The notes under the pieces: model-generated | What the model was told of the DNA's origin: nothing | What the model saw: only the letters and a program-made list of their open reading frames with translations | Databases searched by the model: none | Assembly (NCBI GenBank): GCA_027331445.1 | Contig: DAHWUD010000001.1 | Coordinates: 43,157 to 107,156, forward strand | Length of the DNA: 64,000 bases | Reading direction: 5' to 3' | Source: Candidatus Amesbacteria bacterium | GTDB lineage: Bacteria; Patescibacteriota; Microgenomatia; CAZETR01; Amesbacteraceae | Position numbers and translations under genes: made by a program | Part shown: piece after piece, positions 1 through 64,000 of the stretch | Layout: each line of letters starts with the position of its first letter | Position numbering within the stretch: the stretch's first letter is position 1

Positions 1-70
1 CTTCTCCGCCTGTCCCAAAATGCCGTGTCCAAGAGTAAAATATTTGATATAAAAAGCTTTAATACCGCCT

Positions 71-1288
71 GTGTTTCACTTCTCCATGTTTAAAAAACTT
101 CCCCTCTATATCATTTTGGGTCTCCTCCTGCGCTTGGTTTTGATGCCCGCGACCGCCCATCCGGATCTGCGGGGTTTTAATTTGGCTGCTTACTTTATCG
201 CCCAAAAAGGTGAAGTATTTACCTTCTATGATCATATGCGCAAACTTCCGCCCACCGACCGTCTGGTCGAAATTTATATTCACGACGGCCAGGGTATTTT
301 TATTTATCCGCCCCTGGCCTATTTAACCCACGCTCTCTTCAATTTAATTCTTTATCCTCTTTATCCTCACGACACCTGGTACAAGCTCATGTACTACTAC
401 GACCAGTTTTTGGTCGACCCCGGCCGCCCCTGGCTGGTATTTCTTTTAAAAGTTCCCTACCTGATCGCTGACGGCTTCAGCTTACTCATCTTGCGCAAAA
501 TTCTGGACCCCCGCCACCGTTTCATCGGCTCCCTGATTTGGATTTTCAACCCCGTCACTCTTTATTCGGCCTACATGGTCGGCCAATTTGATATTTTTAT
601 CGCCATGTTTACCCTGCTGGCCGTTTATTTGTCGCAAAAAAAATCCTATCTTTCTCCCGTGGCATTGGCGCTGGCCGCCGGTTTCAAGCCGTTTACCTTA
701 CTGTTTTTGCCGCTGCTTCCCGGCAAAAAATGGCTCAACGTTTTACTGGGATTTCTGACCTTTTTATTCATCATCGCTCCCTACCTGCCTTCCCAGTCAT
801 TCCGCCGGGACGCTCTTTTAGCCAGCCAAAGCGACAAAATCCTTTATGCCAAAGTCCTGGTCACGGGATCGCAATATTTGTCCTGGTTTTTTGTCGGCCT
901 GTTCCTGATCTATTGGTTTAATTTATTAAAGCCAACATTTTTTTCCACTTTCGCCTGGCTGGCTGCAGCCTTCATGCCTTTTTATGTCTTCAGCGATTAT
1001 CATCCTCAGTGGTTTACCTGGATGGCTCCCATTCTCACGCTCTGCGCCGCCGTTTACACCAAATCCCGCTTACCCATCCTGGTCATGGTCGCCTGTTATT
1101 TTGTTATCGTTCTGACATTCGACAGTTCGCTCAATTTTGGTCTCTTCGGCATTAATTTTACTTTTACTGCCTGGCTGGTGCGTTATTTTCCCCCGGATGA
1201 GTTCGCCTCCCTGGTCAGAAGTCTGTTCGCCGCCACCGCCGTAGTCTTTTTGCTCCGGATTAAAAAACCGGCTACCGATGGCAAATGA
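71..1288 (+). CDS. polytopic integral membrane protein, putative GT-C fold glycosyltransferase (DUF2029/GT87-like)
   Basis: 405 aa ORF, highly hydrophobic with many predicted TM segments; motif IFIYPPLAYLTH resembles the YPP motif of DUF2029/GT87 mannosyltransferases; stop overlaps next gene start (ATGA at 1285). Confidence 0.4.
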   Translation: MFHFSMFKKLPLYIILGLLLRLVLMPATAHPDLRGFNLAAYFIAQKGEVFTFYDHMRKLPPTDRLVEIYIHDGQGIFIYPPLAYLTHALFNLILYPLYPHDTWYKLMYYYDQFLVDPGRPWLVFLLKVPYLIADGFSLLILRKILDPRHRFIGSLIWIFNPVTLYSAYMVGQFDIFIAMFTLLAVYLSQKKSYLSPVALALAAGFKPFTLLFLPLLPGKKWLNVLLGFLTFLFIIAPYLPSQSFRRDALLASQSDKILYAKVLVTGSQYLSWFFVGLFLIYWFNLLKPTFFSTFAWLAAAFMPFYVFSDYHPQWFTWMAPILTLCAAVYTKSRLPILVMVACYFVIVLTFDSSLNFGLFGINFTFTAWLVRYFPPDEFASLVRSLFAATAVVFLLRIKKPATDGK

Positions 1289-3543
1289 AGCGTCATTGGC
1301 CCATCGCCGTCATCTTAATTTTTTTCCTGATCCTCTTTAAGGACTTTTTCTTCCGCGGTTTTATTCCCGTCCCTGCCGATACTTTGGTTGGCGCTTATTA
1401 TCCCTGGCTGGATTATAAATGGGGTTACCCCGTCGGCGTCCCCGTTAAAAACCCGATTATTTCTGACGTTTTTTCTCAATTTTTCATCTGGAAACATCTT
1501 TCCACCGACCTTTTAAAGCAAGGGGTAATGCCGTTCTGGGATCCCTATTCTTTTTCCGGCACCCCGTTTTTGGCTACTTTTCATTCTACCGTGCTCTCTC
1601 CCTGGAATATTTTCTTTCTTTTGCCCAAATACTCCGGGTGGGGGATGAACATCTTCGCCTCTTTCTTATTTGCCGCCGTCTCCATGTATTTTTACTTGTC
1701 ATTATTCGTCCGCCGTCCGCTTGCCCGCCTAGCCGGATCGGTCGTTTTTGCCCTGGCCGGCCCCATGACCACCTGGGGCGAGTTCGGTACCGCGGTTTGG
1801 GCCGCCGGCTGCCTACCGTTGATTTTTTTGAGTTTGGAAATGATCCTCACTTACCGCCGGCTCCGGTTTGCTTTTCTCCTTACCGCCGCCGTAGTTTTAC
1901 TTATCCTTTCCGGTCACGCTCAGCTTCTCACCTACGCCTTTGTCCTGGCACCCTTTTATGTCCTGCTCCGTCGTCCGCCGTCCCGAACTATCTTATTAAT
2001 TGTCCTGGCTTTTGCCGCCGGAGTCATTTTGACTGCCATCCAGTTGATTCCCACCGCGGATTTTCTCACCCGTTCCATCAGAGCCGAGGAGAAATTCTCC
2101 CAGTCATATAATTACGGTCTTGTCCCCGCGTCCCAACTTGTCCGTCTGTGGATGCCCGATTTTTTTGGCCACCCGGCCACCGGCAATACCTGGGGAGGAT
2201 TCGATTATCATGAATATTCCGCCTTTCTGGGCACCCTGGTTCTCCCACTGGTTTTTGCTTCCTTTTTCCTCCCGGCCTCGTTTATCCGCAAATTTTTTTC
2301 TGTGGTTTTTATTTCCAGTCTAGTTTTGGTGGTGGACAGCCCGCTGTCCCGGTTAATTTTCAGCCTGCCTTTACCGCTTTTTACTTATTCTTATGCCAGT
2401 CGGTTATTTTTTCTGACCGGGTTATCGGCGTCGGTCCTGTGCGCCGTTTTTCTGGATTCTCCCCGCTGGCGCCCTGTCGCCGTGGCCTCGTTTTTTCTCC
2501 TGTCTTTGACCGGTCTGGCCCTGGTCCTGGCTCCTGCGTCCTTTCGCCACATCGCCCTCAAAAATTCCCTGCTTCCGGTTTTCCAGCTGCTCGTTTTAAT
2601 CGCCTTCATTTTCATCTCCCGTTTCCGGCGCTTCCTGGTCCCCGCGCTTCTGGTCTTTCTCCTGTTTGATTTAGGCCGGTATTTTGTCAAGTTCACTCCC
2701 TTTGTTCCCTCTCGCCTGGTCTTTCCGACTACCCCCGTCATCAGTTTTTTAACTGATCAACCGGGGCTATTCCGTATTGCCAGGGAGTCGGCTGCCCTCT
2801 TACCTCCCAACACCTGGGCCATGTATCACTTGGAAAACATTGAGGGCTATGACCCCCTTTCTCTCAATAGCTATAGCCATTTTTTCCATGACGTTAACCG
2901 CCAGCCGTATGCCGACACTTCGGGTCGCTTCTCCCAGCTGACCGATTTTCGCCCCCGTTTTCTCGACGCCTTGGACGTCAAATATATTCTGGAAGTGAAA
3001 CCGACCTCTGACAAAAATCTGCCCCCGATCCCGTCTGAGATCCGCAAAAATAATTATCCGCTGGTTTTTTCCGACGGCCACGTTAACGTCTACCAAAACC
3101 CCACCGCTCTGCCCCGGGCCTACTTTGTCTCCCGGGTTGTCACTGCCACCCCTGAAGCTCAGCTAGCCTCATTTCTCGATCGCTCTGATTTTGATCCGAC
3201 TAAGACCGCCATTGTTCCTGTTGCCGCCCCGGTTACGTCCGGCACGGTTTCCGATATCGTCTCCCGCCCCAATTTCTATTCTCTGACCGCCGCAGCTACC
3301 TCTTCCGGTCTCTTGGTTATGGCCAATGCCTACGACCCCGGCTGGACAGCCGCCGTCGACGGCCGCCCCATCCCGGTCTACCGCACCGATGGGGGATTAC
3401 AGTCGATAGTTTTTCCTGGCGGCACCCACCGGGTGGTTTTCACTTACCAGCCCCCTTACTTTGATCTGGCTTTCGCTATTACCCTCTCGGCCTGGGTCGG
3501 CGTAACCATCTGCTTCTTTGTTTCCCGGCCCAAAATTGTATAA
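1285..3543 (+). CDS. YfhO-family membrane protein (putative polyprenyl-P-sugar dependent glycosyltransferase)
   Basis: 752 aa; N-terminal polytopic region plus C-terminal domain with NAYDPGWTAAVDGRPIPVYRTDGGLQSIVFPGGTHRVVFTYQPPYF, matching the conserved C-terminal signature of YfhO (PF09586) as I recall it; ATGA coupling to upstream gene. Confidence 0.6.
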   Translation: MKRHWPIAVILIFFLILFKDFFFRGFIPVPADTLVGAYYPWLDYKWGYPVGVPVKNPIISDVFSQFFIWKHLSTDLLKQGVMPFWDPYSFSGTPFLATFHSTVLSPWNIFFLLPKYSGWGMNIFASFLFAAVSMYFYLSLFVRRPLARLAGSVVFALAGPMTTWGEFGTAVWAAGCLPLIFLSLEMILTYRRLRFAFLLTAAVVLLILSGHAQLLTYAFVLAPFYVLLRRPPSRTILLIVLAFAAGVILTAIQLIPTADFLTRSIRAEEKFSQSYNYGLVPASQLVRLWMPDFFGHPATGNTWGGFDYHEYSAFLGTLVLPLVFASFFLPASFIRKFFSVVFISSLVLVVDSPLSRLIFSLPLPLFTYSYASRLFFLTGLSASVLCAVFLDSPRWRPVAVASFFLLSLTGLALVLAPASFRHIALKNSLLPVFQLLVLIAFIFISRFRRFLVPALLVFLLFDLGRYFVKFTPFVPSRLVFPTTPVISFLTDQPGLFRIARESAALLPPNTWAMYHLENIEGYDPLSLNSYSHFFHDVNRQPYADTSGRFSQLTDFRPRFLDALDVKYILEVKPTSDKNLPPIPSEIRKNNYPLVFSDGHVNVYQNPTALPRAYFVSRVVTATPEAQLASFLDRSDFDPTKTAIVPVAAPVTSGTVSDIVSRPNFYSLTAAATSSGLLVMANAYDPGWTAAVDGRPIPVYRTDGGLQSIVFPGGTHRVVFTYQPPYFDLAFAITLSAWVGVTICFFVSRPKIV

Positions 3544-3553
3544 AATCACTCTG

Positions 3554-5173
3554 ATGGGGTTTTTGATTGGACTTTTGATCTTAATTTCCGCCTTTTTCCG
3601 CGTTCCCGGCCTGGCCCATTACCCCCCCGAACTCTTCGGCGACGAGGTAGACGTCGGCTACCAGGCCATGTCCCTTTTCCACACCGGGCGGGATCTGTAC
3701 AACCAGCCCCTGCCGATTTATCTCCATTCCCTTTCTGAATGGCGGGAAGGTCTGATCGTCTACCAGTTGGTTCCTACCATCGCTATCTTCGGCCATACCC
3801 CACTGGCTGTCCGACTGCCTGAAGCCCTTTTCGGCACGCTCACCCCGCTTATCTTGTTTTTGACTCTCTATTCTTTTACCAGAAATAAAACCCTGGCTTT
3901 CCTGGCATCCCTGTCCCTGGCCCTCATGCCGTGGCATATTATGTATTCCCGGATGGCCGCTTTCGGCGTCGCTACTCTCACCGACTTTCTCCTTCTGGCA
4001 GTTCTTTTTTACCGCCGCCGCCGCTTCGCTTTTTCCTTCCTGTTTTTCGCCTTAGCGATATACACATATAGTACGGCTTATATCTTTGTGCCCTTGTTTT
4101 TAATTGCTCTCTTTTTTGTTCTCAAAACCCGTCCCCGACTTTGGCATTATTTGCTGTTTGTTTTATTTGTTGCCCCCTTGATTTATGAAGTCTTCCTGGG
4201 CCCGGCCCGTCAGCGCTTTGGGGTTTTGAGTTTTACCAGCCAGTCGGAATTTGTAAACAATATTCAAACTCTACGAGTCCAGTACCCCGCTTTAATTGGT
4301 AAAAGTTTCAATAACAAATACCTCGCTTCTCTGAATTTATTTACTCAAAATTATCTCCGGGCTTTTTCTACCGACTTTCTCTTTGTCCGAGGCGATCCGG
4401 TCGTCCGCTCCAGCCTGCAGGTAGTAGGGCAGCTCCTGCCCCTCTCTGCCCCCTTCGTTTTGTTGGGCCTCTTCTTCCTGGCCCAACGTCGGCAGTGGCT
4501 GTGGCTGGTGTGGTTGGGCCTGGCTCCCATCCCCTCGGCCATGACTTATGACGGGGCTTTCCATGCCACCCGCCTGTTCCTCATGGTCCCGCCGTTAGCC
4601 GTCGCCACCGGCCTGGGGCTTAATGAATTTATCAGCTGGTTTCCCCGGGTTGCCAAACCGGCGGTCTCTCTGGTCCTCGCGGGTCTGTTTGCCGTCCATC
4701 TCTTCGGCATCGCCGGCTATTACATATATGTCTACCCCGCTGCTTCCTGGCGCTGGTGGCCCACCGGCTATGCCGCTATTATGACGGATCTGCAAAAATA
4801 CTCCCCCTCATACTCCCATGTCTTCATCAACAACACTTTCGAGCCTTCTCTAATCAGATTTTTATTTTGGACAGATTATTCCCCTGAGCAATTTCATCAG
4901 AATTTTACTCTGGATCAGCCGATTCCCGGCATTGCCCCCTTTTATACCGGGTTTAAACTGGGTGATAAATATTATTTTGGCGACTTTGCAGCTCCCGCGG
5001 GGGTTTCCTATTATGACCATCTGCTGCCGAACAGTCTTTATTTGATCAGTCAAAGGGATAACGTCCCCGGTAACTGGGACTGGAGCGTCAGTCCGCCCGC
5101 CGGTGTCCGGGTCCTGTCCACAGTCAGGACGCCTCTGGGCGATCCGGAGTTTTACCTCATCACTGCCAAATGA
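3554..5173 (+). CDS. PMT/ArnT-like GT-C glycosyltransferase, paralog 1 of 5
   Basis: ORF track 3518..5173; preferred start ATG 3554 (MGFLIGLL...) 10 nt after upstream stop; HYPPELFGDEVDVGYQAMSLF...LPIYLHS, RLPEALFG motif; many TMs; C-terminal soluble domain. Confidence 0.6.
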   Translation: MGFLIGLLILISAFFRVPGLAHYPPELFGDEVDVGYQAMSLFHTGRDLYNQPLPIYLHSLSEWREGLIVYQLVPTIAIFGHTPLAVRLPEALFGTLTPLILFLTLYSFTRNKTLAFLASLSLALMPWHIMYSRMAAFGVATLTDFLLLAVLFYRRRRFAFSFLFFALAIYTYSTAYIFVPLFLIALFFVLKTRPRLWHYLLFVLFVAPLIYEVFLGPARQRFGVLSFTSQSEFVNNIQTLRVQYPALIGKSFNNKYLASLNLFTQNYLRAFSTDFLFVRGDPVVRSSLQVVGQLLPLSAPFVLLGLFFLAQRRQWLWLVWLGLAPIPSAMTYDGAFHATRLFLMVPPLAVATGLGLNEFISWFPRVAKPAVSLVLAGLFAVHLFGIAGYYIYVYPAASWRWWPTGYAAIMTDLQKYSPSYSHVFINNTFEPSLIRFLFWTDYSPEQFHQNFTLDQPIPGIAPFYTGFKLGDKYYFGDFAAPAGVSYYDHLLPNSLYLISQRDNVPGNWDWSVSPPAGVRVLSTVRTPLGDPEFYLITAK

Positions 5174-6417
5174 AAAAAGCACTTCTGGTCCTGGTCATTT
5201 TTACGGCTTTAGCCTTTCGCATTTTCCTTTCCTTCAACAGTAAACAGGGCGACATGTACAACAATTTGGATTGGGGTCAGGGCATGTGGACCTATGGTGC
5301 GGCTCACATTTATGACGTTCCCCAACACAATTGGCCGCACAGCTGGCCCAACCAGCCGCCGGGCAGTCTGTATCTTCAGGCCGCTTCATCCTGGCTGGCT
5401 GGGACCATCGGTTACTTAATCTGGCACCCGGGCATCACCTTCAAGATTCTGCCCTCTCGTTTTATTTGGTGGTGGGATGTCTCCGGCCCGTTGATTTTAA
5501 TCAAATTGCCCTCCATTCTGGCTGATTTCGTGATCGCCTGGGTCATTTACCGTTTTGGCGTCCTGTGGCATCGGCCACGAATTGCCTTATGGGTGGCCTT
5601 TATTTACCTGTTTAATCCGGCCTTGTGGTACAACTCGGCTTTCTGGGGTCAGACCGACAGCCTCGTTGCCGCCTTCGGTCTCTTATCCGTTTTGTTTCTT
5701 CTTGAAGGCCGCCTTTTTCTTTCCCCCCTGTTTCTGGGTCTCTCCTTCATTACCAAGGGTTCCTGGCTGCCCATCGTCCCTCTCTATCTCTTTTATTGGT
5801 GGAAAAATTATCGCCCGGCCTGGCCGAAACTGCTTATTGTCCCGGCCGTTTTTTATTTGCTGGCTCTGCCGTTCCATCCGCATTTGGACCTGCCTTTCTG
5901 GTTTACCCGGCTGTACCTGACCCGGATTCTTCCCGGGGAAACCGCCTGGATTACCGTCATTGCCTTTAACTTTTGGAATCTGTTCTTCCCGGCCTCACTC
6001 ACCCCCGTGACCACACCCATCCTGGGCTTGCCCGCCCTCTACTGGGCCTGGTCCGCCGTCGCCGTATTTTTGGTCCTGATCCTGCGCTATCTGTGGCAAG
6101 ATTCCGCTCCGCATCGGTTCGTTTATGCTGTCATGCTCCTATTTTTTGCCGTCTTTCTCTTCGCCCCCAAAATGCTGCAGCGGTATTTTTATCCCGTATT
6201 TCCTCTTTTATCCCTGGTGCTGATTTTTTCCCGTCGCAAACTTTATTGGTTTATTTATGGCTTGGTTTCCTTCTGTTATCTGGCCAATCTCTATTACCAA
6301 TGGTGGGCCCCGGGGATTTTAGCCCTAGAGCGTCTCTACACCCCCCTATTTATCAAAACAATCAGTATAATCTACTTAGCCTCTTTTTCCGCCTTTTATG
6401 TCCAAAAAAACGTTTAA
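5170..6417 (+). CDS. polytopic membrane protein, putative GT-C glycosyltransferase (DUF2029/GT87-like)
   Basis: 415 aa, very hydrophobic; WPNQPPGSLYLQAASSW loop motif similar to the ORF at 71 and 45225; ATGA overlap with upstream stop. Confidence 0.4.
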   Translation: MKKALLVLVIFTALAFRIFLSFNSKQGDMYNNLDWGQGMWTYGAAHIYDVPQHNWPHSWPNQPPGSLYLQAASSWLAGTIGYLIWHPGITFKILPSRFIWWWDVSGPLILIKLPSILADFVIAWVIYRFGVLWHRPRIALWVAFIYLFNPALWYNSAFWGQTDSLVAAFGLLSVLFLLEGRLFLSPLFLGLSFITKGSWLPIVPLYLFYWWKNYRPAWPKLLIVPAVFYLLALPFHPHLDLPFWFTRLYLTRILPGETAWITVIAFNFWNLFFPASLTPVTTPILGLPALYWAWSAVAVFLVLILRYLWQDSAPHRFVYAVMLLFFAVFLFAPKMLQRYFYPVFPLLSLVLIFSRRKLYWFIYGLVSFCYLANLYYQWWAPGILALERLYTPLFIKTISIIYLASFSAFYVQKNV

Positions 6418-8032
6418 CCTGCTGCTCCTGGTCATTTTAATTTTGGGCGGGCTGGCCCGCCTATCTTCCCTGCACCGTTATCCGGCCGGCTTTACGCCTG
6501 ACGAGGCCGATTTTGGCTACAACGCTTACTCCCTGCTTTTGACCGGCAAAGACGAGTGGGGGACTCCTGCCTGGGCTTTGTTTTACCAAAATCTGCGCTC
6601 TTTCGGAGATTACAAATTGCCCCTGTATGCCTTTTTGGCCGTTCCCACCGTCCGGATTTGGGGTCTTAACGAAATGGCTACCCGCCTGCCCAACGCCGTT
6701 TTCGGCACCCTGGCCATCGCTGGTGTTTGTCTTCTGGCCCAGCAATTGTTTCACCACCGCCGCCTTTCGCTTCTGGCCGCCTTCATGTTCGCCGTTTCTC
6801 CCTGGAGCATCAGTCTCAGCCGGGGAGCCTTTGAATCAAACTTGGTCACCTTTTTTCTGCCTCTGGCCATTTACCTGTACATGCGCTCCCGCTACAGCCT
6901 GTCGGCCGTATTTTTTGCCCTGGACATTTACACCTATCACTCAGCCCGCCTCATTACCCCCTTTATTCTCCTGGCCCTGTTTATTTTCTACCGCCCCAAA
7001 CTCACCCGGTCCCTAATTATTGGCCTGGTTGTCTTCTGTCTGCTGTCACTCCCGGCGGTTATCTCATATACCGGTGCCGGCCAGAGCCGCCTCTCTGATG
7101 TCAGCCTGTTAAATCCCACCGACAACTGGTCCGGTGTGGCTGACCGCCGTTTTCAGGATGCCCAGGCCGGCTTGCCGGATGTCGTCTCCCGCGTGTTCAG
7201 CAACAAGCTCACCACCTTATTTCAACAGTCGGCGGATAATTATCTCTCCTATCTGTCTCCCCAGTTCTTATTTATCCAGGGAGCCGGGGAAGCGACTTAC
7301 GGCATGATTCCCGGCCGCGGCGTTTTGTATCTGGTCGAGGGCGTCTTCCTGATACTTGCCCTTTTTCGCCTCATCCGTCATCCCGTCCGGCCGCTGCTGT
7401 TTGTTTTAACCTTGCTGCTTTTGGGTCCGCTTCCCGCCACATTTGCCAAAGGTCTGGGTTTCTCGGCCAATCGGGCCGCCACCATGCTCCCGTTCCTGAT
7501 TTTGCTGCTGGCCTTCGGCTGGTCTTATCTTCTGGATCTTTCCGGCCGCTATCTCACCGCCGTTACCCTGCTCATTTTTGCCGTCTATCTGGTCCAGGTG
7601 TCCTTCTTTGCCGAAGATTACCTCTATCACGCCCCCCGTCTCAATGCTCCGGCCATGTCCTACGGCTGGGCCGAGGCCGTCAGACGTTTTAAGCCCATTT
7701 CCGGTCAGTATTCTCTTATCAAAATCAGCCGCAGCCTGTCCGAACCGCAGATTTTTATTGCCTTTTATTGGCCCATTCCCCCCGCCGATTATCAGGCCGC
7801 TTCCCGTTCCTGGTCCGATTTCAACCTCAAAGGTTACCGTTTCCTGGACCAGTATGACGGATATCACCTGGGAGATTTCCGTTTCGGCAACCTGAATCCC
7901 GCCGACTCTATTTCCGTTCCCACTTTGTATATCGGCAAACCCGATGAATTTCCCCCAAAGTTCCCTTATTATTTCCAGATTTTTTCTCCCACCGGACTAC
8001 CGGCCATCCAGGTATCCGGCAGACAGCCATGA
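6398..8032 (+). CDS. PMT/ArnT-like GT-C glycosyltransferase, paralog 2 of 5
   Basis: YPAGFTPDEADFGYNAYSLLLTGKDEWG...FGDYKLPLYAF...RLPNAVFG; C-terminal domain with PQIFIAFYWPIPPADY; 20-nt overlap with upstream gene. Confidence 0.6.
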   Translation: MSKKTFNLLLLVILILGGLARLSSLHRYPAGFTPDEADFGYNAYSLLLTGKDEWGTPAWALFYQNLRSFGDYKLPLYAFLAVPTVRIWGLNEMATRLPNAVFGTLAIAGVCLLAQQLFHHRRLSLLAAFMFAVSPWSISLSRGAFESNLVTFFLPLAIYLYMRSRYSLSAVFFALDIYTYHSARLITPFILLALFIFYRPKLTRSLIIGLVVFCLLSLPAVISYTGAGQSRLSDVSLLNPTDNWSGVADRRFQDAQAGLPDVVSRVFSNKLTTLFQQSADNYLSYLSPQFLFIQGAGEATYGMIPGRGVLYLVEGVFLILALFRLIRHPVRPLLFVLTLLLLGPLPATFAKGLGFSANRAATMLPFLILLLAFGWSYLLDLSGRYLTAVTLLIFAVYLVQVSFFAEDYLYHAPRLNAPAMSYGWAEAVRRFKPISGQYSLIKISRSLSEPQIFIAFYWPIPPADYQAASRSWSDFNLKGYRFLDQYDGYHLGDFRFGNLNPADSISVPTLYIGKPDEFPPKFPYYFQIFSPTGLPAIQVSGRQP

Positions 8033-9672
8033 AACGCCTTCTGATTATCCTGCTGGTTTTGTCCCTGCCCACTTTTGCCCTGATGCTGAAATTTGGCATC
8101 TTTACCATGCACGATTTCCACGTCTTTCGCCAGTTCGAGTTTTCCCGCTGTTTTGCCGACGGCGTTTTTCCATGTCGTTGGTCACCCGATTCCGGCCTGG
8201 GTTACGGCGAACCGCTGTTCGTCTTCTATGGCCAGTTTCCTTATTGGCTGGGCCAGATTTTTCGCACCCTGGCCTTTTCCATCATCGATTCGGTCAAAGC
8301 CGTTTTCATTTTATCCCTGGTCGGGTCCGGTCTGACAATGTTTGTCCTGGCCCGGCGCTTCTGGGGCAATCTGGGGGGCTTGGTCAGCGCCGTCTTCTAC
8401 ATGTATGCTCCGTACCGGTCCGTGGATGTCTGGGTCCGCGGCGCCCTGCCGGAAGCCCTGTCCTTTGTTTTTTTCCCGCTGTTGTTTTATTTCCTCGATC
8501 GATACCTGCTGCTAAAAAAAACCAAATACCTGCTTTTCCTTTCCCTGACCTTTGCCCTATTGATCATCAACCACAATCTCTCCACCTACATGATTACCCC
8601 TTTTTTGGGCTTTTTCTGGCTCTTTTATGCCGTCAGGTCCCGCTCCTGGTTTTCCGCCCTGCCCTTAATCGGCGCCGGCCTGCTGTCCGGTCTGCTGGCG
8701 GCCTTTTATCTCCTGCCAGTCCTGTTTGAAAATTCTCTGACCACGGTGACCCAGACCACTCAGGGTTATTACAATTTCCAGCTGCACTACGCTACTTTGC
8801 ACCAGGTCTTCATTTCCCGTTTTTGGGGCTATGGTGGCTCTGTCTGGGGTCCCACCGATGGTTTGAGTTTCTCCGTGGGCCAGCTGCATTGGATTCTGCC
8901 CCTGCTGATTGCCGCCGGCCTGGTCATTTTTCGTAAGTTGCGCCATCCCGGGACACCGCTGTTTTTCTTCTGTCTGGCCATGGGTTTTTTTGCCCTCTTT
9001 CTTACCCACGGCAAATCTGAATTCATCTGGAAACTGATTCCGGGCATGGCCTTTGTCCAATTTCCCTGGCGATTTCTTTCGCCCGCCGTCTTCTTTTTGT
9101 CCCTGGCCGTAGGTATCCTGCCTACCATGATTACTGCCTACCGGTCTCTGGTTTCCGCTCTCTCGGTCGTGGCGGTCGTTTTGGTCAATTTTTCTTTTTA
9201 CCACCCCGACATCTGGCGGCCTATCGGTGATAATCAGCAGTTTCAGGGCAGCTTGTGGAACGAACAGCGCTCCTCCGCCCTTCTGGATTACTGGCCCAAA
9301 ACCGCTCCCGTCTTGCCTGTCCATTTTGCTTCCGTCGATCCCGTGTTTGCTTCCGGCTCCGGTCAGTCTTTACTTTCCCGGCCGCACTCCCAGTCCGCGG
9401 ATTATTCCCTGGAAATTGCTTCTCCCCAGGCTCAGGTGACCTTTCCCATCGTCTATTTCCCCGGTTGGGTAGGGGAGATAGATCGGCGCCCGGTCTATGT
9501 CGGACCCGACCCCGCCGGTTTGATTTCTCTCCCGCTTTCCCGCGGTCTGCATCAGGTCTCCCTGAAATTTATCGATACCCCGGTGCGCTATTGGGGCAAC
9601 GTGATCAGTCTGGCAGCTCTGGTTTTCTGGCTGTTGGGTCTGACCGCCTGTTTAATTTATGACCAGAAGTAG
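8029..9672 (+). CDS. polytopic membrane protein, possible PTPS-related/COG5617-like GT-C family
   Basis: 547 aa; N-terminal motif MHDFHVFRQFEFSRCFADGVFPCRWSPDSGLGYGEPLFVFYGQFPYWL recalled from the PTPS-related integral membrane protein family (PF10131) - unverified; many TMs; C-terminal extracytoplasmic domain; ATGA coupling. Confidence 0.4.
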   Translation: MKRLLIILLVLSLPTFALMLKFGIFTMHDFHVFRQFEFSRCFADGVFPCRWSPDSGLGYGEPLFVFYGQFPYWLGQIFRTLAFSIIDSVKAVFILSLVGSGLTMFVLARRFWGNLGGLVSAVFYMYAPYRSVDVWVRGALPEALSFVFFPLLFYFLDRYLLLKKTKYLLFLSLTFALLIINHNLSTYMITPFLGFFWLFYAVRSRSWFSALPLIGAGLLSGLLAAFYLLPVLFENSLTTVTQTTQGYYNFQLHYATLHQVFISRFWGYGGSVWGPTDGLSFSVGQLHWILPLLIAAGLVIFRKLRHPGTPLFFFCLAMGFFALFLTHGKSEFIWKLIPGMAFVQFPWRFLSPAVFFLSLAVGILPTMITAYRSLVSALSVVAVVLVNFSFYHPDIWRPIGDNQQFQGSLWNEQRSSALLDYWPKTAPVLPVHFASVDPVFASGSGQSLLSRPHSQSADYSLEIASPQAQVTFPIVYFPGWVGEIDRRPVYVGPDPAGLISLPLSRGLHQVSLKFIDTPVRYWGNVISLAALVFWLLGLTACLIYDQK

Positions 9673-11254
9673 TTCGCTTTGCTGGCTGACGGTTTTTTTG
9701 CTCGGCGGCGCTCTCATCCGCCTGGTCGGCCTGGCCCATTATCCCCCCAGTCTCAACTGGGATGAGGTCAGTCTGGGCTACAACGCTTATTCGCTCCTGC
9801 ACTCCGGCAAAGATGAGTGGGGCGTCGCTTTCCCCGCCATTTTCCGGGCCTTCGGGGATTACAAACTCCCGCTGTATGTCTACGCCGACGTCCCGGCCGT
9901 CGCCGTCTTTGGCCTGTCTCCCGCCGGTGTCCGCCTGCCGTCCGCGCTGGCCGGGATCGGCTTGATTGCCGTCAGCTTTCTTCTGGCTTACCGGATTTTT
10001 ACCGACCGCCGGATCGCCGTGCTCACGGCCTTTCTGGTCGCCGTCTCCCAGTGGACGCTGTTTCTTTCCCGGGTGGCGGTTGAAGCCAACCTGGCCGCTT
10101 TTTTCATCAGTTTGGGCATTTATTTGGGCCTGACCAAGCGCTTTTATCTCAGTGCCGTTTTTTTGGGTCTGTCCGTTTGGACTTACAATAGCGCCCGGGT
10201 TTTTGTCCCCCTGCTGGTTTTTGTTTTTATCCTTTTCTCCCTCAGACGCCTGAAATCATTGCTCCTGCCCCTCCTGGTCGCCGGCATATTTATCGTTCCC
10301 ATGTTAATCCAGCTGTTACTGCCCACCGGCCAAGCCAGGTTCGACTGGGTGACACTTATCGATTCCGGCGCCGTGGCTCAGATCGCGGCCTCCCGGGCCT
10401 CCAGCCACTTCCCTTACCCCCGCCTGCTGTACAACAAAGTCACCTATTTCTCCGGCCACTTCCTGGTTAATTATCTGCAGGCGTTGGGACCGGACTTTTT
10501 ATTTATAGACGGGGGCAGCCAGTATCAGTTTAATATTCCCCATTTAGGCCTTCTGGGCCTGGTCAACCTGCCTTTCTTTTATTTGGGTCTTATTTTTCTG
10601 GTTTTTTCCCGCAGCCGGACTTCCGGATTCATTTTGCTCTGGCTGCTTTTGGCTCCGGTCGCCGGCAGTCTGACCCGGGATGCCCCACACACCCTGAGGC
10701 TCATTCCTCTATTGCCCCTGCCCATGCTCATCTCCGCTTTCGGCCTGGTTCGGCTGCCCCGCTATCTTCCGCTTTTAAAATACCCGCTTTACGCAGTTTT
10801 TATCGCCGGTGTAATTTACGCCTTTGCCGACTTTTCTTATGTCTATACCTCCTCTTACCCCGTCCGCTACTCCTGGTCCTGGCAATACGGCTACTCCCAG
10901 GTAGTTTCTTATATCAAACAGCATTATTCTCAATACGACGGCATTATTTTTACCAAAAAATACGGCGAGCCGCACGAATTTGTCCTTTTTTATTGGCCGT
11001 GGCCGCCCGCAGCATACCGTACCGATCCCCGCTTGGTGCGCTATTACCGGACCGATTGGTACTGGGTCGATGCCTTTGCCAAGTTCCGTTTCGTCAACGA
11101 TTGGGACATGACAAAAACCGTTTCCGGTCTTTCCGCCCCCGGTAAGTACCTGATTATTTCCAGTCCCGACAATCCGGTTTCAGTAGGGGAGCTCGGGCAA
11201 ATCGATTTCCTGAACGGCCATCCGGCCTTTATTATTTCCCAAAAGGCTATATGA
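9659..11254 (+). CDS. PMT/ArnT-like GT-C glycosyltransferase, paralog 3 of 5
   Basis: HYPPSLNWDEVSLGYNAYSLLHSGKDEWG...FGDYKLPLYVY...RLPSALAG; C-terminal PHEFVLFYWPWPPAAY. Confidence 0.6.
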   Translation: MTRSSSLCWLTVFLLGGALIRLVGLAHYPPSLNWDEVSLGYNAYSLLHSGKDEWGVAFPAIFRAFGDYKLPLYVYADVPAVAVFGLSPAGVRLPSALAGIGLIAVSFLLAYRIFTDRRIAVLTAFLVAVSQWTLFLSRVAVEANLAAFFISLGIYLGLTKRFYLSAVFLGLSVWTYNSARVFVPLLVFVFILFSLRRLKSLLLPLLVAGIFIVPMLIQLLLPTGQARFDWVTLIDSGAVAQIAASRASSHFPYPRLLYNKVTYFSGHFLVNYLQALGPDFLFIDGGSQYQFNIPHLGLLGLVNLPFFYLGLIFLVFSRSRTSGFILLWLLLAPVAGSLTRDAPHTLRLIPLLPLPMLISAFGLVRLPRYLPLLKYPLYAVFIAGVIYAFADFSYVYTSSYPVRYSWSWQYGYSQVVSYIKQHYSQYDGIIFTKKYGEPHEFVLFYWPWPPAAYRTDPRLVRYYRTDWYWVDAFAKFRFVNDWDMTKTVSGLSAPGKYLIISSPDNPVSVGELGQIDFLNGHPAFIISQKAI

Positions 11255-12840
11255 AAAAATATTTGCTCTGCCTCATCCTCATTTCCCTGTTTGCTCTGGC
11301 TCTGCGTACCATCCGTCTGGCCGACCGCCCCCTTGGTTTTACCTGGGATGAAGCCGCCCTGGGTTACAACGCCTATTCTCTTTTAAAAACCGCCCGGGAC
11401 GAACACGGTCAGTTGCTTCCGGTTATCTTCCGCTCCTTTGGTGATTACAAACCCGGCCTGTACATTTACGCTGACGTTCCTTCAGTGGCCGTTTTCGGCC
11501 TGAATGAGTTTGCCACTCGTCTGCCATCGGCCGTCTTCGGGGTATTGTTGCTGCTGACCTCGGCCTTGTTTGCCTGGAATTTTTTCGGTCGAAAAGTTTC
11601 CCTGCTGACGGCCGGGCTGCTGGCCGTTAATCCCTGGGCTTTGCAATTTTCCCGCGGGGCCTGGGAAGCCAACTTCTCTCTCCTGCTTACTCTTCTGGGA
11701 GCCCTCTTGTTTATCCGTAAAAAATATCTGCTGTCCGCGGTCTTTCTCGGTCTCACCTTTTGGACTTACCAGGGGGCCAAATTGTTCACCCCGCTCGTTA
11801 TCCTGGCCCTGATAATATCTTTCCGCGGCTTTTCCATCAAAAAATTCATGGCCCCGATTCTCGTTCTGGCTTTATTTTTGCTGCCCATCGTCATCGGGTT
11901 TTCCGGCCAGTCCGGCCGTCTGGTCGTCCTAGGTGTTTTCAGTTATACCCGTCCCGCTTCAGTCATTGCCGGCCTGCTCAAACAGGAACGCCTGACCACT
12001 CCCAATTTTTACTTCTGGTTTTTCCATTCCGAATTGTTGGATCAGACCCGGGGTGTTGCCCAACGCTTTCTCAATCATTATTCTCCCCAGTATCTGTTTT
12101 TTTCCGGAGACTGGTCCGATATCCGCCAGGCCACGCCCTATTTCGGCTATTTTTATCTCCCCGAAGTCGTGACCATTCTTTTTGGCCTGCGGTTTGTCTG
12201 CCGCCGTTTTACCTCCGGGGCCCGGTTTCTGCTTTTATGGCTGATCTTCGCGGTTATTCCCTCCGCCCTCTCCCGCGATATCGTTTCCGGCGTGCGCTCT
12301 CTTCCAGAAATTATTCCCCTGGTTATTTTCTCCGCTCTCGGTTTCTCCGGGATTTGGAATAAAAAATTATTATTTATTATTTTGTCCGGCGTCACGGTCT
12401 TTTTGTTTGTAAATTATTTGGATCTGTATTACATTCTGGCTCCGGACTATTCTGCGGCGGCCTGGCTTTATCCCTACAAACCCGCTTTGGCGGCCATCAA
12501 ACCCTACCTCAATTCCAATACCCGGGTGGTCATGACCAATGCCCTGGGCCAGCCGTATATTTTTGTCCTGTTCTACTACCGTGTCGATCCGCTGCAGGCC
12601 CAAAAACAGCTTTCCGGCCAGCCTCAAAATTCCGTGGACGTGGGCGAAGTGGCCTCACTGGATCAATTCATTTTTAAGAAATTCTACTGGCCGGCCGAGC
12701 GGGGGAGTCATCATACCATCTATGTCGGTGATCAGTACGAATTGCCTGCACAGGACCTGCATCAGGCAAATTTGATTCGTCTCAAAGATATTTATTATCC
12801 TGACGGCACTTTAGCCTGGCATATCGTGGAATTGCAGTAA
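11251..12840 (+). CDS. PMT/ArnT-like GT-C glycosyltransferase, paralog 4 of 5
   Basis: RPLGFTWDEAALGYNAYSLLKTARDEHG...FGDYKPGLYIY...RLPSAVFG; C-terminal PYIFVLFYYRVDPLQA; ATGA coupling. Confidence 0.6.
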   Translation: MKKYLLCLILISLFALALRTIRLADRPLGFTWDEAALGYNAYSLLKTARDEHGQLLPVIFRSFGDYKPGLYIYADVPSVAVFGLNEFATRLPSAVFGVLLLLTSALFAWNFFGRKVSLLTAGLLAVNPWALQFSRGAWEANFSLLLTLLGALLFIRKKYLLSAVFLGLTFWTYQGAKLFTPLVILALIISFRGFSIKKFMAPILVLALFLLPIVIGFSGQSGRLVVLGVFSYTRPASVIAGLLKQERLTTPNFYFWFFHSELLDQTRGVAQRFLNHYSPQYLFFSGDWSDIRQATPYFGYFYLPEVVTILFGLRFVCRRFTSGARFLLLWLIFAVIPSALSRDIVSGVRSLPEIIPLVIFSALGFSGIWNKKLLFIILSGVTVFLFVNYLDLYYILAPDYSAAAWLYPYKPALAAIKPYLNSNTRVVMTNALGQPYIFVLFYYRVDPLQAQKQLSGQPQNSVDVGEVASLDQFIFKKFYWPAERGSHHTIYVGDQYELPAQDLHQANLIRLKDIYYPDGTLAWHIVELQ

Positions 12841-12841
12841 T

Positions 12842-14464
12842 ATGCGCAAATTTCTTTTGGTACTCATCTTGATTTTAGCCGCCGCCTTGCGGCTGGTTGC
12901 CCTGACTTCGTTTCCGTCCGGATTTAATGCCGATGAAGCCGCTCTGGGTTACAACGCTTACTCCTTATTGTTAACCGGCAAAGATGAACACGGCCATCCC
13001 TGGCCGGTCAATCTGGAATCCTTCGGTGACTACAAGCCCGCCCTCTATGCCTATCTCTTGATCCCCTTTATCAAAGTCATGGGTTTGACCGAGCTGGCCG
13101 TCCGTCTGCCCTCGGCCCTGTTGGGTATTCTCTCCGTGGCTTTGATTTATGCCTTAGCCAAGCTGCTTGTGCCCAAAGCTAAGTATTTTCCACACCTGGC
13201 CGCTCTCGGCCTGGCCATTTCTCCCTGGGCTATTCACTTTTCCCGCGGCGGTTGGGAAGTCAACCTAGCCACGACCCTGCTTCTGGCCGGCTGTTGGCTC
13301 TTTGTCACCTGGACCCGCTCCTTACGTGTCTGGCACCTGAGCTCAGCCTTTATTTGTTTTGTCCTTACCCTGTATGCTTACCAGTCCACCCGCGTGGTCT
13401 CTCCGCTTTTGGTCATCGGTTTATTGATTATCTATCGCCGCCTGGTTTTTTCTCACTTCCGCCGGTTCGTGATTTCCTGCCTCCTCCCGGTTCTGCTGCT
13501 TGTGCCCTTGGTCATATCTCTGACCGGGGTCGGTGTCGCCTCCCGCTTTTCCGGTGTCGGCCTCACAGCGGATATCGGCCCGGTTAACCGCATTAACCAG
13601 TTCCGCGGCCAGCACTCCGCCCGGACGCAGCTTTTGGCCAAAATTCTCTACAACCGCCCCGTGGTCTACACTCTGAAATTTATCAGCAATTATTTCGATC
13701 ACTTTTCCCCGGTTTTCCTTTTTATCAGCGGTGACGAAGTGGCCAGGAACCGGGTCCCCGAAACCGGGGTCTTATATCTCACCGATTTTATCTTTTTGGC
13801 TCTGGGAGCGGTCTATCTTTGGCGCCGGCCCGGCCCGCATACCCGCCTGATCTGGCTTTGGTTGGGTGTGGCTCCTGTGGCTTCGGCTCTGACTTTTCAG
13901 ACTCCCAGCGCTCTGCGCGCCTTTCCCCTTGTCATCCCGTTGGTCTTATTGATTGCTTTGGGCGTTAATTATTTATTGGATCTGATTAGGAGTAAAAAAT
14001 TACTTGTTTTCTCAAGTATTATTTTAATTATTATTTACGGTTACCAGTTCACCCGTTACCTGCATGAATATTACATCAATTATCCCGCCGCCTACCCGGC
14101 CGCCTGGGAATATGGTTTCAGTCAGTTGGTCCCGTATGTCCAGTCGGTTCAGTCCAAATACCAGCGGGTTTTAGTTACCGATAAATACGATCAGCCTTAT
14201 ATCCTGTTTCTCTTTTTTTCCCGCTACCCGCCGCAGGATTTTCAGAATCATCACGTCCTGACGTTCCGTGACCAGTTCAATTTCAGCACCGTTCGTGATT
14301 ACGGCAAGTTTCACTTTGCTTCCACCCCCTGGGACCAGGTGCGGGACATTCATTCGGCTCTCATCGTCGCCGCTCCCGAAGACATCCCGAGCGTGGGTGT
14401 TAATATTGTCAAAACCATTTATTTTCCCAACGGCGATCCCGCCTTTAAGATTATTTCCAACTGA
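12842..14464 (+). CDS. PMT/ArnT-like GT-C glycosyltransferase, paralog 5 of 5
   Basis: FPSGFNADEAALGYNAYSLLLTGKDEHG...FGDYKPALYAY...RLPSALLG; C-terminal PYILFLFFSRYPPQDF; start 1 nt after upstream stop. Confidence 0.6.
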   Translation: MRKFLLVLILILAAALRLVALTSFPSGFNADEAALGYNAYSLLLTGKDEHGHPWPVNLESFGDYKPALYAYLLIPFIKVMGLTELAVRLPSALLGILSVALIYALAKLLVPKAKYFPHLAALGLAISPWAIHFSRGGWEVNLATTLLLAGCWLFVTWTRSLRVWHLSSAFICFVLTLYAYQSTRVVSPLLVIGLLIIYRRLVFSHFRRFVISCLLPVLLLVPLVISLTGVGVASRFSGVGLTADIGPVNRINQFRGQHSARTQLLAKILYNRPVVYTLKFISNYFDHFSPVFLFISGDEVARNRVPETGVLYLTDFIFLALGAVYLWRRPGPHTRLIWLWLGVAPVASALTFQTPSALRAFPLVIPLVLLIALGVNYLLDLIRSKKLLVFSSIILIIIYGYQFTRYLHEYYINYPAAYPAAWEYGFSQLVPYVQSVQSKYQRVLVTDKYDQPYILFLFFSRYPPQDFQNHHVLTFRDQFNFSTVRDYGKFHFASTPWDQVRDIHSALIVAAPEDIPSVGVNIVKTIYFPNGDPAFKIISN

Positions 14465-15240
14465 TGGCCAAACCCACTCTCTCAGTCGTTCTGGCGATTT
14501 TCAATGAGGCCGCCAATCTGCCCCGCTGCCTGGATTCGGTCAAGGGCCTGGCCGATGAAATTATCGTCGTCGATGGTCAGTCGTCAGACAACTCGGTGTC
14601 CATTGCCGAATCCTACGGGGCCAAAATTATAGAGACTACCAACAAGCCCAACTTCCATATCAACAAACAGCTGGGACTGGAGGCTGCTACCCGTGACTGG
14701 ATTCTCCAGCTGGATGCCGACGAGTGTTTAAGCGACCCTTTAAAATCGGAGATCAAGCGGGTCCTGGCTTCTCCCGGGGAGTTTGTCGGGTTTTGGCTGC
14801 CCCGTAAAAATTATTTTTTGGGCCGGTTTTTGACCAAGGGCGGCCAGTACCCGGATTACACTTTGCGGCTGTATAAACGGGGGCAGGGGAGACTGCCGGC
14901 CCACGATGTTCACGAACAGGCGGTCGTTTCCGGTCCTACTTCGCACCTGCAGTTTGATCTCCTGCATTACGGCACGCCCGACTTTTCCAATTATCTGCTC
15001 CGGTTCAATCGTTATACCTCGCTCACCGCCTCCGAATTCTCCAAAAAACATCTGCCTCTGAACCTTTTTTGCGCCGTTTATTATTTATTTATTAAATCTT
15101 TCTGGGAATTTGCCAAAATTTATTTTCGCCACAAAGGTTTTGTAGACGGCTTTCCCGGCTTCGTTTTTGCCCTGTTTTCCGGCCTGCATTACGCTGTCGC
15201 TTACATTAAATATTGGCAGATTTCCCGTTTCCCGGCATGA
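14464..15240 (+). CDS. GT2 family (GT-A fold) glycosyltransferase
   Basis: LSVVLAIFNEAANLPRCLDSV...EIIVVDGQSSDNS...LQLDADE (DXD); 1-nt overlap with upstream stop; paralogous to 55422..56168. Confidence 0.7.
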   Translation: MAKPTLSVVLAIFNEAANLPRCLDSVKGLADEIIVVDGQSSDNSVSIAESYGAKIIETTNKPNFHINKQLGLEAATRDWILQLDADECLSDPLKSEIKRVLASPGEFVGFWLPRKNYFLGRFLTKGGQYPDYTLRLYKRGQGRLPAHDVHEQAVVSGPTSHLQFDLLHYGTPDFSNYLLRFNRYTSLTASEFSKKHLPLNLFCAVYYLFIKSFWEFAKIYFRHKGFVDGFPGFVFALFSGLHYAVAYIKYWQISRFPA

Positions 15241-16271
15241 TTAAAGTCGGCTTTATAACCACCCCGCTTTCCGGTGCTCACGCCGTGAGGGGCGTCGGTT
15301 TCTACACCAGACTCCTTTTGTCACATCTTCATGCCCTGGCTTCACGATACGATGTCGCCCTGACTGAAATTTCCGTTCCCTCCCCGGATTTTGATCTGAT
15401 TCATTACCCCTTTTTTGATCTTTTCTACCACACCCTGCCTTTTACTAAGGCAGCCAGAACCATAGTCACCATCCACGACGTCATCCCTTTGGAATTCCCC
15501 GATCATTACCCTCCCGGCCTCCGCGGCCGCCTTAACCTCAAGCAGCAAAAATTGTCTCTCCGCTCGGTTTCCGGGGTTTTTACCGATTCTTATGCTTCCG
15601 TTAAATCGATTCATAAATACCTGGGGGTTCCCCGCGATCGGATCAAACTCATTTATTTAGCCGCTTCAGAAATTTACCGTCCCCAAAAAGTTTCCGCCGT
15701 CGTTTCCCAAAAATATTCCCTGCCCCAAAAATTTGCCCTGTTCGTGGGCGACATTAATTGGAACAAAAATCTTCCCGCCCTAGTCCAATCCTGCCTGACT
15801 CTGGGCGTAGATTTGGTAATAGTGGGCAAGCAGGCGGCTCAGGTCGACGCTTTGGACCTCTCTCACCCCGAACTGCGTCACATCGCCCGGTTGCGGCAGC
15901 TTTTCTCTTCTCCCCTGATTCACCGCCCGGGTTTCGTGCCCGATGCCGATTTGGTGGAAATTTACAATGCAGCCGCGGTTTATTGCCAGCCTTCTTTTGC
16001 CGAAGGGTTCGGTATCCCCATCGTCGAAGCCATGGCTTGCGGCACCCCCGTTGTCTGTAGTGACACCTCTTCTATGCCTGAAATAGCCGGAGAAGCCGCC
16101 GTTTATTTTTCCCCGTCAGATCCCGAGGCTCTCCAAAAGTCCCTTTTCCGGGTCCTTTCCGACGCCCCGCTTCGCCGCCGGCTCTCCCGATTAGGGCTGG
16201 TTCAGGCCCGCAAATTCTCCTGGCGGCAAACCGCCGCTGCCACTCTTCAGGCCTATCAAAACTCGCTATGA
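15237..16271 (+). CDS. GT4 family (GT-B fold) glycosyltransferase
   Basis: ORF track 15213..16271; start ATG 15237 gives ATGA overlap; C-terminal EGFGIPIVEAMACGTPVVCSDTSSMPEIAGEAAVYF signature of GT4/GT1 retaining transferases. Confidence 0.7.
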   Translation: MIKVGFITTPLSGAHAVRGVGFYTRLLLSHLHALASRYDVALTEISVPSPDFDLIHYPFFDLFYHTLPFTKAARTIVTIHDVIPLEFPDHYPPGLRGRLNLKQQKLSLRSVSGVFTDSYASVKSIHKYLGVPRDRIKLIYLAASEIYRPQKVSAVVSQKYSLPQKFALFVGDINWNKNLPALVQSCLTLGVDLVIVGKQAAQVDALDLSHPELRHIARLRQLFSSPLIHRPGFVPDADLVEIYNAAAVYCQPSFAEGFGIPIVEAMACGTPVVCSDTSSMPEIAGEAAVYFSPSDPEALQKSLFRVLSDAPLRRRLSRLGLVQARKFSWRQTAAATLQAYQNSL

Positions 16272-17401
16272 AACTGCGCTTCCTGATTTCAGCCTTGCTT
16301 ATCTGGCAAGTCATCATCTCCGCCGGCACTTGGCTCTCCGTCCGCAATCTGCCGTTGCGGGACAAGTTTTTCGGCGGCATGGAGTTGGCCGGTCCCCTCG
16401 ATCCCAACCCCTTTTTACGTAACCCCATTCTCTATGCCCGGGCCAACTTTGACGGCGTTCATTATGTTAATTTAGCCAAAGGCAGTAGTTTTGGCCTGAG
16501 CCAGGAAGTATTTTTCCCTTTTTACATCAAACTTCTAAGTCTTTTGGGACCGGTGTTTAAAAATTACAATTCCGCCGGGGTGTTTATTTCCCTGGCCTCT
16601 TTTGCCGCCGGTTCATATATTCTTCTTCGCCTGCTGCAGTTGGATTTTTCCTGGCCCGTCGTCAAGTGGACTTACCTGGCTCTGCTCCTGTTTCCCACCG
16701 CCTTTTATTTCAGCTTCGTCTACACCGAAGGGCTATTTTTCTTTCTCTCCGTGGCCTGTTTTTACTTTGCCAGGACGGGCCGCTGGTGGCTGGCCGGTCT
16801 TGTCGGGGCCTTGGCCTGTTACACCAGGATTACCGGTATCCTGCTTTTTCCGGCCCTGCTCATCGAATATTTTTCGGCCCCTGCCAGGAAATTCAGTTCC
16901 CTGCTCGCCGTCTGCCTGGTCCCCGTGGGCCTGGCAGTTTTTATGCTTCAGTTATCTCACACCTTTCATGACCCGTTGGCTTTTATCCACGCCCAGTCCG
17001 ATTTTTTTCAGGGCCGGACCGATCATCTGGTCCTCCTGCCCCAGGTGTTTTGGCGCTACCTGAAAATCTTTCTGTCCTTCAACCCGTCCGACCCCCTCCT
17101 TTTTACCTTGCTACTGGAATTTTTTACCGCCCTGGTATTTTTAGTTTTGAACCTGCTGTCGCTTTTCCGCCTGCGGTTTTCCTATATTTTTTTTAGTTTT
17201 GCGGCCTTTCTCTTACCCCCCCTTACCGGGTCTTTTACTTCTCTGCCCCGCTATGTTTTGGCCGGGTTCCCCGTTTTTATCCTTCTGGGCTCATCTCTCT
17301 CCCGCGCCCGGACGGTAAATCGGGTAATATATATCAGCTTGAGCCTGTTCCTGGGCTTATTTTTCCTGTCCTTATTTGTCCGCGGTTACTGGGTCTCATG
17401 A
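16268..17401 (+). CDS. PIG-V/GT76-like mannosyltransferase (polytopic membrane GT-C)
   Basis: 377 aa hydrophobic; NFDGVHYVNLAKGSSFGLSQEVFFPFY resembles the WD.EHF..IAE.GY..EH..AFFP motif of Mannosyl_trans2 (PF04188). Confidence 0.4.
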   Translation: MKLRFLISALLIWQVIISAGTWLSVRNLPLRDKFFGGMELAGPLDPNPFLRNPILYARANFDGVHYVNLAKGSSFGLSQEVFFPFYIKLLSLLGPVFKNYNSAGVFISLASFAAGSYILLRLLQLDFSWPVVKWTYLALLLFPTAFYFSFVYTEGLFFFLSVACFYFARTGRWWLAGLVGALACYTRITGILLFPALLIEYFSAPARKFSSLLAVCLVPVGLAVFMLQLSHTFHDPLAFIHAQSDFFQGRTDHLVLLPQVFWRYLKIFLSFNPSDPLLFTLLLEFFTALVFLVLNLLSLFRLRFSYIFFSFAAFLLPPLTGSFTSLPRYVLAGFPVFILLGSSLSRARTVNRVIYISLSLFLGLFFLSLFVRGYWVS

Positions 17402-18648
17402 AACAGAAAGTCCTCCGCCTTGTCCGCCATCCGCTGTTTTCCGGCAGCGCCGTCATGATTATCGGCACCAATTTAAATAACGTCCTCAGCTACCTGTTTC
17501 ATTTGTTCATGGGTCGGATGCTGGGTCCCGCGGCTTACGGCGAAATGGCGGCCCTGTTTTCACTGATTATTTTGGTCAGTACTGTTCCTTCGTCCCTGAG
17601 CCTGGCCGTGATTAAATTTGTCTCCTCCGCCAAAAACCCGGACTCTCTCTCCCGGTTTATGAGTTTGATCCTGGTTTGGTCAGGCTTGGTAGGCGGGGTC
17701 ATCACCCTGCTACTGTTGTTGTTTTCCCGTCCCCTTTCCTCATTTTTAAATCTGAGTTCCCCCGTACCGGTTTTCATTATCTCCTGGGCCTTCGTTTTTC
17801 TGCTGCCTTCATTTGCCCTCAAATCCGCCCTCCAGGGTTTGCTTCAGTTCAATAGCTATGTTGTCAACATTTTGGCCGAGAGCGGATCCAAACTTCTGTT
17901 TGGTATTCTCTTTGTCCAGATCGGCTGGTCGGTTTCCGGTTCCATATCCGGGATTCTCGTTTCCACTTTAATTGGCCTGTTTATCGGTTATCTCTACGTC
18001 AGTAAAACCGTCCGCTTCGCCTTTCCCAAGTTTTTTCCCCTCGGCAGTTTCCTTCGCTATTCGGTCCCGGTCATGATTTACTCGCTGGCCGGGACCTCGC
18101 TTTTTACCACTGACCTGATTTTGGTCAAGCATTTCTTTTCTCCTTTTGACGCCGGGACGTATGCCGCTTTGTCCACCATGGGAAAAATTATTATCTTCGG
18201 CGCCGGCCCGGTCTCCGGGGTGATGTTTCCCCTGGTTTCCCGGCGGCACGCCTCCCATGACCATTACCGAAAAATATTTTGGTATGGCTTTGCGCTGACC
18301 GGCGCCATTTGCCTGGCGGTTTTGGCAGTTTACTTTGCTTTTCCCCGGTTTGCCGTCAGCCTTCTCTACGGTCATAAATATCTGCAGGCTGCCGGGCTGC
18401 TTTTCCCCTTTGGCATTTTTATTACTCTTTATACCCTGTCCTCTTTTTTGGTGGGTTTTTTCCTGTCCGTCAGTTATACCCGGGTGGTTTGGATCACCGT
18501 CCTGGCAGCAGTAGCCCAAATTATCGGGATTTTCCTTTTCCATTCCACTATTTTTTCAGTGATCTTTGTCTCAATCATAGTTTCACTTTTACTGTTTCTG
18601 GGGCTTCTGGCAGCATTAAAAATAAAAACTGCTAAAATCCTGGCATGA
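17398..18648 (+). CDS. polysaccharide biosynthesis protein, MOP/Wzx-like flippase
   Basis: 416 aa, about 12 predicted TM segments, no soluble domain; position within the glycan locus; ATGA coupling. Confidence 0.45.
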   Translation: MKQKVLRLVRHPLFSGSAVMIIGTNLNNVLSYLFHLFMGRMLGPAAYGEMAALFSLIILVSTVPSSLSLAVIKFVSSAKNPDSLSRFMSLILVWSGLVGGVITLLLLLFSRPLSSFLNLSSPVPVFIISWAFVFLLPSFALKSALQGLLQFNSYVVNILAESGSKLLFGILFVQIGWSVSGSISGILVSTLIGLFIGYLYVSKTVRFAFPKFFPLGSFLRYSVPVMIYSLAGTSLFTTDLILVKHFFSPFDAGTYAALSTMGKIIIFGAGPVSGVMFPLVSRRHASHDHYRKIFWYGFALTGAICLAVLAVYFAFPRFAVSLLYGHKYLQAAGLLFPFGIFITLYTLSSFLVGFFLSVSYTRVVWITVLAAVAQIIGIFLFHSTIFSVIFVSIIVSLLLFLGLLAALKIKTAKILA

Positions 18649-19454
18649 AGGTCTCCTTGCTCTCTGTAATTGTCCCTACTTACAAACAGCAAAAAACCAT
18701 CACCCGGGATCTTTGGCGAATTAAATCGGTCTTATCCAAACTGCGTTATCCCTCGGAATTAATTTGCGTTGTCGACGGCACTTCCGACGACCACACTTTT
18801 ATCAAAGCCAAGGCTTTTGCCGCCCACCGCCGGAACATCAAAGTAGTTGGCTACCCTACCAACAAAGGTAAGGGCCACGCCGTCCGCTTTGGCATGGCCC
18901 GCTCCCGGGGCAACATTGTCGCCTTTATAGATGCCGGCATGGATATCAATCCCAACGGCTTGTCCATGATTTTGGAGCATTTTGAATGGTACAGCGCCGA
19001 CATTATCGTCGGATCCAAGCGCCATCCTGTTTCCAAAGTTAATTACCCCTGGCAGCGGCGTATATTTTCTTACGGCTACCAATTACTGGTCCGGCTGCTG
19101 TTTCATCTTAAAATTCGTGACACCCAGGTGGGTCTGAAATGCTATCGTCGCGAGGTGCTGGAGAAGGTATTGCCCCGCTTAATTATCAAGACTTACGCCT
19201 TTGATATCGAAATTTTGGCCGTCGCCCATTACCTGGGCTTCACCCGTATTTACGAGGCCCCCGTGGAGGTCAAGCTGGACTTCGGCAAAAACTCCACCAT
19301 TACCAGTAAGAAACTTTGGTATTTTATTTTTCGCATGTTTCTGGATACCTTGGCCGTGTATTACCGCCTCCGGCTTCTTCACTATTATTCTCGCCGCAAT
19401 CGCCGTAAATGGATCTATGACTCAGAACTAAATTTCCGCGTTAACACCGTTTAG
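18645..19454 (+). CDS. GT2 polyprenyl-phosphate sugar synthase (DPM1/GtrB-like)
   Basis: LSVIVPTYKQQKTITRDL...VVDGTSDDHT...IDAGMDINPNGLSMILEHFEWYSADIIVGSKRH; architecture typical of Dpm1/GtrB/ArnC-type enzymes that make polyprenyl-P-monosaccharide donors for GT-C enzymes. Confidence 0.6.
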   Translation: MKVSLLSVIVPTYKQQKTITRDLWRIKSVLSKLRYPSELICVVDGTSDDHTFIKAKAFAAHRRNIKVVGYPTNKGKGHAVRFGMARSRGNIVAFIDAGMDINPNGLSMILEHFEWYSADIIVGSKRHPVSKVNYPWQRRIFSYGYQLLVRLLFHLKIRDTQVGLKCYRREVLEKVLPRLIIKTYAFDIEILAVAHYLGFTRIYEAPVEVKLDFGKNSTITSKKLWYFIFRMFLDTLAVYYRLRLLHYYSRRNRRKWIYDSELNFRVNTV

Positions 19455-19463
19455 CCCATCCGC

Positions 19464-21314
19464 ATGTATCTTGCTTACCTGATCATTTTTCTGGCGGTCT
19501 TGCTGTTTTTTATCTTCCCGGCAGGCGCCCTCCTCGGTGACTGGTTCCTGCAGACCGATTCTTCCCCCGCCATTTCCGTTTCCCTGGGCCTGCTTGTGGT
19601 TACCCTGGAAGCCTATCTTTTAGGCCTGAGCCATTTGTACCCCCTGACCTTGCCTCTAATTGTTCTACAGGCCATTATCATCTGGCGGTACTTCCATCGC
19701 CGACATCTCTTTGTCAGCCTGCTTTCTCCCCGCCGCCTGTCATTGGTGGGAGCCGGTTTTGTTCTCCTGAGCGTTTTTATAAACAGCCTCCAGTTATTCC
19801 CTTTTGGTGCCGTCACCTCTAAAGGAATTTCTCTGTACGGGGCCCACTTTGTCGATTCCACCTGGCATTTGTCGCTCATCAACAGCCTTTCCCGATCCGT
19901 TCCCCCGCCCAACCCCCTTTATTCTGGCCTTCTGGTCACCAATTACCACTATTTGGTTGATCTGCAAATAGCTCTCATTCACAATCTTACCCGCATTCCC
20001 GTTCCGGTCTTATATTTCCAAATCATCGGCCCCTTTTACCTGTTGCTGCTCTCACTTCTGATTTATCGCTTTTCCGTTTCCTTATCGGGTCGGGCGCTCA
20101 CGGGAGTAATGGCTCTCTGTTTTATTATGCTGAGCAGCAATTGGTATTATTTTGCCCGGCTGGTTTTTCCTCTCGCGTCTGTTACTCCTTCAGTTGCCTG
20201 GGTCGAATTTTTCACCACCAAAACCGTCAATTATCCCTTATTGGTTTCACTCATCCTCCTTTTTGTTGTCCTTGAGATTATTCGGACAAGGCCCAGTCTT
20301 TCCCTTGCCCAAGCTCTTGTTTTGGGCTTTTTAACGGGCAGCATTTTTGGTATTAAGTCGCATACCGCCGTAGTTTTAGTGGCTGCATTGGGTTTCGTAG
20401 CTCTGCTAAATCTTTTTAGGAAAAATTTTTACTGGCCCCTCGTTTTTGTAGTTTCACTCATCACCGTTTTTATATTTTCCCAGTTGGTAATTTCCTCTCC
20501 CGCAGGGGGACTGCAATTTAGTCCCCTGTGGTTTATCAAAGTGATGTATGAAAGCACAGACCATTTAAATTTCCCCACCTGGGAGCTTCGCCGTCAGACT
20601 TTGTTAGCTCTCGGCTCATATCTCGGAATCGTCAGATTGTATTTCCAAGGCCTGTCCTGGTTTTTGTTCTTAAACTTCGGCCCCTTGCTTTTAGGTGTTG
20701 TGGCCCTGCTTGATAAAAAATTGGACCGGAATATAAAAACAGTTTTACTGGGTCTTTTTCTATTCGGGCTGTTGGCCACCTTTTTGTTTATTTATACCGC
20801 CACTGCCATTGTCACCATCCAGTTTGTTTACCTGTCGCTAGTCGCGGCCTCAATTCTAACTGCCTATTTTCTGTCCCGATTTTCCCGTTTTGTGGCCGTT
20901 TTCGCTTTTGTCGTCATCTGGCTGTCATTGCTTCCGGGCACTGCTTCCCTTACCGCCCAATATCTTAATTGGTCAAAGTCCTACAGTGTCTCTCCGGCCT
21001 TAACCGCCGCCTTAGTGTTCTTGACCAAGCTGCCTCCGGGAACCATTCTCACCGATGACACCTTTTCCGCCGGGTCATTCGTCCCAGCCTATTCAGGGGA
21101 CACCGTATATTTGGGCGACCATCAAATTTTAACCAGCTTGGGAATCGATTACTCAGATCGGAAAAAATACCCCGTTTCCTGCATCAAACCGCCGTACTCA
21201 ATAGCTTATATCCTTGCTCGCAGCCCCGTCTTAGATTGTCAGGCCCCGATTTTTGATTTAAACGGTGTTTATATCTACTTGGCCTCAAATAGTCCCCACA
21301 GCAGGTTACCGTAA
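19464..21314 (+). CDS. large polytopic membrane protein, function unknown (possible GT-C/polymerase)
   Basis: 616 aa, hydrophobic throughout; GC content drops in its 3' half; its 3' end overlaps the convergent minus-strand MTase gene by 40 nt. Confidence 0.4.
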   Translation: MYLAYLIIFLAVLLFFIFPAGALLGDWFLQTDSSPAISVSLGLLVVTLEAYLLGLSHLYPLTLPLIVLQAIIIWRYFHRRHLFVSLLSPRRLSLVGAGFVLLSVFINSLQLFPFGAVTSKGISLYGAHFVDSTWHLSLINSLSRSVPPPNPLYSGLLVTNYHYLVDLQIALIHNLTRIPVPVLYFQIIGPFYLLLLSLLIYRFSVSLSGRALTGVMALCFIMLSSNWYYFARLVFPLASVTPSVAWVEFFTTKTVNYPLLVSLILLFVVLEIIRTRPSLSLAQALVLGFLTGSIFGIKSHTAVVLVAALGFVALLNLFRKNFYWPLVFVVSLITVFIFSQLVISSPAGGLQFSPLWFIKVMYESTDHLNFPTWELRRQTLLALGSYLGIVRLYFQGLSWFLFLNFGPLLLGVVALLDKKLDRNIKTVLLGLFLFGLLATFLFIYTATAIVTIQFVYLSLVAASILTAYFLSRFSRFVAVFAFVVIWLSLLPGTASLTAQYLNWSKSYSVSPALTAALVFLTKLPPGTILTDDTFSAGSFVPAYSGDTVYLGDHQILTSLGIDYSDRKKYPVSCIKPPYSIAYILARSPVLDCQAPIFDLNGVYIYLASNSPHSRLP

Positions 21315-22024
21315 GTTATTCCTGACTTCAGTTCCAGCCTGCACAGCCGCCCGGCAGCCATTTTGCCGGGAACCAAAAAAGAAAATAAGTTAAACGATCC
21401 GATCCTTTCTTTTACTAATCCCGCACTTTCCAAAATCTCCTCCAGGTTTTTCGGATCATACTTCGCCAGATGCTGTTCATCCTCCAACTTGGGCACGGCA
21501 CTGACCAGGTCCAACAGCCTCTCCAGTATCCGCCACGAACTTTTGTAGTTGGGCGTGATAATGCATATCCAGCCCCGGGGATTGAGCATTTTGGTGAGCT
21601 GTTTCAACATTGCTTTTGCCTCCCCGATTCTAATGTGCTCGATCACGTCCATCATGACTATCAGGTCAAACTTTTCTGCTATCCCGGCTTGCCCGATGCT
21701 TCGGATGTCTGCTTGCCTCAATGTCACATTCTTAATTTTTTTATCATTCAGTGTTTTTTTCAAAAAGGCCAATGCCTCATCATTGTAATCCACACCCACA
21801 ATTTTCGCGACGGATTTGGCAAATCTGAATTCAAAATTGCCGGAACCTGTTCCCAGGTCAAGAATCTTCATATTCGGACGAATTAATCCTTCCACTGCAA
21901 TCAGCTTGTTGTTATGCCAATTGGATTGAAAAAAATTTCCGCTTCTGATTGCCTTATACTGATAATCCGCCGGAATTCCCAACTGCTTTTCTATAATAGT
22001 CCCTTTAAGACGGCTTTTTGTCAT
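21275..22024 (-). CDS. class I SAM-dependent methyltransferase
   Basis: ILDLGTGSGNF (motif I), VGVDYNDEALAF, DLIVMMDVIEH, LNPRGWICIITPN. Confidence 0.75.
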   Translation of the reverse strand: MTKSRLKGTIIEKQLGIPADYQYKAIRSGNFFQSNWHNNKLIAVEGLIRPNMKILDLGTGSGNFEFRFAKSVAKIVGVDYNDEALAFLKKTLNDKKIKNVTLRQADIRSIGQAGIAEKFDLIVMMDVIEHIRIGEAKAMLKQLTKMLNPRGWICIITPNYKSSWRILERLLDLVSAVPKLEDEQHLAKYDPKNLEEILESAGLVKERIGSFNLFSFLVPGKMAAGRLCRLELKSGITYGNLLWGLFEAK

Positions 22025-22054
22025 ATAATACTCGCTGGATATAGATCATTATAT
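22024..22054 (+). promoter_or_regulatory. candidate divergent promoter region (TATAAT at 22024-22029) between minus-strand MTase and GT4 gene
   Basis: 31-nt AT-rich intergenic spacer TATAATACTCGCTGGATATAGATCATTATAT between divergent start codons; perfect -10 hexamer; no -35 assessed. Confidence 0.2.
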
Positions 22055-23176
22055 ATGAACATTCTCATTTTAAATTGGCGGGATCCCAAAAATCCGCGTT
22101 CCGGTGGTGCAGAAGTCATCACTTATAAATACGCTAAATATTGGACTTCCCGGGGCCACCATGTTTTTTGGGTATCTAATTATTTTTCCGGTGCCAAATT
22201 AATCTCGTACGAACCAAACTTGACGATTTTCAGAATTAGGCCCGAACTTGGATACACGGTTAAAGGTTTAATCCTCTCATACCCGTTATTTCTCCGGAAC
22301 GCAACCGGAAAGGCCATCCAGATAATGAAAGAAAACCGGATAGATTTGGTCGTCGACGAAATTCATGGGTTGCCTTTTTTTACCCCTTTTTATTCCAGAC
22401 CCCGGCACGTCTTGCTTGTCTGTGAAGTAGCCGGACCAATTTGGGACAAGATGTTCCCTTTCCCCATTAGTAAAATCGGTAAACTCCTCGAAAAGATAAT
22501 TTACATTCTTTATCAGAATACTGAAACTTGGGCCATATCCCAAAATTCCCAAAAGGACATCTTTAATCTAAATCACAATAAAAATATTAAAATTCTTCCT
22601 TTGGGGATAGATCCTTCTCCTATTTCGTCGAAACCTAAATTTCCCTATCCTTCGGCCGTTTTCCTGGGACGGTTGGTCAGGATGAAGGGGATTGAATCAG
22701 CAATTTACGCCGCCGGCAGGATAAGCTATGAATTCCCCAAATTTAAACTTTACGTTGCCGGAGCCGGGTCTGAAGAATACCTGAATTTTCTCAAAAGCAA
22801 AGCCAAAGAAATAAAGGCCCGAAACAGCGTAATATTTTGCGGATACCTTTCCGACGCTCAAAAAAAACAGTTATTGGCCAAAAGCCATTTTCTTATTCAT
22901 CCATCTTTCAAGGAGGGCTTCGGATTAACCATTCTCGAAGCGGCTTCTGTGGGCACACCGGCGATAGCCAGGAAAGGCAGCAGTCTCGATGAGTTAGTCA
23001 AAGACAGGGTGACTGGATTTTTATTTACGAAAGATTCGGATATCAGCGCCTGTTTTAAAGCAGGCATGCTCAAGTCAAATTACGCCGCGCTGCAGTCAAC
23101 GGCAGTCCTGAATAGCCGAAGGTATTTCTGGGATGCTGTCCTTAAGAAATCCGGTTCAATCACCGGAATAAAATGA
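22055..23176 (+). CDS. GT4 family glycosyltransferase
   Basis: ORF track 21914..23176 overlaps the minus-strand MTase; preferred start ATG 22055 (MNILILNWRDPKNPRSGGAEV); C-terminal KEGFGLTILEAASVGTPAIARKGSSLDELV. Confidence 0.7.
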   Translation: MNILILNWRDPKNPRSGGAEVITYKYAKYWTSRGHHVFWVSNYFSGAKLISYEPNLTIFRIRPELGYTVKGLILSYPLFLRNATGKAIQIMKENRIDLVVDEIHGLPFFTPFYSRPRHVLLVCEVAGPIWDKMFPFPISKIGKLLEKIIYILYQNTETWAISQNSQKDIFNLNHNKNIKILPLGIDPSPISSKPKFPYPSAVFLGRLVRMKGIESAIYAAGRISYEFPKFKLYVAGAGSEEYLNFLKSKAKEIKARNSVIFCGYLSDAQKKQLLAKSHFLIHPSFKEGFGLTILEAASVGTPAIARKGSSLDELVKDRVTGFLFTKDSDISACFKAGMLKSNYAALQSTAVLNSRRYFWDAVLKKSGSITGIK

Positions 23177-24291
23177 ATATGCCAGTATATATATTCATCG
23201 GCACAACGGCAGAATTTATTAAAATTTCACCGGTCATTAAAGAGCTTAGAAGGAATCATGTCCAGTTTTGCCTAATTACTTCAGGCCAGGGAAAAATAAA
23301 TTTTGAGGAATTCAGGCCGTATCTTGGCCCTATAAAAGCCGACATCTCATTCGAACACAAGGGAGAAAAATCGTCTACCTTACATTTTGCCGTCTGGGCA
23401 GTCAGGACTCTGCTCGTGAGTTTGGTGTCGCTTCGGGACGTATTCCCAAAGTCAGATCGCGGGCAAACCCTCCTCGTCGTCCACGGCGATACCGTGTCTT
23501 CCCTGTGGGGTGCGCTGATCGCCTATGTCTACAAACTAAAGTTGGTTCATATCGAATCGGGACTGCGGTCATTCAATTTTTTGGAGCCTTTCCCTGAGGA
23601 AATATGCAGATATTTGCTTTCCCGGGTTGCCCGCATTAATTTTTGCCCCAATCAATGGAGTGTTGATAATTTAAGATCACGAAAGGGTATTAAAATTGAT
23701 ACTTTCCAAAACACACTCATTGATATTCATAAGTTTGCGGTCAGCCGAAAAATTAAACCGCCGCACATTCCTTCGAAATATTTTGTCCTGGTGATTCACC
23801 GCCAGGAACATGTAATTTTTGACCGCGGGAAGACACTCAGGATTATTAAGGAAATTTTAAATGCCACACCCCGATTGCCGTGCGTCTTTATCATGCATCG
23901 TCTGACCTCGAATTTTATTGACTCGCTGGGGCTTGAAGACTCATTTTTGAAAAATAAGCGCCTTATTTTATTGCCTAGGCTCTCATATTTTGAGTTTACC
24001 TCCCTTTTGCATAACTCTCAGTTTGTCATCACGGACGGAGGCAGCAACCAGGAAGAGTGCTATTACCTGGGCAAACCCTGCCTGATACTGAGAAATAGAA
24101 CCGAGAGAATTGAGGGTCTGGGTGAAAATGCGGTCCTGGGAGGCTTCAGCACAAAATATATTAGGGACTTTATCGGCAATTATAAACAATACGTTCGTCG
24201 TCCTATTGCCGCTTCCGCATCTCCGTCCGGGATAATCGGAAATTACCTGAAGGACTCGATACGGGACACTTCCAATTATGGCCGGAATTAA
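23173..24291 (+). CDS. UDP-N-acetylglucosamine 2-epimerase-like (non-hydrolysing, WecB/MnaA family)
   Basis: LLVVHGDTVSSLWGALIAYVYKLKLVHIESGLRSFNFLEPFPEEICRYL and FVITDGGSNQEECYYLGKPCLILRNRTERIEG align with the HVEAGLRS...PFPEE and SGGIQEEAP...RDTTERPE regions of WecB. Confidence 0.7.
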   Translation: MNMPVYIFIGTTAEFIKISPVIKELRRNHVQFCLITSGQGKINFEEFRPYLGPIKADISFEHKGEKSSTLHFAVWAVRTLLVSLVSLRDVFPKSDRGQTLLVVHGDTVSSLWGALIAYVYKLKLVHIESGLRSFNFLEPFPEEICRYLLSRVARINFCPNQWSVDNLRSRKGIKIDTFQNTLIDIHKFAVSRKIKPPHIPSKYFVLVIHRQEHVIFDRGKTLRIIKEILNATPRLPCVFIMHRLTSNFIDSLGLEDSFLKNKRLILLPRLSYFEFTSLLHNSQFVITDGGSNQEECYYLGKPCLILRNRTERIEGLGENAVLGGFSTKYIRDFIGNYKQYVRRPIAASASPSGIIGNYLKDSIRDTSNYGRN

Positions 24292-25345
24292 AATCAGCAT
24301 AATTGTTGCCACTTTTAACTCCGAATCCACGCTTCCCCAAGTCCTGGCCTCAATCGATAGACAAAAATTTCCCAAAAAATCGATTGAAACGTTAGTAGTT
24401 GACGGAGGCTCTACGGATAGGACCAAACAAATAGCCAGGAAGTTTGGTGCCAGGATCATCAATAATCCGAAAACCCAGCAAAACTATGCTAAATTCCTGG
24501 GTTTTACCAGAAGTCACGGAAGATATCTTCTTTTTTTAGACTCGGACGAAATGCTCGTGGACCCGACGAGCCTCAGGCGCAAAATCGATTTTTTTTCAAA
24601 ACACCACGAAATAAAGGTCGCTATTCCCAGCGGTTATCTGACCGGTCCCAAAAACTCAATTGTTGCCAATTTTGTGAATGAATTTGGGGATCCTTTTTCC
24701 TTTTTCATCTATCGTCTCTCAAAAAGTTCCGACAGGTTTATACGGACCATGCGCGGTCGATACCCGGTCCGGCTAGAAAATGACAACTTCCTGGTAGTGG
24801 AAATCAAAAATGCTTCTCAAATTCCGATCCTTGAGCTGACGGCCGGCGGTAGCATGTTTGATTCGATTTATTTCAGGCAAAACTTCCCAACTGCAATCCG
24901 CGGCCCCGAACTGCTAAATCATGCCTTCTATCTGATCAACTCGCTGTCACCCCTGCTGGCAATTACTAAGGACGACCCGATTATTCACCACCCATCCGGC
25001 TCTCTTAAAAATTACCTGAACAAGCTTTCCTGGCGCATCAAGAACAATATCTATTTTAAGGATACTATGGGAATTTCAGGGTACTCTGGCAGGGAGGAAT
25101 ACCAAATTGGTCTGACAAACCGATTAAAAAAATTCATGTTTATTCCTTATTGCCTCACAATTCTATTTCCGGTAGTTGATTCAATCTCATTATCCGTTTC
25201 CCGTAAAGATGTGAAATATTTGCTTCATTTCCCGTTAAGTGAATATACAGCCATGTTGATCATTTTTCATTTAGTTGCGAAATCCTTCGGAATCATGCCT
25301 TCGCTCAACACTTATGGATCCAATCAGCTCATCGCAAAACCTTGA
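24278..25345 (+). CDS. GT2 family glycosyltransferase
   Basis: ISIIVATFNSESTLPQVLASIDRQKF...VVDGGSTDRT...LFLDSDE. Confidence 0.65.
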   Translation: MAGIKISIIVATFNSESTLPQVLASIDRQKFPKKSIETLVVDGGSTDRTKQIARKFGARIINNPKTQQNYAKFLGFTRSHGRYLLFLDSDEMLVDPTSLRRKIDFFSKHHEIKVAIPSGYLTGPKNSIVANFVNEFGDPFSFFIYRLSKSSDRFIRTMRGRYPVRLENDNFLVVEIKNASQIPILELTAGGSMFDSIYFRQNFPTAIRGPELLNHAFYLINSLSPLLAITKDDPIIHHPSGSLKNYLNKLSWRIKNNIYFKDTMGISGYSGREEYQIGLTNRLKKFMFIPYCLTILFPVVDSISLSVSRKDVKYLLHFPLSEYTAMLIIFHLVAKSFGIMPSLNTYGSNQLIAKP

Positions 25346-25357
25346 TTACCTTTGATT

Positions 25358-26197
25358 CTACGCTTCCCAGAAGCTGTTCTGAATTGACAATTTAGCCAGG
25401 GGATGGAAGTTTTTTGATAAATATTGAGTCAGTCTTTTTACATCGAACGCATCCTCGATTAACATCGTTGCACCATTGTATCTATCAAAAAAATGTTTAG
25501 CCCCTTGTAGTACTTCCACCTCATGCCCCTCTACATCAATCTTAACGAAGACTTTGGATTTGAATTTCAATCGCGGATTTTTGAATATACTGTCGAGCTT
25601 GGCCGTCTTGACGGTAATTTGTTCACTCGTTTTAAAGCTCACAATCATTTTTGCCGGTTTGAAATAGTAAAACCTCTTTAATCCGTCGTGGTTACTTAAG
25701 GCGACGTTAAACAACCGGACATTTTTTAGTTTGTTTTCCCTCACGTTTTTAGAAAGTAGCTTGAAACTCACCGGATCCGGCTCAAACGAAACGGTTTTTA
25801 AGTGAGAGCCATGCGTATTTGCCAATTTAGCAATAGCCACGGTGTATTTACCGAATCCGGCTCCAATATCAATAAATGTCACATCAACCCCTTCGAGGAT
25901 TTCTTTGATTATTAGCGAAATTAATTTATTTATGTCCACTCTTTCAAACGCGGGGGAAGCAGTCTCAATGTCAAACAGCGTTTCCCTGACAAAAAAATTC
26001 CCAAACCTTGTTTTTAGTAATAATTCCTTTGATCGTGTAGTTGTTGCCGATTTAAACTTCAGAAGCGCGTAAAAAAGGAATTCAAATTCATTAATGAATA
26101 CCTTGAATTGATAATTGCGGCATTCAAAAGGGGAAATTAGTTTACAAAATATTAATTGAGGATAAAACCTCAACTTTGATAGTACATCCATCCGCAT
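25358..26197 (-). CDS. FkbM-family methyltransferase
   Basis: FIDIGAGFGKYTVAIAKL ... VKIDVEGHEVEVLQGA, the characteristic FkbM pair of motifs. Confidence 0.7.
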   Translation of the reverse strand: MRMDVLSKLRFYPQLIFCKLISPFECRNYQFKVFINEFEFLFYALLKFKSATTTRSKELLLKTRFGNFFVRETLFDIETASPAFERVDINKLISLIIKEILEGVDVTFIDIGAGFGKYTVAIAKLANTHGSHLKTVSFEPDPVSFKLLSKNVRENKLKNVRLFNVALSNHDGLKRFYYFKPAKMIVSFKTSEQITVKTAKLDSIFKNPRLKFKSKVFVKIDVEGHEVEVLQGAKHFFDRYNGATMLIEDAFDVKRLTQYLSKNFHPLAKLSIQNSFWEA

Positions 26198-26256
26198 AGT
26201 GGGATTTTATCCCAACCATTGGGTTAAAGCCATGTTCCGAGTTATACTTGTAGCCA

Positions 26257-28467
26257 GTGATTTCAGAGAGACGACCGCATAACAAAGCAGTCACCAAATA
26301 TTATCTCCTTGCCCTTGTACTGGTAGTTGTTGTTTCGCATTGGCAGTGGATATTTCAAAATGCATACTATAGCTGGGGTGATGTCCGTTTTCCGGCCCAA
26401 TTTGTTGACACATGGAAGAATTTATTTGTTCTCCCCTCACTCTGGTCGTCATATTACAATGGCTTGGGGGGAATCGACCTTCTTTTATCGTGGTTTCCGT
26501 CTTTTAATGTTGTTTTTGCCGGACTGGCATCCGTTGGCTTAGACTCCAGAGTAGTATTTAGGCTCTTTTACTTGATTCCTATTCCCTTTCTCTCCACCAT
26601 CGGCAGTTTTCTTTTGGCCAGGCACTTTACCAAAAGCAACCTGGCCGGGTTTATTAGTGCCTTGGTATTCTCTTTTAATGTCGGCTTTCTTTTGGCTGAA
26701 ACGGGTAGCCCGACCATCTCATTGGCCGAAGGCCTGGCTCCGCTGATCTTGTTTTCGTATTCCGTCTACCTGAAATCCGGAAAAGCAAAACATGGTTTAT
26801 TAACGGGTTTATTGAGCTTTATTTGTGCTTCTTACGAGTTCCGGATTTTCTACATTATTGCTTTTATTTTGATATTTTATAGCATTTTTTTCCATCTTTT
26901 TGAGCTCAAGATAACCGTTCATAATGCCAGGAGGCGAATTTTTCTGTCTCTGTTGCCGCTGCTGGTAGTTCTGTTTCTCAGCCTCTATTGGATTCTTCCG
27001 CTATTCTTTACCCATAATCTGGCCGGCAATGCCTTGTTTAATCGGAGTTTGTTTGGGGATAAATTTTCATCCCTTAGACAATCAATAGCTTTATTTTCTC
27101 CGTGGTGGACGGGAGGGCACGGCTACGCGGGGGGGGTTGTTCAACCCATTCCCCGGCAGTTTTGGATCATCCCAATTCTCGTCATCTTGGGGTTCGTCGT
27201 CAATATCAAAAACAAATATGTCTATTATTTCGTTTTCCTCAGTTTATTGGGCATCCTGCTTACCAAGCAGTCAGATTATCCTTTCCCGGATTTATACAGC
27301 TGGCTATTCACTCACTTTCCCGGATTCAATGCCTATAGGGAAGCCAGCAAGTTTTTGGTGATTCTTTACCTGGGGTATTCGGTATTGATTGGTTTTTTTG
27401 TTTCCTGGATCGACAGAAATTTCATCAATTCCAAATTTCTTCATTTCTTTAAATTACTCGTAGTGGTAGAAATTGCTTCATTATTCCTGGTAAATGCCAG
27501 GCCCTTTGTCATCGGTAGCATCGGAGGGCTTTTTACACCCAAACACCTGCCAGCGGAGTATCAAACTCTTAAAAATTTCTTGATCTCTGACAGAGAATAT
27601 TATCGAACCCTTTGGATTCCCACCAACAGCCTCTGGGGATATTTTGACAATCTCCACCCGGTAATAAATATGCATACTTCATATTTTGATACCTGGGGAA
27701 ATATCTTTTCCACAAGACCGGATTTTCGGATCATGCCGGACACCAGCAGATACATTACCAACGACAATCATCAGGCTTTCAATTTTCTGTATCAGAACTA
27801 TTCCGCAAACTTGATAAACATCCTCTCGATTAAGTATGTAATTGTGCCGTTAAAAGATACCCAAAACGATGACGACATGTTTGTCAATTACGGGATGAAT
27901 GACAGGCAGTATATTCTGGATTTTCTGAACCGGTTGCCTTTCCTTAAAAAAATAGATATCAACACCCCCCATATTGATGTTTACGAAAACAAGAGTTTTC
28001 GCCCCCTTTTTTATCTTACCGATTCACCCCCCTCAATATTTGACTCAAAACCAGCTTCCTTTTCTGCTGTCGCGTATCAGAGCTTTAGCTCCACCCGGTA
28101 TCTGATTCGGGTAAACCACCTCAAAGATCCCGAAATTCTTAGTTTTTCACAATCGTATTCTCCCGATTGGACTTTATATATGGGAAAAATAAATCCACTG
28201 CTGGCGATTTTCACTTCTAAATCTCTGTCGTCACAAATGCACAGCCAAGCAGATTCCACGTTTAACACTTTTTATTTGTCGCCCGATGAAATAAAAAAAG
28301 ACTTCGCCCCGTCATCGTATCAAACAAACCCTGATGGCAGCATCAATTTTACGGCCACTTTATATTTGAAGAGCCAATCGTATGTTTATTACGGAACGGT
28401 CATGTCCGTAGCCGCTTTGATATCCATCTTGGCATTTTTGATCGTCCTTCCCCGGAATAAGCGTTGA
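26257..28467 (+). CDS. large polytopic membrane protein with C-terminal extracytoplasmic domain (paralog A; putative GT-C)
   Basis: 736 aa; about 13 TMs then soluble domain and a final TM; shares HFPGFNAYREASKF, LWIPT, IKYVIVPL, NTPHIDVYENKSFRP, TNPDGSINFTATLYLK with the ORF at 35137. Confidence 0.5.
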   Translation: MISERRPHNKAVTKYYLLALVLVVVVSHWQWIFQNAYYSWGDVRFPAQFVDTWKNLFVLPSLWSSYYNGLGGIDLLLSWFPSFNVVFAGLASVGLDSRVVFRLFYLIPIPFLSTIGSFLLARHFTKSNLAGFISALVFSFNVGFLLAETGSPTISLAEGLAPLILFSYSVYLKSGKAKHGLLTGLLSFICASYEFRIFYIIAFILIFYSIFFHLFELKITVHNARRRIFLSLLPLLVVLFLSLYWILPLFFTHNLAGNALFNRSLFGDKFSSLRQSIALFSPWWTGGHGYAGGVVQPIPRQFWIIPILVILGFVVNIKNKYVYYFVFLSLLGILLTKQSDYPFPDLYSWLFTHFPGFNAYREASKFLVILYLGYSVLIGFFVSWIDRNFINSKFLHFFKLLVVVEIASLFLVNARPFVIGSIGGLFTPKHLPAEYQTLKNFLISDREYYRTLWIPTNSLWGYFDNLHPVINMHTSYFDTWGNIFSTRPDFRIMPDTSRYITNDNHQAFNFLYQNYSANLINILSIKYVIVPLKDTQNDDDMFVNYGMNDRQYILDFLNRLPFLKKIDINTPHIDVYENKSFRPLFYLTDSPPSIFDSKPASFSAVAYQSFSSTRYLIRVNHLKDPEILSFSQSYSPDWTLYMGKINPLLAIFTSKSLSSQMHSQADSTFNTFYLSPDEIKKDFAPSSYQTNPDGSINFTATLYLKSQSYVYYGTVMSVAALISILAFLIVLPRNKR

Positions 28468-28493
28468 TCTCAGGCATGTAGTACAATTCACCC

Positions 28494-29390
28494 ATGACTT
28501 ACCCGACAAAGGTATTACTCACCGGAAGCACGGGACTTTTGGGGAGAGCCGTTCTGGCCACCGCCCCCGGCAGTTACAAAGTTTTCCCGGTTTTTTCAAA
28601 AAATCCCCCTTTAAATCTTGGTTATAAATTTCTTCAGACGGATATTACAAAGAAAAACGAAGTTAACGCGATATTCGAAAAAGTTAAACCGGATGTGGTT
28701 ATCCACGCCGCTTCAATAGGCAATGTAGACTATTGTGAGAGAAATCAGGAAGAAGCTTTCAAGGTAAACGTCACCGGCACCGAAAACCTGGTCAAACTTT
28801 GCCAAAAAATTGGTTCCCGACTGGTCTTTATTTCCTCGAACGCAGTTTTTGACGGGTTCCACCCGCCATATTCTGAAACTAGTCAGGTAGCCCCGGTAAA
28901 TTGCTACGGTCAAACCAAGGTCGCTGCTGAAAAAATTGTTTCCCAAAGCGGCCTCGACTTTCTCATCATACGTTTTACCCTCATGTACGGATGGAATAAT
29001 TCCAATCAGAGGTCAAATGCCGTTACCTGGCTATTGGACAAGTTGAGAAGAGGCGAGGATGTAAATCTGGTTACCGATACTTATGTCAACCCCGTCTTTA
29101 ATCTTCAGGCTGCTGAATGCCTCTGGAAGGCTCTGTTTTTGGGTAAGACCGGAATCTACCACGTCGGGGGAGGAGAGCGGGTCAATCGCTACCTGCTTGG
29201 TCTGAAAACCGCTCAAGTGTTTGGATTTGAAACCTCGTTTATCAAACCGGTCACAAGCGATTTTTTTCCGGGAATTGCCCAGCGCATGCCGGACACCACC
29301 TTTGATACTTCCCAAATGCAGCGAGAACTCAAAATTCGGCCCCTAAAAATCTTAACCGGTCTGAAAATCATGCGGCATATCAGCATATGA
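28494..29390 (+). CDS. RmlD-like NAD(P)-dependent 4-ketosugar reductase (dTDP-4-dehydrorhamnose reductase family)
   Basis: KVLLTGSTGLLGRAV (Rossmann), KPDVVIHAASIGNVDYCE, SSNAVFDG...YSETSQVAPVNCYGQTKVAAEK (YxxxK), FLIIRFTLMYGW - collinear with E. coli RmlD blocks. Confidence 0.6.
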   Translation: MTYPTKVLLTGSTGLLGRAVLATAPGSYKVFPVFSKNPPLNLGYKFLQTDITKKNEVNAIFEKVKPDVVIHAASIGNVDYCERNQEEAFKVNVTGTENLVKLCQKIGSRLVFISSNAVFDGFHPPYSETSQVAPVNCYGQTKVAAEKIVSQSGLDFLIIRFTLMYGWNNSNQRSNAVTWLLDKLRRGEDVNLVTDTYVNPVFNLQAAECLWKALFLGKTGIYHVGGGERVNRYLLGLKTAQVFGFETSFIKPVTSDFFPGIAQRMPDTTFDTSQMQRELKIRPLKILTGLKIMRHISI

Positions 29391-30592
29391 CAAAAGAGAA
29401 GATTCTATTTGCCCCTATTCACTACTTCTATGGAAAAAACTACGGCAGCGAAATGATCTGTGCCCACGACATTTTTAGCCGTGTGGTCAAACTCCGCCCC
29501 AGGTCTTTAGCCGTCAGCCTTACAAAGCTCGACCAGGAAAACGATACCTCTCACCTTTTATATAAATATTCCATCCCCAAACCCTTTTTTCCGGGTCTAA
29601 TAGACAATTTCAAGTTGATTTTTTTTTATACACGGCACGGACTTTCGCGAATAAGAAAGCACCATTACTCGGTCATCCACCATGTTTTCCCTTTTCGTAT
29701 CGGCCGCACTTTTAATCCGTTGTTCGTTCTCCTTGGGAAAAATATCAACAAAGTAATTGGTCCGGTGATGGTATCAGTAAACTACCCTAATGAAGACCTC
29801 AAAAAAGATTCTTTTTTTGACCTGAACGAAAATCCCATTTCGGCTTTAACTATAAGAGTTCTTGACCCGTTTTTTTCAGTTCTCTGCAAAATGACACTCG
29901 ACAAAGCCAACACGGTGGTAGCTCTGAACGAAACCGCCAAAAGAGAATTAGTGGCCTACGGAGTGCCTTCTCAAAAAATAAAAATAATACCCATCGGCAT
30001 TGATACCCGGAAGTTTACTTACATCCCGTTAAAAGAAAAAGATCGAAAAAACTTTAATCTCCTGACTCTGGGATATCTGACCCGGCGTAAAGGAACAGAG
30101 CTTACTGTCAAAGCCTTGCAGTTGGTAAAAAGAGAATTCCCGAAGGTTCATTTGACCGTTATCGGAGATGGTCCCCAGCGCCGGGAGTTGGAAAATTTAT
30201 CCAGGGAGTTGGATCTGGCAAAAAATGTCACCTTCGCCGGGTTTGTAAATTATGAACGTTTATCACGGGAATATCAGAATTCACACCTTCTGGTCAGTAT
30301 GAGCCGGGCAGAAAGCTGGGGCCAGGTATATATCGATGCCATGGCTTGCGGGCTCCCCGTCATCACCAGCAGGAACGACGGTTCTAATGAAATAGTCATA
30401 AATGGAAAAACGGGCTATTTGGTTGATCAGGAAGACTATGCTTCACTGGCCCGAAAGATTATTAATCTGATTCAACACCCGAAAATTATGAATAGACTTG
30501 GCCACAATGCCAGGCTGGAAGTGGAAAGGAAATACGATTGGGATAAGGTAATTATCCCTGAATACTTGAATATTTACGATAATTTAAAGTGA
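29387..30592 (+). CDS. GT4 family glycosyltransferase
   Basis: LLTLGYLTRRKGTELTVKAL ... ESWGQVYIDAMACGLPVITSRNDGSNEIVINGKTGYLV; ATGA coupling. Confidence 0.7.
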   Translation: MTKEKILFAPIHYFYGKNYGSEMICAHDIFSRVVKLRPRSLAVSLTKLDQENDTSHLLYKYSIPKPFFPGLIDNFKLIFFYTRHGLSRIRKHHYSVIHHVFPFRIGRTFNPLFVLLGKNINKVIGPVMVSVNYPNEDLKKDSFFDLNENPISALTIRVLDPFFSVLCKMTLDKANTVVALNETAKRELVAYGVPSQKIKIIPIGIDTRKFTYIPLKEKDRKNFNLLTLGYLTRRKGTELTVKALQLVKREFPKVHLTVIGDGPQRRELENLSRELDLAKNVTFAGFVNYERLSREYQNSHLLVSMSRAESWGQVYIDAMACGLPVITSRNDGSNEIVINGKTGYLVDQEDYASLARKIINLIQHPKIMNRLGHNARLEVERKYDWDKVIIPEYLNIYDNLK

Positions 30593-30605
30593 CAGTGCTT
30601 CTTCG

Positions 30606-31373
30606 ATGAACGTAATTACTCACAGAGGACTGGAGCCCTCACAAAAAAACTTTCCTCCCGAAAGCAGCCTGGAGGCCTTTAAAAGTCATTTGGAGAGGGG
30701 ATTTGGCATCGAGTTTGACCCTTACTTTACGTCTGGAGACATACTGGTCACCCATAACTTGTCAAAACCCTCACCGTCATTGATTCAGGTTCTGAATTTG
30801 ATTAGAAAACAAGGAAATACGTCTCCCAACGCCTTGCATTTCAAAGGCAAATTTCAAACCTCAAAAAAAACGGATAAGCTACTTAAGATTCTGAGTCTAT
30901 ACCCGGATGTGGTGTCCGGTCTGATAATTTTTGATGTTAAACCGGAAATAGCTCCTATTATTAGATCAAAGTTACCTGCCGTCGGATTGGCTCCTTCAGT
31001 AGCTGATGAATATGACATATCTCGTTACAATTCAGCTGTGTCAGGAACATTACTTTCTGTTTCCGAAGCTATCAGATATAAATCGTATTACGATTGGGCT
31101 TGGCTCGATGAGTGGGACCTCCAAAAACCGGGCGGCCTAAGTAAAAAGTTCTATACTCAAAAAACCTTTTCAACATTAAGACGGGCTGGATATAAAATTG
31201 CGGCAGTCACCCCTGAGTTACATGGCACTTCCCCGGGACTTCTTGGCGGCGAGTTCCACCCAGATTCCCAAACATTACCAGGGCTTATGAAAAGAATTTC
31301 GGAAATCATTTCTCTGCACCCCGATTCCGTCTGCACGGATTATCCTGAGGAAGTTAAAAAACTTATTCTTTAA
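30606..31373 (+). CDS. glycerophosphodiester phosphodiesterase (GDPD/GP-PDE)-like protein
   Basis: MNVITHRGLEP...ESSLEAFKSHLERGFGIEFDPYFTSGDILVTHN matches the HRG...EN...E.D..L..DG..V..HD catalytic N-terminus of GDPD enzymes; C-terminal SVCTDYPEEV. Confidence 0.5.
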   Translation: MNVITHRGLEPSQKNFPPESSLEAFKSHLERGFGIEFDPYFTSGDILVTHNLSKPSPSLIQVLNLIRKQGNTSPNALHFKGKFQTSKKTDKLLKILSLYPDVVSGLIIFDVKPEIAPIIRSKLPAVGLAPSVADEYDISRYNSAVSGTLLSVSEAIRYKSYYDWAWLDEWDLQKPGGLSKKFYTQKTFSTLRRAGYKIAAVTPELHGTSPGLLGGEFHPDSQTLPGLMKRISEIISLHPDSVCTDYPEEVKKLIL

Positions 31374-32082
31374 AATTCGTTTCAAAAAATTTCACATCAT
31401 CCGGGGTTCCCATCTCCCACATGCTTGAAGCTACGGAAATTGAGAGTCGGTCCCCGCGTTCTATCAGTTGGTTATAAACAGGTGCGACATAGTATTCGTT
31501 GTTAACCTTTAATCCCTTTTTTATCATCTCTTCCGCTGCCCAAACAAAGTCTCTCCCGTGGGAAAAATAATAAGCTCCGACATTGGCATATTTTGAAATG
31601 GGTTTCTTTTCGGCGATTTCAACCACCCACCCTCTCTTATCGACCTTCGTAAAACTCCATTTGGGGTCATCGTCTTCAAAAACTAAAATAATTCCCTTGA
31701 CGTCTTTGGGTTTTTTGACGATATCCTCCTCAACGCTTGATTTATAATAGTGGTCAGTATCCATGATTAGCACGTCCTCATCATTATTTATTAAATCCCG
31801 GGCCAGTAATACCGTGCAGGCAGCACCCTCCGTTACATCCGGGGTATAAACAACCTTAATGTTTTTACCCAACAATTTACGCAGCTTGGTTACCAGGCCA
31901 TATTTATCTTCGTGATCTTTTCTTGCGATAAATATAAAATCTGAATGCGGGACCCAGGGAACTGATTCGATAGCTCTTTGTACCATTGGCTTGCCCATTA
32001 CCGGAATAAATGGTTTTGGAGTCGTTATCCCAGCCTTCAAAAATCTCGAACCTCTTCCGGCAATTGGCATGACTACCTTCAT
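31363..32082 (-). CDS. sugar-phosphate (or phospho-alcohol) nucleotidyltransferase, paralog 1
   Basis: VVMPIAGRGSRFLKAGITTPKPFIPVMGKPMVQRAIES - NTP_transferase G-loop; 239 aa; 3' end overlaps convergent + gene by 11 nt. Confidence 0.6.
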   Translation of the reverse strand: MKVVMPIAGRGSRFLKAGITTPKPFIPVMGKPMVQRAIESVPWVPHSDFIFIARKDHEDKYGLVTKLRKLLGKNIKVVYTPDVTEGAACTVLLARDLINNDEDVLIMDTDHYYKSSVEEDIVKKPKDVKGIILVFEDDDPKWSFTKVDKRGWVVEIAEKKPISKYANVGAYYFSHGRDFVWAAEEMIKKGLKVNNEYYVAPVYNQLIERGDRLSISVASSMWEMGTPDDVKFFETNFKE

Positions 32083-32870
32083 ACTTGCACCCTTCTTCCG
32101 ATATAGGCTAAAAATTGAACTAAATCTTCAATTGTCCCCATCCCATGCATAGACCTCGACTTTATGGGGAAAGTCGTCACGTAGCATCCATTCAATATCA
32201 TCTCATTATAAACCGGACATACGTAAAATTCTCCGTTTAGGGAGATGTTTTTTTCCAGCATGGAAAACGCGGATTTAACAAATTCTTTTCCACTTTCAAA
32301 ATAGTATATCCCGGCAGTCGCGTTCTGGGATATAACTTTCTTTTCCGCCGTCTCAATTACTTCCCCTTTTGAATTCGTTTTCGCATAGCTCCACCTGGGG
32401 TGCGATGATTCAAATGTCATTATCACTCCGTCCGCATTGGTTTTTCGGGAAAATAAAATAAACTTATTAATGTCCTCGTCAATATACTGGTCGGAATTTA
32501 CTATCATCAATTCGTCATCGCTGTCTATGTAATCAACCGCTGTTAGCACGGAACACAATGCCCCGCTCGTGGGCCTGACCAGCTTGACTGTCTTATAATT
32601 TCCTTCTGCTGAGACGTTGAATATCTCATACAGAGAGTACTTGTCATAATGTTCGTTTAAACACACAAAAATAAATCTGTGATTACATTTCGGTTTTACG
32701 TTTTCAATAACCCATTGAATCATCGGTTTTCCACCCACGTCAATCAAAGGTTTGGGAAAGGTGTAGCCGGCTTGAGCGAATGTTTTTCCACCACCAGCCA
32801 TGGGTATGACAATGTTCAACGTTTTTGATAATTTCACCCTAACCTCCTTCATATTTGTCTCCTTTAACAC
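32079..32870 (-). CDS. sugar-phosphate nucleotidyltransferase, paralog 2
   Basis: IVIPMAGGGKTFAQAGYTFPKPLIDVGGKPMIQWVIEN; shares EFYVCPVYNEMI / EYYVAPVYNQLI and GT.EDL / GTPDDV blocks with paralog 1. Confidence 0.6.
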   Translation of the reverse strand: MLKETNMKEVRVKLSKTLNIVIPMAGGGKTFAQAGYTFPKPLIDVGGKPMIQWVIENVKPKCNHRFIFVCLNEHYDKYSLYEIFNVSAEGNYKTVKLVRPTSGALCSVLTAVDYIDSDDELMIVNSDQYIDEDINKFILFSRKTNADGVIMTFESSHPRWSYAKTNSKGEVIETAEKKVISQNATAGIYYFESGKEFVKSAFSMLEKNISLNGEFYVCPVYNEMILNGCYVTTFPIKSRSMHGMGTIEDLVQFLAYIGRRVQV

Positions 32871-33162
32871 TGGGGATTTTTATAACCACATTTAAACCAG
32901 ATCTTAAGCAGCTAAACTTCACTTTTTCGCCGGGATTAACTTTAATAATTTGTCCGGGTGCAATATCCGCTTTGTTTATTCGGAAAAGGCCACTTGTCAC
33001 CACCGTGAATTCAGTAGCAACCTTGTGAAAGTGAGTTGGCTCTTCCTCCCCGGTTTTGTATTTTTTGATCGCAATCTCAAAGTGCTTGGTCTTAACCAGT
33101 GTCGGTTTAAAGTCTCCAATGAACCATCCCTTTTTAAACTTTTTGACGGAATATTTCTGCAT
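32839..33162 (-). CDS. small cupin-domain protein
   Basis: 107 aa; EEPTHFHKVATEFTVVTSGLF...PGEKVKF pattern typical of a single cupin barrel. Confidence 0.35.
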   Translation of the reverse strand: MQKYSVKKFKKGWFIGDFKPTLVKTKHFEIAIKKYKTGEEEPTHFHKVATEFTVVTSGLFRINKADIAPGQIIKVNPGEKVKFSCLRSGLNVVIKIPSVKGDKYEGG

Positions 33163-33167
33163 TCCTT

Positions 33168-33827
33168 TTACAGCAGCTTGTGCTTCTCCATCAATGTCAA
33201 ATTAACCTCATGGAATCCTTTCACTTCAATTACCCTGCCCCCCGATGCTTTTGCAGCTTTTATTCCATGAGGAGCATCCTCGATAATCACGGTTTCATTT
33301 GGTTTTACTTTCAAAATTCTGAAAGCAGCTAAATATATATCAGGAGCTGGCTTTGTTTTGTAACCTTCATCATTTCCTAACACCAGATCAAAAAAATGGT
33401 CTATTCCTGATCTTCTTAGCATATTTTCAACGGAATATTTTTGTGCGTTACTGCAGCATGCCAGTTTGTATCCCTTCCTCTTGAGGTGAGTAAGCATAAT
33501 CAGCTTTTCATAAGAAGGTCGACACTTATTTGACACCTCCTCTTCGGTATATCTTTTTTTAAGGGATTTAATAACCGGGTGAATGCCCCACGGAATTTCT
33601 CCCCTTTCGGATAAAATTTTCAACTTTTCTGTAGTCGGCAGACCATTGTAAACTTTCAGGTGTTCTTCTCTTCCAATTTCACTCCCGAATAACCTTAAAG
33701 CCCGATTTAAAGCTTCATAATGCCACTCGGTTGCATCCACCAACACCCCATCTAAATCAAACATGACCGCACTTGTCCGCATCAGACTCATTCTATAATC
33801 ATCACCAACAATATTCAACTTGCCCAA
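33168..33827 (-). CDS. HAD-superfamily hydrolase (subfamily IA, beta-phosphoglucomutase/phosphatase-like)
   Basis: AVMFDLDGVLVDATEWHYEAL (DxDG motif I), LACCSNAQ, VIIEDAPHGIKAAKASG (motif IV). Confidence 0.6.
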   Translation of the reverse strand: MGKLNIVGDDYRMSLMRTSAVMFDLDGVLVDATEWHYEALNRALRLFGSEIGREEHLKVYNGLPTTEKLKILSERGEIPWGIHPVIKSLKKRYTEEEVSNKCRPSYEKLIMLTHLKRKGYKLACCSNAQKYSVENMLRRSGIDHFFDLVLGNDEGYKTKPAPDIYLAAFRILKVKPNETVIIEDAPHGIKAAKASGGRVIEVKGFHEVNLTLMEKHKLL

Positions 33828-33877
33828 ATATCGGTTCTTAAGCTATTAAATAATCAAAAATAATATAGAATAATCTC
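33828..33877. promoter_or_regulatory. candidate divergent promoter region between minus-strand HAD/NT cassette and + strand genes
   Basis: 50-nt AT-rich spacer (…TTAAGCTATTAAATAATCAAAAATAATATAGAATAATCTC) between divergent start codons, contains TATAGAAT -10-like element. Confidence 0.2.
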
Positions 33878-35125
33878 ATGCTCGATCTTTCCGAGGTTAG
33901 CCATGTGATTGGCGCAAATCATTGGTCCGGGGAAATAAACCAGCTTTATCGTCCGTCTTCAATAGTGCCTTCGGAGTCTCAAAATATTGTCTATTTTTTT
34001 AATTCCCTCAGGTCGCCCAAGTACCTCCCTGTCGCCCTGAAAGAATGGTTCTCCTTGGTAAAAGTTACTGGTTACTTGGTTCTTGATTACAAAGAAGGAG
34101 AAGGACTTAGTTGGCAGACGATCGAAGAAAGCATGTGGTGGTTACACAAGGCCCAGTATACGATTGTTTATCACGATACAGTTGCTTGTTCCGCATTTAA
34201 ACCAGTTTCGGAAAAATCGCTTTTTGCCGAAATAAAATCATACTCAAATCGGAACGGATTTGCAGACACCCCTGTTTCCAAAGGCACACTAATGCGCTTT
34301 GTTTGCCAAAAGAACATTTCTTCTCAAATGCCCAGCGATTCAATTGACAAATGGTCGTTTGGAATCATATCCAACGGTCAACGTGATGATTGGACCGCAC
34401 AAATTATAACATCGATTAGAAAACAAAAAATCCCTCATTACGAAATATTAATTTGCGGTAGGTACGGCGGTGACGTCGGGAAAGATACGCGGATTATACC
34501 TTTTTCCGATCGGGACTCCCTGGGATGGATTACCAGGAAGAAGAATCTTCTAGCCCGGGCCTCCCGATATGAAAACCTTTGTCTCTTACACAACCGTATG
34601 TTGTTGGCGGACGGCTGGTATGAGGGCATGAAAAAATGGGGAAACACTTTTGAAGTATTAAACACCATTCAAACCCAAAAAATAAACGGTAAAAGAGGTA
34701 ATTCTTGGGAGGAAACAACCCTCGCCTTTTACCGAAAATTATCAATGTATACGCCGAGAACAATTTTTCATTTCACAGCAAATCTCGATTACAAAGATTG
34801 GGGTAAATACATTATGACCTATGGTCAGTCAATCATTATCAAAAGACGAATCGTGCTTCAGGTCCCGCTGAATGAAACATTATATTGGAAAACGCCGGAA
34901 GACCATTTGTTTTCGTATGACTTGGTTGATAGGGGTTATATTTTGCGTCTGAATCCTTTTAGCGAGCTGATAAATCTTGATTCAAAGAACTGGGGCACCG
35001 ATACTCACTTGTTGTTTTCGCCGACCTCTCGGGGGAGAGAATCTGGCCCATTAGTCAAGGTGGCTTTTAGGACAACCATTCTCTTTATATTATCTAGATT
35101 TAATAAATTGATTCTCAGGACGTAA
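33878..35125 (+). CDS. hypothetical protein, possible GT-A-like central domain
   Basis: 415 aa, soluble; region WSFGIISNGQRDDWTAQIITSIRKQKIPHYEILICG loosely resembles the start of a GT-A domain; no confident family. Confidence 0.3.
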   Translation: MLDLSEVSHVIGANHWSGEINQLYRPSSIVPSESQNIVYFFNSLRSPKYLPVALKEWFSLVKVTGYLVLDYKEGEGLSWQTIEESMWWLHKAQYTIVYHDTVACSAFKPVSEKSLFAEIKSYSNRNGFADTPVSKGTLMRFVCQKNISSQMPSDSIDKWSFGIISNGQRDDWTAQIITSIRKQKIPHYEILICGRYGGDVGKDTRIIPFSDRDSLGWITRKKNLLARASRYENLCLLHNRMLLADGWYEGMKKWGNTFEVLNTIQTQKINGKRGNSWEETTLAFYRKLSMYTPRTIFHFTANLDYKDWGKYIMTYGQSIIIKRRIVLQVPLNETLYWKTPEDHLFSYDLVDRGYILRLNPFSELINLDSKNWGTDTHLLFSPTSRGRESGPLVKVAFRTTILFILSRFNKLILRT

Positions 35126-35136
35126 AATCACTCAAA

Positions 35137-37311
35137 ATGAAACACCTTCTGCAAATATCCAAAAGGCACCTAACTGCTCTTAGTCTCATATTCCTGCTAA
35201 TTATAAATCTTATTGCTTACCATATCTGGTTTTTCGGTACCCCTATCCTTACAAGTGGTGACTGGTGGTTCGCTTACTCGGAGAGTACCCGGGAGTTATT
35301 GACAATCCCCCAACTCTGGACTGCCAACACAAATATCGGCTCTATCAGTCTCGCCCTGACCTTCGCGCCTAAGCTTCTGTTGAATGGGCTCTTGTCAGCC
35401 TACAACATCTCTCCCCAGCTTAACAATGAAATTACCTATCTATGGCCCACTGTGATCCTTTCTTCCATCGGTTACTATTTATTGGGAAAAAAGATCGTCG
35501 GCAGCCATATTGCCGGCATTTTTTCCTCCATCACCTTTTCCTTCAGTGTTATAAACATCGGAATCCGCAGTGGTCATCTTACGTTGGCTACCGCTCACGC
35601 GTTTGCCCCATTCGCACTTTTATGGCTAATCAAGGGTTTCCAGTCCAAAAAATATCAGGATTTCATCATCGCTGGGTTTTGGGGTTATCTGGTCAGTTTC
35701 AATGAGGTTAGGGCTTTTTATGTCTTAGCCATGGCCATGGGAATATGTTATTTATATTACACATTTATTATCGACAAGTTTAAAACAAGATGGGTAATCA
35801 AAAACACACTTTTGTTTGGGATGACTATGGGCATTGCTTTGTTGTTGAACGCGTATTGGTTATTGCCGTTTGCCCTTGTTACTCCTGAACCCAATAGCGG
35901 TTTCGAATTACTCGGTCGGACTTTGTTTGGCGGACCCAATTACAACATTTTGTATAGTTTCACTTCCTGGAACATCTGGTGGACCGGAAAACTACAAGCC
36001 TCCGCAGTTCAGCCTATCCCGATTTATTTTTGGATAATTCCATTTATAGCCTTTCTCGGGCTATTACTGCGCAAAAAGAACCAAAATGTCATATTGTTCG
36101 GACTAATCGCCTTGCTGGGAATGTTTCTTGGCAAGCAGGGAGGCGCCCCCTTTACCAACGTTTATCAATGGCTTTATTCTCATGTTCCTGGTTTTAACGC
36201 GTTTAGGGAAGCCAGCAAGTTCAATTTGTTAATCTTAACAGGATATTCAATAATGATCGGGGCCTTTTTAGATTGGTTATGGAAGAAGACCGTCGTCGCA
36301 CACCAAAAAAAATACCTGGGATTCGCCCTCATATTTTTACTGGGATTCATTTACCTATGGAACGCCAAACCGCTTATCACAGGCGAGATTGGTTCAATTT
36401 TTATTCCCAGACATATTCCACCCCAATATCTGAGTGTAAAATCTTATCTTCAGTCACAGCCTGGATACTTTAAAATTCTTTGGATTCCTACGATTTCGAG
36501 ATGGGGAATTTTTACCAACGACCACCCTTCTTTAAATACAATTGAATTAGTGCAAAGTGACTGGGATTATTTAATTTACAATTATGTTCATAACACCACC
36601 CGCGGCACTGATCAGGGAAAGTTACTATATTTCATCAACCGGTCCGATTTCTCAAACATTTTAAATGACTCATCAATAAAGTACATCATCGTCCCCCTAG
36701 TAGATACAGCCAATGATGATAATTTTTATGTTTACTATGGTAGAAGGGATAAATACATCGATCAGCTTGACCGCAAAGGCTATCTAAAGAAGATTAATAT
36801 CAATACGCCGGGAATTTCCATATATGAAAACACAACCTTTAGACCTCATTTCTACATCACCGCAGACACTCCTTCTCTGGATTCATCACAGCCATACAGC
36901 CCCGTCACATTTTATAGAGTGAATAGTACTCAATATGCGGTCGAGTTGACTAACGTCAGTGGCAAAGAGAGTCTTAACTTTTCGGAAAGGTTCCATCCTG
37001 ACTGGAAAGTCAGAGTTGGAAATTTCTCTTGGTGGCGGGCCATTCTGAGCAGGTCATACTTCCTGCCTGATCGGTTTCACTTCTCGGACGGAACCAGAAT
37101 GAACTCATTCACCATTGATCCTCAATACTTAATTAAAAACTACCCAGCTTCGGTGTCCACCAATCCCGACGGAAGTATAAATGTAAAATTGACTCTCTAT
37201 TTTAAACCTGAGGCCTATGTATACGTTGGCATGATTGTAGCCATGGCTACCTTTCTGGGCGGTGTCTGTTTTATAATATTTCAGAAGAGAAACAAACACG
37301 GCCATGGATAA
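35137..37311 (+). CDS. large polytopic membrane protein with C-terminal extracytoplasmic domain (paralog B of 26257..28467)
   Basis: 724 aa; HVPGFNAFREASKF, ILWIPT, IKYIIVPLVDTANDDNFYVYYG, NTPGISIYENTTFRPHFY, TNPDGSINVKLTLYFK shared with paralog A. Confidence 0.5.
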   Translation: MKHLLQISKRHLTALSLIFLLIINLIAYHIWFFGTPILTSGDWWFAYSESTRELLTIPQLWTANTNIGSISLALTFAPKLLLNGLLSAYNISPQLNNEITYLWPTVILSSIGYYLLGKKIVGSHIAGIFSSITFSFSVINIGIRSGHLTLATAHAFAPFALLWLIKGFQSKKYQDFIIAGFWGYLVSFNEVRAFYVLAMAMGICYLYYTFIIDKFKTRWVIKNTLLFGMTMGIALLLNAYWLLPFALVTPEPNSGFELLGRTLFGGPNYNILYSFTSWNIWWTGKLQASAVQPIPIYFWIIPFIAFLGLLLRKKNQNVILFGLIALLGMFLGKQGGAPFTNVYQWLYSHVPGFNAFREASKFNLLILTGYSIMIGAFLDWLWKKTVVAHQKKYLGFALIFLLGFIYLWNAKPLITGEIGSIFIPRHIPPQYLSVKSYLQSQPGYFKILWIPTISRWGIFTNDHPSLNTIELVQSDWDYLIYNYVHNTTRGTDQGKLLYFINRSDFSNILNDSSIKYIIVPLVDTANDDNFYVYYGRRDKYIDQLDRKGYLKKININTPGISIYENTTFRPHFYITADTPSLDSSQPYSPVTFYRVNSTQYAVELTNVSGKESLNFSERFHPDWKVRVGNFSWWRAILSRSYFLPDRFHFSDGTRMNSFTIDPQYLIKNYPASVSTNPDGSINVKLTLYFKPEAYVYVGMIVAMATFLGGVCFIIFQKRNKHGHG

Positions 37312-38137
37312 AGTATCGATAGTAGTCGCTACCTATAACGAATCGACAAACATCAAAAATCTCCTGTCCTCCTGCTTTTCTCAGAGTTACCCAAATATTG
37401 AAATTGTTCTGGTAGACAGCCTAAAGACGTCAGACTCAACCACTCAGATTGCCCGGAAGTTTACATCTCAGGTCTTCCGTTACGGGCAGGAAAGAAGCGT
37501 TCAAAGAAATTATGGCGCCCTAAAGGCATCTGGAAAATATTTACTGATTTTAGACGCCGATATGCAGATTGATTCTCATGTGGTAGTATCATGCCTTGAA
37601 GTCATCCGTAAACACCCCGACACCCAGGCCGTGATTATCCCTGAGCTATCAATTGGGGAAGGATATTGGGCTAAATGCAAAGCCCTAGAAAGAAACTGTT
37701 ATTTAGGCGACCCCTCAATTGAGGCGCCCAGATTTTTTAGTCGGTCTGCCTTTCTCAAGCTGGGAGGCTATAATCCCCGTATGATCTCCGGTGAAGATTG
37801 GGACCTGCATCGTCGATTCAAGAGAATAGGGGATATCGGCAGAATTTCAAACTTAATTTTTCACAATGAAGGTCGACTCAGCTTACTAAAGGATATCCAA
37901 AAGAAATTCTATTATTCACGAAAATCTTCTGCCTACATTGAATCCAACGTAACTGGAGTAAAGGGAATCTTTCTTTTCCTCTTTAGACCAGCCTTTGTCC
38001 GTAACTGGAAAAAACTATTGAGCGATCCTATCCACTTACCAGGGTTAATTGTTATGAAGTCACTTGAATTTTCAACGGGGGCAATTGCTATTGCCAGTCA
38101 AAGTGCCTTTTGGTCAAAATTATTTAGTTTTTCATAG
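37304..38137 (+). CDS. GT2 family glycosyltransferase
   Basis: VSIVVATYNESTNIKNLLSSCFSQSYPNIEIVLVDS...LLILDADM. Confidence 0.65.
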   Translation: MDKVSIVVATYNESTNIKNLLSSCFSQSYPNIEIVLVDSLKTSDSTTQIARKFTSQVFRYGQERSVQRNYGALKASGKYLLILDADMQIDSHVVVSCLEVIRKHPDTQAVIIPELSIGEGYWAKCKALERNCYLGDPSIEAPRFFSRSAFLKLGGYNPRMISGEDWDLHRRFKRIGDIGRISNLIFHNEGRLSLLKDIQKKFYYSRKSSAYIESNVTGVKGIFLFLFRPAFVRNWKKLLSDPIHLPGLIVMKSLEFSTGAIAIASQSAFWSKLFSFS

Positions 38138-38139
38138 CT

Positions 38140-38835
38140 ATGAAGAACCTCCTTCGAGAAACCCCGAATACCAACTTACATGGACGCCGCTTATACAGTG
38201 TCAACTTTGTTGCCGACAAAGACATTCGCTCAAAGAAAATTTTGGACATCGGCTGCGGATTTGGGTGGTGTGAGGTTAACTTCTTAAACCGCGGGGTTGG
38301 GGAAATTGTCGCCACCGAAATCTCCACAGCAGACTTGAATGCCATACGCTCTGGCCTTAAACATCCCAGGTTAAAAACCCGGGTGGCCAGCGCCCTGAAT
38401 CTCCCTTTTACAGCTAACATTTTTGACACGGTCGTTTGCTGGGAAGTCATCGAACACCTCCCCTTTCATACCGAAAATGAAATGTTCTCCCAAATATTTC
38501 GGGTTCTAAAACCCGGTGGCTCATTTTATCTGTCAACCCCGTTTGCCCATCCCATCTCCATGTTGTCAGATCCTGCCTGGTTATTAATTCATCATCGCCA
38601 TTATTCCCAGGAACAATTATCTTCTTACGGGAGACAACACGGCTTTATTACGGAAGAAGTTTTTACTCGCGGTCGGAATTGGGAAGCCATTTTCATCTTG
38701 GACCTATATTTTTCCAAGTGGTTCCTCCGTCACCCTCCGCTTCTTGGCGATTTTTTAGACCGTCGGATTGATATAGAATACAAACTACCGGGGTACATAG
38801 GCATTTTTGTAAAATATCGTAAACCATACAAATGA
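38140..38835 (+). CDS. class I SAM-dependent methyltransferase
   Basis: ILDIGCGFGWCEV, FDTVVCWEVIEHL, LKPGGSFYLSTP. Confidence 0.7.
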   Translation: MKNLLRETPNTNLHGRRLYSVNFVADKDIRSKKILDIGCGFGWCEVNFLNRGVGEIVATEISTADLNAIRSGLKHPRLKTRVASALNLPFTANIFDTVVCWEVIEHLPFHTENEMFSQIFRVLKPGGSFYLSTPFAHPISMLSDPAWLLIHHRHYSQEQLSSYGRQHGFITEEVFTRGRNWEAIFILDLYFSKWFLRHPPLLGDFLDRRIDIEYKLPGYIGIFVKYRKPYK

Positions 38836-39533
38836 CTAATATTTTTCACCACCTTTACAAAGGAGCGGAAGAGATAAATACCGCTAATTTGATCGCCTGT
38901 CTGAAAAGAACCGGACCCCACAAGAGTTTACTGGATGTAGGCTGCTGGGACGGCAAAAACACTCTGATTTGGGCCAGGGCGGCCGGAGCCAAACAGCTAT
39001 ATGGCTTGGAAGCCGTCAGATCAGCATCCAAGATAGCTAACCAAAAACATATCCGGACATTTTCTGCCCGGGCCGACCGTGACAGGTGGCCGTTTCCCCC
39101 CCACTCTTTTAACTGCGTCATCTCCAATCAGGTGATTGAGCATTTGAGCGATCTTGATCATTTTTTCTCAGAAAGCTCCCGTGTCCTTACCCGGGGCGGA
39201 TATCTTATTTCTAGTACCAATAACCTCTCCAGCTGGCATAATATTTTTGCGACTCTTTTAGGTTGGGCTCCTTTTGATTTTTCAAATTCTTCTTCGAAAG
39301 CCCAAGGTATTGGCAACCCATTAGCTGTCCACCGGGGGGAACATGACCCCCGTGGCTCCACCTGGACCCACAAGTGCATCTATACCACCCGCTGGTTATC
39401 CGAATGGGGTCGGCTTTATCATTTGGAACTAAAATATGTTTATGGGGCCGGTTACTACCCCTTTCCTGCCTGGCTGGGACGGCTCGAACCCACTCACGCC
39501 GCTTTTATCACCCTCGCCATGCAATCTTCATGA
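38832..39533 (+). CDS. class I SAM-dependent methyltransferase
   Basis: LLDVGCWDGKNT, FNCVISNQVIEHL, LTRGGYLISSTNN; ATGA coupling. Confidence 0.65.
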   Translation: MTNIFHHLYKGAEEINTANLIACLKRTGPHKSLLDVGCWDGKNTLIWARAAGAKQLYGLEAVRSASKIANQKHIRTFSARADRDRWPFPPHSFNCVISNQVIEHLSDLDHFFSESSRVLTRGGYLISSTNNLSSWHNIFATLLGWAPFDFSNSSSKAQGIGNPLAVHRGEHDPRGSTWTHKCIYTTRWLSEWGRLYHLELKYVYGAGYYPFPAWLGRLEPTHAAFITLAMQSS

Positions 39534-40606
39534 CCATTCTGGCTTTATGTTGGCATCCGGGTAAGACGAATATTCAAACTGCCGGCGGTTTTAAGCGTTT
39601 TTATGAGGTACTCAAACACGCACCCTGCCCAGTTACCGTTCTGGACAAATACCCCAGTATCTACTCTCAGATTAATAATCCCCGGGTGACCGTTATTGAA
39701 TATGGGCGAAATCGGGAATTTACCTGGATAACCGACCGGTTTGTTTCCGCCTGCTACCTTCTGCTACAGGCCTTTCGTCTCCGGCCGCGCCCATCCGTTA
39801 TATATGTTCCCTTTAGCGAATTGCCGCATTTATCCTTCGTTGCTGTCATCTTGAAATTGGCCTTTCACTGCCGCCTGGTATTTTGCAATCTGAATATCAA
39901 CAGAATTTACACCGACCGGCTGGCCAACGTCTTTTTTCATCTCTTTGCCGACGAAATTATCACCCTGTCAAAGCCTCTTCAAAATGATCTGGCCAAAACC
40001 GGAATCTTTGCTACCTACGTCAATGGAGTCGGTTATGCCCCCCGTACGACGAGCATCCGTCACATAAAAAAACTCTATGACGCGATTTTTATTGGCCGTC
40101 ACACCCAGGAAAAAGGATTTAAGGACATGCTCGAAATTTGGGATATTTTGGTCAACCAGTGCTCGCACAAATTGAAATTGGTTACAATAGGGGACATTCC
40201 ACTGGTTTCTAAAAAGGGTATCGACGCCACCATCCGCCGCCTGGACTTGGGAAATACAATCAATTTTTGTGGAAACGTTTCTGACGACCAAAAAAATCTT
40301 CTCATAGGCCAATCGAAGATTTGCGTTTTTCCTTCATATTTTGAGGGCTGGGGTATTGTTCCCATGGAATGCCTGTCTGCTGGTTTGCCCGTAGTGGCTT
40401 ACAATCTTCCCGTATACCGCGAAAGTATTTCCTCCTCCAAGGCCTTCAGAGTCGTCCCCCTCGGGGACAAAGAGCGGTTTGCGTCCGAGGTGATTTCCGT
40501 GTTAAAACACTATTTACAACTTTCTCGGGAAGCCTTGAAGTGGGAACCGGCCTACACTTGGGATGCTATCTCTCACAAAGAATGGAAACTTATATGCCCC
40601 AGTTGA
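39530..40606 (+). CDS. GT4 family glycosyltransferase
   Basis: ORF track 39374..40606; preferred start ATG 39530 (ATGA overlap); C-terminal FEGWGIVPMECLSAGLPVVAYNLPVYRE. Confidence 0.6.
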   Translation: MTILALCWHPGKTNIQTAGGFKRFYEVLKHAPCPVTVLDKYPSIYSQINNPRVTVIEYGRNREFTWITDRFVSACYLLLQAFRLRPRPSVIYVPFSELPHLSFVAVILKLAFHCRLVFCNLNINRIYTDRLANVFFHLFADEIITLSKPLQNDLAKTGIFATYVNGVGYAPRTTSIRHIKKLYDAIFIGRHTQEKGFKDMLEIWDILVNQCSHKLKLVTIGDIPLVSKKGIDATIRRLDLGNTINFCGNVSDDQKNLLIGQSKICVFPSYFEGWGIVPMECLSAGLPVVAYNLPVYRESISSSKAFRVVPLGDKERFASEVISVLKHYLQLSREALKWEPAYTWDAISHKEWKLICPS

Positions 40607-41535
40607 ACGACATCATCAAGCCTAGTTTAAAACCGGCTCTAAAAAAAGGAGTTATCCCGAATTTCTTAACCCGTCTGGACAGGAATAAATCTCACCAGAG
40701 CGCTATCTGGTCGGCCAAGACTTACTCTACGGATCCCAGAACCCATGTCTTTACTACCATCCAAGAACATTTCAGCAACCGCCTTATTCATAGCTTAAAT
40801 ATTCCTAAAAACGGCGTAGTTGTCGACGTCGGTTGTTTTATTGGCGAAAAACTTTGGCAAATTGACAAAACTGAACCCTATTTAGGGGTGGGAATAGATA
40901 TCGCCATTCCGTCACTGGTTGCAGCCAAAAAGATTGACATTTATGGACACAAATTCATCGTTGCCGATATGGAAAATCTTCCCTTCAGGAATAATTCTGT
41001 TGACTTAATTATGGCTTTTGATGTTTTTGAGCATTTATCTCATCCGAAAAAAGGCTTTTCGGAAGTCGCCCGGGTGCTTAAACCCGGGGGACAGATATTG
41101 CTCCATACACCTATTAAGGACAATAAATGGTCCATGTTTTGGTGGAAACAACGACTATCCCCTCAAGCAGCTTTAAGGGATTATCAAGACGTCGGCCATA
41201 CGGCTGACAGAATATTATCCAGCAAGCAAATTCTCTCTTCACTTAGAAAAAACAACCTTCGTCCCAACAGGGAAATTTACTACAATTCCTTCTTCGTTCA
41301 TTTTTGGGATCGGGAGTTTATCAGAACTGCTGGCCAGCTCCTTACCAGACTATCTGCCACGCCAGGACCAAAAATTAATCAGGCTCGCACCCTTCATAAG
41401 GGCAACTTAGGCAAGATGAGGCGAGTATACGGCAGATATCTCATTCCCTTGCTCGAGGCTCTCTCCTTTCCTGATATGCTTTTATCCAAGTTGAAAGTCG
41501 GTAATACCTATTTCGTCCTTGCGACAAAGGATTAG
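40594..41535 (+). CDS. class I SAM-dependent methyltransferase
   Basis: ORF track 40369..41535; preferred start ATG 40594; VVDVGCFIGEKLWQ, VDLIMAFDVFEHL, LKPGGQILLHTP. Confidence 0.6.
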   Translation: MPQLNDIIKPSLKPALKKGVIPNFLTRLDRNKSHQSAIWSAKTYSTDPRTHVFTTIQEHFSNRLIHSLNIPKNGVVVDVGCFIGEKLWQIDKTEPYLGVGIDIAIPSLVAAKKIDIYGHKFIVADMENLPFRNNSVDLIMAFDVFEHLSHPKKGFSEVARVLKPGGQILLHTPIKDNKWSMFWWKQRLSPQAALRDYQDVGHTADRILSSKQILSSLRKNNLRPNREIYYNSFFVHFWDREFIRTAGQLLTRLSATPGPKINQARTLHKGNLGKMRRVYGRYLIPLLEALSFPDMLLSKLKVGNTYFVLATKD

Positions 41536-41537
41536 CA

Positions 41538-42656
41538 ATGCTGAAACTTCTTTTTTATTCACCGGTGAAACTTCAGGCTGGAGGTGGCTGCGAGCGTTGG
41601 CACTGTGACATTACCAATTCTTTAAAACATCAATTTTCCGACCAGGTGGAGATTGTGACAGCTGATTTAGGAGACAACAAGTGGACCGAAGATTATTTGC
41701 ACAAACAGCTGAGAGGCATCCCGTATACTCAGTTACATTTTTTACATTTCTTAGGTGTCCTAGTCCCGACACCGAAAACGGCATTTTTTTTGTACCGAAA
41801 ATTCTGCGAATCAGACGCAATTCATTTTATCTATGGGTTTGCTGGACAGGACATCATGGTACTTCTTTTAAAGTTGTTTACTCGTAAGCGTGTAGTTGTT
41901 GGCCATCATGCCCCCATCTTTCATTCGTCGCCATTCCACAATTTTTACATGAGCAACATTTCTTCCAGATTACTGAATTTTTTTGATGCTCATCAGACCT
42001 TGAATTCGCTGGATAAATCCTATATGGAAAAAAAATGGAAAATAAAGAATGTTCACTTTATCCCTAGCGGCATCAGAATAGAGCGTTTCTCCCCCCATGG
42101 CAGGAAGTCTCACTCCGTCCTAACTTGTCTAAGTGTGGGCAGGTATGAATTACAAAAAGGATTTGATTTCCTGTTGGAAGCCATCGATATGTTTAATCGC
42201 ACCATTCCCAACAACTCAGCCCGGTTCTATTTCGTTGGGGCTGGAACTTTAAAAACTTTGATTGCCCGGTTTGCCAGAAAAAACCCTAATATCTTTGATT
42301 TAGGTTATATCCCTTACGAAAAGATGCCCTCAATTTACGCCAAGTCGGATTTATTTATTCTTTCTTCGCGTGAAGAACCGTTCGGCCTGGTTTTGGTGGA
42401 AGCGTGGGCGTCTGGAATACCGGTATTGGCAACTCGCACTGAAGGACCAAACGACATGCTAAATCCCCGCAATGGCATTTTTATATCTGAAATTTCTGCT
42501 GATGCTATGTGTAAATCACTCATTTCTATGTATAGACTCTGGTCTTGCGGTCGGTTAAAATCGAAATTTAAGACATCCGATCTCTTAAACAGTGCCCAAA
42601 AATTCAGCATCGACTTGACTGCCCAAAGAATGCACGATCAATTATTTCAGGTATGA
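41538..42656 (+). CDS. GT4 family glycosyltransferase
   Basis: EEPFGLVLVEAWASGIPVLATRTEGPNDML. Confidence 0.65.
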   Translation: MLKLLFYSPVKLQAGGGCERWHCDITNSLKHQFSDQVEIVTADLGDNKWTEDYLHKQLRGIPYTQLHFLHFLGVLVPTPKTAFFLYRKFCESDAIHFIYGFAGQDIMVLLLKLFTRKRVVVGHHAPIFHSSPFHNFYMSNISSRLLNFFDAHQTLNSLDKSYMEKKWKIKNVHFIPSGIRIERFSPHGRKSHSVLTCLSVGRYELQKGFDFLLEAIDMFNRTIPNNSARFYFVGAGTLKTLIARFARKNPNIFDLGYIPYEKMPSIYAKSDLFILSSREEPFGLVLVEAWASGIPVLATRTEGPNDMLNPRNGIFISEISADAMCKSLISMYRLWSCGRLKSKFKTSDLLNSAQKFSIDLTAQRMHDQLFQV

Positions 42657-43444
42657 CAGCTTTTTTAATACAATTAATTTTACTGCTCACTGACGCGGAC
42701 ATCTCCATTTCAGACAGGCTCAGATACCTCTTTCTCATCCCCATTTCCTTGTTTGCCTCAGCTACGCCTTTTGGCCTAAGGCGTACCTATTCTCTTAAAG
42801 GTGCCCAATTCTATTATTTAGGCAACCATCGCAACCTCTTTTTAGATCATTTGTCGAGCCATCTTAATGTCTATAAAAAATATTATCGTAATGCTGAAAC
42901 CGTAATTGATATCGGAGCCAGCTTCGGCACTTTTCCTCTCATCGCCTCATACTTCAACCCCCAGACACACTTCTATTGTCTGGAAATGGCCAAATCCAGT
43001 TTTCAAATACTTCAAAAGAATCTCCAAAATGTCACACGAGCCTCGGCATATTGTCTTGCAGCGGGAAGTAGTAATAAACAGATTACCTATTTCTATAATC
43101 GGGATTACCCCGAGGGCTCCCTGATTAACAGTCGTGGGAAAGCCAACAATTCTGTCCAAATGACCACACTCGACAATTTTGTTAAGGTCCATAAAATTTC
43201 TCGAGTTTCACTTTTAAAAATTGATACCGAGGGTTATGAATTAAACGTCTTAAAAGGGGCACGGGAGACTTTAAATATCACCCGCTCCGTTATCGTTGAG
43301 ACGGATTTTACCCCCCCCAACCTGTCAGCAGTTTTTGATTTACTCTCTCACAGAGGTTTCGTGTTGGTGAACTTCGGAGAAGTCAATTTCAATCGTCTAA
43401 CTAACCGTATTGGGTCGTGCGACCTGGTTTTTCAGAAAGTCTAA
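42653..43444 (+). CDS. FkbM-family methyltransferase
   Basis: VIDIGASFGTFPL ... LKIDTEGYELNVLKGARETL; ATGA coupling. Confidence 0.65.
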   Translation: MTAFLIQLILLLTDADISISDRLRYLFLIPISLFASATPFGLRRTYSLKGAQFYYLGNHRNLFLDHLSSHLNVYKKYYRNAETVIDIGASFGTFPLIASYFNPQTHFYCLEMAKSSFQILQKNLQNVTRASAYCLAAGSSNKQITYFYNRDYPEGSLINSRGKANNSVQMTTLDNFVKVHKISRVSLLKIDTEGYELNVLKGARETLNITRSVIVETDFTPPNLSAVFDLLSHRGFVLVNFGEVNFNRLTNRIGSCDLVFQKV

Positions 43445-43445
43445 T

Positions 43446-44126
43446 ATGCCTGTTAATTTAAAACAACATTACGATACCAACTGGCAACGCCTGGAAGGCT
43501 ATCAGATGTCGGAAAAAATTGCCCGGGTGGGCTACGCTCTTTTGTCGCATTACCCAGGTCGTCGCTGTTTGGATGTTGGCTGCGGAGACGGAACCAACCT
43601 AGAGAAACTGAAACAGATTGGCCTGGATGCCTGGGGCTGTGACATTTCAAGCGTCGCCGTCGGTAAGACCCGCCGGAAAGGGTTTCACGCCCAAGTAGTC
43701 GATCTGAACAACGATAAACTGCCTTATAAAAGCGGACAATTTGATATTGTTTGGTTGACGGACGTAATCGAGCACGTTTTTTGGCCCGAGTCAGTTATCC
43801 GGGAGCTATCGCGGATCACAGTCCCCGGCGGTTTACTTTTTATTTCCACCCCCAATGTTTCTTGGTGGGGTAACCGGTTTCAGCTCCTTTTCGGCCATAC
43901 TCTGACTGATATCCACCCTGAACATATTCATTGGTACAACCATACTGGTCTGATTCACCTTCTCACGGCCAATAATTACGCTGTAGTAGGGGAAGTTTCT
44001 TATAAAAGGCTTATCCCGTATCCGATTACCGCGGCCCTTCCTTGGCTGGAAGCCTTAAATCCGATTGCTGCCCCAAATTCCCTTTTTAGCTTCACCTTTG
44101 CCGTATTGGCACGAAACAGGCGATAA
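43446..44126 (+). CDS. class I SAM-dependent methyltransferase
   Basis: ORF track 43410..44126; preferred start ATG 43446 just after upstream TAA; CLDVGCGDGTNL, FDIVWLTDVIEHV, VPGGLLFISTPN. Confidence 0.7.
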   Translation: MPVNLKQHYDTNWQRLEGYQMSEKIARVGYALLSHYPGRRCLDVGCGDGTNLEKLKQIGLDAWGCDISSVAVGKTRRKGFHAQVVDLNNDKLPYKSGQFDIVWLTDVIEHVFWPESVIRELSRITVPGGLLFISTPNVSWWGNRFQLLFGHTLTDIHPEHIHWYNHTGLIHLLTANNYAVVGEVSYKRLIPYPITAALPWLEALNPIAAPNSLFSFTFAVLARNRR

Positions 44127-44134
44127 TTGTCGTC

Positions 44135-45235
44135 ATGAAAGCACCAAAAGCTGTTAAATCATTGATTATCATCATCGGCATCCCGGCTCTTTTGTTTATC
44201 TTGGGCTTTTTTCTCTCCTCAGTCCAGTTTTACCGCCAGGAAATCAGTTTTTTAAGCTTAACCAAGAACCATTCCACCAACGACATTACTTCTTCTCCGG
44301 CAGGAAATCTGCTGGCTGGAAACAAAATCAGTGGGAAATTTGTCGCCTATGACGATTACCTTGGTATCGTTAGCGTCAGGTTTGATACATTCTACCGAAT
44401 TAATGACGACTGGCTTGTTTTTAGAATTAAACAGCTGGGTGATTCAAAGTGGTACTACGAAAACTACTATAAGGTTGATCAATTTCAGTCTCACGAACTT
44501 TTTCCATTCGGATTCCCCATCATTAAAAATTCGGCCGGAAAGACATATGTTTTTGAAATCGAATCGACAACAGGAACCTCTGATGATTCAGTAGCGCTGG
44601 ACAAAACCTACCCGGTGTTTATCAGTATTTACAAATACCCCAGAAAAGTGGTTTTCAGCGGTTTTGGGCCTTTGCAGAAATTCCTACCTGAAAAGTTAGC
44701 TAGCTTTAGAAACGAAAACATCGGGAGGACAATTCAAGCTAATAAAACCATTAGGTTCATCTTCAAGAAATTTTTTAACATAGTTATCAATACTCAAATC
44801 CCGGTACTAGGTTTCTTTTATTTTCTTCCACTGATTATTTATCTCTTTTGGCTAGTGATTTACCGACGACCAAAAACTAAGAAGTCTTATATGCTGGCAA
44901 TTCTTTTTTTGCTGACGTTCATCGAGATAATAATAATTGCAGAATCGATTGACTTTATAGTTTTGGAAATATTTCTCATGTGGATCTGGGCTGTTTGGTA
45001 TTACAAATTGAAGAATCTGGACATTTTTGTTCTTGCCTTTATTTTGTTAGGTCTTTGCCCTCTGTTTTTGTTGATGAATCTTAATGATATTTCCGAGAAA
45101 ATTGGTGCCTGGTCATTCCTGTTTTTTGTCATCGCTATCTTCCAACTCGCTATCGAACAAAAATTTCATCACGGAAGAAGAGTCAGCATTCTCAGTGTTT
45201 TGCGAAAAATTCCTAAAGACTTCCATGACCGCTAA
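44135..45235 (+). CDS. hypothetical membrane protein (N-terminal anchor, ~190-aa extracytoplasmic domain, C-terminal TM bundle)
   Basis: 366 aa; TM at residues ~8-30, soluble segment, then 4-5 hydrophobic segments; AT-rich like the rest of the island. Confidence 0.4.
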   Translation: MKAPKAVKSLIIIIGIPALLFILGFFLSSVQFYRQEISFLSLTKNHSTNDITSSPAGNLLAGNKISGKFVAYDDYLGIVSVRFDTFYRINDDWLVFRIKQLGDSKWYYENYYKVDQFQSHELFPFGFPIIKNSAGKTYVFEIESTTGTSDDSVALDKTYPVFISIYKYPRKVVFSGFGPLQKFLPEKLASFRNENIGRTIQANKTIRFIFKKFFNIVINTQIPVLGFFYFLPLIIYLFWLVIYRRPKTKKSYMLAILFLLTFIEIIIIAESIDFIVLEIFLMWIWAVWYYKLKNLDIFVLAFILLGLCPLFLLMNLNDISEKIGAWSFLFFVIAIFQLAIEQKFHHGRRVSILSVLRKIPKDFHDR

Positions 45236-46571
45236 CAAATTTTCTCTTCCACTAGTCTTTCTGGCCTTCATTATCATTTTGTCTCAAACCCAATTCACAC
45301 CCTGGCCGGAAATGTTGCTCTGGCCGTATCTTATTAACCATGGCTGGCTGGCCTACCGCGATATTGCCATCGCCCATTCTCCCCTTCTCCCTTACCTACT
45401 GGCCGGTTACTATAAATTTTTCGGGGAATCACTTCTGTCATTGAAAATATTTTCCTGGATTCTGGTACTTTTTTCAGCTCTGCTTACCTACTTTATCGCC
45501 AAAAAATTGTTTGGGAAAAACCCCGCCCTGGCCGCTTTCCTGCTTTTCCTGGTCTTACAGTACAGGTATGAAGGGAATGGTGTCTGGTTTGATGTCTTGC
45601 TTGCCCCGCTGTTTCTTCTCGTTTACTTTTCGCTCAAGGAAAAAAAATACGTTTGGTTCGGTTTTTTTTGGGCCCTCGCGTTTTTTGTCAAGCAAACCGC
45701 AGTCTGGCTTTTAATTCCGGTTTTATTTACATTTATTAGCCGGAAATTTCCGGTGCCGAAACTATTTACGGCTTTTTTGGGAGCTTTACCCGTTTTATTG
45801 GTCATTCTTTTTTTTCTGATCATTTCCCGGGACATTCCTTACTACTTTTTTTGGAGCATTCAATTCGGTCTGTTCATCCTGCCCCGGATGCCGCCCCAAT
45901 ATCCCAGCCTCAGTCAATTTGTCTCCGGCTCCTGGCCTTTCCTGATCGCTTTTTTTATCCCGTTGATAAAATCATCTCCCCGGAGACAAATCAGCCTGGA
46001 ACTACTCTTTTTTGGTTTTTTTTCGGCCTTCGGAGTCATCCCGCGCTGGGAGCTCTTTCATTTCCAGCCGGCTCTGCCCTTCCTCAGTTTATTGGTGGTC
46101 CAAATACTGCAGCACGCCTCCTGGGTCGGTCGCTACTCCAAATTAGCTTTGGGCATCTTCGTGACGGTATTCGCTGTCATCTTTATATTCCACACTAAAA
46201 ATATTTTATTCCGTCCAGATCGGTTTTCTGAACCCGAAGTTAGCCAGGCTGAAATCTATACATTGGCCCATACCCTGCCGGGAGACACTATATTTATCCT
46301 CAACTGGTGGGACAGTCTCTATGCTCAAACCGGCAGACTGCCGCCCAAACCCTGGGTTCCTCAACTGCCCCAATACCTGTCTCTGCCCGGCATGCAGGAA
46401 GCCCTGATCGCCGGGCTCTCTTCGCATCCTCCAAAATTAATCCTGTTTAAGCTCTATGACTCCGGGTCGTACATTCCGAAAAAACTTGATGCCTATATTT
46501 TTTCCCACTACACAGAAGTTATTTTCATTGGGAATCAGTACGAAGTTCTGGCCCCGATCCGGAATGAATAA
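45225..46571 (+). CDS. polytopic membrane protein, putative GT-C glycosyltransferase (DUF2029-like)
   Basis: ORF track 45084..46571; preferred start ATG 45225 (MTANKFSLPLVFLAF); YRDIAIAHSPLLPYLLAGYY loop motif; GC-rich codon usage resumes within this gene. Confidence 0.4.
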   Translation: MTANKFSLPLVFLAFIIILSQTQFTPWPEMLLWPYLINHGWLAYRDIAIAHSPLLPYLLAGYYKFFGESLLSLKIFSWILVLFSALLTYFIAKKLFGKNPALAAFLLFLVLQYRYEGNGVWFDVLLAPLFLLVYFSLKEKKYVWFGFFWALAFFVKQTAVWLLIPVLFTFISRKFPVPKLFTAFLGALPVLLVILFFLIISRDIPYYFFWSIQFGLFILPRMPPQYPSLSQFVSGSWPFLIAFFIPLIKSSPRRQISLELLFFGFFSAFGVIPRWELFHFQPALPFLSLLVVQILQHASWVGRYSKLALGIFVTVFAVIFIFHTKNILFRPDRFSEPEVSQAEIYTLAHTLPGDTIFILNWWDSLYAQTGRLPPKPWVPQLPQYLSLPGMQEALIAGLSSHPPKLILFKLYDSGSYIPKKLDAYIFSHYTEVIFIGNQYEVLAPIRNE

Positions 46572-47967
46572 GTTTTGGGTCGGTTTTGGAATTTTCATTG
46601 CCTTTTGTTTGCTTTATTGGTACCGCCTGCCGCAATCTCTTTACATCAATACCGATTACGGAAAGGATCTGTTCGCCATTGCCAAAATCTCCCGGGGCCA
46701 TTTCTCGCTTCTCGGCCCGGTATTGAGCGCCGGATTTTTTGCCGGGCCCTATTATTACTACCTCATGGTTCCGGCCTTGTTGCTGTCCGGATTTAACCCC
46801 TATGCCCTGGCCGCCACCAGTGTAGTTTTATTCTCGTCTTCCCTGGCTGCGGCCTTTTATTTTTTCAGCCGGAAGTTTTCCCTCGTCTCCTCCGTCCTGG
46901 CCGTCCTGGCTTTGGGAATTTCACCGCTTTTCATTATGGCTGCCCGGGAGCCGGCCAACGGCCTGACTTATTTACCTCTCCTCCTGCTTTTTATCTGTTT
47001 GGTTTATTTTCAGCCCCGGTTTTCGTTATGGTCGGTTATGGCCCTGGGTCTTTTGGCGGGTGTGATTCTTAATTTTGACCCCGTCTCGGTTTTGGCCCTT
47101 TTCCCTCTCACCCTTTATTTGATCTTCAAAATCGGTCTTAAAAAAGCCGTCATTTACGGATTTTTTGTCCTCATCACCTATCTGCCTCTGATGGCCTTTG
47201 AAGTCAAAAACAATTTTGTCATTTCCCGGGGATTTTTCCTCTACAAAAATTACCGGACGTTTTTAAATAACAATAATGTCGTCGGCGCGGTTTCCGGCAG
47301 TAAAAATTTAATCGAAAATTTCTCCCTCATTTCCTCCCGTTTGTTCCCGCTGGTCGGCCTGACCCCCCTCGTCTGGTTGTTGCTGGTTTCAGTCCCGCTC
47401 ACCATCCGCCGCTTACGCCCCGGGTCGTTCATTATTTCCCTCATTTCTTTTGTCCTAACCGTTGTCCTGGTCCGCTTCAAGCTGGAAATCCACTACCTGT
47501 TTCCGGTTTCGCTGCTGCTGCTGTTCTCGCTGCTTTATGCCGTTGCTTCCCTCAAAAAAACGGTCCTGCTTCTTGTCGTGGTCGTCCTGCTTGTCGCCGG
47601 GTTTCCCGTCAGCCGCTATCGTCCCACCACTCAGACATTTTCCCTATTTCAAAACGCCGTTGACTTTACTCTTAGCCACCGCCTCATTGACCCGCAGACG
47701 CCGTTTAACCTGATTGCCATTACGGACCCGCATGATTATGTCCCTATCGGCAATGAATACCGCTTTGCTTATTTAAAGCGGGGGTTGGCCGTTAACACCG
47801 AGTTCCAATACCCCCAGTCCCGGGTGCTGCTTTTGTTTTCCCAGATCGGGGATTTCGATATCAGCAGTCTGAATAACTGGGAAGTAGACCAGTTTGGCCG
47901 GTCGTATTTGAAAAACTATCAGGAATTTCACGCCGGCCAGGTGATCATCTACCGGGTGGAAAAGTAG
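46564..47967 (+). CDS. polytopic membrane protein, putative GT-C glycosyltransferase
   Basis: ORF track 46456..47967; preferred start ATG 46564 (ATGA overlap; MNKFWVGFGIFIAF); hydrophobic throughout with C-terminal soluble tail. Confidence 0.4.
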   Translation: MNKFWVGFGIFIAFCLLYWYRLPQSLYINTDYGKDLFAIAKISRGHFSLLGPVLSAGFFAGPYYYYLMVPALLLSGFNPYALAATSVVLFSSSLAAAFYFFSRKFSLVSSVLAVLALGISPLFIMAAREPANGLTYLPLLLLFICLVYFQPRFSLWSVMALGLLAGVILNFDPVSVLALFPLTLYLIFKIGLKKAVIYGFFVLITYLPLMAFEVKNNFVISRGFFLYKNYRTFLNNNNVVGAVSGSKNLIENFSLISSRLFPLVGLTPLVWLLLVSVPLTIRRLRPGSFIISLISFVLTVVLVRFKLEIHYLFPVSLLLLFSLLYAVASLKKTVLLLVVVVLLVAGFPVSRYRPTTQTFSLFQNAVDFTLSHRLIDPQTPFNLIAITDPHDYVPIGNEYRFAYLKRGLAVNTEFQYPQSRVLLLFSQIGDFDISSLNNWEVDQFGRSYLKNYQEFHAGQVIIYRVEK

Positions 47968-47990
47968 GGCATTTCTCATATAATGGCCTG

Positions 47991-48755
47991 GTGGCATCAC
48001 CCAACATGGACGAGGGTCTTCTAGATCGCTTTCACGCCATCGAGGAAAAACATTGGTGGTGGGCCGGCCGGCGCCGGCTAGTCGGCATGTTATTGGCCGC
48101 GGACCATCCTCAAAAAATGCTGGACATCGGTTGCGGCACCGGAGAAACCCTTACTTACCTGCATCAGCTCTACCCCCGGGCCCAACTGTATGGTATTGAC
48201 ACTTCAGATGCCGCCGTCAGGTATTCCAAAAACCGCGGCCACCGGCACATCTACAAAGCTTCTGCTCTCAAGCTGCCCTTTCCGGACAAATTTTTTGACG
48301 CCGTCCTGTTTCTGGATGTGTTAGAACACATCGCCCGGGATAAGCAGGCCCTTTTGGAATCAAAACGCGTCCTCAAGCCCGGCGGTAAAATTATTATTAC
48401 CGGTCCAGCCCTACAGTTTATTTGGTCCCGCCATGATACCCGTCAGGGTCATGTCCGCCGTTTTACCCGCCGCCAAATCCGGGCTCTGGCCCGATCGGTC
48501 GGTTTGGATGTGGTTTTTATCAGTTATTTTAATTTCATTTTTAGCCCCGTCATTATTTCCGTCCGTCTGCTGTCCAAACTGCCGTTTCTGGCCAAATTAT
48601 CCGATTACGACAACGGCATCAATTTTGACATCGCCGATTACGGCCTGGTTAATTCGCTTTTAACCAAGCTCTTCGTCACCGAGATTAACCAGCTGAAATA
48701 TCTGCATTATCCCTGGGGTATTTCCCTGGGCGCGAGTCTAAAAAAACTGCGCTAG
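47991..48755 (+). CDS. class I SAM-dependent methyltransferase
   Basis: [40 protein letters not shown]; alternative start at 48006. Confidence 0.7.
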
Positions 48756-49445
48756 GTTGTACTTCAAAATGCACCACACGGCCCACACCCCATCTTTCCA
48801 GTCAATCTTTTTTCCTTCGCCGTAGCTTCTCCCTGAATAACTGATTCCTACTTCATAAATCCGGCATTTCATAGCCGCAACTTTGGCTGTAAACTCTGGC
48901 TCGAACCCGAATCTATTTTCCTCGATGACTAATTTTTTGGCTACATCCCTGGTAAACGCTTTATACCCGGTTTCCATGTCAGTCAGGTTTAAGTTGGTAA
49001 GGATGTTAGATAGAACTGTCAGCCAGCCGTTACCCACACTATGCCAGAAATAATGCACCCGGTGCGGCATCTGGCTCACAAATCTCGATCCGTAAACCAC
49101 GTCCGCCTGCCCCGCCGCTATCGGCTTTATCAATAGGGGATATTCCTGTGGGTCATACTCCAGATCCGCGTCCTGGATGATCACCACCTCCCCGGAAACT
49201 TTTTTTAGCCCGGCCCGGATGGCTGCTCCCTTGCCGGTATTTTTTTCCGTTTTTATCCCCACTACTTCCCGGCCGGTATTTTTTTTAATTTCCCTCCAGG
49301 TGCCGTCCATGGACCCGTCGTCTACCGCAATTATTTCCTTTTTTACCCCCGGAATTTTAACCGCCCGTACCCGCCTGATGGCCGTACCGATCGTCCGCTC
49401 CTCATTGTACGCGGGTATGATTATGGACAACTTCTTTATTCGCAT
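48738..49445 (-). CDS. GT2 polyprenol-monophosphate sugar synthase (Dpm1/Ppm1-like)
   Basis: 235 aa; [21 protein letters not shown]...[13 protein letters not shown]...[10 protein letters not shown]...[20 protein letters not shown]...ADVVYGSRF - the compact DPM synthase architecture; only minus-strand gene in this region. Confidence 0.7.
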
Positions 49446-49475
49446 ATGAGCCGCATTATAGCGTAAAATCTATCT

Positions 49476-50753
49476 ATGAAAATTGCAATTATCGGCGCCG
49501 GCTTTACCGGATTGGCGGCCGCTGATGTTTTGCTTCATCAAAGCCATGAAGTGACAGTCTTTGAAAAGGCTGACGTCGCCGGGGGTTTAGCAGCGGGGTT
49601 TAAAGACCCGGGTTGGGACTGGTCGCTGGAGAAGCATTATCATCACCTCTTCACCTCAGACGCTTTTATCCGCGATCTGGCGGCTCACATCGGCCATCCG
49701 CTGGAATTTCATCGTCCGGCCACTTCCACCTGGGTCCCCCAGGGGATTTACCGGCTGGATTCTCCGCTGCACCTTCTGCTTTTTCCCGGGTTACCATTTT
49801 TAGACCGCCTGCGCACCGGGTTGGTTCTGGGTTTTTTTAAATTGAATCCCTTTTGGCGGCCGCTGGAAAAAATTACCGCCGAGAAATTTATCCTAGCCGC
49901 CATGGGCCGGGCCTCCTGGCGCGTGCTTTGGCAGCCTTTGCTCGAGCATAAATTCGGCCGTTACTCATCCCGGGTTTCCGCTTCCTGGTTCTGGGCCCGG
50001 ATCTACAAACGCAGCCCCGTTTTGGGGTATCCGGAAGGCGGATTTCAATCTCTGGCCGCTTCCCTGACCGGGCATCTGCAAACCGCCGGCGGCCGTTTTA
50101 TTTTCAACACCGGCATCGAGAAAATTACTCCCGTGACTGACGGCCTGGGTTTACTAACCGACTCCCAAAAAGCGTTTACCTTCGATCGGGTAATTTGCAC
50201 GCTGCCGTCCCCGTTGTTTACCAGAATCTGTCCCGCCCTGCCTGCCGCTTATCAAAACCACTTAAATTCCCTGTCCGGTGTCGGCGCCGTCAATCTGGTT
50301 TTGGCACTTAAAAAACCGTTCCTACCCCGGCACATTTACTGGCTCAACGTCAACGTCCCCGGGACCCCGTTTTTGGCCGTGGTGGAGCACACCAATTTTA
50401 TTTCCTCCTCTCATTACTCCGGCCGGCATCTGGTCTATCTCGGCAATTATCTGCCTTTCGCCCACCCTTATTTTCAGAAAAATCCGGACCAGCTGCTTTC
50501 GGAATTTTTACCTGCCCTCCGGCGAATTAACCCGGATTTTGACCCTTCCTGGGTCGTCGGCAGTTGGGTCTGGAAAGCTCCTTTCGCTCAACCCATCGTC
50601 CCCATAAATTATTCCTCTGCATTACCCTCCATCGCTACCCCCGTTCCGCATCTTTTCCTGGCGAATATTCAGCAGGTTTATCCCTGGGACAGAGGGACTA
50701 ATTACGCTGTAGAATTGGGACAAAGAGCCGCTAAATTATGTTTGACAGATTGA
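49476..50753 (+). CDS. FAD/NAD(P)-binding oxidoreductase (amine-oxidase / protoporphyrinogen-oxidase-like fold)
   Basis: N-terminal MKIAIIGAGFTGLAAADVLLHQSHEVTVFEKADVAGGLAAGF dinucleotide-binding motif; 425 aa. Confidence 0.55.
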   Translation: MKIAIIGAGFTGLAAADVLLHQSHEVTVFEKADVAGGLAAGFKDPGWDWSLEKHYHHLFTSDAFIRDLAAHIGHPLEFHRPATSTWVPQGIYRLDSPLHLLLFPGLPFLDRLRTGLVLGFFKLNPFWRPLEKITAEKFILAAMGRASWRVLWQPLLEHKFGRYSSRVSASWFWARIYKRSPVLGYPEGGFQSLAASLTGHLQTAGGRFIFNTGIEKITPVTDGLGLLTDSQKAFTFDRVICTLPSPLFTRICPALPAAYQNHLNSLSGVGAVNLVLALKKPFLPRHIYWLNVNVPGTPFLAVVEHTNFISSSHYSGRHLVYLGNYLPFAHPYFQKNPDQLLSEFLPALRRINPDFDPSWVVGSWVWKAPFAQPIVPINYSSALPSIATPVPHLFLANIQQVYPWDRGTNYAVELGQRAAKLCLTD

Positions 50754-51997
50754 AAGCCCACGCCCGGACTGCCACCGCCCGCCAATCTGCTCTGACCTCC
50801 GTCAGCACCCTGGCCAATGGTTTTTTGGGAGCCTTATTCTATTTCCTGCTGGCCCGGCTTTTGGGGGCTTTCGACTACGGCGTTTTTTCCGTCATCGTTA
50901 CCACCATGATCACCCTGGCCGCCGTCTTCGATTTCGGTTCGGATCAAAGTCTCATCATGTTTGTTCCCAAATTCCCCGCCCCGGAATTTTTCCCCTACGC
51001 AAAGCTGGCTCTGCTGGTAAAATTAGCCAGCAGTTTGGTCATTTTTTTAGCCTTTTACTTTTTTTCCACCCCCATCGCCGGATCCGTATTTCACCAGCCG
51101 TCCCTCTCCGCCGCCCTGCCGCTGGTCGGCATCGGCGTTTTCACCCAGCTGCTGTTTTCCTTTTCTACTTCGCTGGCCCAGGCCCAGCAGAAATATCTTC
51201 TGTGGGGCGGCCTGTTTGTCGGCACCAATTTTTTCCGTCTGCTGTTTCTGTTTTTGCTCTATTTCTCGGCGCATCTTCATAGCCTGTCAGTCATTTTTAT
51301 TTATTTGTTGTTTCCTTTTCTGGGCTTTCTCTTTTACGTTCTGGTTACCCGCCTGCACTTTGGCCGGGCCCGCATTACCGGCGCCGTCGTCCGGCGGTTC
51401 TTCTCCTTCAATAAATGGGTGGTGGGATTTACCCTTCTCTCCGCCGTGGCTTCCCGTTTGGACGTTTTCTTTACCGCCCGATACGCCAACCTGGTGGCCG
51501 TCGGGGTTTACAGTCTGGCCGGTCAGATCGCCACCATCATGCCTCAGCTGACTTCCGCCATCGGCGCCGTTACCGCTCCCAAGTTTTCGTCTTTTACCTC
51601 TTCCCGCCAGACATCGGTTTATACCGGCAAGACGGTCCTGCTCAGTTTCGGGGTGGCTGTAATCTCGGCCCTGGTGCTGATTCCTCTCTCGTTGGTCGTT
51701 TTCTCATTCTCCGGAAAATCTTACTCCGCCGGCTTCGGACCGTTTTTACTGCTCCTGTTGTCGTTGGCCATATTCCTGATCACCGCTCCCGTCCGCGATG
51801 GTCTGTTGTATTACTATGCCCGGCCGCAGATCTTTTTTTATACCGCGGTTTTGCAGATTTTGGTTTCCTGTCTGGCCAGCCCGGTCTTCATTCTCCGGTA
51901 CTCCATCGCCGGAGCCGCCTTCGTGGTTTTGCTGAATACCCTGCTTACCACCGTCATCTATCTCGTCTTTTATTTCCGTCTTAAAGAAACTTCATGA
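50738..51997 (+). CDS. Wzx-like oligosaccharide flippase (MOP superfamily polysaccharide biosynthesis protein)
   Basis: LANGFLGALFYFLLARLLGAFDYGVFSV N-terminus typical of Wzx/PST proteins; about 12 TMs over 419 aa. Confidence 0.55.
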   Translation: MFDRLKAHARTATARQSALTSVSTLANGFLGALFYFLLARLLGAFDYGVFSVIVTTMITLAAVFDFGSDQSLIMFVPKFPAPEFFPYAKLALLVKLASSLVIFLAFYFFSTPIAGSVFHQPSLSAALPLVGIGVFTQLLFSFSTSLAQAQQKYLLWGGLFVGTNFFRLLFLFLLYFSAHLHSLSVIFIYLLFPFLGFLFYVLVTRLHFGRARITGAVVRRFFSFNKWVVGFTLLSAVASRLDVFFTARYANLVAVGVYSLAGQIATIMPQLTSAIGAVTAPKFSSFTSSRQTSVYTGKTVLLSFGVAVISALVLIPLSLVVFSFSGKSYSAGFGPFLLLLLSLAIFLITAPVRDGLLYYYARPQIFFYTAVLQILVSCLASPVFILRYSIAGAAFVVLLNTLLTTVIYLVFYFRLKETS

Positions 51998-52839
51998 CCG
52001 TTCCGCGCATTACCGTCCATACCCTGGTGAGAAACGAATCCCGCTGGATTTGGTTTGCCCTGATGTCCATCATTAATTATGTCGATGAAATTATGGTTTG
52101 GGACACGGGATCGACTGATGACACGGTTGCTGTCATCAAATCCATTTCCGATCCCAAGCTGCATTTTCAGGAAGTCGGGGAAGTGACCCCGGAATCGTTT
52201 ACCCTCATGCACAACCGCATGTTGCGGCAGACTCACACCGACTGGATGTTAATCCTGGATGGTGATGAAATCTGGCCCTTCCCCGTTATCAGCTCTTTGG
52301 TCACGGCCATCCGCAGCCAGGGAGGAAACTTCGATTTTTTTGTCTGCCATCACTATGACCTCTTGGGTGACGTTTACCACTATCAGGAAGAAACCGGAGG
52401 CCAGTATCAGATTGGTGAATATTCCGGCCAATTTTCTATCCGGGCGGTTAATTTGGCCCGTCTTCCCGGCCTGCATTTTTGCAAACCCCACGGCCAGATA
52501 GGCTTGTTTACAGCCGACGGTCCACTGCTCCAGGATTTACCCACCGCCGCCTACAAACTTCTTCCGGGTTCCTACTTTCACGCGACCCACTTGGTCCGTT
52601 CCTCGTCCCTGAACCTTGACCTCCAGGTCATCAAACGCTCTTCAAAATACAAATACGAACTCGGTCTGGCCTTTCCCCAGGACTTTTCTTATACGGAAGT
52701 CTTTTACCTGCCCCGGCCCCGGCTGGTCCCCTCACCCTGGGTTCGTCGCTCTTTCGGCTATACCCTTAATGCTCTTTGGCAAACTCCACTTAAGATTGCC
52801 AAACGCCGGCTTTTGGCCACACCCAAATCCGGCTACTGA
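51994..52839 (+). CDS. GT2-like (GT-A fold) glycosyltransferase, tandem paralog 1
   Basis: ITVHTLVRNESRWIWFALMSIINYVDEIMVWDTGSTDDT...LILDGDEIWP; ATGA coupling. Confidence 0.5.
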   Translation: MTVPRITVHTLVRNESRWIWFALMSIINYVDEIMVWDTGSTDDTVAVIKSISDPKLHFQEVGEVTPESFTLMHNRMLRQTHTDWMLILDGDEIWPFPVISSLVTAIRSQGGNFDFFVCHHYDLLGDVYHYQEETGGQYQIGEYSGQFSIRAVNLARLPGLHFCKPHGQIGLFTADGPLLQDLPTAAYKLLPGSYFHATHLVRSSSLNLDLQVIKRSSKYKYELGLAFPQDFSYTEVFYLPRPRLVPSPWVRRSFGYTLNALWQTPLKIAKRRLLATPKSGY

Positions 52840-52840
52840 T

Positions 52841-53671
52841 ATGACCCGGCCACGTCTTGTCGCCCACACCGTTGTCAGAAATGAAGAGTGCTGGGTATGG
52901 TACGCTCTCCGTTCGGCTCTGCCGTTCGTGGATCAGATCCTGGTCTGGGACACCGGCTCCGTGGACCGAACTGTCCCCATTATCAAATCTATTCATTCCC
53001 CCAAATTAAAATTTCGGACCGTCCCCCTCACTCCTGATGAATCCGCCCTGTCCCGTACCCGTCAGCGTATGTTGCAGTCGACCCGGGCCGGTTGGTTGAT
53101 GATTCTGGACGGTGATGAAGTCTGGCCGGAATCATCCCTCAAACAAATCGTTGATTTCATTGCCGAGAAAGGCCGGAATTATGACTCTATCATCGTTCCG
53201 ACTTTAAACTGTGTTGGGGACATCTTTCATATCTGCAGTCAAAAATCCGGCCACTACAAAATTGCCGGTCAGATCGGTCACTACAACCTCCGTTTCATAA
53301 ATTTGCATCGGGTTAAGGGCCTGCATGTTTCCAATCTCCCGGGTAAACTTCAGGGTTACTTTGACGGCCACGGGGTTCAGGTTCAGGATCGTGACCACCG
53401 GCGCATTGCCTTTTTAGACGCTCCCTATTTGCATCTGACTCATCTCACCCGCTCCCGGCAGCGCCGAAATGAAACCGCCGTCTATTGGCGAGCCGTCAAA
53501 AAACGTATAGAATTGGGCCTTCCCATGCCCGAAAACTTTGTTTATCCGCAGGTGTTCCGGTTGTCCGCACCCGCCGGGTCAGCCTTTCCCTGGACCCGCC
53601 GCTCCCGGGCCTATGTTCTGGCAGCCCATCTTTTCCGACCGGCCCGGAGTTTAAAACGTCTGTTTTTTTGA
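52841..53671 (+). CDS. GT2-like (GT-A fold) glycosyltransferase, tandem paralog 2
   Basis: ORF track 52616..53671; preferred start ATG 52841 directly after upstream stop; LVAHTVVRNEECWVWYALRSALPFVDQILVWDTGSVDRT...MILDGDEVWP - collinear with 51994 product. Confidence 0.5.
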   Translation: MTRPRLVAHTVVRNEECWVWYALRSALPFVDQILVWDTGSVDRTVPIIKSIHSPKLKFRTVPLTPDESALSRTRQRMLQSTRAGWLMILDGDEVWPESSLKQIVDFIAEKGRNYDSIIVPTLNCVGDIFHICSQKSGHYKIAGQIGHYNLRFINLHRVKGLHVSNLPGKLQGYFDGHGVQVQDRDHRRIAFLDAPYLHLTHLTRSRQRRNETAVYWRAVKKRIELGLPMPENFVYPQVFRLSAPAGSAFPWTRRSRAYVLAAHLFRPARSLKRLFF

Positions 53672-53673
53672 AC

Positions 53674-54411
53674 GTGACCGATTACTACCAAATTGCCCAA
53701 GCCGCGAGCCTTAAAATCGGTAACCATTCCGGTCTGCTTTATTTGCGGCAGCTTTGCCGGCAGGCCCCCAAAATTCTGGATGTCGGTTGTGGTGAGGGTT
53801 CCAGGCTGGTTACACTTTTACCTCAAAGTCGGATCGGGTGGGGGATAGATGCCTCAAAAAAAGCCATCACTCAGGCCAAAAAACAATACCCCCATCACCG
53901 TTTTCAGGTAGCCGATGCCGCCCGTCTGCCCTTTGCCGACGGTTTTTTTGATCTTACCTATTCCGCTTTTACCCTAGAGCACGTCCTCGATCCTCAAACG
54001 GTTATTTCCGAAATGTTTCGCGTCACCCGCCCCGGGGGCCTGGTGGTCATTCTCTGTCCTAATTACGGTGCTCCCAACCGTCGCTCTCCGGTTTCCGCCG
54101 CCTCTCCCTGGCGCAAATTAGTTTCCGGCCTCTGGCAGGACTTCTTTCCCCGCCCCGGTCTCAATTGGCAGACCGTCGTCCCCCGAGAAATCTACCGGCA
54201 CATCGATGATGACACCACTGTCGAGCCCTATTTGCACTCACTCCTGCATTATCTTTCGCCTTTTCACCGCATCGTTTTGGCTTCTTCGGTTTGGGATCAG
54301 GAGCCGCCCTCCCGCCACACTCGTAAGGGTCTGATCCGGCTTCTAGGTAAGTGGCAGGCTTTTCCTTTTAAATATTGGGGCCCCCAACTCTTTGCCGTAG
54401 CTATAAAATAA
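53674..54411 (+). CDS. class I SAM-dependent methyltransferase
   Basis: ORF track 53485..54411 overlaps upstream gene by 187 nt; in-frame GTG at 53674 preferred; ILDVGCGEGSRLV, FDLTYSAFTLEHV, TRPGGLVVILCPN. Confidence 0.55.
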   Translation: MTDYYQIAQAASLKIGNHSGLLYLRQLCRQAPKILDVGCGEGSRLVTLLPQSRIGWGIDASKKAITQAKKQYPHHRFQVADAARLPFADGFFDLTYSAFTLEHVLDPQTVISEMFRVTRPGGLVVILCPNYGAPNRRSPVSAASPWRKLVSGLWQDFFPRPGLNWQTVVPREIYRHIDDDTTVEPYLHSLLHYLSPFHRIVLASSVWDQEPPSRHTRKGLIRLLGKWQAFPFKYWGPQLFAVAIK

Positions 54412-54414
54412 CTT

Positions 54415-55416
54415 ATGCACCTGGCCTTTCTCTCCTATTATTCCGGAAAAAATAATCGGGGCGCCGAAACCTACGTCCACGAATTAGCCAATCACCTGGT
54501 TCCCTCCGCCGCTTCCGTCACCGTTTTTCAGTCCGGCCCCCCCCGGGTCGGGTCCAATTACCACACCCGGACTCTGGCTCTGTCCCTGCCGGAATTTAAC
54601 CGCCGGGTTTTTTCTCTCTTGTCGCCAAACCTGGATGTTTTAATCCCCGCCAACGGCCGTTTTCAAAGCCTCTTTGCTAAATTCTGGTCCCTGCACCACC
54701 GCGCCCGGATCGTTATTTCCGGCCAGTCGGGCCTTGGTCTTGATGACCGCCTCAACCTCTGGTGCTTTCCCGATACTTTTGTCGGTCTCACCGATTTTCA
54801 GTGCCGCTGGGCCAAAAAAACCAATCCGTTTGCCAAAGTTACTCATATCCCCAACGGAGTGAATTTAGAAGCTTTCTCTGCCCGGGTTTCTCCCCTGACT
54901 CTTGATTTGCCCCGGCCGGTAATTCTCTATGTGGCCGCGTTAGAATCCATCAAGCGCCAGGAATTGTTGATACGGGCCGTCGCCCGCACCCCGGCTTCTC
55001 TGCTTTTGGTGGGGCGGGGCAGTCAGTTTGATAAATTAAATCGTCTGGGCCACCGGCTTTTACCCCGGCGTTTTCAGATATCTGCTTTTTCTCCTTCCCA
55101 AATGCCCGCCGTCTATCCGGCCGCCGATCTGTTTGCCTATCCCACTTCACCATTTGAATCCTTCGGCATTTCCATGCTGGAGGCAATGGCTTGCGGGCTG
55201 CCGGTGGTTGCCGCCGACGATCCGATTCGCCGGGAAATTGTGGGTGGCGCCGGCTGGTTTGCCGATCCGGCCGATACCGCCGGGTTTGCCCGTACCCTGA
55301 CTGCCGCCCTTACCGGTCAGCCCGCCGTGTCGCCCCGTGATCGGGCCGCCGAATTTTCCTGGGCCGCCTCCGCCACCGCCTATGAAAAATTATTTGCTTC
55401 TATCAGGACCGTCTGA
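54415..55416 (+). CDS. GT4 family glycosyltransferase
   Basis: FESFGISMLEAMACGLPVVAADDPIRREIVGGAGWF. Confidence 0.65.
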   Translation: MHLAFLSYYSGKNNRGAETYVHELANHLVPSAASVTVFQSGPPRVGSNYHTRTLALSLPEFNRRVFSLLSPNLDVLIPANGRFQSLFAKFWSLHHRARIVISGQSGLGLDDRLNLWCFPDTFVGLTDFQCRWAKKTNPFAKVTHIPNGVNLEAFSARVSPLTLDLPRPVILYVAALESIKRQELLIRAVARTPASLLLVGRGSQFDKLNRLGHRLLPRRFQISAFSPSQMPAVYPAADLFAYPTSPFESFGISMLEAMACGLPVVAADDPIRREIVGGAGWFADPADTAGFARTLTAALTGQPAVSPRDRAAEFSWAASATAYEKLFASIRTV

Positions 55417-55421
55417 AATCT

Positions 55422-56168
55422 ATGCCCGCCTTTTCCGTTAATTTGATTGTCCGCGATGCGTCCGCGACCCTGACCTCGACCCTGACCGGTCTCCGTGATC
55501 TTTCGGATGACATCGTCGTCGTGGTAGACTCCCGCTCCTCTGATGCCAGCGAAGCCATCGCCAAAAAATTTACTTCCCGGGTTTTTACCCATCCCTTTTC
55601 TGATTACTCCGCCCAAAGAACCTTCGCCCTGACTCACGCCCGGCATGACTGGGTCTTATCCCTAGACGCGGACGAAGACGTTTCGCCGGATCTGCACCGC
55701 TTTTTGCGGGAGTTTTCCGCCTCCCCCTCTTCCGGATTTTCCGCCTATCTGCTTCCCCGGCACAACCTTATTTTCGGGCGCGTCATCAGGCATACCAACT
55801 GGGACCCCCACGGCCTTATCCGTCTGTTTGAAAAAACCCGGGGTCAGTGGCGCGGCCGGATTCACGAGCAATGGTTCACCACCGGTCCGGTCAGCCGCGT
55901 CACCGCTCCGCTCATCCACCATAATTATTCCACCGTCGCCGGCTTTCTTTCCCGGCTCGATACCTATACGACTGCCGAGGCCCGGGAACACCCGCGATTC
56001 AGCTGGCCGGCGCTGATCTGCTCGCCCGTCTGGGAATTTATTCGCCGTTTTGTCATTCATGCGGGATTCCTCGACGGTTTTCATGGCTTGTTTCTAAGTT
56101 TCCTCATGGGCTTTTATAAACTGTCCGTCTGGGTAAAAGTATGGCAAAACCAATACGTCGCTATCTGA
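55422..56168 (+). CDS. GT2 family glycosyltransferase (paralog of 14464..15240)
   Basis: FSVNLIVRDASATLTSTLTGLRDLSDDIVVVVDSRSSDAS...VLSLDADE; C-terminal GFLDGFHGLFLSF similar to GFVDGFPGFVFALF of 14464 product. Confidence 0.65.
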   Translation: MPAFSVNLIVRDASATLTSTLTGLRDLSDDIVVVVDSRSSDASEAIAKKFTSRVFTHPFSDYSAQRTFALTHARHDWVLSLDADEDVSPDLHRFLREFSASPSSGFSAYLLPRHNLIFGRVIRHTNWDPHGLIRLFEKTRGQWRGRIHEQWFTTGPVSRVTAPLIHHNYSTVAGFLSRLDTYTTAEAREHPRFSWPALICSPVWEFIRRFVIHAGFLDGFHGLFLSFLMGFYKLSVWVKVWQNQYVAI

Positions 56169-57532
56169 TTTTTCTCATTCTGGCCCTCGGTCTGGCCCTG
56201 CGTCTGGTTAATTTGTCCCAAAGTTTTTGGTTGGACGAGGCCACCCAGGGTCAGCTGTCTGCCCTTTCTCTGTCCCAGATCTGGTTCGGTCGGGGAGGGG
56301 ACTTCCATCCCCCGCTGTATTATCTTTTCTCCCATTACTGGCTTTTGGTCTCGCATTCCGAAGTCTGGTTGAGATTTCCCTCGATTATTTTCAGTCTGGT
56401 CAACATATATATTTTGTACCTGTTTGCCAAGCTCCTCTTTAAAACCTCCGTCTGGGCGCCTTACCTGGCCGCATTTCTGCTTGCCATTGCCCCCTTCAGT
56501 ATTTACTATTCCCAGGAATTCCGTTCCTACTCTCTCCTCTGCCTTTTGGGCACCTTATCCATGTATTTTTTTTACCGGCGCCGTTATTTCACCGTCGCTT
56601 TTGTCAACACTCTTGCCGTATACACGCATTATGCAGCCGTCTTTTTCATCGTTACCCAGTTTGTGATTTGGTTTATTTATTTTCGTGACCGCCACCGGCA
56701 GTTTTTCCTGTCGCAGTTGATCCTGGTAATTTTATATCTGCCCTGGCTGCCCCAGTTCCTTCGCCAGTTGCATTCCGGGATCAGCATCAAAAATTATTTC
56801 CCCGGCTGGTATCAGGTTTTAAGTGTTGCTCCGCTTAAAGCCTTTCCGGTTGTGCTTTTTAAAATCGCCGCCGGCCGCATCGATTTTCTCAACCGCTATT
56901 TGTATGGTCTGTATATCGTTTCCGTCTTCGCCATTGTTTTCTCCGGTCTGCTGTTCGCCCCTAAATTCCGCTATTTCCTCCTGTCCTGGTTATTTTTGCC
57001 AGTATTTCTGCTCATCATCATCTCTCTGGCCCTGCCCCAAACCCAGCCCTTCCGGGTAATTTTTATTCTGCCGGCCCTGGTTTTACTCCTCACCCAAGCC
57101 TGCCTGCGCTTCCCCCGGCTGTTTATCACCCTGCTTTTATACATTGCCCTGGTCGGAAACATCACCTATTTTACCCGTCCCCGGCTGCAGCGCGAGCAGT
57201 GGCGCCAGGCCATATCCTATCTGCAGTCCCGGGCCGCCCCCACCACGCTAGTGGCCGTCAAATTCACCGCCAAGTTCTCTCCTTTTTACTGGTACGATCC
57301 ATCTTTGCCGGTAGCCCCCCTGGTTTCTGCCTACCCCGCCGGTTCTGCCGACCTGGCCGCCCATCTGTCTGCCCTGCCGCCCTCCGTTCGTTCGCTCTAT
57401 GTCCTGGATTATCTGGGCGATTTGACCGATCCGCGCCACCTGACGGCCCCGGCCCTAACCGCCGCCGGCTTTTCCGAAGTCTCTGCCCAAGATTTTTCCG
57501 GCGTCGGCATTATCCGTCTCTACGAGCGTTAG
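56141..57532 (+). CDS. PMT_2/GT39-like GT-C glycosyltransferase
   Basis: LRLVNLSQSFWLDEATQGQLS...DFHPPLYYLFSHYW, the DE...hPPLyY signature of PMT_2 (PF13231); 463 aa polytopic. Confidence 0.55.
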   Translation: MAKPIRRYLIFLILALGLALRLVNLSQSFWLDEATQGQLSALSLSQIWFGRGGDFHPPLYYLFSHYWLLVSHSEVWLRFPSIIFSLVNIYILYLFAKLLFKTSVWAPYLAAFLLAIAPFSIYYSQEFRSYSLLCLLGTLSMYFFYRRRYFTVAFVNTLAVYTHYAAVFFIVTQFVIWFIYFRDRHRQFFLSQLILVILYLPWLPQFLRQLHSGISIKNYFPGWYQVLSVAPLKAFPVVLFKIAAGRIDFLNRYLYGLYIVSVFAIVFSGLLFAPKFRYFLLSWLFLPVFLLIIISLALPQTQPFRVIFILPALVLLLTQACLRFPRLFITLLLYIALVGNITYFTRPRLQREQWRQAISYLQSRAAPTTLVAVKFTAKFSPFYWYDPSLPVAPLVSAYPAGSADLAAHLSALPPSVRSLYVLDYLGDLTDPRHLTAPALTAAGFSEVSAQDFSGVGIIRLYER

Positions 57533-57542
57533 CCCCCAATAG

Positions 57543-58649
57543 ATGGCATATAATCAATTCATGCGCGTGGGGATTGACGTTTCACAGGCCGTTTACGGCA
57601 CCGGGGTTTCCGACTACACGCTCAATTTGGTTGAATCCTTGGGCCACATTTCCGGTCTTGACCTATCTTTATTTGCCTCCGGTTTGCGCCGGGGCCGCAC
57701 TCTGCGGCGACTTTTTCCCCACTCCCGCTTATACCCCTTTCCCCCCACCGCCCTGCATTATCTCTGGAATATCCTGCACCTGGTAAATGTCGAACACTTT
57801 ACCGGACCCATCGACGTCTTTCATGCCTCCGACTGGACCCAGCCCCCCTCTTCCCGGCCCACCGTCACCACCGTCCACGATCTGTCTCCCGTCCTGCTGC
57901 CGGGTGAAATGCGTAGCGGCGGATATCGGGATATCGTCGCCGTTCAAACTGCCCGTCTGCATTGGGCCGTCAAAGAATGTGCCAAAATTATCTGTGTATC
58001 CCGGTCCACGGCCGCCGATCTGCAGTCTGTTAGTCACGTCCCTGCCTCCCGCCTCGCCGTCATTCCCGAAGCCCTGCCTTCCCGGTTTGACCTTGACCCT
58101 CCGCCGGAACAGGTCGCAACTGTAAAAAAGAAATATCATTTGACCGACTACTTAATTTCGGTCGGCACTGCTCATCCCCGAAAAAATTTTCTCCGTCTGG
58201 CCCAATCTTTTATCAAATTTAGGTCTTTATACCGGCTTCCTGACCGACTGGTCCTCGCCGGCGCCTCGGGCTGGGGTCCCCGTCTGCCCCGTGACCCCGC
58301 CTTGGTCACCCCTGGATATTTACCCGATCCCGAATTAGCCGCCCTGGTCAAAGGTGCCGCCGCTTTTGTTTTCCCTTCACTTTATGAAGGTTTTGGTCTG
58401 CCGCTGCTGCTGGCTTGGCGCCAGCAGGTCCCCACAGTAACCTCCAACGTCTCTTCCCTACCTGAGGTCGCTGGTAAAGCCGCCGTTTTGGTCAACCCGC
58501 TTGATGAAGAAGCTATCGCGCAGGGGATTTCCCAAGCCATTAAATCCCGTGCCCGCTTAGTCGCCGCCGGAACGGCCAGGTTGTCCGAATTCAGCTGGCC
58601 CGATATCGCAGATAAAACTTACTCCGTCTACAAATCCGTATGCTTATAG
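57543..58649 (+). CDS. GT4 family glycosyltransferase, tandem paralog 1
   Basis: YEGFGLPLLLAWRQQVPTVTSNVSSLPEVAGKAAVLV. Confidence 0.65.
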   Translation: MAYNQFMRVGIDVSQAVYGTGVSDYTLNLVESLGHISGLDLSLFASGLRRGRTLRRLFPHSRLYPFPPTALHYLWNILHLVNVEHFTGPIDVFHASDWTQPPSSRPTVTTVHDLSPVLLPGEMRSGGYRDIVAVQTARLHWAVKECAKIICVSRSTAADLQSVSHVPASRLAVIPEALPSRFDLDPPPEQVATVKKKYHLTDYLISVGTAHPRKNFLRLAQSFIKFRSLYRLPDRLVLAGASGWGPRLPRDPALVTPGYLPDPELAALVKGAAAFVFPSLYEGFGLPLLLAWRQQVPTVTSNVSSLPEVAGKAAVLVNPLDEEAIAQGISQAIKSRARLVAAGTARLSEFSWPDIADKTYSVYKSVCL

Positions 58650-59734
58650 GTATCGATGCCAACGAAGCCAATCTTACCCCCAATCGGGTGGGCATAAATC
58701 AGTATGCCTACGGCGTTTTAAAAGCTTTGTGGAACCTTAAAGCTCCTCATGAATTTATTATTTATCTTAAAACTCCGCCCCTTCCCGATTTACCGCCCGC
58801 CCGTTCCGGCTGGACTTATCGGGTTCTGTCTTTTCCCAAATTTTGGACCCAGACCCGCCTGCCTTGGGATTTATACCGGCACCGTCCCCGCCCCGACGTC
58901 TTTCTCAGTCTTACCCATTACGCCCCCCGCTGGTCCCCCATGCCCATCGTGGTGGAAATTATGGATCTGGGATTTCTAAAAGACCCCGGCCAATTTACTC
59001 CCCGCGACTTTAATCAATTAAAGACCTGGACCGCCTATTCCGTATCCCGGGCCGCAAAAATAATTACCATCTCTCGGCATACCAAATCCGATATCATCAG
59101 CACCTATCACCGCTCCCCGGCAGATATCGCCGTCACTTATCCCGGATTCGATCCCCGCCTTTATTTTCCGCATCATCAGCCCGGCGTCCTGAAAAAATAT
59201 CATCTCCGTGAGCCCTATTTTTTGTTCGTCAGCAGTCTCAAGCCCAGCAAAAACCTGACGGGGCTGATTTCGGCCTTTTCCGAATTTCCGGACTCCGGCT
59301 ACTCGCTGGTCATTGTCGGCAAAAAAGCCTGGCTCTACGAAGACATTTTTGCTTTGGTGGCCAAAATGCATTTGGAAAACCGGGTCATCTTCACTGGGTT
59401 TATTCCCGAAGCTGATAAACCGGCTTTAATGTCCCGGGCGGCCGCTTTTGTCCTCCCCAGTTTTTATGAAGGATTTGGCATTCCTGTTTTGGAAGCCATG
59501 GCTTGCGGCGTTCCCGTCGTGGTTTCCCGGGTCGCCAGTCTTCCCGAAGTGGCCGGGGACGCCGGAATTTATGTCGATCCTCATTCTTCCACCTCGATTA
59601 CTGCCGGTTTAACTACCGCCGTCGGGACTGCCCGATCACAATTTGTGGCCCGGGGTCTGGCTAGAGTAAAATTATTCAGTTGGGCCAAAACCGCCCGCGT
59701 TACACTCTCGGTTTTAGAAAGCTTATCCGCCTAA
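58640..59734 (+). CDS. GT4 family glycosyltransferase, tandem paralog 2
   Basis: YEGFGIPVLEAMACGVPVVVSRVASLPEVAGDAGIYV; N-terminal GIDANEANL... collinear with 57543 product. Confidence 0.7.
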   Translation: MLIGIDANEANLTPNRVGINQYAYGVLKALWNLKAPHEFIIYLKTPPLPDLPPARSGWTYRVLSFPKFWTQTRLPWDLYRHRPRPDVFLSLTHYAPRWSPMPIVVEIMDLGFLKDPGQFTPRDFNQLKTWTAYSVSRAAKIITISRHTKSDIISTYHRSPADIAVTYPGFDPRLYFPHHQPGVLKKYHLREPYFLFVSSLKPSKNLTGLISAFSEFPDSGYSLVIVGKKAWLYEDIFALVAKMHLENRVIFTGFIPEADKPALMSRAAAFVLPSFYEGFGIPVLEAMACGVPVVVSRVASLPEVAGDAGIYVDPHSSTSITAGLTTAVGTARSQFVARGLARVKLFSWAKTARVTLSVLESLSA

Positions 59735-59737
59735 ATT

Positions 59738-60334
59738 ATGTTAACCGATCGCATGGGCCAGAAACTATCACCGTCCCAGGTGGCCAAAAAAGGCGCCAAT
59801 CGCCTGCGCAACATCTGGCTCGACCTGCTTCTTTTTAAACTCTATGTCGTGGGTTATATTCCTTTTCATTCCGTCCGCAATTTCATTTACCGTCTGGCCG
59901 GGATCCGCTTGGGAGCGGGCAGCACCCTGCACATGTGGGCCCGTTTTTTTCAGCCCCAAAACATTCACATCGGCGCCGACACCATCATCGGCGACCACGC
60001 TTTTCTCGACGGCCGGGCCCCGCTGACCATCGGCGACCACGTGGATATTGCCTCCCAGGTGTTGATTTACAATTCCGAGCACGATATCAACTCCGATGAC
60101 TTTCACGCCGTCGAGTCACCCGTCACCATCGGCGACTTTGTCTTTATCGGCCCCCGCGCTATCATTATGCCCGGCGTCACCATCAGCAGGGGAGCCATAG
60201 TTGCCGGCGGAGCCGTTGTCACCCGGGACGTCCCTGAATTCACCATCGTGGGCGGTGTTCCGGCCAAAGAGATCGGGCAGCGTCAGAACAAACATCCCCA
60301 TTACCGCTTGGGCCGGGCGCGACTGTTCCAATAA
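59738..60334 (+). CDS. hexapeptide-repeat (left-handed beta-helix) sugar O-acetyltransferase
   Basis: IGDHAFLDGRAPLTIGDHVDIASQVLIYN...VTIGDFVFIGPRAIIMPGVTISRGAIVAGGAVVTRDVPEFTIVGGVPAKEIGQR - repeated [LIV]GxxxxI hexapeptides. Confidence 0.7.
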   Translation: MLTDRMGQKLSPSQVAKKGANRLRNIWLDLLLFKLYVVGYIPFHSVRNFIYRLAGIRLGAGSTLHMWARFFQPQNIHIGADTIIGDHAFLDGRAPLTIGDHVDIASQVLIYNSEHDINSDDFHAVESPVTIGDFVFIGPRAIIMPGVTISRGAIVAGGAVVTRDVPEFTIVGGVPAKEIGQRQNKHPHYRLGRARLFQ

Positions 60335-60335
60335 T

Positions 60336-60854
60336 ATGCGCAGATTGCTGACTTTCCTGTTTATGCTGTTGATTTTGGTAACAGCCGTCTATTTGGCACT
60401 GCCGTCGCCCGCTTTTCCTCCCCCCCCGCCTAATTCCCTGCAATCGGATGAGCCGGCGGATACTGAAAGTGTTTACCGCCGGGCCTACTACACCGATTAC
60501 TCCCGGTCTGAAATTATGGCTTATTATAAAAAACAGTTTCAGTCTTCCCCCCTCGGCCGTCTTCCGCTGTTGCAGATTCGTCTCAACTATCCGCCCGAAG
60601 ATGCTTTCACTTACATCCGCGACCAGACCCAAAGCTCCTGGCTGGAGGAATTGGTCCATCCGGGCCGGGAATCAATTTTTATTAACGGATTCTATCCCAC
60701 CAAGCCGACGGAGCAGATCAATATCAACGGGGTCCACTACCTCAATAAAATTACTGTCCATTACTATCCCTCCCGGGCCGTCAGCCGCCTCACGGTCCTG
60801 GCCCTTACAGTCATCGCCGTTATCTGGTTGAAAAAGGAATATGGCCAAGTTTAA
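60336..60854 (+). CDS. hypothetical bitopic protein (N- and C-terminal TM, proline-rich linker)
   Basis: ORF track 60201..60854; preferred start ATG 60336 two nt after upstream stop; MRRLLTFLFMLLILVTAVYLALPSPAFPPPPPNS... Confidence 0.4.
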   Translation: MRRLLTFLFMLLILVTAVYLALPSPAFPPPPPNSLQSDEPADTESVYRRAYYTDYSRSEIMAYYKKQFQSSPLGRLPLLQIRLNYPPEDAFTYIRDQTQSSWLEELVHPGRESIFINGFYPTKPTEQININGVHYLNKITVHYYPSRAVSRLTVLALTVIAVIWLKKEYGQV

Positions 60855-62190
60855 CCTGATTCTTTTAGTTTTAATCCTCCTCTTTATACCTTTGTATCCC
60901 AAGTTTCCTTTGCTCGGCGTCAGCGGCACTTATGTTTCCATCCGCCTTGACGATTTGGTCGTAGCCTTGGTCTTCGCCGTCTTTGCCGCCCAGTCTCTAA
61001 AAAGGAAATTTTCCGATTTTTTCACTCCGCTGTCCCGGTCTGTCCTCCTTTATTTATTCACGGGAGTCGTCGCCACTTTTTCCGCCATCTTCGTCATCAA
61101 AAGTTCGGATCTGTCCCAGGGAGTTCTCTATACTCTCCGGCATTTCGAGTACTTTACCCTGTTTTACTGCGGCTATGCCTTCACCAAAAAAACCACCGAT
61201 CTGCACTTTATTACCCGGGTGATTCTGGTGGTCAGCGTCCTTATTTCATTTTACGGCTTGGGCCAGGCCTTTTTCAATTTTCCCGTCATCTCCACCACCA
61301 ACAGCGAATTCTCCAAAGGCCTGGCTTTGACTTTGGGGCCGGGGGCCAGAATTAACTCCACTTTTGCTGGTCAGTACGACCTGGCCGCTTATTGTATGTT
61401 TCCGTTGCTGTTGATTATTGCCCTGCTGCCCTACGCCAAACCCAAGTGGTTTTTGATTTTCGTCGGTGGCCTGCTCTATTGGACATTGCTCTTGTCCGCC
61501 TCGCGCATCACCTTTTTCAGTTTCGTGGCCTCCGCCGGTTTACTCCTCTTAGTTATCCGCCGCCGCCTCTGGCTGATCCCTCTGGGTTTTATTGCCGTCA
61601 TCGGGGTGCTTATGTCGCCCCAACTGCGCGGCCGTTATTTGGACCTCATTACTACCCGGCTTAAACTTTCATCCGCTGTCACGGTTTACGCTCAAAGCCC
61701 CTCTCTCCCTCCCGCTTCCGCTTCGGCAGTTTCTAAAAATGTCGCCACCCCGGCCGCGGCTTTAGTCCCGTCCGCCCAGCCGGAAGACCGCTCGACCGAT
61801 ATCCGTCTGCAGGTGGAATGGCCCCGGGCAATCCGGGCCTTCACCAAAAACCCGGTTTTGGGTACGGGTTTCTCTTCCGTCGGCCTGGCCGTGGATAACG
61901 ATTTGCTGCGGTCGCTGGCCGAGACCGGACTCGTCGGCACCGTCGCTTTCCTGTTGATTTTCATCCGCTTTTTCAAAAGCTCCTGGTCATATCTCATCCG
62001 CTATCCGGCAGATCACCCCACACTGGCGGCTTCTTTTGTGGCCGCCTTTTCCCTGGGCCTGTTCGGATTGATCATAAATGCCCTGTTTATAGACATTTTT
62101 ACCGCTTCCAAAATCGCTTTTACCACCTGGTGCCTGATGGGTGTGAGCGAAAAAATCATCTACTTAAGCTATGATACCGGTACAGTATGA
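60841..62190 (+). CDS. O-antigen ligase / polymerase-like membrane protein (Wzy_C family)
   Basis: 449 aa, about 10-12 TMs with a large extracytoplasmic loop containing LLLSASRITFFSF (conserved SR of Wzy_C/WaaL family). Confidence 0.45.
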   Translation: MAKFNLILLVLILLFIPLYPKFPLLGVSGTYVSIRLDDLVVALVFAVFAAQSLKRKFSDFFTPLSRSVLLYLFTGVVATFSAIFVIKSSDLSQGVLYTLRHFEYFTLFYCGYAFTKKTTDLHFITRVILVVSVLISFYGLGQAFFNFPVISTTNSEFSKGLALTLGPGARINSTFAGQYDLAAYCMFPLLLIIALLPYAKPKWFLIFVGGLLYWTLLLSASRITFFSFVASAGLLLLVIRRRLWLIPLGFIAVIGVLMSPQLRGRYLDLITTRLKLSSAVTVYAQSPSLPPASASAVSKNVATPAAALVPSAQPEDRSTDIRLQVEWPRAIRAFTKNPVLGTGFSSVGLAVDNDLLRSLAETGLVGTVAFLLIFIRFFKSSWSYLIRYPADHPTLAASFVAAFSLGLFGLIINALFIDIFTASKIAFTTWCLMGVSEKIIYLSYDTGTV

Positions 62191-63626
62191 AAATTAAAGC
62201 CCGCTACCTTATCCTGGTCGCCATCTTGATTTTGGGATTTGCCCTGCGTCTGTACAAGATTCACAACCCGGTCGCTGACTGGCATTCCTGGCGTCAGGCA
62301 GACACTTCCGCCGTCACCCGCAATTTTGTCAAATACGGCATCGATCTTCTACATCCCCGCTACGACGATTTTTCTGACGTCTCCGGCAAAGGCTTGTTCA
62401 ATCCTCACGGCTACCGGTTTGTCGAATTTCCCATCTTTAATCTGATTCATTATTTTCTCTTCCGGCTGTATCCCCGGCTGACCCTGGAAGTTTGGGGCCG
62501 GCTGACTTCGGTTTTGGCCGCCCTGGTTTCGGCCGTTTTCCTGTTCGCTTATGTTTCCCGGCGCACCCGGCCGGGTATCGGCCTGCTTTCCGCTTTCTTT
62601 TATCTCACTCTCCCGTACAACATTTATTTCACCCGCACCATCCTTCCGGATCCGTTGATGGTCACTTTCGTCCTCGCCGGGATTTATTATTTTGATAACT
62701 GGTTTACCAAATCCCGCCGTCTGGACTTGGTTTTGGGGATCGTCGCCTGCACCGCCGCCATTCTTGTAAAACCTCCCGCCGTTTTCTTTCTTCTCCCCAT
62801 TCCTTATCTGGCCTGGAAGAAATATGGCCTGAAAGCCTTTAAAAAGTTTTACCTCTACCTGGCCGGTTTTATCATCATCTTGCCGTTTATTGCCTGGCGC
62901 ATCTGGATGCTTCGCTATCCCGAAGGCATTCCGGCCAGCGGCTGGTTATTAAACGGCAATCACATCCGTTTTAAAGGCGCTTTTTTCCAATGGCTCTTCG
63001 GCCAGCGGCTGGGGGATTTGATTTTGGGCAACTGGGGCCTCATCCCTTTCGGCGCCGGCCTGATTGCCGCTATCGGCCTGGCCCCTGAATTTTTAATTTG
63101 GTTTCTTTCCTCGCTGATTTATCTCACCGTCTTTGCCACCGGCAACATTCAGCACGATTATTATCAAATTGGCATTATCCCCTCCGTGGCCATTCTTTTA
63201 GCCATCGGCACTCACTCGCTGTTTGTTTCCCGGGGATCGTTTTTCCAAAAGATTGCCCGGGGTGCGCTGGCTTTGGTTTCACTGGCTTTTATGTTCGCCT
63301 TTGGTTGGTATGCCGTGAGAGGGGACTACCAGGTCAACCATTGGGAAATTGTCCACGCCGGCCAGGCCGTCGACCATCTCGTCCCCAAAGACGCCCACGT
63401 CGTGGCTCCGTATCTGGGCGACACGGCTTTTCTTTACCAGACCAATCGCGACGGCTTTCCCTATATGGTCATGCCGATTAAGGATATGATCGACCGGTTT
63501 AACATCACTTACTATGTCTCGACCAATTTTGACAATCAGACCAATGCCATTATGAAAAAATATACCGTTACAGAGAAAACCCCCGAATTTGTCATCGTCA
63601 AGTTGGTTGAACCCAAGAGGCCCTAG
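62187..63626 (+). CDS. GT-C glycosyltransferase (ArnT/PMT_2-like)
   Basis: LRLYKIHNPVADWHSWRQADTSAVTRNF N-terminal loop after first TM, polytopic N-terminal half plus C-terminal soluble domain; ATGA coupling. Confidence 0.45.
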   Translation: MKIKARYLILVAILILGFALRLYKIHNPVADWHSWRQADTSAVTRNFVKYGIDLLHPRYDDFSDVSGKGLFNPHGYRFVEFPIFNLIHYFLFRLYPRLTLEVWGRLTSVLAALVSAVFLFAYVSRRTRPGIGLLSAFFYLTLPYNIYFTRTILPDPLMVTFVLAGIYYFDNWFTKSRRLDLVLGIVACTAAILVKPPAVFFLLPIPYLAWKKYGLKAFKKFYLYLAGFIIILPFIAWRIWMLRYPEGIPASGWLLNGNHIRFKGAFFQWLFGQRLGDLILGNWGLIPFGAGLIAAIGLAPEFLIWFLSSLIYLTVFATGNIQHDYYQIGIIPSVAILLAIGTHSLFVSRGSFFQKIARGALALVSLAFMFAFGWYAVRGDYQVNHWEIVHAGQAVDHLVPKDAHVVAPYLGDTAFLYQTNRDGFPYMVMPIKDMIDRFNITYYVSTNFDNQTNAIMKKYTVTEKTPEFVIVKLVEPKRP

Positions 63627-63629
63627 TCT

Positions 63630-64000
63630 ATGAAAATCCTCATGCTGACGCCGTATTTACCTTATCCCTTGCTGTCCGGCGGTCAAATCCGCAGTTACAA
63701 TTTAATAAAAAATCTCAGCTCCAAACACGACATAACTCTTTTTAGTCTTATCAAGGATGAATCGGAAACCCGGTACCTGCCCGAGTTGGCCAAATTTTGT
63801 ACTTCTGTCCAGGTTTTCAAGCGCACTTTTTCTCCCTGGGCCCCCCGCAATATTTTTCGGGCCGGGTTTACGTCTTACCCTTTTTTGGTTACCCGCAATT
63901 TGGTCGATCAGACCAAATCCGCCGTCGCCGCCGAGATTGCCGCCCACCACTACGATCTGATTCACGCCGAAACTTTTTACATGATGCCCAATATTCCCCA
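63630..64000 (+). CDS. GT4 family glycosyltransferase, 5' partial (runs off window end)
   Basis: Not in the ORF track because no stop is reached; ATG 63630 three nt after upstream TAG; MKILMLTPYLPYPLLSGGQIRSYNLIKNLSSKHDITLFSL is a typical GT4 N-terminal domain start. Confidence 0.5.
   Translation, partial: MKILMLTPYLPYPLLSGGQIRSYNLIKNLSSKHDITLFSLIKDESETRYLPELAKFCTSVQVFKRTFSPWAPRNIFRAGFTSYPFLVTRNLVDQTKSAVAAEIAAHHYDLIHAETFYMMPNIP

Follow-up and report, generated by a model that had tools for sequence, protein, structure and literature searches.

A GT-C-rich region of a Microgenomates genome, probably a modular set of cell-envelope glycosylation genes

The window analysed here comprises 64 kb of the genome of an uncultivated bacterium of the Microgenomates (CPR/Patescibacteria), of groundwater type and with a small genome. 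It is best read as a cell-envelope glycosylation region built of modules, and is probably no single-product operon (rough probability 0.55); the mechanism that we propose is inferred. Its devotion to glycan or glycoconjugate synthesis is supported. The initial annotation took every one of the 58 ORFs, which make 99.5% of the window coding, to be glycan-related; this stands for at least 52 of them and not for five whose function family searches could not assign (30606, 32839 on the minus strand, 33878, 44135 and 60201). Helix prediction gives 21 polytopic proteins. Family searches give 8 GT2 and 8 complete GT4 enzymes, two MOP/Wzx-type flippases, one Wzy_C protein, one hexapeptide O-acetyltransferase and a sugar-nucleotide set (WecB-like epimerase, RmlD-like reductase, two nucleotidyltransferases and a HAD enzyme), in agreement with the earlier counts (8-9 GT4, 8 GT2, two Wzx-like flippases, one Wzy/WaaL-like protein, donor-synthesis enzymes and an O-acetyltransferase), whereas Pfam finds nine methyltransferases and not ten.

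The density and diversity of GT-C-type glycosyltransferases are unusually high: 17 polytopic proteins in about seven sequence families are supported, slightly above the roughly 16 proteins in at least five families first proposed. HMM searches, the check suggested at that time, place nine of them through Pfam (PMT_2, PMT, YfhO, PTPS_related); for one the placement comes from homologous proteins (PIG-V), for four from links between family profiles, and for three from AlphaFold models of high confidence, every top PDB match of which is a GT-C enzyme. The AF2 models (pLDDT >91) cover two families without a Pfam model, and the remaining unannotated membrane proteins are tied by profile links to PMT_2-like or PIG-V-like families, the profile matches for 71, 5170 and 46456 spanning the N-terminal 200-300 residues only. 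Four DUF2029-like proteins had been claimed, but no window protein matches DUF2029/GT87, even at E<=10. The membrane protein at 44135-45235 was rejected as a GT-C, with no Pfam or NCBIfam match, hhalign values of at most 8.6% against every GT-C family tested and no link to any of them. In alignments, acidic residues are conserved near the N-terminus, past the first hydrophobic segment, in families A1 (the array paralogues; D35-E36), A2 (D42) and A4 (PIG-V-like; D62), while the conserved D131 of A3 sits deeper in the protein. GT-C enzymes carry a modified DxD motif (PMC8035078), which the A1, A2 and A4 residues match by sequence position.

The left block (module A), from before position 1 to about 21.3 kb, encodes 11 GT-C-type membrane transferases, namely five PMT_2/GT39-like array paralogues, which are ancient, two short GT-C-like proteins, and one each of YfhO, PTPS_related, PIG-V-like and a type without a Pfam model, beside one GT2, one GT4, a MOP flippase and a polyprenyl-phosphate-sugar-synthase-like GT2. 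All 19 invariant residues are kept by five of five array paralogues.

71..1288 (+): short GT-C-like membrane protein, 405 aa as longest ORF, likely start ATG at 86, ~8 TM helices; no Pfam or NCBIfam match; family profile matches the 5170 family (99.3%, E 1.6e-20); orthologue in relatives
1285..3543 (+): YfhO-family GT-C glycosyltransferase, 752 aa, ~12 TM helices including a C-terminal anchor; Pfam YfhO 6.2e-19, 68.3 bits (cut-off 28.5)
3518..5173 (+): GT-C array paralogue 1, PMT_2/GT39-like, 551 aa; PMT_2 24.9 bits, slightly below the 26.1 cut-off; BLASTP 1e-32 to 1e-48 to other array members; D-E motif in loop 1 invariant
5170..6417 (+): short GT-C-like membrane protein, 415 aa; no Pfam match; family profile links to A1 (96.6%, E 6.7e-10) and A4 (92.8%)
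6398..8032 (+): array paralogue 2, 544 aa; PMT_2 25.2 bits; D35 and E36 invariant; 1207 homologues, many with PF13231/PF02366 and named GT39 or ArnT-like
8029..9672 (+): PTPS_related-type GT-C, 547 aa, inserted in the array; Pfam PTPS_related 31.5 bits (cut-off 26.4); profile of the 45084 PMT_2 family matches this one at 90.7%
9659..11254 (+): array paralogue 3, 531 aa; weak PMT_2 and PMT matches; 32-35% identity to paralogues 2, 4 and 5, 31% to paralogue 1
11251..12840 (+): array paralogue 4, 529 aa; PMT_2 26.7 bits (over cut-off); BLASTP paralogy
12842..14464 (+): array paralogue 5, 540 aa; PMT_2 24.9 bits; BLASTP paralogy
14464..15240 (+): GT2 glycosyltransferase; Pfam Glycos_transf_2 2.6e-19
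15213..16271 (+): GT4 glycosyltransferase; Pfam Glycos_transf_1 4e-26
16268..17401 (+): PIG-V-like GT-C, 377 aa; no Pfam match of its own, but 20 of 43 homologues match PF04188 Mannosyl_trans2 (best 7.4e-15) and others PMT_2 or GT87; NCBIfam AZOBR_p60025 glycopolymer family 6.7e-9, well under its cut-off; D62-G63 invariant
17398..18648 (+): MOP/Wzx-type flippase 1; Pfam Polysacc_synt 5e-16, Polysacc_synt_3 6.4e-16
18645..19454 (+): GT2, polyprenyl-phosphate-sugar-synthase-like; Pfam GT2 6.2e-21; near full-length NCBIfam matches to PpgS (7.7e-12), PgfS and ArnC, all under equivalog cut-offs
19464..21314 (+): GT-C-fold protein, 616 aa; no Pfam model; family known only from CPR-type sources

The central block (module B, ~21.3-46.4 kb) combines sugar-nucleotide enzymes with four GT4, two GT2, seven methyltransferases, two YfhO-like 730-aa GT-Cs, noted as paralogues from the outset, and one PMT_2 GT-C.

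21275..22024 (-): SAM methyltransferase; Pfam Methyltransf_31 1.7e-23
21914..23176 (+): GT4, true start probably downstream; Pfam Glycos_transf_1 3.4e-29
23173..24291 (+): UDP-GlcNAc 2-epimerase-like (WecB-like); Pfam Epimerase_2 2e-42; NCBIfam wecB 2e-46, under its cut-off
24278..25345 (+): GT2 with two C-terminal TM helices (286-343); Pfam GT2 8e-19
25358..26197 (-): FkbM-type methyltransferase; Pfam Methyltransf_21 1.7e-15
26257..28467 (+): 730-aa-class GT-C, 736 aa, YfhO-like architecture; no Pfam model
28494..29390 (+): RmlD-like sugar-nucleotide reductase; Pfam RmlD_sub_bind 5.9e-56; NCBIfam rmlD 5.8e-53, under its cut-off
29387..30592 (+): GT4; Pfam Glycos_transf_1 7.7e-41
30606..31373 (+): soluble protein, 255 aa; no Pfam, NCBIfam or PDB match; 26% identical homologue in locus L031 has Pfam GDPD
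31363..32082 (-): sugar-phosphate nucleotidyltransferase; Pfam NTP_transferase 9e-12
32079..32870 (-): its paralogue (40% identity); Pfam NTP_transferase 6.3e-13
32839..33162 (-): small ORF, possible cupin, uncertain gene; Pfam Cupin_2 only at 0.0029
33168..33827 (-): HAD-family enzyme, beta-phosphoglucomutase-like; Pfam HAD_2 1.9e-34; NCBIfam PGMB family 1.2e-27, under its cut-off
33878..35125 (+): soluble protein, 415 aa, directly upstream of the second 730-aa GT-C; no family match; both genes of this pair also in L031 (42% and 60% identity)
35137..37311 (+): second 730-aa-class GT-C, 724 aa, in alignment A2; 33.5% identity to 26257-28467 over 713 aa, E 8e-130
37304..38137 (+): GT2; Pfam GT2 8.1e-20
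38140..38835 (+): SAM methyltransferase; Pfam Methyltransf_25 1.5e-17
38832..39533 (+): SAM methyltransferase; Pfam Methyltransf_11 1.2e-15
39374..40606 (+): GT4, true start probably downstream; Pfam Glycos_transf_1 5.3e-24
40369..41535 (+): SAM methyltransferase, true start probably downstream; Pfam Methyltransf_11 8.6e-17
41538..42656 (+): GT4; Pfam Glyco_trans_1_4 4e-24
42653..43444 (+): FkbM-type methyltransferase; Pfam Methyltransf_21 7.2e-17
43410..44126 (+): SAM methyltransferase; Pfam Methyltransf_23 3.8e-24
44135..45235 (+): membrane protein with N-terminal anchor, ~190-aa external domain and four C-terminal TM helices; not GT-C-like
45084..46571 (+): PMT_2-type GT-C, true start probably ~36 codons downstream; Pfam PMT_2 7.5e-11, 42.9 bits; hhalign 94.8% to A1

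The right block (module C, ~46.4 kb to beyond 64 kb) is a Wzx/Wzy-type module, with a second flippase, a second polyprenyl-phosphate-sugar-synthase-like GT2, an FAD oxidoreductase, a Wzy_C protein and an O-acetyltransferase, together with further GT2 and GT4 enzymes, two methyltransferases and three GT-Cs.

46456..47967 (+): GT-C-like membrane protein, true start probably downstream, ~10 TM helices; Pfam PMT_2 only at 0.75; family profile 95.6% to A1, E 1.2e-8
47991..48755 (+): SAM methyltransferase; Pfam Methyltransf_11 1.7e-24
48738..49445 (-): GT2, polyprenyl-phosphate-sugar-synthase-like; Pfam GT2 1.4e-31; NCBIfam AglJ 6.3e-35, ArnC-type 1.6e-21, PpgS 2.6e-21 (these three near full-length) and PgfS 1.3e-17, all under equivalog cut-offs
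49476..50753 (+): FAD-dependent oxidoreductase, amine-oxidase fold; Pfam Amino_oxidase 7.4e-29; NCBIfam PRK07233 1.1e-124, over its cut-off
50738..51997 (+): MOP/Wzx-type flippase 2; Pfam Polysacc_synt 7.1e-19; weak TuaB and MOP flippase NCBIfam matches
51994..52839 (+): GT2; Pfam GT2 1.8e-9
52616..53671 (+): GT2, paralogue of 51994 (40% identity); Pfam GT2 1.6e-10
53485..54411 (+): SAM methyltransferase; Pfam Methyltransf_11 3.2e-22
54415..55416 (+): GT4; Pfam Glycos_transf_1 9.8e-24
55422..56168 (+): GT2; Pfam GT2 2.1e-12
56141..57532 (+): PMT_2-type GT-C, 463 aa; Pfam PMT_2 9.1e-7, 29.7 bits; hhalign 99.2% to A1
57543..58649 (+): GT4; Pfam Glyco_trans_1_4 1.2e-16
58640..59734 (+): GT4; Pfam Glycos_transf_1 7.6e-33
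59738..60334 (+): hexapeptide O-acetyltransferase (WcaF-like); Pfam Hexapep 1e-14; NCBIfam WcaF family 5.4e-27, under its cut-off
60201..60854 (+): protein with N- and C-terminal TM helices; no family match
60841..62190 (+): Wzy_C-domain protein (polymerase, ligase or O-oligosaccharyltransferase class); Pfam Wzy_C 3.1e-12, 47 bits (cut-off 31.7)
62187..63626 (+): PMT_2/PMT-type GT-C, 479 aa; Pfam PMT_2 1.1e-11, PMT 1.6e-8
63630..64000 (+): 5' part of a further gene, GT4-like by eye only; 123 aa without a Pfam match

The initial annotation described one single-strand, operon-like unit for one product, chained by ATGA/TAATG overlaps. ATGA overlaps are present at 13 of 46 plus/plus junctions and no intergenic gap exceeds 59 nt, but seven genes in four islands (21275-22024, 25358-26197, 31363-33827 and 48738-49445) lie on the minus strand. 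Tight gene packing is normal in CPR genomes, and therefore adjacency alone is no proof that the modules cooperate. One operon-like unit with one product is not supported. The region looks modular, its three parts having separate histories and differing in GC, conservation and gene content: GC is 40-44% at ~21-46 kb against 50-57% in the flanks, and the closest long relative shares 57-79% amino-acid identity with the left block, conserved gene for gene, 30-41% with most central genes, and again 52-64% on the right. The neighbourhood conservation sought earlier holds for the left block, whose GT-C array has a one-to-one counterpart even in relatives with as little as 40-50% identity, but not for the central block, where 25 ORFs in the window stand against 8 genes in ~7.7 kb in one relative and gene content differs in L007, L030 and L031. 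A chimeric assembly is unlikely: on an independent relative's contig the left block is followed, after a shorter variable region, by the opening genes of the right block (homologues of 46456 through minus-strand 48738), and proteins identical to those at 6 kb, 19 kb and 26 kb of the window each list 168,596 bp as the longest contig, consistent with one shared contig.

Across seven loci (L003, L013, L017, L018, L021, L022 and L030), nearly every array member has one clearly best window paralogue, by margins of 71-571 bits and usually in the same order as in the window. The array is non-redundant and conserved, which suggests that its members carry out separate steps outside the cytoplasm in a fixed series. 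The locus was thought to continue past both edges; on the left this is confirmed, four further GT genes and one 537-aa gene lying upstream in relatives. On the right, the partial gene at 63630 has no Pfam match and its assignment as a GT4 is not confirmed; by eye, its N-terminal sequence (MKILMLTPYLPYP..SGG) resembles GT4 N-termini. Comparable GT-C arrays are also found in other genomes of the Microgenomates, some of which have been public for years. Such uncharacterised arrays are common throughout this lineage, the window being one example. The earlier statement that no characterised system is equivalent agrees with our literature searches, which found no paper describing Microgenomates GT-C arrays, but the arrangement is not peculiar to this locus.

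A role in protein O-glycosylation would suit the gene set just as well. Protein-modifying members occur among the PMT-type, the YfhO/PgfM-type and the Wzy_C/PglL-type enzymes alike; sequence alone does not discriminate between a polysaccharide and protein glycosylation as the product. The pathway is incomplete within the window, because no initiating phosphoglycosyltransferase, Wzz protein or GtrA family match is found among its Pfam results.

For the modular envelope-glycosylation reading, the soluble GT2 and GT4 enzymes, methyltransferases and acetyltransferase would act at the inner membrane face to make decorated, polyprenyl-linked oligosaccharides, which the MOP flippases would export and the Wzy_C protein would polymerise or ligate. 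In parallel, the DPM1/ArnC/PpgS-like GT2 enzymes may make polyprenyl-phosphate monosaccharides, donors with which outer-face GT-Cs would extend, branch or decorate, stepwise, one or more envelope glycopolymers. The genes are most naturally read as assembling glycan in part on the outer side of the membrane, where the initial annotation placed most of the assembly; to that extent its proposal is supported, like that of glycan dedication. The array would work much as the mycobacterial Emb/Aft enzymes or the lumenal ALG enzymes do.

The 64-kb window is 99.5% coding and contains 58 open reading frames (ORFs, named here by their start coordinates), according to a six-frame ORF listing and Pfam scans. 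The initial annotation described a single-strand locus, which does not hold: 51 genes are plus-strand and seven minus-strand, the latter forming four islands.

Minus-strand islands of the window
21275-22024, minus strand, methyltransferase (island 1)
25358-26197, minus strand, FkbM methyltransferase (island 2)
31363-33827, minus strand, two nucleotidyltransferases, a small cupin-like ORF and a HAD enzyme (island 3)
48738-49445, minus strand, GT2 (island 4)

ATGA overlaps occur at 13 plus/plus junctions and the largest intergenic gap is 59 nt; the chained gene packing reported earlier is present, but the four islands interrupt it. The Pfam tally of cytoplasmic glycosyltransferases comprises eight GT2 and eight complete GT4 proteins, in agreement with the counts first proposed (8 and 8-9), along with nine methyltransferases (seven class-I SAM and two FkbM) in place of the ten expected. 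The two Wzx-like flippases, the Wzy-like protein and the O-acetyltransferase were all recovered, as two MOP/Polysacc_synt flippases, one Wzy_C protein (47 bits vs a cut-off of 31.7) and one hexapeptide acetyltransferase. A WecB-like epimerase, an RmlD-like reductase and an FAD oxidoreductase are also encoded. Every ORF with an assignable function is glycan-related, but the claim that every ORF is so goes too far, since family searches assigned no function to five of them: 30606, 32839(-), 33878, 44135 and 60201. Among the 58 ORFs there is no Pfam match for an initiating phosphoglycosyltransferase (Bac_transf, MraY/WecA-type) or for a Wzz chain-length regulator, both of which might lie outside the window; the GtrA family is absent from the Pfam results of the window, and no candidate acceptor protein is encoded within it.

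Such density, together with the glycan-related character of all assignable genes, would suit a super-operon transcribed as one unit, with all 58 genes contributing to a single elaborate glycan, and promoter-like and terminator-like sites over 18-38 kb are no commoner than in shuffled sequence. However, compact packing is general in small CPR genomes, the plus-strand run is broken by the minus-strand islands, and the window holds two flippases and two candidate lipid-sugar synthases.

Three genes of the window have neighbourhoods worth recording. The FAD-dependent oxidoreductase (49476-50753, plus strand; NCBIfam PRK07233, 1.1e-124, above cut-off) is divergent from the GT2 of island 4, which resembles polyprenyl-phosphate-sugar synthases, with 30 nt between them, and immediately precedes the second flippase; speculatively, it might modify a lipid-linked sugar, loosely as DprE1 does. 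The 255-aa protein at 30606-31373 has a 26% identical counterpart in a related locus, L031 (17077-17832), that carries Pfam GDPD (glycerophosphodiester phosphodiesterase) and adjoins two alcohol-dehydrogenase-like genes and two nucleotidyltransferases, a neighbourhood suggestive of a polyol-phosphate (teichoic-acid-like) constituent in certain variants of the cassette. The soluble 415-aa protein at 33878-35125 lies immediately upstream of the second 730-aa GT-C protein (35137-37311), and the pair recurs in L031 (19291-22082) at 42% and 60% identity; the 415-aa protein may be a dedicated partner of this GT-C.

A hydropathy scan identified 21 polytopic proteins, namely the two flippases, the Wzy_C protein and 18 others. 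Pfam, paralogy, profile-profile comparison and AlphaFold2 (AF2) models together support 17 of these 18 as GT-C-type proteins in about seven sequence families, each protein having 7-12 hydrophobic segments in this crude scan. The density asserted by the initial annotation (about 16 GT-C-like proteins) is thus borne out, while its family labels differ: at a relaxed Pfam threshold (E<=10), no window protein matches DUF2029/GT87, to which four had been ascribed, and none itself matches PIG-V. In nine of the 18, a Pfam match passes or nearly passes its cut-off; these and the remaining array member are as follows.

Pfam evidence for polytopic proteins other than the flippases and the Wzy_C protein
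1285-3543, YfhO, 68.3 bits vs a gathering score of 28.5
8029 (start), PTPS_related match
11251 (array, plus strand), 45084, 56141 and 62187 (starts), PMT_2/PMT above cut-off
3518, 6398 and 12842 (starts; array, plus strand), PMT_2 within 1.2 bits of cut-off (24.9-25.2 vs 26.1)
9659 (start; array, plus strand), weak PMT_2/PMT match well below cut-off, but 31-35% identical over its full length to 3518, 6398, 11251 and 12842

The other assignments come from profile and fold comparison. The families of 71 and 5170 are homologous at 99.3% in profile-profile comparison, and that of 5170 is linked to the family of the five-paralogue PMT_2/GT39-like array at 96.6% and to the PIG-V-like family of 16268 at 92.8%; 46456 is linked to the array family at 95.6%. 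The 377-aa protein 16268 has 7656 related cluster representatives (50% clustering, E<=0.001), and among 43 sampled relatives 20 match PF04188 (PIG-V mannosyltransferase) and others match PMT_2, GT87 or ALG10. The 616-aa protein 19464 shows no profile link to the array family (1.9%) and thus forms a separate GT-C lineage; it has neither an STT3 Pfam match nor a WWD/WWE motif and so lacks the WWDYG-type oligosaccharyltransferase signature. The two 730-aa paralogues (26257 and 35137) do not match YfhO in Pfam and reach only 80% against the window YfhO protein in hhalign; their resemblance to YfhO is one of architecture. PDB sequence searches with single proteins and with profiles of the array and 730-aa families gave no meaningful match, and the link to solved GT-C structures came from fold comparison alone. 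The two AF2 models, representing the families that lack a Pfam model (616-aa and 730-aa), are transmembrane helix bundles that fold confidently as GT-C; their best structural matches include Pmt4, PglB, STT3 and AglB, with AftD, AftA and AftB also among the top. The aligned families have conserved acidic residues that may represent the modified DxD motif of an extracytoplasmic loop near the N-terminus: D35-E36 is invariant in the array family, D62 in the PIG-V-like family and D131 in the 616-aa family, while D42 is nearly invariant in the 730-aa class.

The absence of Pfam matches for several membrane proteins could be taken to mean that these are transporters or degenerate non-catalytic paralogues. 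Transporters, however, appear only far down the fold-match lists, and the catalytic-type acidic residues are invariant in all array paralogues.

Two candidates were rejected. The protein at 44135 has no profile-profile link to any GT-C family and is left unassigned; encoded at 44135-45235, it consists of an N-terminal anchor, an external domain and four C-terminal helices without a family match, and over 149 aa it shares 40% identity with a segment of a 942-aa ORF in the related locus L030 (16063-18891). The ArnT/GT83 label that JGI gives to homologues was also dropped, the test for ArnT models and a lipid A acceptor having come out negative.

Further features of these families were observed. 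The PIG-V-like protein (16268-17401) and many of its relatives escape the Pfam model despite the very large size of the family, and the NCBIfam model 'AZOBR_p60025 cell surface glycopolymer formation' matches 16268 only in part. Among homologues of 26257 (P0159, P0163, P0164, P0174, P0176 and P0181), some reach 1200-1270 aa and contain a CBM_4_9 carbohydrate-binding module, and the related long homologue P0179 is named 'O-antigen polymerase' by NCBI; these features suggest that enzymes of the 730-aa family bind glycan acceptors. DNA repeats in the window are confined to two sets: one (6481-6555, 9742-9816, 11328-11402 and 12913-12987) encodes the conserved loop-1 D-E motif of four array paralogues, and the other (27301-27353 and 36169-36221) encodes a FPGFNAYREASKF-type motif common to both 730-aa paralogues; the repeat segments are 60-77% identical as DNA, vs about 30% overall protein identity.

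The five array paralogues are mutually 28-35% identical, and their alignment with 35 homologues contains 19 invariant residues, among them D35-E36 right after the first transmembrane segment. More than 1200 array homologues occur in the protein database, many with PF13231/PF02366 and named 'glycosyltransferase family 39' or 'ArnT-like'. The best named homologues, at 45-54% identity, come from Amesbacteria, Woesebacteria and other Microgenomates. The initial annotation had proposed checking neighbourhood conservation in related genomes, and such conservation is evident. The left block is kept gene for gene in L003/L007, L004 and L008 at 57-79% amino-acid identity, in the order (lengths in aa, or families) 403 / YfhO 754 / 537 / 415 / 544 / 547 / 531 / 529 / 540 / GT2 / GT4 / 375 / Wzx / GT2 / 598. 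Upstream of it, these relatives carry a GT4 gene, three GT2 genes and a 537-aa gene, which indicates that the locus extends past the left edge of the window as first claimed; on the right, the partial ORF at 63630 cited for a similar extension has no Pfam match, for GT4 or otherwise.

In seven loci (L003, L013, L017, L018, L021, L022 and L030), whose members are 39-69% identical to those of the window, nearly every array member best matches a single window paralogue by a margin of 71-571 bits, and six of the seven follow the window in order. These one-to-one matches indicate that the five-fold duplication is old and that every copy has been kept, which argues for distinct, non-redundant roles of the array members. 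More distant Microgenomates, including the complete Beckwithbacteria genome CP011210 (L001), a Gottesmanbacteria MAG (L002) and L029, carry arrays of 4-6 PMT_2-like paralogues without one-to-one orthology, and in L001 and L029 a GT2 resembling polyprenyl-phosphate-sugar synthases adjoins the array. A scan of GTDB representatives recovered distant relatives only, in Beckwithbacteria and Gottesmanbacteria.

Both composition and conservation divide the window into a left block (to about 21.3 kb), a centre (about 21.3-46.4 kb) and a right module (from about 46.4 kb). GC content is 48-55% in the first 20 kb, drops to 40-44% between 22 and 46 kb and is 49-57% from 46 to 64 kb. Against L007, the closest long relative, identity starts at 57-79%, is down to 30-41% for most of the genes between 19464 and 45084 (inclusive) and recovers to 52% at 46456 and 64% at 47991; the centre of L007 has 8 genes (about 7.7 kb) vs 25 ORFs (about 25 kb) in the window. 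After the 616-aa gene, L030 carries a methyltransferase, an RmlD-like gene, split transketolase-like genes and genes for 930-aa and 770-aa proteins, while L031 has a cassette partly syntenic with that of the window (GT4, WecB, GT2, a 692-aa GT-C, GT4, a GDPD-like gene, two nucleotidyltransferases, a 438-aa protein and a 707-aa GT-C). These differences in central content between L007, L030 and L031 identify the centre as a mosaic, exchangeable cassette between conserved flanks, a pattern familiar, by analogy, from O-antigen and capsule loci. With the centre swapped in relatives, and with GC content and conservation both shifting sharply at about 21 and 46 kb, the claim of one operon-like unit with one product is not sustained, and co-transcription of all 58 genes toward a single glycan is unlikely. 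On the plus strand, AT skew is -0.33 to -0.41 and GC skew about -0.13 to -0.23 (1-20000 and 46000-58000); the skew tracks the stretches that encode membrane proteins and is probably due to Phe/Leu-rich codons, not to a strand bias of replication.

The same abrupt GC changes might betray a chimeric assembly, which the initial annotation had named as a potential flaw. An independent assembly (logan SRR21359456_0), however, runs from the left block into the start of the right block with the order preserved. Proteins identical to those of the window occur in NCBI, ENA and Logan, and the ones at 6, 19 and 26 kb are each recorded with a longest contig of 168,596 bp and a contig count of 2. Scans for tRNAs, Rfam families and IS-type repeats found none at the module borders. 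The GC shift is therefore treated as biology rather than mis-assembly, and an artefact of either kind, in assembly or in protein assignment, is largely refuted and highly improbable.

Multi-component transmembrane glycosylation combines a GT-A enzyme that makes a C55-P sugar, a GtrA-/Wzx-type flippase (Wzx-type flippases being accepted in such systems) and a GT-C enzyme with a modified DxD loop (PMC8035078), and YfhO and PMT_2 are typical GT-C families of the scheme (PMC8035078; see also PMC11127046). Judged by sequence, the candidate synthases, MOP flippases and GT-Cs of the window appear to match it. The GT2 48738(-) matches the NCBIfam models AglJ (6e-35), ArnC-type (1.6e-21), PpgS (2.6e-21) and PgfS (1.3e-17), and the GT2 18645 matches PpgS (7.7e-12), all below equivalog cut-offs, with the best matches near full-length; both are similar to enzymes that attach a monosaccharide to polyprenyl phosphate and are candidate donor makers. 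In our preferred reading, to which we assign a probability of about 0.55, the conserved GT-C block would carry out a fixed series of extracytoplasmic glycosyl transfers that extend an envelope glycopolymer outside the membrane, as the mycobacterial Emb/Aft/Mpt enzymes do, whereas the variable cassette and right module would supply strain-specific methylated and acetylated units. The GT2 and GT4 enzymes, methyltransferases, acetyltransferase and sugar-nucleotide enzymes would assemble lipid-linked oligosaccharides in the cytoplasm, which would then be exported and polymerised or ligated by the Wzy_C protein. A more specific version, which we put forward tentatively, regards the conserved 11-gene GT-C block as a Microgenomates-specific assembly line that turns polyprenyl-phosphate monosaccharides into a complex envelope glycopolymer, almost wholly at the outer face of the membrane and decorated by the cassette, and the 616-aa and 730-aa classes as new GT-C families. 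If true, this would give bacteria a parallel to the lumenal ALG pathway, or to arabinan synthesis in mycobacteria, that arose independently in ultra-small and probably symbiotic cells, with the swappable cassette providing strain-specific decoration for host or phage interactions.

The main rival is general protein O-glycosylation, in which secreted or surface proteins (S-layer proteins, pilins, disordered Ser/Thr-rich regions) would receive sugars directly from polyprenyl-phosphate donors through the array and YfhO-like enzymes, with the Wzy_C protein serving as a PglL/PilO-type O-oligosaccharyltransferase. Pfam PMT and PMT_2 are protein O-mannosyltransferase families, NCBI names homologues GT39, the YfhO gene weakly matches PgfM1 and the GT2s match PgfS of the streptococcal Pgf protein-glycosylation system, and Pmt4, PglB, STT3 and AglB are among the best structural matches; Wzy_C-type O-oligosaccharyltransferases likewise belong to families represented in the window. 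The number of conserved, non-redundant GT-Cs (five to eleven) nevertheless exceeds, to our knowledge, that of any bacterial protein O-glycosylation system. Streptococcal GT-C enzymes are reported to glycosylate Ser/Thr-rich regions (PMC12041528). For most PMT_2 members of Gram-positive bacteria, however, the substrates are teichoic acids and wall polysaccharides (PMC8035078, Table 2). The 616-aa protein lacks oligosaccharyltransferase hallmarks, no candidate acceptor is at hand in the window, and 16 cytoplasmic glycosyltransferases with nine methyltransferases point to a large glycan. On balance, protein O-glycosylation is possible but doubtful, and extension of an envelope glycopolymer remains our preferred reading.

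Every component of the locus belongs to a known kind. What is unusual is the density (17 GT-Cs per 64 kb, 11 of them in one contiguous conserved block), its occurrence in a lineage of very small genomes, the layout of a conserved GT-C core with a swappable cassette, and the presence of two predicted GT-C families that lack a Pfam model, are seen only in CPR-type sources and are recognised by structure prediction alone. Searches of the open literature on glycosyltransferases of CPR/Patescibacteria/Microgenomates yielded no description of such arrays, only passing notes of multiple dolichol-phosphate mannosyltransferase-like genes in Peregrinibacteria and Saccharibacteria; the earlier statement that no comparable characterised system is known stands to that extent, but the arrays are lineage-wide and visible in public genomes such as CP011210, making the window one instance of a general feature. 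The gene-content feature is real and striking, and the proposed mechanism is plausible. CPR genomes are about 1 Mb in size with little biosynthetic capacity, and here more than 64 kb is spent on surface glycans, including an 11 GT-C block kept across lineages diverged to 40-50% identity. This investment suggests that an envelope glycan or glycoprotein coat is central to the lifestyle, for example in host attachment, phage evasion or envelope integrity. The conserved core, the variable cassette and the two families without Pfam models are targets for the study of Microgenomates envelope chemistry and provide a natural setting for asking how many successive steps of glycan assembly can move outside the cytoplasm; in practice, the array could serve as a lineage marker and the cassette as a strain-typing region.

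Compared with known systems, the window resembles Wzx/Wzy O-antigen, capsule and secondary-wall-polysaccharide loci in its MOP flippases, Wzy_C protein, GT2/GT4 sets, sugar-nucleotide genes, acetyl- and methyltransferases and low-GC variable centre between conserved flanks, but it encodes no initiating phosphoglycosyltransferase or chain-length regulator and its GT-C content is without parallel in described loci of this type. We know of no LPS in CPR bacteria. PMT/GT39 enzymes and the streptococcal Pgf system (PgfS/PgfM1/PgfM2) share with it the PMT/PMT_2 matches, the loop-1 D-E motif of the array and NCBIfam similarity to PgfS and PgfM1 at scores far below equivalog cut-offs; unlike them, the window proteins have no MIR domain, and their paralogue number is far above that of known bacterial systems. 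The multi-component systems (CsbB/GtcA/YfhO, GtrA/B/C, ArnC/ArnT, GacI/GacL and the GT136 pentofuranose system; PMC8035078; PMC11127046) likewise have a GT2 resembling polyprenyl-phosphate-sugar synthases, a flippase (Wzx/MOP in the window) and polytopic GT-Cs, YfhO and PMT_2 being families listed there; the conserved acidic residues of the window proteins may correspond to the modified DxD loop motif of those systems. Whereas those systems pair each GT2 with a single GT-C and attach just one side-chain sugar, the window has two candidate synthases for 17 GT-Cs, no GtrA-type flippase and 11 GT-Cs in a conserved contiguous block. Mycobacterial and corynebacterial arabinogalactan and LAM synthesis (EmbA/B/C, AftA-D, PimE and Mpt enzymes) offers a further likeness, with many distinct, partly clustered GT-Cs acting serially outside the membrane to build a wall polymer from polyprenyl-phosphate monosaccharides; AftD, AftA and AftB are among the top structural matches of the window proteins, and the 730-aa proteins, some of whose homologues carry CBM_4_9, resemble AftD in having a large external domain after the transmembrane core. 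The window differs in lacking Arabinose_trans and Emb Pfam matches and a UbiA/DprE-type donor pathway, in having more GT-Cs per cluster than mycobacteria, where about 6 lie in the embCAB-aftA-aftB region, and in its host, a CPR bacterium whose genome is about 1 Mb in size.

What the first reader, a model, noticed from the sequence alone, without database searches (positions are those of the whole stretch)
3554..14464. Tandem array of five diverged PMT/ArnT-like GT-C paralogs
Five ORFs (3554-5173, 6398-8032, 9659-11254, 11251-12840, 12842-14464) share a collinear N-terminal block: YP.GF..DE...GYNAYSLL.TGKDE.G...P..F.SFGDYK.PLY.Y...P.V..FGL.E...RLPSA.FG. They also share a conserved motif in the C-terminal soluble domain, P[YHQ][IEF]F[IVL][LA]F[YF][WYS], seen as PHEFVLFYW, PYIFVLFYY, PQIFIAFYW and PYILFLFFS.

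The DE motif in loop 1 plus RLPSALFG is the hallmark of GT39/GT83 enzymes. These use polyprenyl-phosphate-monosaccharide donors, as in protein O-mannosylation by Pmt or lipid A modification by ArnT.

The paralogs are substantially diverged, so this is old duplication with specialisation. That suggests distinct acceptor or donor specificities acting as an assembly line. Two unrelated GT-C-like genes (5170, 8029) are interleaved.
Basis: seen in the sequence. Interest (0 to 1): 0.75.

Follow-up and report, generated by a model that had tools for sequence, protein, structure and literature searches.

The report
Five ancient membrane sugar-transferase paralogs
Five neighbouring genes in an uncultured ultra-small bacterium (Amesbacteria-like, Microgenomates) encode anciently duplicated membrane glycosyltransferases of the ArnT/PMT/OST fold; the same five-gene set, often in the same order, recurs across that lineage, so it is a real but fairly ordinary surface-sugar gene cluster with unknown substrates.

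Summary
The five ORFs are full-length paralogs (28-35% identity, BLASTP E 1e-32 to 1e-70), and every quoted motif is present.

Residues at ArnT or OST active-site positions are almost universally kept in 318 relatives:
- loop-1 D31-E32, invariant in the 95-sequence A4 subset (one D31E in group C of the 318)
- K65, aligned to ArnT K85
- E139, aligned to ArnT D158
- R359, placed before TM10 like the OST phosphate-binding Arg

The window's copy A has Gly at the E139 position.

The proteins fail membership tests for PMT/GT39, OST and true ArnT. They form a large uncharacterised PMT_2-type family, already annotated "GT39 family / ArnT-like".

The duplications are ancient. The five copies define five orthogroups, and the order A-B-C-D-E recurs in other Microgenomates. 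A DPMS/GtrB-like GT2, a Wzx-like flippase and GT4s sit alongside.

The most likely function is stepwise extracytoplasmic glycosylation from polyprenyl-phosphate sugars. The acceptor is unknown. Interest is moderate to low.

The parts
3554..5173 (+). Paralog A (539 aa), GT-C membrane glycosyltransferase of orthogroup A. It keeps D30-E31, D47, R87, R133 and R340 (own numbering). It has Glu/Arg in place of the Asp/Lys of the GDYK motif. It also has a 1-residue insertion and Gly at the family-conserved Glu that aligns to ArnT D158.
5170..6417 (+). Interleaved 415-aa multi-TM protein, a distant GT-C-like relative with D-W instead of D-E. It is not present between A and B in the two syntenic genomes examined gene by gene, so it is probably a lineage-specific insertion.
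6398..8032 (+). Paralog B (544 aa), orthogroup B. This group is single-copy in 46 related loci. All conserved active-site residues are kept.
8029..9672 (+). Interleaved 547-aa GT-C-clan protein (Pfam PTPS_related, 31.5 bits). It is conserved between B and C in the related Amesbacteria loci L001 and L002 (50% identity).
9659..11254 (+). Paralog C (531 aa), orthogroup C.
11251..12840 (+). Paralog D (529 aa), orthogroup D. It is the only copy above the PMT_2 gathering score (26.7 bits). It has a weak N-terminal hit to TIGR03663 (Agl23 family, 40 bits against a cutoff of 126).
12842..14464 (+). Paralog E (540 aa), orthogroup E (single-copy per locus, best conserved). This is the copy that was modelled: about 11 TM helices by my reading of the model's helices, a long outward EL1 carrying D31-E32, a flexible loop at 230-312, and a C-terminal alpha/beta domain (residues about 419-540) predicted to lie outside the cell.
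14464..15240 (+). GT2 glycosyltransferase immediately downstream. Its best solved relatives are GmaR and SunS. It is conserved at this position in relatives.
15213..16271 (+). GT4 (Glycos_transf_1) glycosyltransferase, syntenic in relatives.
16268..17401 (+). A further GT-C-like membrane protein. It has a weak NCBIfam hit to AZOBR_p60025 'cell surface glycopolymer formation protein'. Its L001 ortholog hits Pfam Mannosyl_trans2. It is syntenic in relatives.
17398..18648 (+). Wzx-type polysaccharide flippase (Pfam Polysacc_synt and Polysacc_synt_3).
18645..19454 (+). GT2 whose best solved relatives are dolichol-phosphate-mannose synthase (5mlz, E 1.6e-13), GtrB (5ekp) and ArnC. It is the candidate synthase of the polyprenyl-phosphate-sugar donor. 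It is syntenic in relatives.
1285..3543 (+). YfhO-family GT-C protein (Pfam PF09586, 68 bits) directly upstream of A. It is not at this position in L001 or L002.
56141..57532 (+). Sixth, distant relative of the family (463 aa). Only its N-terminal half matches the family profile (E 1.7e-14). It scores 29.7 bits on PMT_2.

Best explanation
The five genes encode five functionally distinct, anciently duplicated integral-membrane glycosyltransferases of the GT-C fold. They belong to a large uncharacterised PMT_2-type family typical of Microgenomates, which are CPR/Patescibacteria.

My reading of the model's helices, together with the basic N-termini of four of the five copies, suggests the following layout. 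Each protein has about 11 TM helices, with the N-terminus inside. A long first outward loop carries the catalytic Asp-Glu. A family-specific alpha/beta domain lies outside.

By analogy with ArnT, PMT and the ALG mannosyltransferases, each would take a sugar from a polyprenyl-phosphate-linked donor on the outer face of the membrane. That donor is probably made by the DPMS/GtrB-like GT2 in the same operon. The sugar would then be transferred to a different acceptor position on a cell-surface glycan, or on a glycan-bearing lipid or protein. Together with the neighbouring GT2 and GT4 enzymes, the Wzx flippase and the other GT-C proteins, this would give stepwise extracytoplasmic elaboration of a glycoconjugate.

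Shown here: paralogy, fold, retention of residues at active-site positions, deep orthology and synteny, and gene context.

Inferred: catalytic activity, donor type, membrane topology, order of action, and the acceptor, which is unknown.
For: Paralogy: pairwise E values run from 1e-32 to 1e-70.

Sequence: the 95-member family profile hits ArnT 5ezm at E 2.6e-6. That alignment places family K65 on ArnT K85, E139 on ArnT D158 and Y180 on ArnT K203 (chain numbering offset +3). The roles of these ArnT residues are described in PMC7801869.

Conservation over 318 relatives (E numbering): D31, E32, D48 and R359 round to 100%, with single exceptions for D31 in group C (Glu) and for D48 and R359 in group D. 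D31, E32 and D48 are strictly invariant in the 95-sequence A4 subset. R17, R88, R135, R235, E139 and Y180 are at 94% or more.

R359 lies just before the TM10 helix. The OST phosphate-binding Arg occupies the same place, in EL5 near the N-terminus of TM10 (PMC7801869).

Non-redundancy:
- Orthologs are 1:1 at 42-64% identity, against 27-35% between paralogs.
- The five orthogroups span Ames-, Collier-, Woese-, Shapiro- and Daviesbacteria, and B and E are single-copy per locus.
- The order A,B,C,D,E occurs as an uninterrupted run in 13 of 82 loci, and in about 10 more with a gap or an extra copy.

Donor and context:
- GT2 18645-19454 is most similar to DPMS, GtrB and ArnC.
- A Wzx-like flippase and GT2 and GT4 genes are adjacent.
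- The genes overlap by 1-28 nt, as in one operon.
Against: - No biochemical data exist for any member.
- Identity to every solved GT-C is only 10-13%.
- Four of the five copies are below the PMT_2 gathering score, and PMT is below its cutoff.
- The residue mapping outside positions 66-222 rests on position in an AF2 model.
- The D-E to Pmt4 alignment is not statistically significant (E 0.14).
- Copy A of this window has Gly at the conserved Glu, so it may be impaired or altered.
- The donor could instead be a diphosphate-linked oligosaccharide, because OSTs share the fold and the Arg.
- A conserved order does not prove sequential action.
Confidence: 0.7

Rival explanations
1. The five are protein O-glycosyltransferases, PMT-like in function. 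Each would recognise a different secreted or surface protein class (S-layer, pilins, lipoproteins) rather than building a glycopolymer.
For: - The D-E motif after TM1 and the Arg at the start of TM2 resemble Pmt1 D77/E78 and R138 (PMC7801869).
- By my topology reading the proteins have about 11 TM helices; from my own knowledge, PMTs have 11 as well (not checked here).
- The adjacent GT2 14464-15240 is most similar to the protein or peptide glycosyltransferases GmaR and SunS.
Against: - There is no MIR domain, no PMT_4TMC and no significant PF02366 hit.
- By sequence the only significant solved relative is ArnT, a lipid glycosyltransferase.
- The context is rich in GT4 and GT2 genes, Wzx and a Wzy_C ligase, which is typical of polymer assembly.
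Confidence: 0.17
2. The paralogs work as an obligate hetero-oligomeric complex, as Pmt1-Pmt2 or EmbA-EmbB do. Some subunits (for example copy A here) would be non-catalytic scaffolds. This would explain the strict co-retention and the fixed gene order.
For: - The array is co-inherited with overlapping, translationally coupled genes.
- Solved GT-C relatives form hetero- or homodimers (Pmt1-Pmt2 6p25, EmbA-EmbB 7bvf and the Pmt4 homodimer 9i5k, all listed).
- Window copy A has lost the Glu that aligns to ArnT D158.
Against: - All five orthogroups keep the D-E, Arg and Glu residues in at least 88% of members, so each appears to be under catalytic constraint.
- The loss in copy A is specific to this genome, not to orthogroup A.
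- No complex prediction could be run.
Confidence: 0.08
3. Some or all copies are lipid-linked-sugar translocases rather than transferases, like the archaeal Agl23.
For: - Copy D matches NCBIfam TIGR03663 'flippase activity-associated protein Agl23' (E 2.2e-10).
- Purified H. hispanica Agl23 translocates lipid-linked glycans in proteoliposomes (PMC11182771).
Against: - The TIGR03663 score is 40 bits against a cutoff of 126. It covers only residues 7-157, and only one of the five copies hits.
- The near-invariant D-E, D48 and R359 pattern fits a catalytic site.
- A Wzx-type flippase is already in the operon.
Confidence: 0.04
4. The array consists of redundant or decaying duplicates (pseudo-enzymes) with no separate functions.
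For: Only the E-to-G change in copy A.
Against: - All five ORFs are intact and full-length.
- Orthologs are retained across Microgenomates lineages, mostly single-copy and in a conserved order.
- The candidate active-site residues are retained.
Confidence: 0.01

Closest known systems
ArnT (undecaprenyl-phosphate-L-Ara4N:lipid A transferase, GT83; PDB 5ezm/5f15)
   Same: - It is the only solved protein with a significant sequence-profile match (E 2.6e-6).
- The EL1 D-E pair, and Lys, acid and TM2-TM6 positions, align with ArnT D55/E56, K85 and D158.
- The extracytoplasmic domain is C-terminal in both.
   Different: - Identity is 12%.
- About 11 TM helices are predicted, against 13 in ArnT.
- Tyr replaces ArnT K203.
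- No arnA, arnB, arnD or arnEF-type genes were found among the ORFs scanned.
- From general knowledge, not tested here, CPR bacteria are not known to make lipid A.
Protein O-mannosyltransferases (PMT, GT39; Pmt1-Pmt2 6p25, Pmt4 9e61)
   Same: - D-E motif immediately after TM1, and a conserved Arg at the start of TM2.
- About 11 TM helices.
- Multiple diverged paralogs with distinct specificities.
   Different: - No MIR domain and no PMT_4TMC.
- Pfam PMT scores below its cutoff.
- The large soluble domain is C-terminal rather than in a loop.
- This is a bacterial CPR context with polymer-type genes.
Mycobacterial embC-embA-embB operon and the Aft/Mpt GT-C enzymes (GT53 and others)
   Same: - A tandem operon of diverged GT-C paralogs.
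- The donors are polyprenyl-phosphate monosaccharides made by a GT2-type synthase.
- Each paralog acts at a different step or acceptor of an extracytoplasmic cell-wall polysaccharide.
- The EL1 acidic pair (D281/D282 in EmbA) is shared.
   Different: - The Emb proteins are twice as large and carry carbohydrate-binding domains.
- There are three paralogs rather than five.
- The phylum and the envelope are unrelated.
ER-lumenal ALG3/ALG9/ALG12 mannosyltransferases
   Same: - A set of GT-C enzymes that add single sugars in sequence from Dol-P-Man to a flipped lipid-linked oligosaccharide. This is the best-known GT-C 'assembly line'.
   Different: - These are eukaryotic enzymes whose genes are not clustered.
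- They have no C-terminal soluble domain.
- Identity is 10%.
Rhizobium RgtA/B/C/D plus RgtE (PMT_2-type GalA transferases; from my own knowledge, not tested here)
   Same: Several PMT_2-family GT-C paralogs, some adjacent, each add the same sugar from one polyprenyl-P-sugar donor (made by a GT2) to different positions of a surface glycolipid.
   Different: The acceptor there is LPS core or lipid A. No sequence comparison was made here.

Membership tests
GT-C superfamily (fold class; Pfam clan CL0111) | Multi-span membrane protein with the conserved GT-C transmembrane module | tested here: met
   [not shown]
GT-C superfamily (fold class; Pfam clan CL0111) | Conserved acidic residue(s) in the first extracytoplasmic loop just after TM1 | tested here: met
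   D31-E32 lies between helix 2-18 and helix 30-45 of the model. It is invariant in the five copies and in the 95-sequence A4 subset, and is kept in all but one of 318 relatives (a single D31E).
PMT_2 (Pfam PF13231; ArnT/Rgt-like, COG1807-type) | Score at or above the Pfam gathering threshold (26.1 bits) | tested here: inconclusive
   The scores are A 25.0, B 25.2, C 19.9, D 26.7 and E 24.9 bits, so only D passes. Precomputed Pfam marks PF13231 on most orthologs of E.
ArnT / GT83 | Significant sequence similarity to ArnT, with the conserved K85, D158 and K203 equivalents | tested here: inconclusive
   The profile match to 5ezm has E 2.6e-6. K65 aligns to K85 and E139 to D158. ArnT K203 aligns to a conserved Tyr (Y180). 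Copy A has Gly at position 139.
ArnT / GT83 | arn-operon context (ArnA/B/C/D/E/F) and a lipid A acceptor | tested here: not met
   Pfam scans of most of the window's larger ORFs found no aminotransferase, formyltransferase/decarboxylase, deformylase or ArnE/F-type proteins. A few ORFs at 53.5-56.2 kb and 59.7-60.9 kb were not scanned. Only a generic DPMS/GtrB/ArnC-like GT2 is present. The acceptor cannot be tested.
PMT / GT39 | Pfam PMT (PF02366) at or above its cutoff, plus a MIR domain and PMT_4TMC (PF16192) | tested here: not met
   PF02366 scores 19.2 bits (cutoff 22.7) in B and C only. No MIR or PMT_4TMC hit appears at E no more than 0.01 in any copy.
PMT / GT39 | D-E motif in loop 1 | tested here: met
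   It is present in all five copies. The profile alignment places it on the Pfam-independent Pmt4 'VVFDEVHFG' segment, but that alignment is not significant (E 0.14).
Oligosaccharyltransferase STT3/PglB/AglB (GT66) | WWDxG motif in the C-terminal domain, and a Pfam STT3 match | tested here: not met
   [not shown]
Agl23 family (NCBIfam TIGR03663) | Score at or above the curated cutoff of 126.25 bits | tested here: not met
   Only copy D hits, at 40.2 bits over residues 7-157.

The most novel reading that the evidence does not exclude
Probability: 0.4. Interest if true: 0.55.

Novelty: new member of a known kind. Interest (0 to 1): 0.35.

Why it matters
CPR/Patescibacteria have tiny genomes of about 1 Mb. 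This lineage nevertheless spends about 8 kb on five non-redundant GT-C enzymes, and the whole 64-kb window on glycan synthesis. Their envelope chemistry is essentially unknown, and it probably mediates attachment to hosts.

Knowing that the five genes form deep, syntenic orthogroups with intact catalytic residues gives concrete targets. These could be used for heterologous expression, for glycan analysis of enrichments, and as lineage markers.

The biochemistry itself is not unexpected. It is lipid-phosphate-sugar-dependent GT-C transfer, and databases already label the proteins as GT39-family or ArnT-like.

Tried and rejected
- PDB sequence searches with shallow profiles found nothing significant. 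The five paralogs gave no hit, and the 63 mostly-E orthologs gave ArnT at E 2.7. Only the 95-sequence cross-orthogroup profile reached ArnT.
- The exact-protein contig look-up for the window's own copy E returned nothing. The cluster look-up gave no names or accessions. The organism is therefore inferred only from its nearest homologs, which are Candidatus Amesbacteria.
- Five literature searches combining Patescibacteria, CPR or Microgenomates with GT-C, PMT, GT39, ArnT or mannosyltransferase found no relevant paper. The ArnT structure paper itself is not held, so residue roles are cited second-hand from PMC7801869.
- The promoter and terminator scan over 1-20 kb was not meaningfully above shuffled expectation (promoter-like sites 17 against 13.8 ± 3.6; terminator-like sites 49 against 39.4 ± 6.5), so it says nothing about operon boundaries.
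- OST identity is rejected: there is no WWD motif and no STT3 hit.
- True ArnT identity is rejected: there is no arn context.
- True PMT identity is rejected: there is no MIR or PMT_4TMC domain.
- Recent duplication or assembly artefact is rejected. The copies share only 28-35% protein identity, and each has its own orthologs.
Full report
**1. Observation**

The + strand carries a run of overlapping or abutting ORFs from 71 to 21314. They translate to 529-544-residue polytopic membrane proteins.

All ten pairwise BLASTP comparisons are full-length. Identities are 28-35% and E values run from 1e-32 to 1e-70. The MAFFT alignment has 46 invariant columns, including D-E, a second Asp (GKDE), RLP and several arginines.

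An HMM built from the five copies finds one more, distant relative in the window. This is 56141-57532, at E 1.7e-14 over the N-terminal half only.

**2. What the proteins are**

Pfam gives only borderline PMT_2 hits (19.9-26.7 bits against a cutoff of 26.1) and sub-threshold PMT hits. NCBIfam gives only a weak Agl23-family hit for copy D.

Homologs of copy E number in the thousands. The closest are from Candidatus Amesbacteria and other Microgenomates. They are annotated 'glycosyltransferase family 39 protein' or '4-amino-4-deoxy-L-arabinose transferase-like'. A profile search of 1.84 billion cluster representatives finds 5,840 clusters at E no more than 1e-30. This is therefore a large family that is already annotated but uncharacterised.

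An AlphaFold2 model of E built on a 63-sequence alignment is confident (pLDDT 90.4, pTM 0.91). My reading of its helices is:
- about 11 TM helices
- a long first outward loop with two short helices and a beta-hairpin
- a lower-confidence loop at 230-312
- a C-terminal alpha/beta domain

- AglB 24.7
- ArnT 24.7
- Pmt4 23.5
- ALG12 23.5
- STT3B 21.2
- Pmt2 19.6
- about a dozen further GT-C enzymes, mostly at 12.9-19.6, with EmbA lowest at 10.7

By sequence, a 95-member profile spanning all five orthogroups reaches one solved protein significantly. This is ArnT 5ezm, at E 2.6e-6 over family positions 66-222.

**3. Active-site residues**

I aligned 318 full-length family members recovered from 82 loci. 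In copy E numbering, E32 is present in every sequence, and D31, D48 and R359 each have a single exception: D31E in group C, and D48N and R359F in group D. D31, E32 and D48 are strictly invariant in the 95-sequence A4 subset. R17, R88, R135, R235, E139 and Y180 are at 94% or more.

D31-E32 lies directly after TM1. This is the position of ArnT D55/E56, Pmt1 D77/E78 and EmbA D281/D282. PMC7801869 describes that position as essential for catalysis.

The significant ArnT alignment has a chain numbering offset of +3, which is consistent at three sites. It makes these assignments:
- Family K65 (GDYK) falls on ArnT K85, a contact of the lipid phosphate.
- Family E139 falls on ArnT D158, which lies in EL2 before TM4 and contacts the sugar or acceptor.
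- The conserved Y180 falls on ArnT K203.

R359 lies immediately before the TM10 helix. PMC7801869 describes a strictly conserved phosphate-binding Arg at that place in STT3, AglB, PglB and the TMTCs.

All five window copies keep D-E, D48, R88, R135, R235 and R359. Copy A has Glu/Arg for the Asp/Lys of GDYK, which conserves the charges. Copy A also uniquely has a one-residue insertion and Gly at E139, whereas its 13 nearest orthologs all keep 'AFEVV'. One copy does carry a possibly significant active-site change.

**4. C-terminal domain**

In the model, the P[YHQ]xFxxF[YF] motif is the start of a helix that follows a beta-strand.

Between orthogroups, this domain and the 230-312 loop are the least conserved regions (24-25% identity). 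EL1 is the most conserved (46%). That pattern fits a common catalytic and donor site combined with group-specific acceptor recognition. This last point is an inference.

**5. Age and distribution of the array**

Two other Amesbacteria-like contigs (L001, L002) carry the order A-B-PTPS_related-C-D-E-GT2-GT4-GT-C-GT2. Their 1:1 orthologs are 42-64% identical to the window proteins, against 27-35% identity to the other paralogs.

A scan of one genome per species found at least 552 relatives. The 79 loci kept are almost all Microgenomates: Ames-, Collier-, Woese-, Shapiro-, Davies- and Gottesmanbacteria. Several are mislabelled 'Gammaproteobacteria'. These loci hold 2-7 full-length members within about 21 kb.

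In an NJ tree the five window copies split the 318 sequences into five groups. Groups B and E are single-copy per locus. The order A,B,C,D,E occurs as an uninterrupted run in 13 of the 82 loci, and in about 10 more with a gap or an extra copy.

The duplications therefore predate much of the Microgenomates radiation, and each copy has been kept. This is strong evidence for non-redundant functions. The NJ tree is unrooted by outgroup and lacks support values, so the exact dating remains open.

**6. Context**

Genes from 71 to 21314 overlap by 1-28 nt or are separated by 10 nt or less, as expected for one operon. The consensus promoter and terminator scans were uninformative.

The set includes:
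- a YfhO-family GT-C (1285-3543)
- two interleaved GT-C-like genes. Gene 5170-6417 is absent from the syntenic loci and has D-W instead of D-E. Gene 8029-9672 is PTPS_related and is syntenic.
- a GmaR/SunS-like GT2
- a GT4
- another GT-C-like protein (16268-17401)
- a Wzx-type flippase
- a GT2 whose best solved relatives are dolichol-phosphate-mannose synthase, GtrB and ArnC

These last enzymes are the ones that make polyprenyl-phosphate-monosaccharide donors for GT-C transferases.

The rest of the window is also glycan biosynthesis. It holds three more PMT_2 proteins, a Wzy_C ligase or polymerase, a second Wzx, many GT2 and GT4 genes, methyltransferases and nucleotide-sugar enzymes.

**7. Mechanism**

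The most likely scheme has these steps:
- The DPMS-like GT2 charges a polyprenyl phosphate with a monosaccharide on the cytoplasmic face.
- The lipid-linked sugar, and a lipid-linked oligosaccharide built by the GT2 and GT4 enzymes, are flipped to the outer face (Wzx or an unidentified flippase).
- On the outer face, each of the five GT-C enzymes uses D31/E32, with E139, to activate or position an acceptor hydroxyl.
- K65 and R359 hold the donor phosphate, and one sugar is transferred to a distinct acceptor position.

I give confidence 0.7 to 'active, non-redundant polyprenyl-phosphate-sugar-dependent GT-C transferases acting outside the membrane'. Confidence that they act sequentially on one glycan is lower (about 0.4).

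The rivals are:
- PMT-like protein O-glycosylation with different protein clients (0.17)
- an obligate hetero-complex with some non-catalytic subunits (0.08; not exclusive of the main explanation)
- Agl23-like lipid-sugar translocation (0.04; PMC11182771)
- redundant or decaying copies (0.01)

**8. Comparison with known families**

The proteins work like ArnT, PMT and the ALG mannosyltransferases, and they are members of the GT-C superfamily. They are not demonstrable members of three families:
- GT39: no MIR domain, no PMT_4TMC, and PF02366 below its cutoff.
- GT66: no WWD motif and no STT3 hit.
- ArnT proper: no arn context, and Tyr at the K203 position.

PMT_2 membership is borderline by score.

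The best organisational analogues are the mycobacterial embCAB operon and the lumenal ALG3/9/12 series. From my own knowledge, the Rhizobium RgtA-D/RgtE system is another.

**9. Verdict**

This is a correct observation and a largely correct, somewhat over-specific interpretation. It is a new member, or a large uncharacterised subfamily, of a known kind. The proteins are already labelled GT39-family or ArnT-like in public annotation.

The deep conservation of the five-gene order across Microgenomates appears not to be discussed in the searchable literature. It is the most interesting aspect of the finding. Interest is 0.35.

Noticed in passing
window 1-64000: Nearly the whole 64-kb window encodes glycan biosynthesis. 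It has at least 13 GT-C-like ORFs: 71, 1285 (YfhO), A, 5170, B, 8029, C, D, E, 16268, 45084, 56141 and 62187. It also has a Wzy_C protein (60841-62190), two Wzx-like flippases (17398, 50738), many GT2 and GT4 genes, SAM and FkbM methyltransferases, RmlD, nucleotidyltransferases and a UDP-GlcNAc 2-epimerase. That is a very large investment for a CPR genome of about 1 Mb.
   Followed up: partly
window 22000-46000: This is a compositionally distinct block. GC is 0.40-0.44 with AT skew mostly near zero, against GC 0.50-0.57 and strongly negative AT skew in both flanks. It holds GT4s, methyltransferases and nucleotide-sugar genes. It may be a horizontally acquired or hypervariable glycan cassette.
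   Followed up: no
window 3554-5173 (copy A, residues about 133-141): Copy A reads 'YSRMAAFGVATL' where its 13 nearest orthologs read 'YSR-AAFEVV' or a close variant. This is a one-codon insertion plus Glu-to-Gly at the family-conserved Glu that aligns to ArnT D158. It could be an altered or inactive enzyme, or a sequence error.
   Followed up: partly
window 5170-6417: This 415-aa GT-C-like gene sits between A and B, but is absent from that position in the two syntenic genomes examined gene by gene (L001, L002). It is weakly related to 71-1288 (BLASTP 1e-5) and to the N-terminal half of the family (hhalign probability 79%). It carries D-W instead of D-E.
   Followed up: partly
window 3518 vs 3554: The start of copy A is ambiguous. 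ATG 3554 gives an N-terminus with no basic residues. An in-frame TTG at 3518 adds 'LFPGPKLYKITL' and overlaps the upstream YfhO gene by 26 nt.
   Followed up: partly
window 26257-28467, 35137-37311, 19464-21314, 46456-47967, 33878-35125, 44135-45235: These six ORFs of 366-736 aa have no Pfam match. ORF 19464-21314 is clearly polytopic (about 13 or more hydrophobic segments), so it may be a further unrecognised GT-C or polymerase-like protein. The hydrophobicity of the others was not examined.
   Followed up: no
loci L006, L008-L010, L012, L018 and others (genome contigs): Many contigs that carry the Microgenomates-type array, with 49-53% identity to copy A, are titled 'uncultured Gammaproteobacteria' or 'Pseudomonadales'. 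One is labelled Bacteroidota (L073) and one Limnocylindrales (L075). These are likely mislabelled or mis-binned MAGs.
   Followed up: no
L001 13415-13953: A BrnT/BrnA toxin-antitoxin pair is inserted inside the otherwise syntenic glycosylation cluster of a related Amesbacteria contig.
   Followed up: no
L002 15356-15739: A 127-aa ORF without a Pfam hit directly follows the DPMS-like GT2 in a related genome. It may be a GtrA-like small flippase for the polyprenyl-P-sugar. No equivalent small ORF was examined in the window.
   Followed up: no

Follow-up and report, generated by a model that had tools for sequence, protein, structure and literature searches.

Gene content of the window

The window, that is the whole 64-kb stretch of DNA analysed here, comes from a tiny, uncultured groundwater-type bacterium of the Microgenomates, within the candidate phyla radiation. 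Its 57 main ORFs cover essentially the entire sequence. All features named in a preliminary description of this DNA were found where it had placed them, and those bearing on the analysis are the following:

1285..14464 (+): GT-C-like gene array (Pfam, paralogy, hhalign)
1285 (+): YfhO-like GT-C (Pfam)
3518, 6398, 9659, 11251 and 12842 (+): PMT_2-like paralogues (Pfam)
5170 (+): probable GT-C (hhalign against the paralogue profile, 89% probability)
8029 (+): PTPS_related/PMT_2 (Pfam)
14464..16271 (+): soluble GT2 (258 aa) and GT4 (352 aa), cytoplasmic transferases of a conserved cassette (Pfam)
16268..17401 (+): PIG-V-like GT-C, 377-aa polytopic membrane protein (Pfam of orthologues)
17398..18648 (+): MOP/Wzx-type flippase, directly upstream of the 269-aa GT2 (Pfam Polysacc_synt, 5e-16)
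18645..19454 (+): GT2 of 269 aa, polyprenyl-phosphate glycosyltransferase clade (Pfam, PDB phmmer, AF2/Foldseek, family alignment)
45084-46571 (+): PMT_2 GT-C (Pfam PMT_2, 7.5e-11)
46456-47967 (+): probable GT-C (hhalign, 70% probability)
48738..49445 (-): minimal GT2 of 235 aa, same polyprenyl-phosphate clade (Pfam, PDB phmmer, NCBIfam, AF2/Foldseek, alignment)
50738..51997 (+): second MOP/Wzx-type flippase (Pfam Polysacc_synt, 7e-19; NCBIfam TuaB/MOP flippase, weak)
56141..57532 (+): PMT_2 GT-C (Pfam, 9e-7; hhalign against the paralogue profile, 98% probability)
60841..62190 (+): Wzy_C (O-antigen polymerase/ligase-like) membrane protein (Pfam, 3e-12)
62187..63626 (+): PMT_2/PMT GT-C (Pfam PMT_2, 1e-11; PMT, 1.6e-8)

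The cytoplasmic side of the window comprises 14 glycosyltransferases (eight GT4 and six further GT2) and nine methyltransferases. The two Wzx-like flippases and the single Wzy/WaaL-like protein of the preliminary description are upheld by the Pfam matches listed, and approximately 13 GT-C-like genes of PMT_2, YfhO and PIG-V-like type are present. This content is best explained by a very large locus for cell-surface glycans in a Microgenomates bacterium, of which the window is one part.

Within the array at 1285..14464 several PMT_2 scores fell just below the gathering cut-off, and the GT-C paralogues share 28-36% identity across approximately 500 aa. Pfam yielded no match for the window copy of the PIG-V-like protein. 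Among 25 sequences of its family, namely the window copy and 24 syntenic orthologues, 14 matched PF04188 PIG-V (best E value 1.7e-12), seven PMT_2, and one each GT87 and ALG10; an N60-x-D62-G63 motif is invariant in the family. A GT-C identity was not demonstrable for gene 19464 (616 aa), directly downstream of the 269-aa GT2. The GT-C genes of 45084..47967 and the 235-aa GT2 are separated by 0.8-3.7 kb; the second flippase gene, divergently transcribed, is one gene away from this GT2. BLASTP between the two Wzx proteins gave no match at E ≤ 1e-3; the product of 17398..18648 is a candidate flippase for a lipid-linked sugar or lipid-linked glycan. Neither a GtrA-type gene (PF04138) nor, by Pfam, an STT3/AglB-type oligosaccharyltransferase was found in the window.

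Sequence and predicted fold of the two GT2 proteins

The 269-aa and 235-aa proteins are the only two GT2s of the window that fall into the DPM synthase/GtrB/ArnC clade by sequence and predicted fold. They match one another over 212 aa (28% identity, E = 5e-18), each being the other's only full-length paralogue in the window, and their matches to the six other GT2s are restricted to the N-terminal 100 residues or so. A third GT2, at 24278, which has two C-terminal transmembrane helices, is TarS-like and lies outside the clade. Conserved positions were mapped using the residue roles reported for PfDPMS (PMC5526996).

The 235-aa protein matched PF00535 at positions 1-167 of the 168-position profile (E = 1.4e-31). 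The first PDB match by phmmer was the P. furiosus DPM synthase 5mlz (E = 1.1e-20), followed by ArnC (1e-16, extending through the acceptor loop) and GtrB. The top 25 Foldseek matches of its AF2 model (pLDDT 80.6) were exclusively ArnC, DPMS and GtrB structures (E values 9e-18 to 1e-11; TM-scores normalised to query length 0.61-0.80). It possesses a canonical D92-A-D94-L-E96 motif, GSR121F and an acceptor loop of R206..E210..K212. E15 is equivalent to E12 of PfDPMS, D92/D94/E96 to D89/D91/Q93, R121 to R117, F179 to F177 and R206/E210/K212 to R202/E206/K208, all of these being invariant in 32 homologues; nothing in it aligns with PfDPMS R131 and S135. No transmembrane helix was found. The five best NCBIfam matches were all to lipid-phosphate sugar synthases, namely AglJ (121 bits), ArnC, PpgS, PgfS and a DolP-hexose transferase, and all fell below cut-off.

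The 269-aa protein also matched PF00535 at positions 1-167 of 168 (E = 6e-21), and its start and the stop of the Wzx gene upstream share 4 nt. It belongs to a Microgenomates-wide family (60-81% identity) in which the alignment revealed an invariant D96-x-G98-x-D100 in place of DAD..Q, the metal-binding Asp of DXD being replaced by an invariant Gly. The acceptor-loop arginine is absent and the E12/R202 acceptor-loop network of PfDPMS is not kept. Retained, and invariant in 28 homologues, are D96 (D89 of PfDPMS), K125-R126 at the position of R117, and R138 and S142, the equivalents of the Dol-P phosphate binders R131 and S135. Within the polyprenyl-phosphate glycosyltransferase clade, this protein is atypical. 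The first PDB match was again 5mlz (phmmer, E = 1.6e-13), then GtrB and ArnC. Confidence in its AF2 model is only moderate (pLDDT 71.6); the top 21 Foldseek matches were exclusively ArnC, DPMS and GtrB (E values 4e-12 to 1e-9; TM-scores normalised to query length approximately 0.55-0.64), with GpgS, WrtF and RmlT close behind. Glucosyl-3-phosphoglycerate synthases, which act on a soluble phosphorylated acceptor, closely followed the leading matches in both Foldseek lists (1e-11 to 1e-9). NCBIfam matches of the 269-aa protein were weak and mixed (GpgS 5e-12, PpgS 8e-12, PgaC 9e-12); those to GpgS and PgaC covered the N-terminal nucleotide-binding half only, whereas those to PpgS, PgfS, ArnC and AglJ reached through the acceptor half.

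No transmembrane segment was detected in the 269-aa protein, for which the maximum Kyte-Doolittle mean over 19 residues was 1.33, with a peak that is not C-terminal. A conserved C-terminal helix at 222-244 (KKLWYFIFRMFLDTLAVYYRLRL) is charged and amphipathic. The earlier view of a GtrB/DPM1-like enzyme with a membrane tail therefore holds as to clade, while the tail can be at most an amphipathic helix and does not span the membrane. Similarly, the clade of the "minimal Dpm1/Ppm1-like" 235-aa protein is supported by the PDB and Foldseek matches. Neither GT2 reached an NCBIfam equivalog cut-off (AglJ, ArnC, PpgS, PgfS), so that the names "Dpm1", in its mannose-specific sense, and "GtrB", implying glucose, cannot be claimed.

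Priming transferases and conserved neighbourhood

A Pfam search of the 57 main ORFs for PF02397, PF00953 and PF13727 (E ≤ 0.01) found none of these domains. When all 733 stop-to-stop segments of 40 aa or more in the six frames of the window were searched by unfiltered phmmer, with WecA and WcaJ of E. coli as queries, the best E value was 0.16; as a positive control, these queries recovered a priming transferase from an unrelated metagenome locus (E = 9e-54). The reported absence of a WbaP/PglC/WecA-type initiating transferase from the 64 kb is thus confirmed. Glycan loci that lack a primer are common: E. coli wecA belongs to the enterobacterial common antigen locus, beside rho, wzzE and wecB, and is outside the O-antigen cluster. 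The absence alone is therefore no evidence for unusual initiation, which the preliminary description had raised as one possibility.

Neighbours within 10 kb of the gene were surveyed in 80 species-level genomes with an orthologue of the 269-aa GT2. No priming transferase was found within that distance in any of them, even at E ≤ 1, by single-sequence phmmer, which a very divergent primer could in principle escape. A homologue of the Wzx protein at 17398 was found in 69 of the 80 genomes, each time on the strand of the GT2, and homologues of the 258-aa GT2 and 352-aa GT4 in 66 and 76, respectively. The PIG-V-like GT-C of the 16268 type was present in 53, always upstream and on the same strand, and PMT_2 in 47, divergent GT-Cs being under-detected by this method. 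Synteny of the 269-aa GT2 with Wzx and the PIG-V-like GT-C is strong. Ten of the 80 genomes also carried an orthologue of the 235-aa type in the same locus (E values 1e-63 to 1e-73), approximately 1-2 kb upstream of the 269-aa orthologue where full flanks were present.

Homologues of the 235-aa GT2 adjoin PMT_2 genes in unrelated bacteria. Of 47 metagenome loci, 13 place them less than 100 bp from an ORF encoding a polytopic membrane protein of 450-875 aa; a PMT/PMT_2/Alg9-like match was obtained for four of ten such ORFs tested, and no other family was convincing. This recurrence, in other genomes, of the association of the two GT2s with GT-C genes and the 212-aa match between the two proteins speak for more than chance.

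Proposed pathway, alternatives and known systems

These data suggest, with a probability of roughly 0.7, that the window encodes a three-component extracytoplasmic glycosylation system in which the two GT2s charge a lipid carrier for the approximately 13 GT-Cs. Lacking transmembrane helices, the 269-aa and 235-aa proteins would be peripheral or monotopic polyprenyl-monophosphate glycosyltransferases; catalytic subunits without such helices are known in human DPM1 and the catalytic domain of Ppm1. Each would transfer one sugar, probably different for the two enzymes, from a nucleotide sugar to polyprenyl phosphate at the cytoplasmic face. Since the window has no GtrA-type gene, the lipid-linked monosaccharide would most plausibly cross the membrane via each synthase's neighbouring MOP/Wzx-type protein, an assignment for which adjacency is the sole basis. 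The PMT_2, YfhO and PIG-V-like GT-Cs would then use the lipid-linked sugar to decorate an extracellular glycan, glycolipid or protein, completing a classical three-component scheme. Such an external branch would need no phosphoglycosyltransferase because the GT2s load the carrier directly. The preliminary description had called the two GT2s exactly the donor synthases that the GT-Cs require, for which clade, PDB and Foldseek matches and the GT-C neighbours all argue, sugar-specific names excepted. Its pathway "dominated by" extracytoplasmic single-sugar additions was an overreach, since 14 cytoplasmic glycosyltransferases are also encoded, together with the nine methyltransferases, two Wzx and Wzy_C. 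These may form a parallel cytoplasmic branch (eight GT4, six GT2, nine methyltransferases, Wzx and Wzy_C), whose acceptor is most likely built either on a membrane lipid or on a carrier whose priming enzyme is encoded at another site in the genome.

Alternatively, one or both GT2s, the 269-aa protein more probably, may be ordinary enzymes whose acceptor either is no lipid or already carries sugar, such as a growing lipid-linked oligosaccharide or, as GpgS does, a phosphorylated metabolite, and make no GT-C donors. The missing canonical DAD motif and acceptor-loop arginine of the 269-aa family, its mixed NCBIfam matches and the proximity of GpgS, WrtF and RmlT in the Foldseek list are consistent with this, as is a Daviesbacteria locus where the orthologue is the first gene of an operon, GT4 and GT2 genes follow it and no GT-C lies within 8 kb on either side. 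Nevertheless, the GpgS and PgaC matches do not extend into the acceptor half as those to the lipid-phosphate enzymes do, R138 and S142 are invariant, all top 21 structural matches are lipid-phosphate enzymes and the synteny with Wzx and the PIG-V-like GT-C is strong, which together make this alternative improbable. Processive polymer synthesis of the cellulose/chitin/hyaluronan/PgaC type, which the preliminary description had named as contrary to its own reading, is effectively refuted: the proteins are merely 235 and 269 aa long, neither has a transmembrane channel or a QxxRW motif, and the weak N-terminal similarity to the PgaC and NodC models ends at approximately residue 110.

Initiation of archaeal style would likewise dispense with a phosphoglycosyltransferase. 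One or both DPM1-like GT2s would, as Haloferax AglJ, place the first sugar on polyprenyl monophosphate, the neighbouring GT4 and GT2 enzymes would extend it to an oligosaccharide, the adjacent Wzx would flip the product and a GT-C would transfer it. AglJ is the best NCBIfam match of the 235-aa protein, and the Microgenomates cassette GT2-GT4-GT-C-Wzx-GT2(269) always occurs with cytoplasmic transferases and never with a primer within 10 kb in the 80 genomes. However, the AglJ score is far below cut-off (121 against 325 bits), the window encodes no STT3/AglB-type enzyme and a primer gene may simply lie outside it. GT-Cs of the PMT_2, PIG-V and YfhO types are established as monosaccharide transferases, and we know of no demonstration in Bacteria of oligosaccharide assembly on a monophosphate carrier. 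This scheme is accordingly considered unlikely. Haloferax volcanii combines the DPM1-like GT2s AglJ and AglD, the flippase-type AglR, the Dol-P-Man-dependent AglS and the methyltransferase AglP on dolichol monophosphate (PMC3871713). Common to both systems are two DPM1-like GT2s, a Wzx-like flippase, a Dol-P-sugar-dependent external transferase, a methyltransferase and the lack of a phosphoglycosyltransferase; the window differs in being bacterial and in giving no sign of oligosaccharide assembly on a monophosphate carrier.

The preferred three-component reading has several precedents. In GtrA/GtrB/Gtr* O-antigen glucosylation of Shigella and Salmonella phages, a GT2 likewise charges polyprenyl phosphate for a flippase and an external GT-C, and the GtrB structures 5ekp and 9nyc are among the top matches of both window GT2s. 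GtrB, however, has two C-terminal transmembrane helices and DADLQD, compared with no helix and, in the 269-aa family, D-x-G-x-D, and the Gtr system has GtrA and a single GT-C rather than approximately 13. A Citrobacter system uses a MATE-family flippase (PMC11127046), resembling the MOP-type protein beside each window synthase, although its own synthase is of phosphoribosyl type and not a GT2. The system type is well known, also with a MOP/MATE-type flippase, and its recognition here is a sound annotation and no surprise. In lipoteichoic acid glycosylation of Firmicutes by CsbB/GtcA/YfhO (PMC5836110, PMC7389260) and in mycobacterial PpgS-Rv3632-Rv3630, a GT2 makes a C55-P-sugar that YfhO or another GT-C uses outside the cell. 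The window has a YfhO-like gene at 1285, and PpgS is among the better NCBIfam matches of both GT2s, although all scores are far below equivalog cut-offs and those systems employ a small GtrA-family protein instead of a MOP flippase. ArnC, the undecaprenyl-phosphate Ara4FN transferase that operates with the GT-C ArnT, gave top Foldseek matches for both models (9asc, 8vxh). Unlike the window GT2s it has C-terminal transmembrane helices; the NCBIfam ArnC model, whose cut-off is 529 bits, scored the two proteins at 77 and 40, and no arn-type sugar-modifying genes are present.

DPM synthases (5mlz, human DPM1, actinobacterial Ppm1), which feed PMT, PIG-V, PimE and Mpt, gave the best PDB sequence match for both GT2s, although identity is merely 21-26% or so and no DPM2/DPM3- or Ppm2-like partner was identified. 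DXD, R117, F177 and the acceptor loop of PfDPMS are shared by the 235-aa protein, and R131 and S135 by the 269-aa protein. The mannose-contacting K178 and H94 are not conserved (E/D and Y/I-L, respectively), so that mannose specificity is unsupported. Mycobacterial GT-Cs of lipomannan and lipoarabinomannan synthesis require polyprenyl-P-mannose (PMC3485146), and the PMT_2 and PIG-V-like proteins of the window resemble the Dol-P-Man users of DPM synthase systems.

Gene content of the window and its GT-C array

The window is nearly all coding, with 57 main ORFs of which 51 lie on the forward strand, and no tRNA genes were found in it. Exact matching of window proteins led only to a 15-kb Logan contig (SRR13170411) that falls inside the window; four proteins near or towards the ends (1285-3543, 5170-6417, 60841-62190 and 62187-63626) had no exact match, nor did a 62-nt stretch of DNA among the species-representative genomes. 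As judged by Pfam scans of all 57 ORFs, it is a giant glycan-biosynthesis locus. Among these ORFs, ten GT-C-type membrane proteins were supported directly by Pfam; several of the PMT_2 scores fall just below the gathering cut-off, and the set is united by paralogy at 28-36% identity over approximately 500 residues. Three more GT-C candidates, ORFs 5170, 46456 and 16268, were assigned indirectly. The window also encodes eight GT4 and eight GT2 transferases together with nine SAM methyltransferases and nucleotide-sugar enzymes. The main features are listed below, a single number being the start coordinate of an ORF.

18645-19454, forward strand: GT2 of 269 aa
48738-49445, reverse strand: GT2 of 235 aa
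1285: YfhO GT-C protein (Pfam)
8029: PTPS_related/PMT_2 GT-C protein (Pfam)
3518, 6398, 9659, 11251, 12842, 45084, 56141 and 62187: PMT_2 GT-C proteins (Pfam)
5170: GT-C candidate (hhalign against the paralogue profile, 89% probability)
46456: GT-C candidate (hhalign against the paralogue profile, 70% probability)
16268: GT-C candidate (assigned via the Pfam matches of its orthologues)
17398 and 50738: two Polysacc_synt (Wzx/MOP) proteins (Pfam)
60841: Wzy_C protein (Pfam)

Five of the PMT_2-type paralogues (3518, 6398, 9659, 11251 and 12842; 28-36% identity) stand in tandem at 3518-14464, interleaved with the probable GT-C 5170 and the PTPS_related membrane protein 8029; the YfhO-like gene comes before them. 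This array is unusually dense for a genome whose probable size is about 1 Mb. The names borne by close homologues (among them Candidatus Amesbacteria, Daviesbacteria, Woesebacteria and Gottesmanbacteria) place the organism in the candidate phyla radiation (CPR), as a member of Microgenomates type. CPR genomes are of approximately 1 Mb, one complete relative having 0.76 Mb, yet here no less than 64 kb is given over to surface glycans, with some 13 GT-C transferases.

The two DPM1-like GT2 enzymes

Two Dpm1/GtrB-like polyprenyl-phosphate-sugar synthases had been named in the preliminary description, and both GT2 enzymes were confirmed at 18645-19454 and 48738-49445. Each covers positions 1-167 of the 168 positions of PF00535; coverage of the window's other six GT2s stops at about position 105-132, the nucleotide-binding half. 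Within the window, the 269-aa and 235-aa enzymes have no full-length paralogue other than one another (28% identity over 212 aa, E 5e-18). In a sequence search of the PDB, the best match for both was the dolichyl-phosphate mannose synthase of P. furiosus (PfDPMS, 5mlz), with E values of 1.6e-13 for the 269-aa and 1.1e-20 for the 235-aa enzyme, followed by GtrB and ArnC. The alignments to 5mlz span residues 6-206 and 4-212 respectively and run through the acceptor half. AlphaFold models were built from 28 homologues of the 269-aa enzyme and 32 of the 235-aa enzyme (pLDDT 71.6 and 80.6). When these were compared with the PDB using Foldseek, the first 21 and first 25 places respectively were all occupied by ArnC, DPMS or GtrB; glucosyl-3-phosphoglycerate synthases (GpgS) and other GT2s ranked after them, the margin over GpgS being modest for the 269-aa model. 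By sequence and predicted fold, both enzymes are thus assigned as new members of the polyprenyl-phosphate glycosyltransferase class.

The GT2 at 24278-25345 was considered as a third lipid-sugar synthase, having a GtrB-like topology with two C-terminal TM helices, and was rejected. Its best PDB matches are of the TarS type and the similarity ends at about residue 117, placing it outside the DPM1/GtrB/ArnC clade; the choice of exactly two clade members was therefore correct.

Neither enzyme reached the cut-off of any of the curated NCBIfam equivalogs AglJ, ArnC, PpgS, PgfS and the haloarchaeal Dol-P-hexose transferase, which are the five best models for the 235-aa enzyme. Matches of the 269-aa enzyme were weak, and those spanning the acceptor half were to PpgS, PgfS, ArnC and AglJ.

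NCBIfam scores of the two GT2 enzymes (bits/cut-off; 235 aa, then 269 aa)
AglJ, TIGR04182: 121/325; 34/325
ArnC, NF007986: 77/529; 40/529
PpgS, NF058614: 76/370; 45/370
PgfS, NF047588: 64/500; 41/500
Dol-P-hexose transferase, NF041391: 63/375; 21/375

NCBIfam thus supports the class of both enzymes, but since all equivalog scores lie below cut-off, sugar specificity is not assignable. Nor can the sugar be inferred from membership of the DPM1/GtrB/ArnC clade, whose members between them use Man, Glc, Ara4FN, GalNAc and GlcA (e.g. AepG, PMC9943897).

Residues were mapped using the roles established for PfDPMS (PMC5526996). The 235-aa enzyme keeps D92-A-D94-L-E96-Y97, in which D92, D94 and E96 correspond to PfDPMS D89, D91 and Q93, and the DAD motif with its Q/E metal ligand is therefore present. 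Also kept are E15 (PfDPMS E12), the arginine of G-S-R121 (R117), F179 (F177) and the acceptor loop R206-S-Y-G-E210-G-K212 (R202, E206 and K208). Across 32 homologues (61-69% identity), residues E15, D92, D94, E96, R121, F179, R206, E210 and K212 do not vary. E and Y stand where PfDPMS has its mannose contacts K178 and H94. At the positions of PfDPMS R131 and S135 the enzyme has W134 and G138, with R129, H135 and S136 nearby; the lipid-phosphate binders R117, R131 and S135 were also hard to pinpoint in GtrB (PMC5526996).

The canonical DAD and Q/E motif is absent from the 269-aa enzyme, which instead has D96-A-G98-M-D100, with Gly at the position of a metal-binding Asp and Asp at the position of PfDPMS Q93. 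D96-x-G98-x-D100 is invariant in 28 homologues and may represent a shifted metal site. Q15 is found where PfDPMS has E12, and the loop reads D-F-G-x-x-S-T-x-T-S, without arginine; together, the changes to the motif, Q15 and the loop fall on residues that in PfDPMS belong to a single interaction network. K125/R126 (at PfDPMS R117), R138 and S142 are likewise invariant in the 28 homologues, and R138 and S142 correspond to R131 and S135, which in PfDPMS bind dolichyl phosphate (PMC5526996). Owing to its altered metal motif, the 269-aa family is a useful natural variant for the study of DPMS/GtrB/ArnC catalysis.

The 269-aa enzyme had been credited with a membrane tail, which was not borne out: it has no TM helix (maximum Kyte-Doolittle 19-residue mean 1.33), and a TM helix is also absent from the 235-aa enzyme (maximum 0.74). 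Residues 222-244 of the former make up a conserved helix, charged and rich in aromatic residues, after which comes a basic tail that is also conserved; the segment is best read as an interfacial helix. Helices were predicted at 135-153 and 222-244 in the 269-aa enzyme and at 133-150 and 216-231 in the 235-aa enzyme, with low to moderate pLDDT. TM helices are not universal in the DPM1/GtrB/ArnC clade, human DPM1 being a TM-less catalytic subunit, and in this respect both GT2s resemble subunits of this kind more than GtrB. The possibility that the two might be processive synthases is excluded by the lack of QxxRW from both, in addition to the lack of TM helices.

Gene neighbourhoods, priming and the proposed mechanism

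Among species-representative genomes, 208 stretches carried the 269-aa family; the best 80 loci, all of Microgenomates/Patescibacteria type, were examined for up to 10 kb on each side. The gene belongs to a five-gene cassette (14464-19454) encoding a GT2 of 258 aa, a GT4, a PIG-V-like GT-C, a Wzx protein and the 269-aa GT2, often with a PMT_2 gene before it. Cassette order and strand are kept across Daviesbacteria, Amesbacteria, Woesebacteria, Gottesmanbacteria and Levyibacteriota (loci L017-L096), lineages across which the 269-aa family retains 60-81% identity. A search of the literature for such loci in CPR/Patescibacteria returned no relevant earlier description.

Homologues of window genes in the best 80 of 208 loci carrying the 269-aa family
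GT4, 15213: 76/80
Wzx, 17398: 69/80, always on the same strand
GT2, 14464: 66/80
PIG-V-like, 16268: 53/80, always upstream and on the same strand
PMT_2, 12842: 47/80

When 16268 and 24 orthologues were scanned against Pfam (n = 25), 14 matched PIG-V (best E 1.7e-12), seven PMT_2, one GT87 and one ALG10, all of which are lipid-phosphate-sugar-dependent GT-C families.

An orthologue of the 235-aa type shares the locus with the 269-aa gene in 10 of the best 80 of 208 loci, lying 1-2 kb upstream where the flanks are full. The 235-aa family is far broader, with more than 8000 relatives at approximately 60-70% identity, some of them outside the candidate phyla radiation, and examples adjoin PMT_2 genes. 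A census of GT-C genes around these relatives by single-sequence phmmer returned only 3 of 47 metagenome loci (at least 5 kb) because the GT-Cs are too divergent; ORFs were therefore selected by topology and then scanned with Pfam. A polytopic ORF of 450-875 aa was then found within 100 bp in 13 of the 47 loci. Ten such ORFs were tested; four matched PMT, PMT_2 or Alg9-like families, one of these also giving a marginal AzlD match (E 0.007, below cut-off), and six matched nothing.

Two observations were made on individual records. In L012-L014 (Amesbacteria, ENA groundwater contigs), two AAA_14/DUF4143 ATPase genes flank the PIG-V-like gene and interrupt the cassette at the point where the window has its Wzx gene. 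The 269-aa gene, which is Microgenomates-specific, also occurs at 65-73% identity in dozens of TPA metagenome-assembled genomes under the title 'uncultured Gammaproteobacteria bacterium' (e.g. L017, L020, L021 and L024-L027); these titles are probably taxonomic mislabels.

It had been noted that the window appears to lack a priming phosphoglycosyltransferase, and this was upheld. PF02397, PF00953 and PF13727 gave no match at E ≤ 0.01 in the 57 ORFs, and unfiltered phmmer searches with E. coli WecA and WcaJ against all six-frame stop-to-stop segments of at least 40 aa in the window gave a best E of 0.16. In a metagenome locus unrelated to the window, the same queries did recover a primer (E 9e-54), demonstrating that the search works across phyla. 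Window ORFs without a Pfam match had no primer features. ORF 60201-60854, considered as a small PglC-like primer, was rejected as it has no Pfam or NCBIfam match; read from the sequence, a plausible start at M46 would give a bitopic protein of approximately 172 aa with a Pro-rich external domain.

The best-supported reading of the window is that of a three-component system for extracytoplasmic glycosylation in multiplied form. In it, each GT2 would charge polyprenyl phosphate with a sugar, a flippase would expose the lipid-linked sugar on the outer face and the GT-C enzymes would take it as donor; this branch would need no phosphoglycosyltransferase. No window ORF matches the GtrA family (PF04138) in Pfam and no gap between ORFs fits a gene of approximately 120 aa. 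By adjacency, flipping is provisionally assigned to the MOP/Wzx proteins, since a GtrA-type gene is lacking and a MOP/Wzx gene lies beside each synthase. There is precedent for a MATE-family flippase in a three-component system (PMC11127046).

ALTERNATIVES

The large number of GT4 and GT2 enzymes of the cytoplasm, along with the methyltransferases and Wzy_C, implies that another glycan or glycolipid, assembled in the conventional way, serves as acceptor. For the same reason, the earlier view of a pathway dominated by extracytoplasmic single-sugar additions goes beyond the evidence; of that interpretation, the class of both GT2s and the lack of a primer in the window stand, while the TM tail and the word 'dominated' do not. 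A missing primer is common in glycan loci. E. coli wecA, for example, lies in the enterobacterial common antigen locus beside rho, wzzE and wecB, outside the O-antigen cluster, and by analogy the primer of the conventional glycan is most likely encoded elsewhere.

Primer absence does extend beyond the window: among the best 80 of 208 loci, no priming transferase was found within 10 kb of the cassette, and WecA and WcaJ had 0/80 matches even at E ≤ 1 in the up to 10 kb searched on each side. This could instead reflect a lineage-wide, primer-free Microgenomates cassette in which a DPM1-like enzyme starts assembly. It might do so on polyprenyl monophosphate, in the manner of AglJ on dolichyl monophosphate in Haloferax (PMC3871713) but in a bacterium, or via a membrane glycolipid extended outside by GT-Cs, resembling GPI assembly or that of PIM and lipomannan (PMC3485146). 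If true, this would be a bacterial surface-glycan pathway without a pyrophosphate-linked primer; with a primer encoded elsewhere as the preferred explanation, we consider it unlikely. It is also improbable, to a slightly greater degree, that the 269-aa enzyme, with its departures from the canonical metal motif and acceptor loop, acts as an ordinary GT2 on an acceptor other than a lipid, a reading opposed by its conserved phosphate-binding residues, its synteny and the ranking of its fold.

The three-component scheme is itself textbook, and the finding refines the annotation and overturns nothing; the D-x-G-x-D variant and the cassette shared across the lineage deserve to be recorded. Two dedicated lipid-sugar synthases feeding a GT-C array would provide a concrete, testable way of approaching the surface chemistry of organisms that are uncultured and probably epibiotic.

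The low-GC block and proteins without a family

The central 24 kb or so of the window (22000-46000) has a GC content of 0.40-0.47, compared with 0.48-0.57 in both flanks (1-20000 and 46000-64000), and the T-over-A skew that is strong in the flanks is nearly gone within it. The block contains GT4s, methyltransferases, nucleotide-sugar genes and a paralogue pair of membrane proteins (736 and 724 aa), and has the look of a glycan island, variable or gained by horizontal transfer, that was inserted where the sequence on either side is conserved. The flanks contain both DPM1-like GT2s.

The nine SAM methyltransferases, two of them of the FkbM type, are scattered over 21275-22024 (reverse strand), 25358-26197 (reverse strand), 38140-39533, 40369-41535, 42653-44126, 47991-48755 and 53485-54411, which suggests heavily O-methylated sugars. 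At 31363-33827, a reverse-strand operon combines two nucleotidyltransferases that are paralogues of one another (39.6% identity) with a HAD phosphatase and a small cupin. Its probable products are one or two uncommon nucleotide sugars, potential donors for the GT2s. The stretch 49476-50753, which separates the 235-aa GT2 from the second Wzx gene, encodes a flavin amine-oxidase-like/NAD_binding_8 protein (PF01593, E 7e-29). A canonical UDP-galactopyranose mutase was rejected here, there being no GLF domain match, and the protein could be a sugar-modifying oxidoreductase.

Five polytopic proteins (71, 19464, 26257, 35137 and 44135) gave hhalign probabilities below 5% against the PMT_2 paralogues of the window, the YfhO-like 1285 and each other, and a GT-C class for them thus found no support. 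The protein at 19464-21314, 10 nt downstream of the 269-aa GT2, has 616 aa and approximately 14-17 hydrophobic segments; it has no Pfam or NCBIfam match and no detectable relation to the GT-Cs of the window, and a homologue was present in 4 of the best 80 of 208 related loci. The membrane proteins at 26257-28467 and 35137-37311 (736 and 724 aa) are paralogous, with 33.5% identity over 713 aa, and share a layout in which approximately ten TM helices at the N-terminus are followed by a large central domain and one TM helix at the C-terminus. Neither belongs to a Pfam family, and in NCBIfam they match MmpA, a protein of trehalose-lipid delivery, only weakly (E 5e-6). Two soluble ORFs, 30606-31373 and 33878-35125, have no Pfam or NCBIfam match; by eye, the N-terminus of the former (HRG..E..EAF...E.D) recalls glycerophosphodiester phosphodiesterases and the latter carries a GT-A-like 'FGIISNG...ILICG' stretch.
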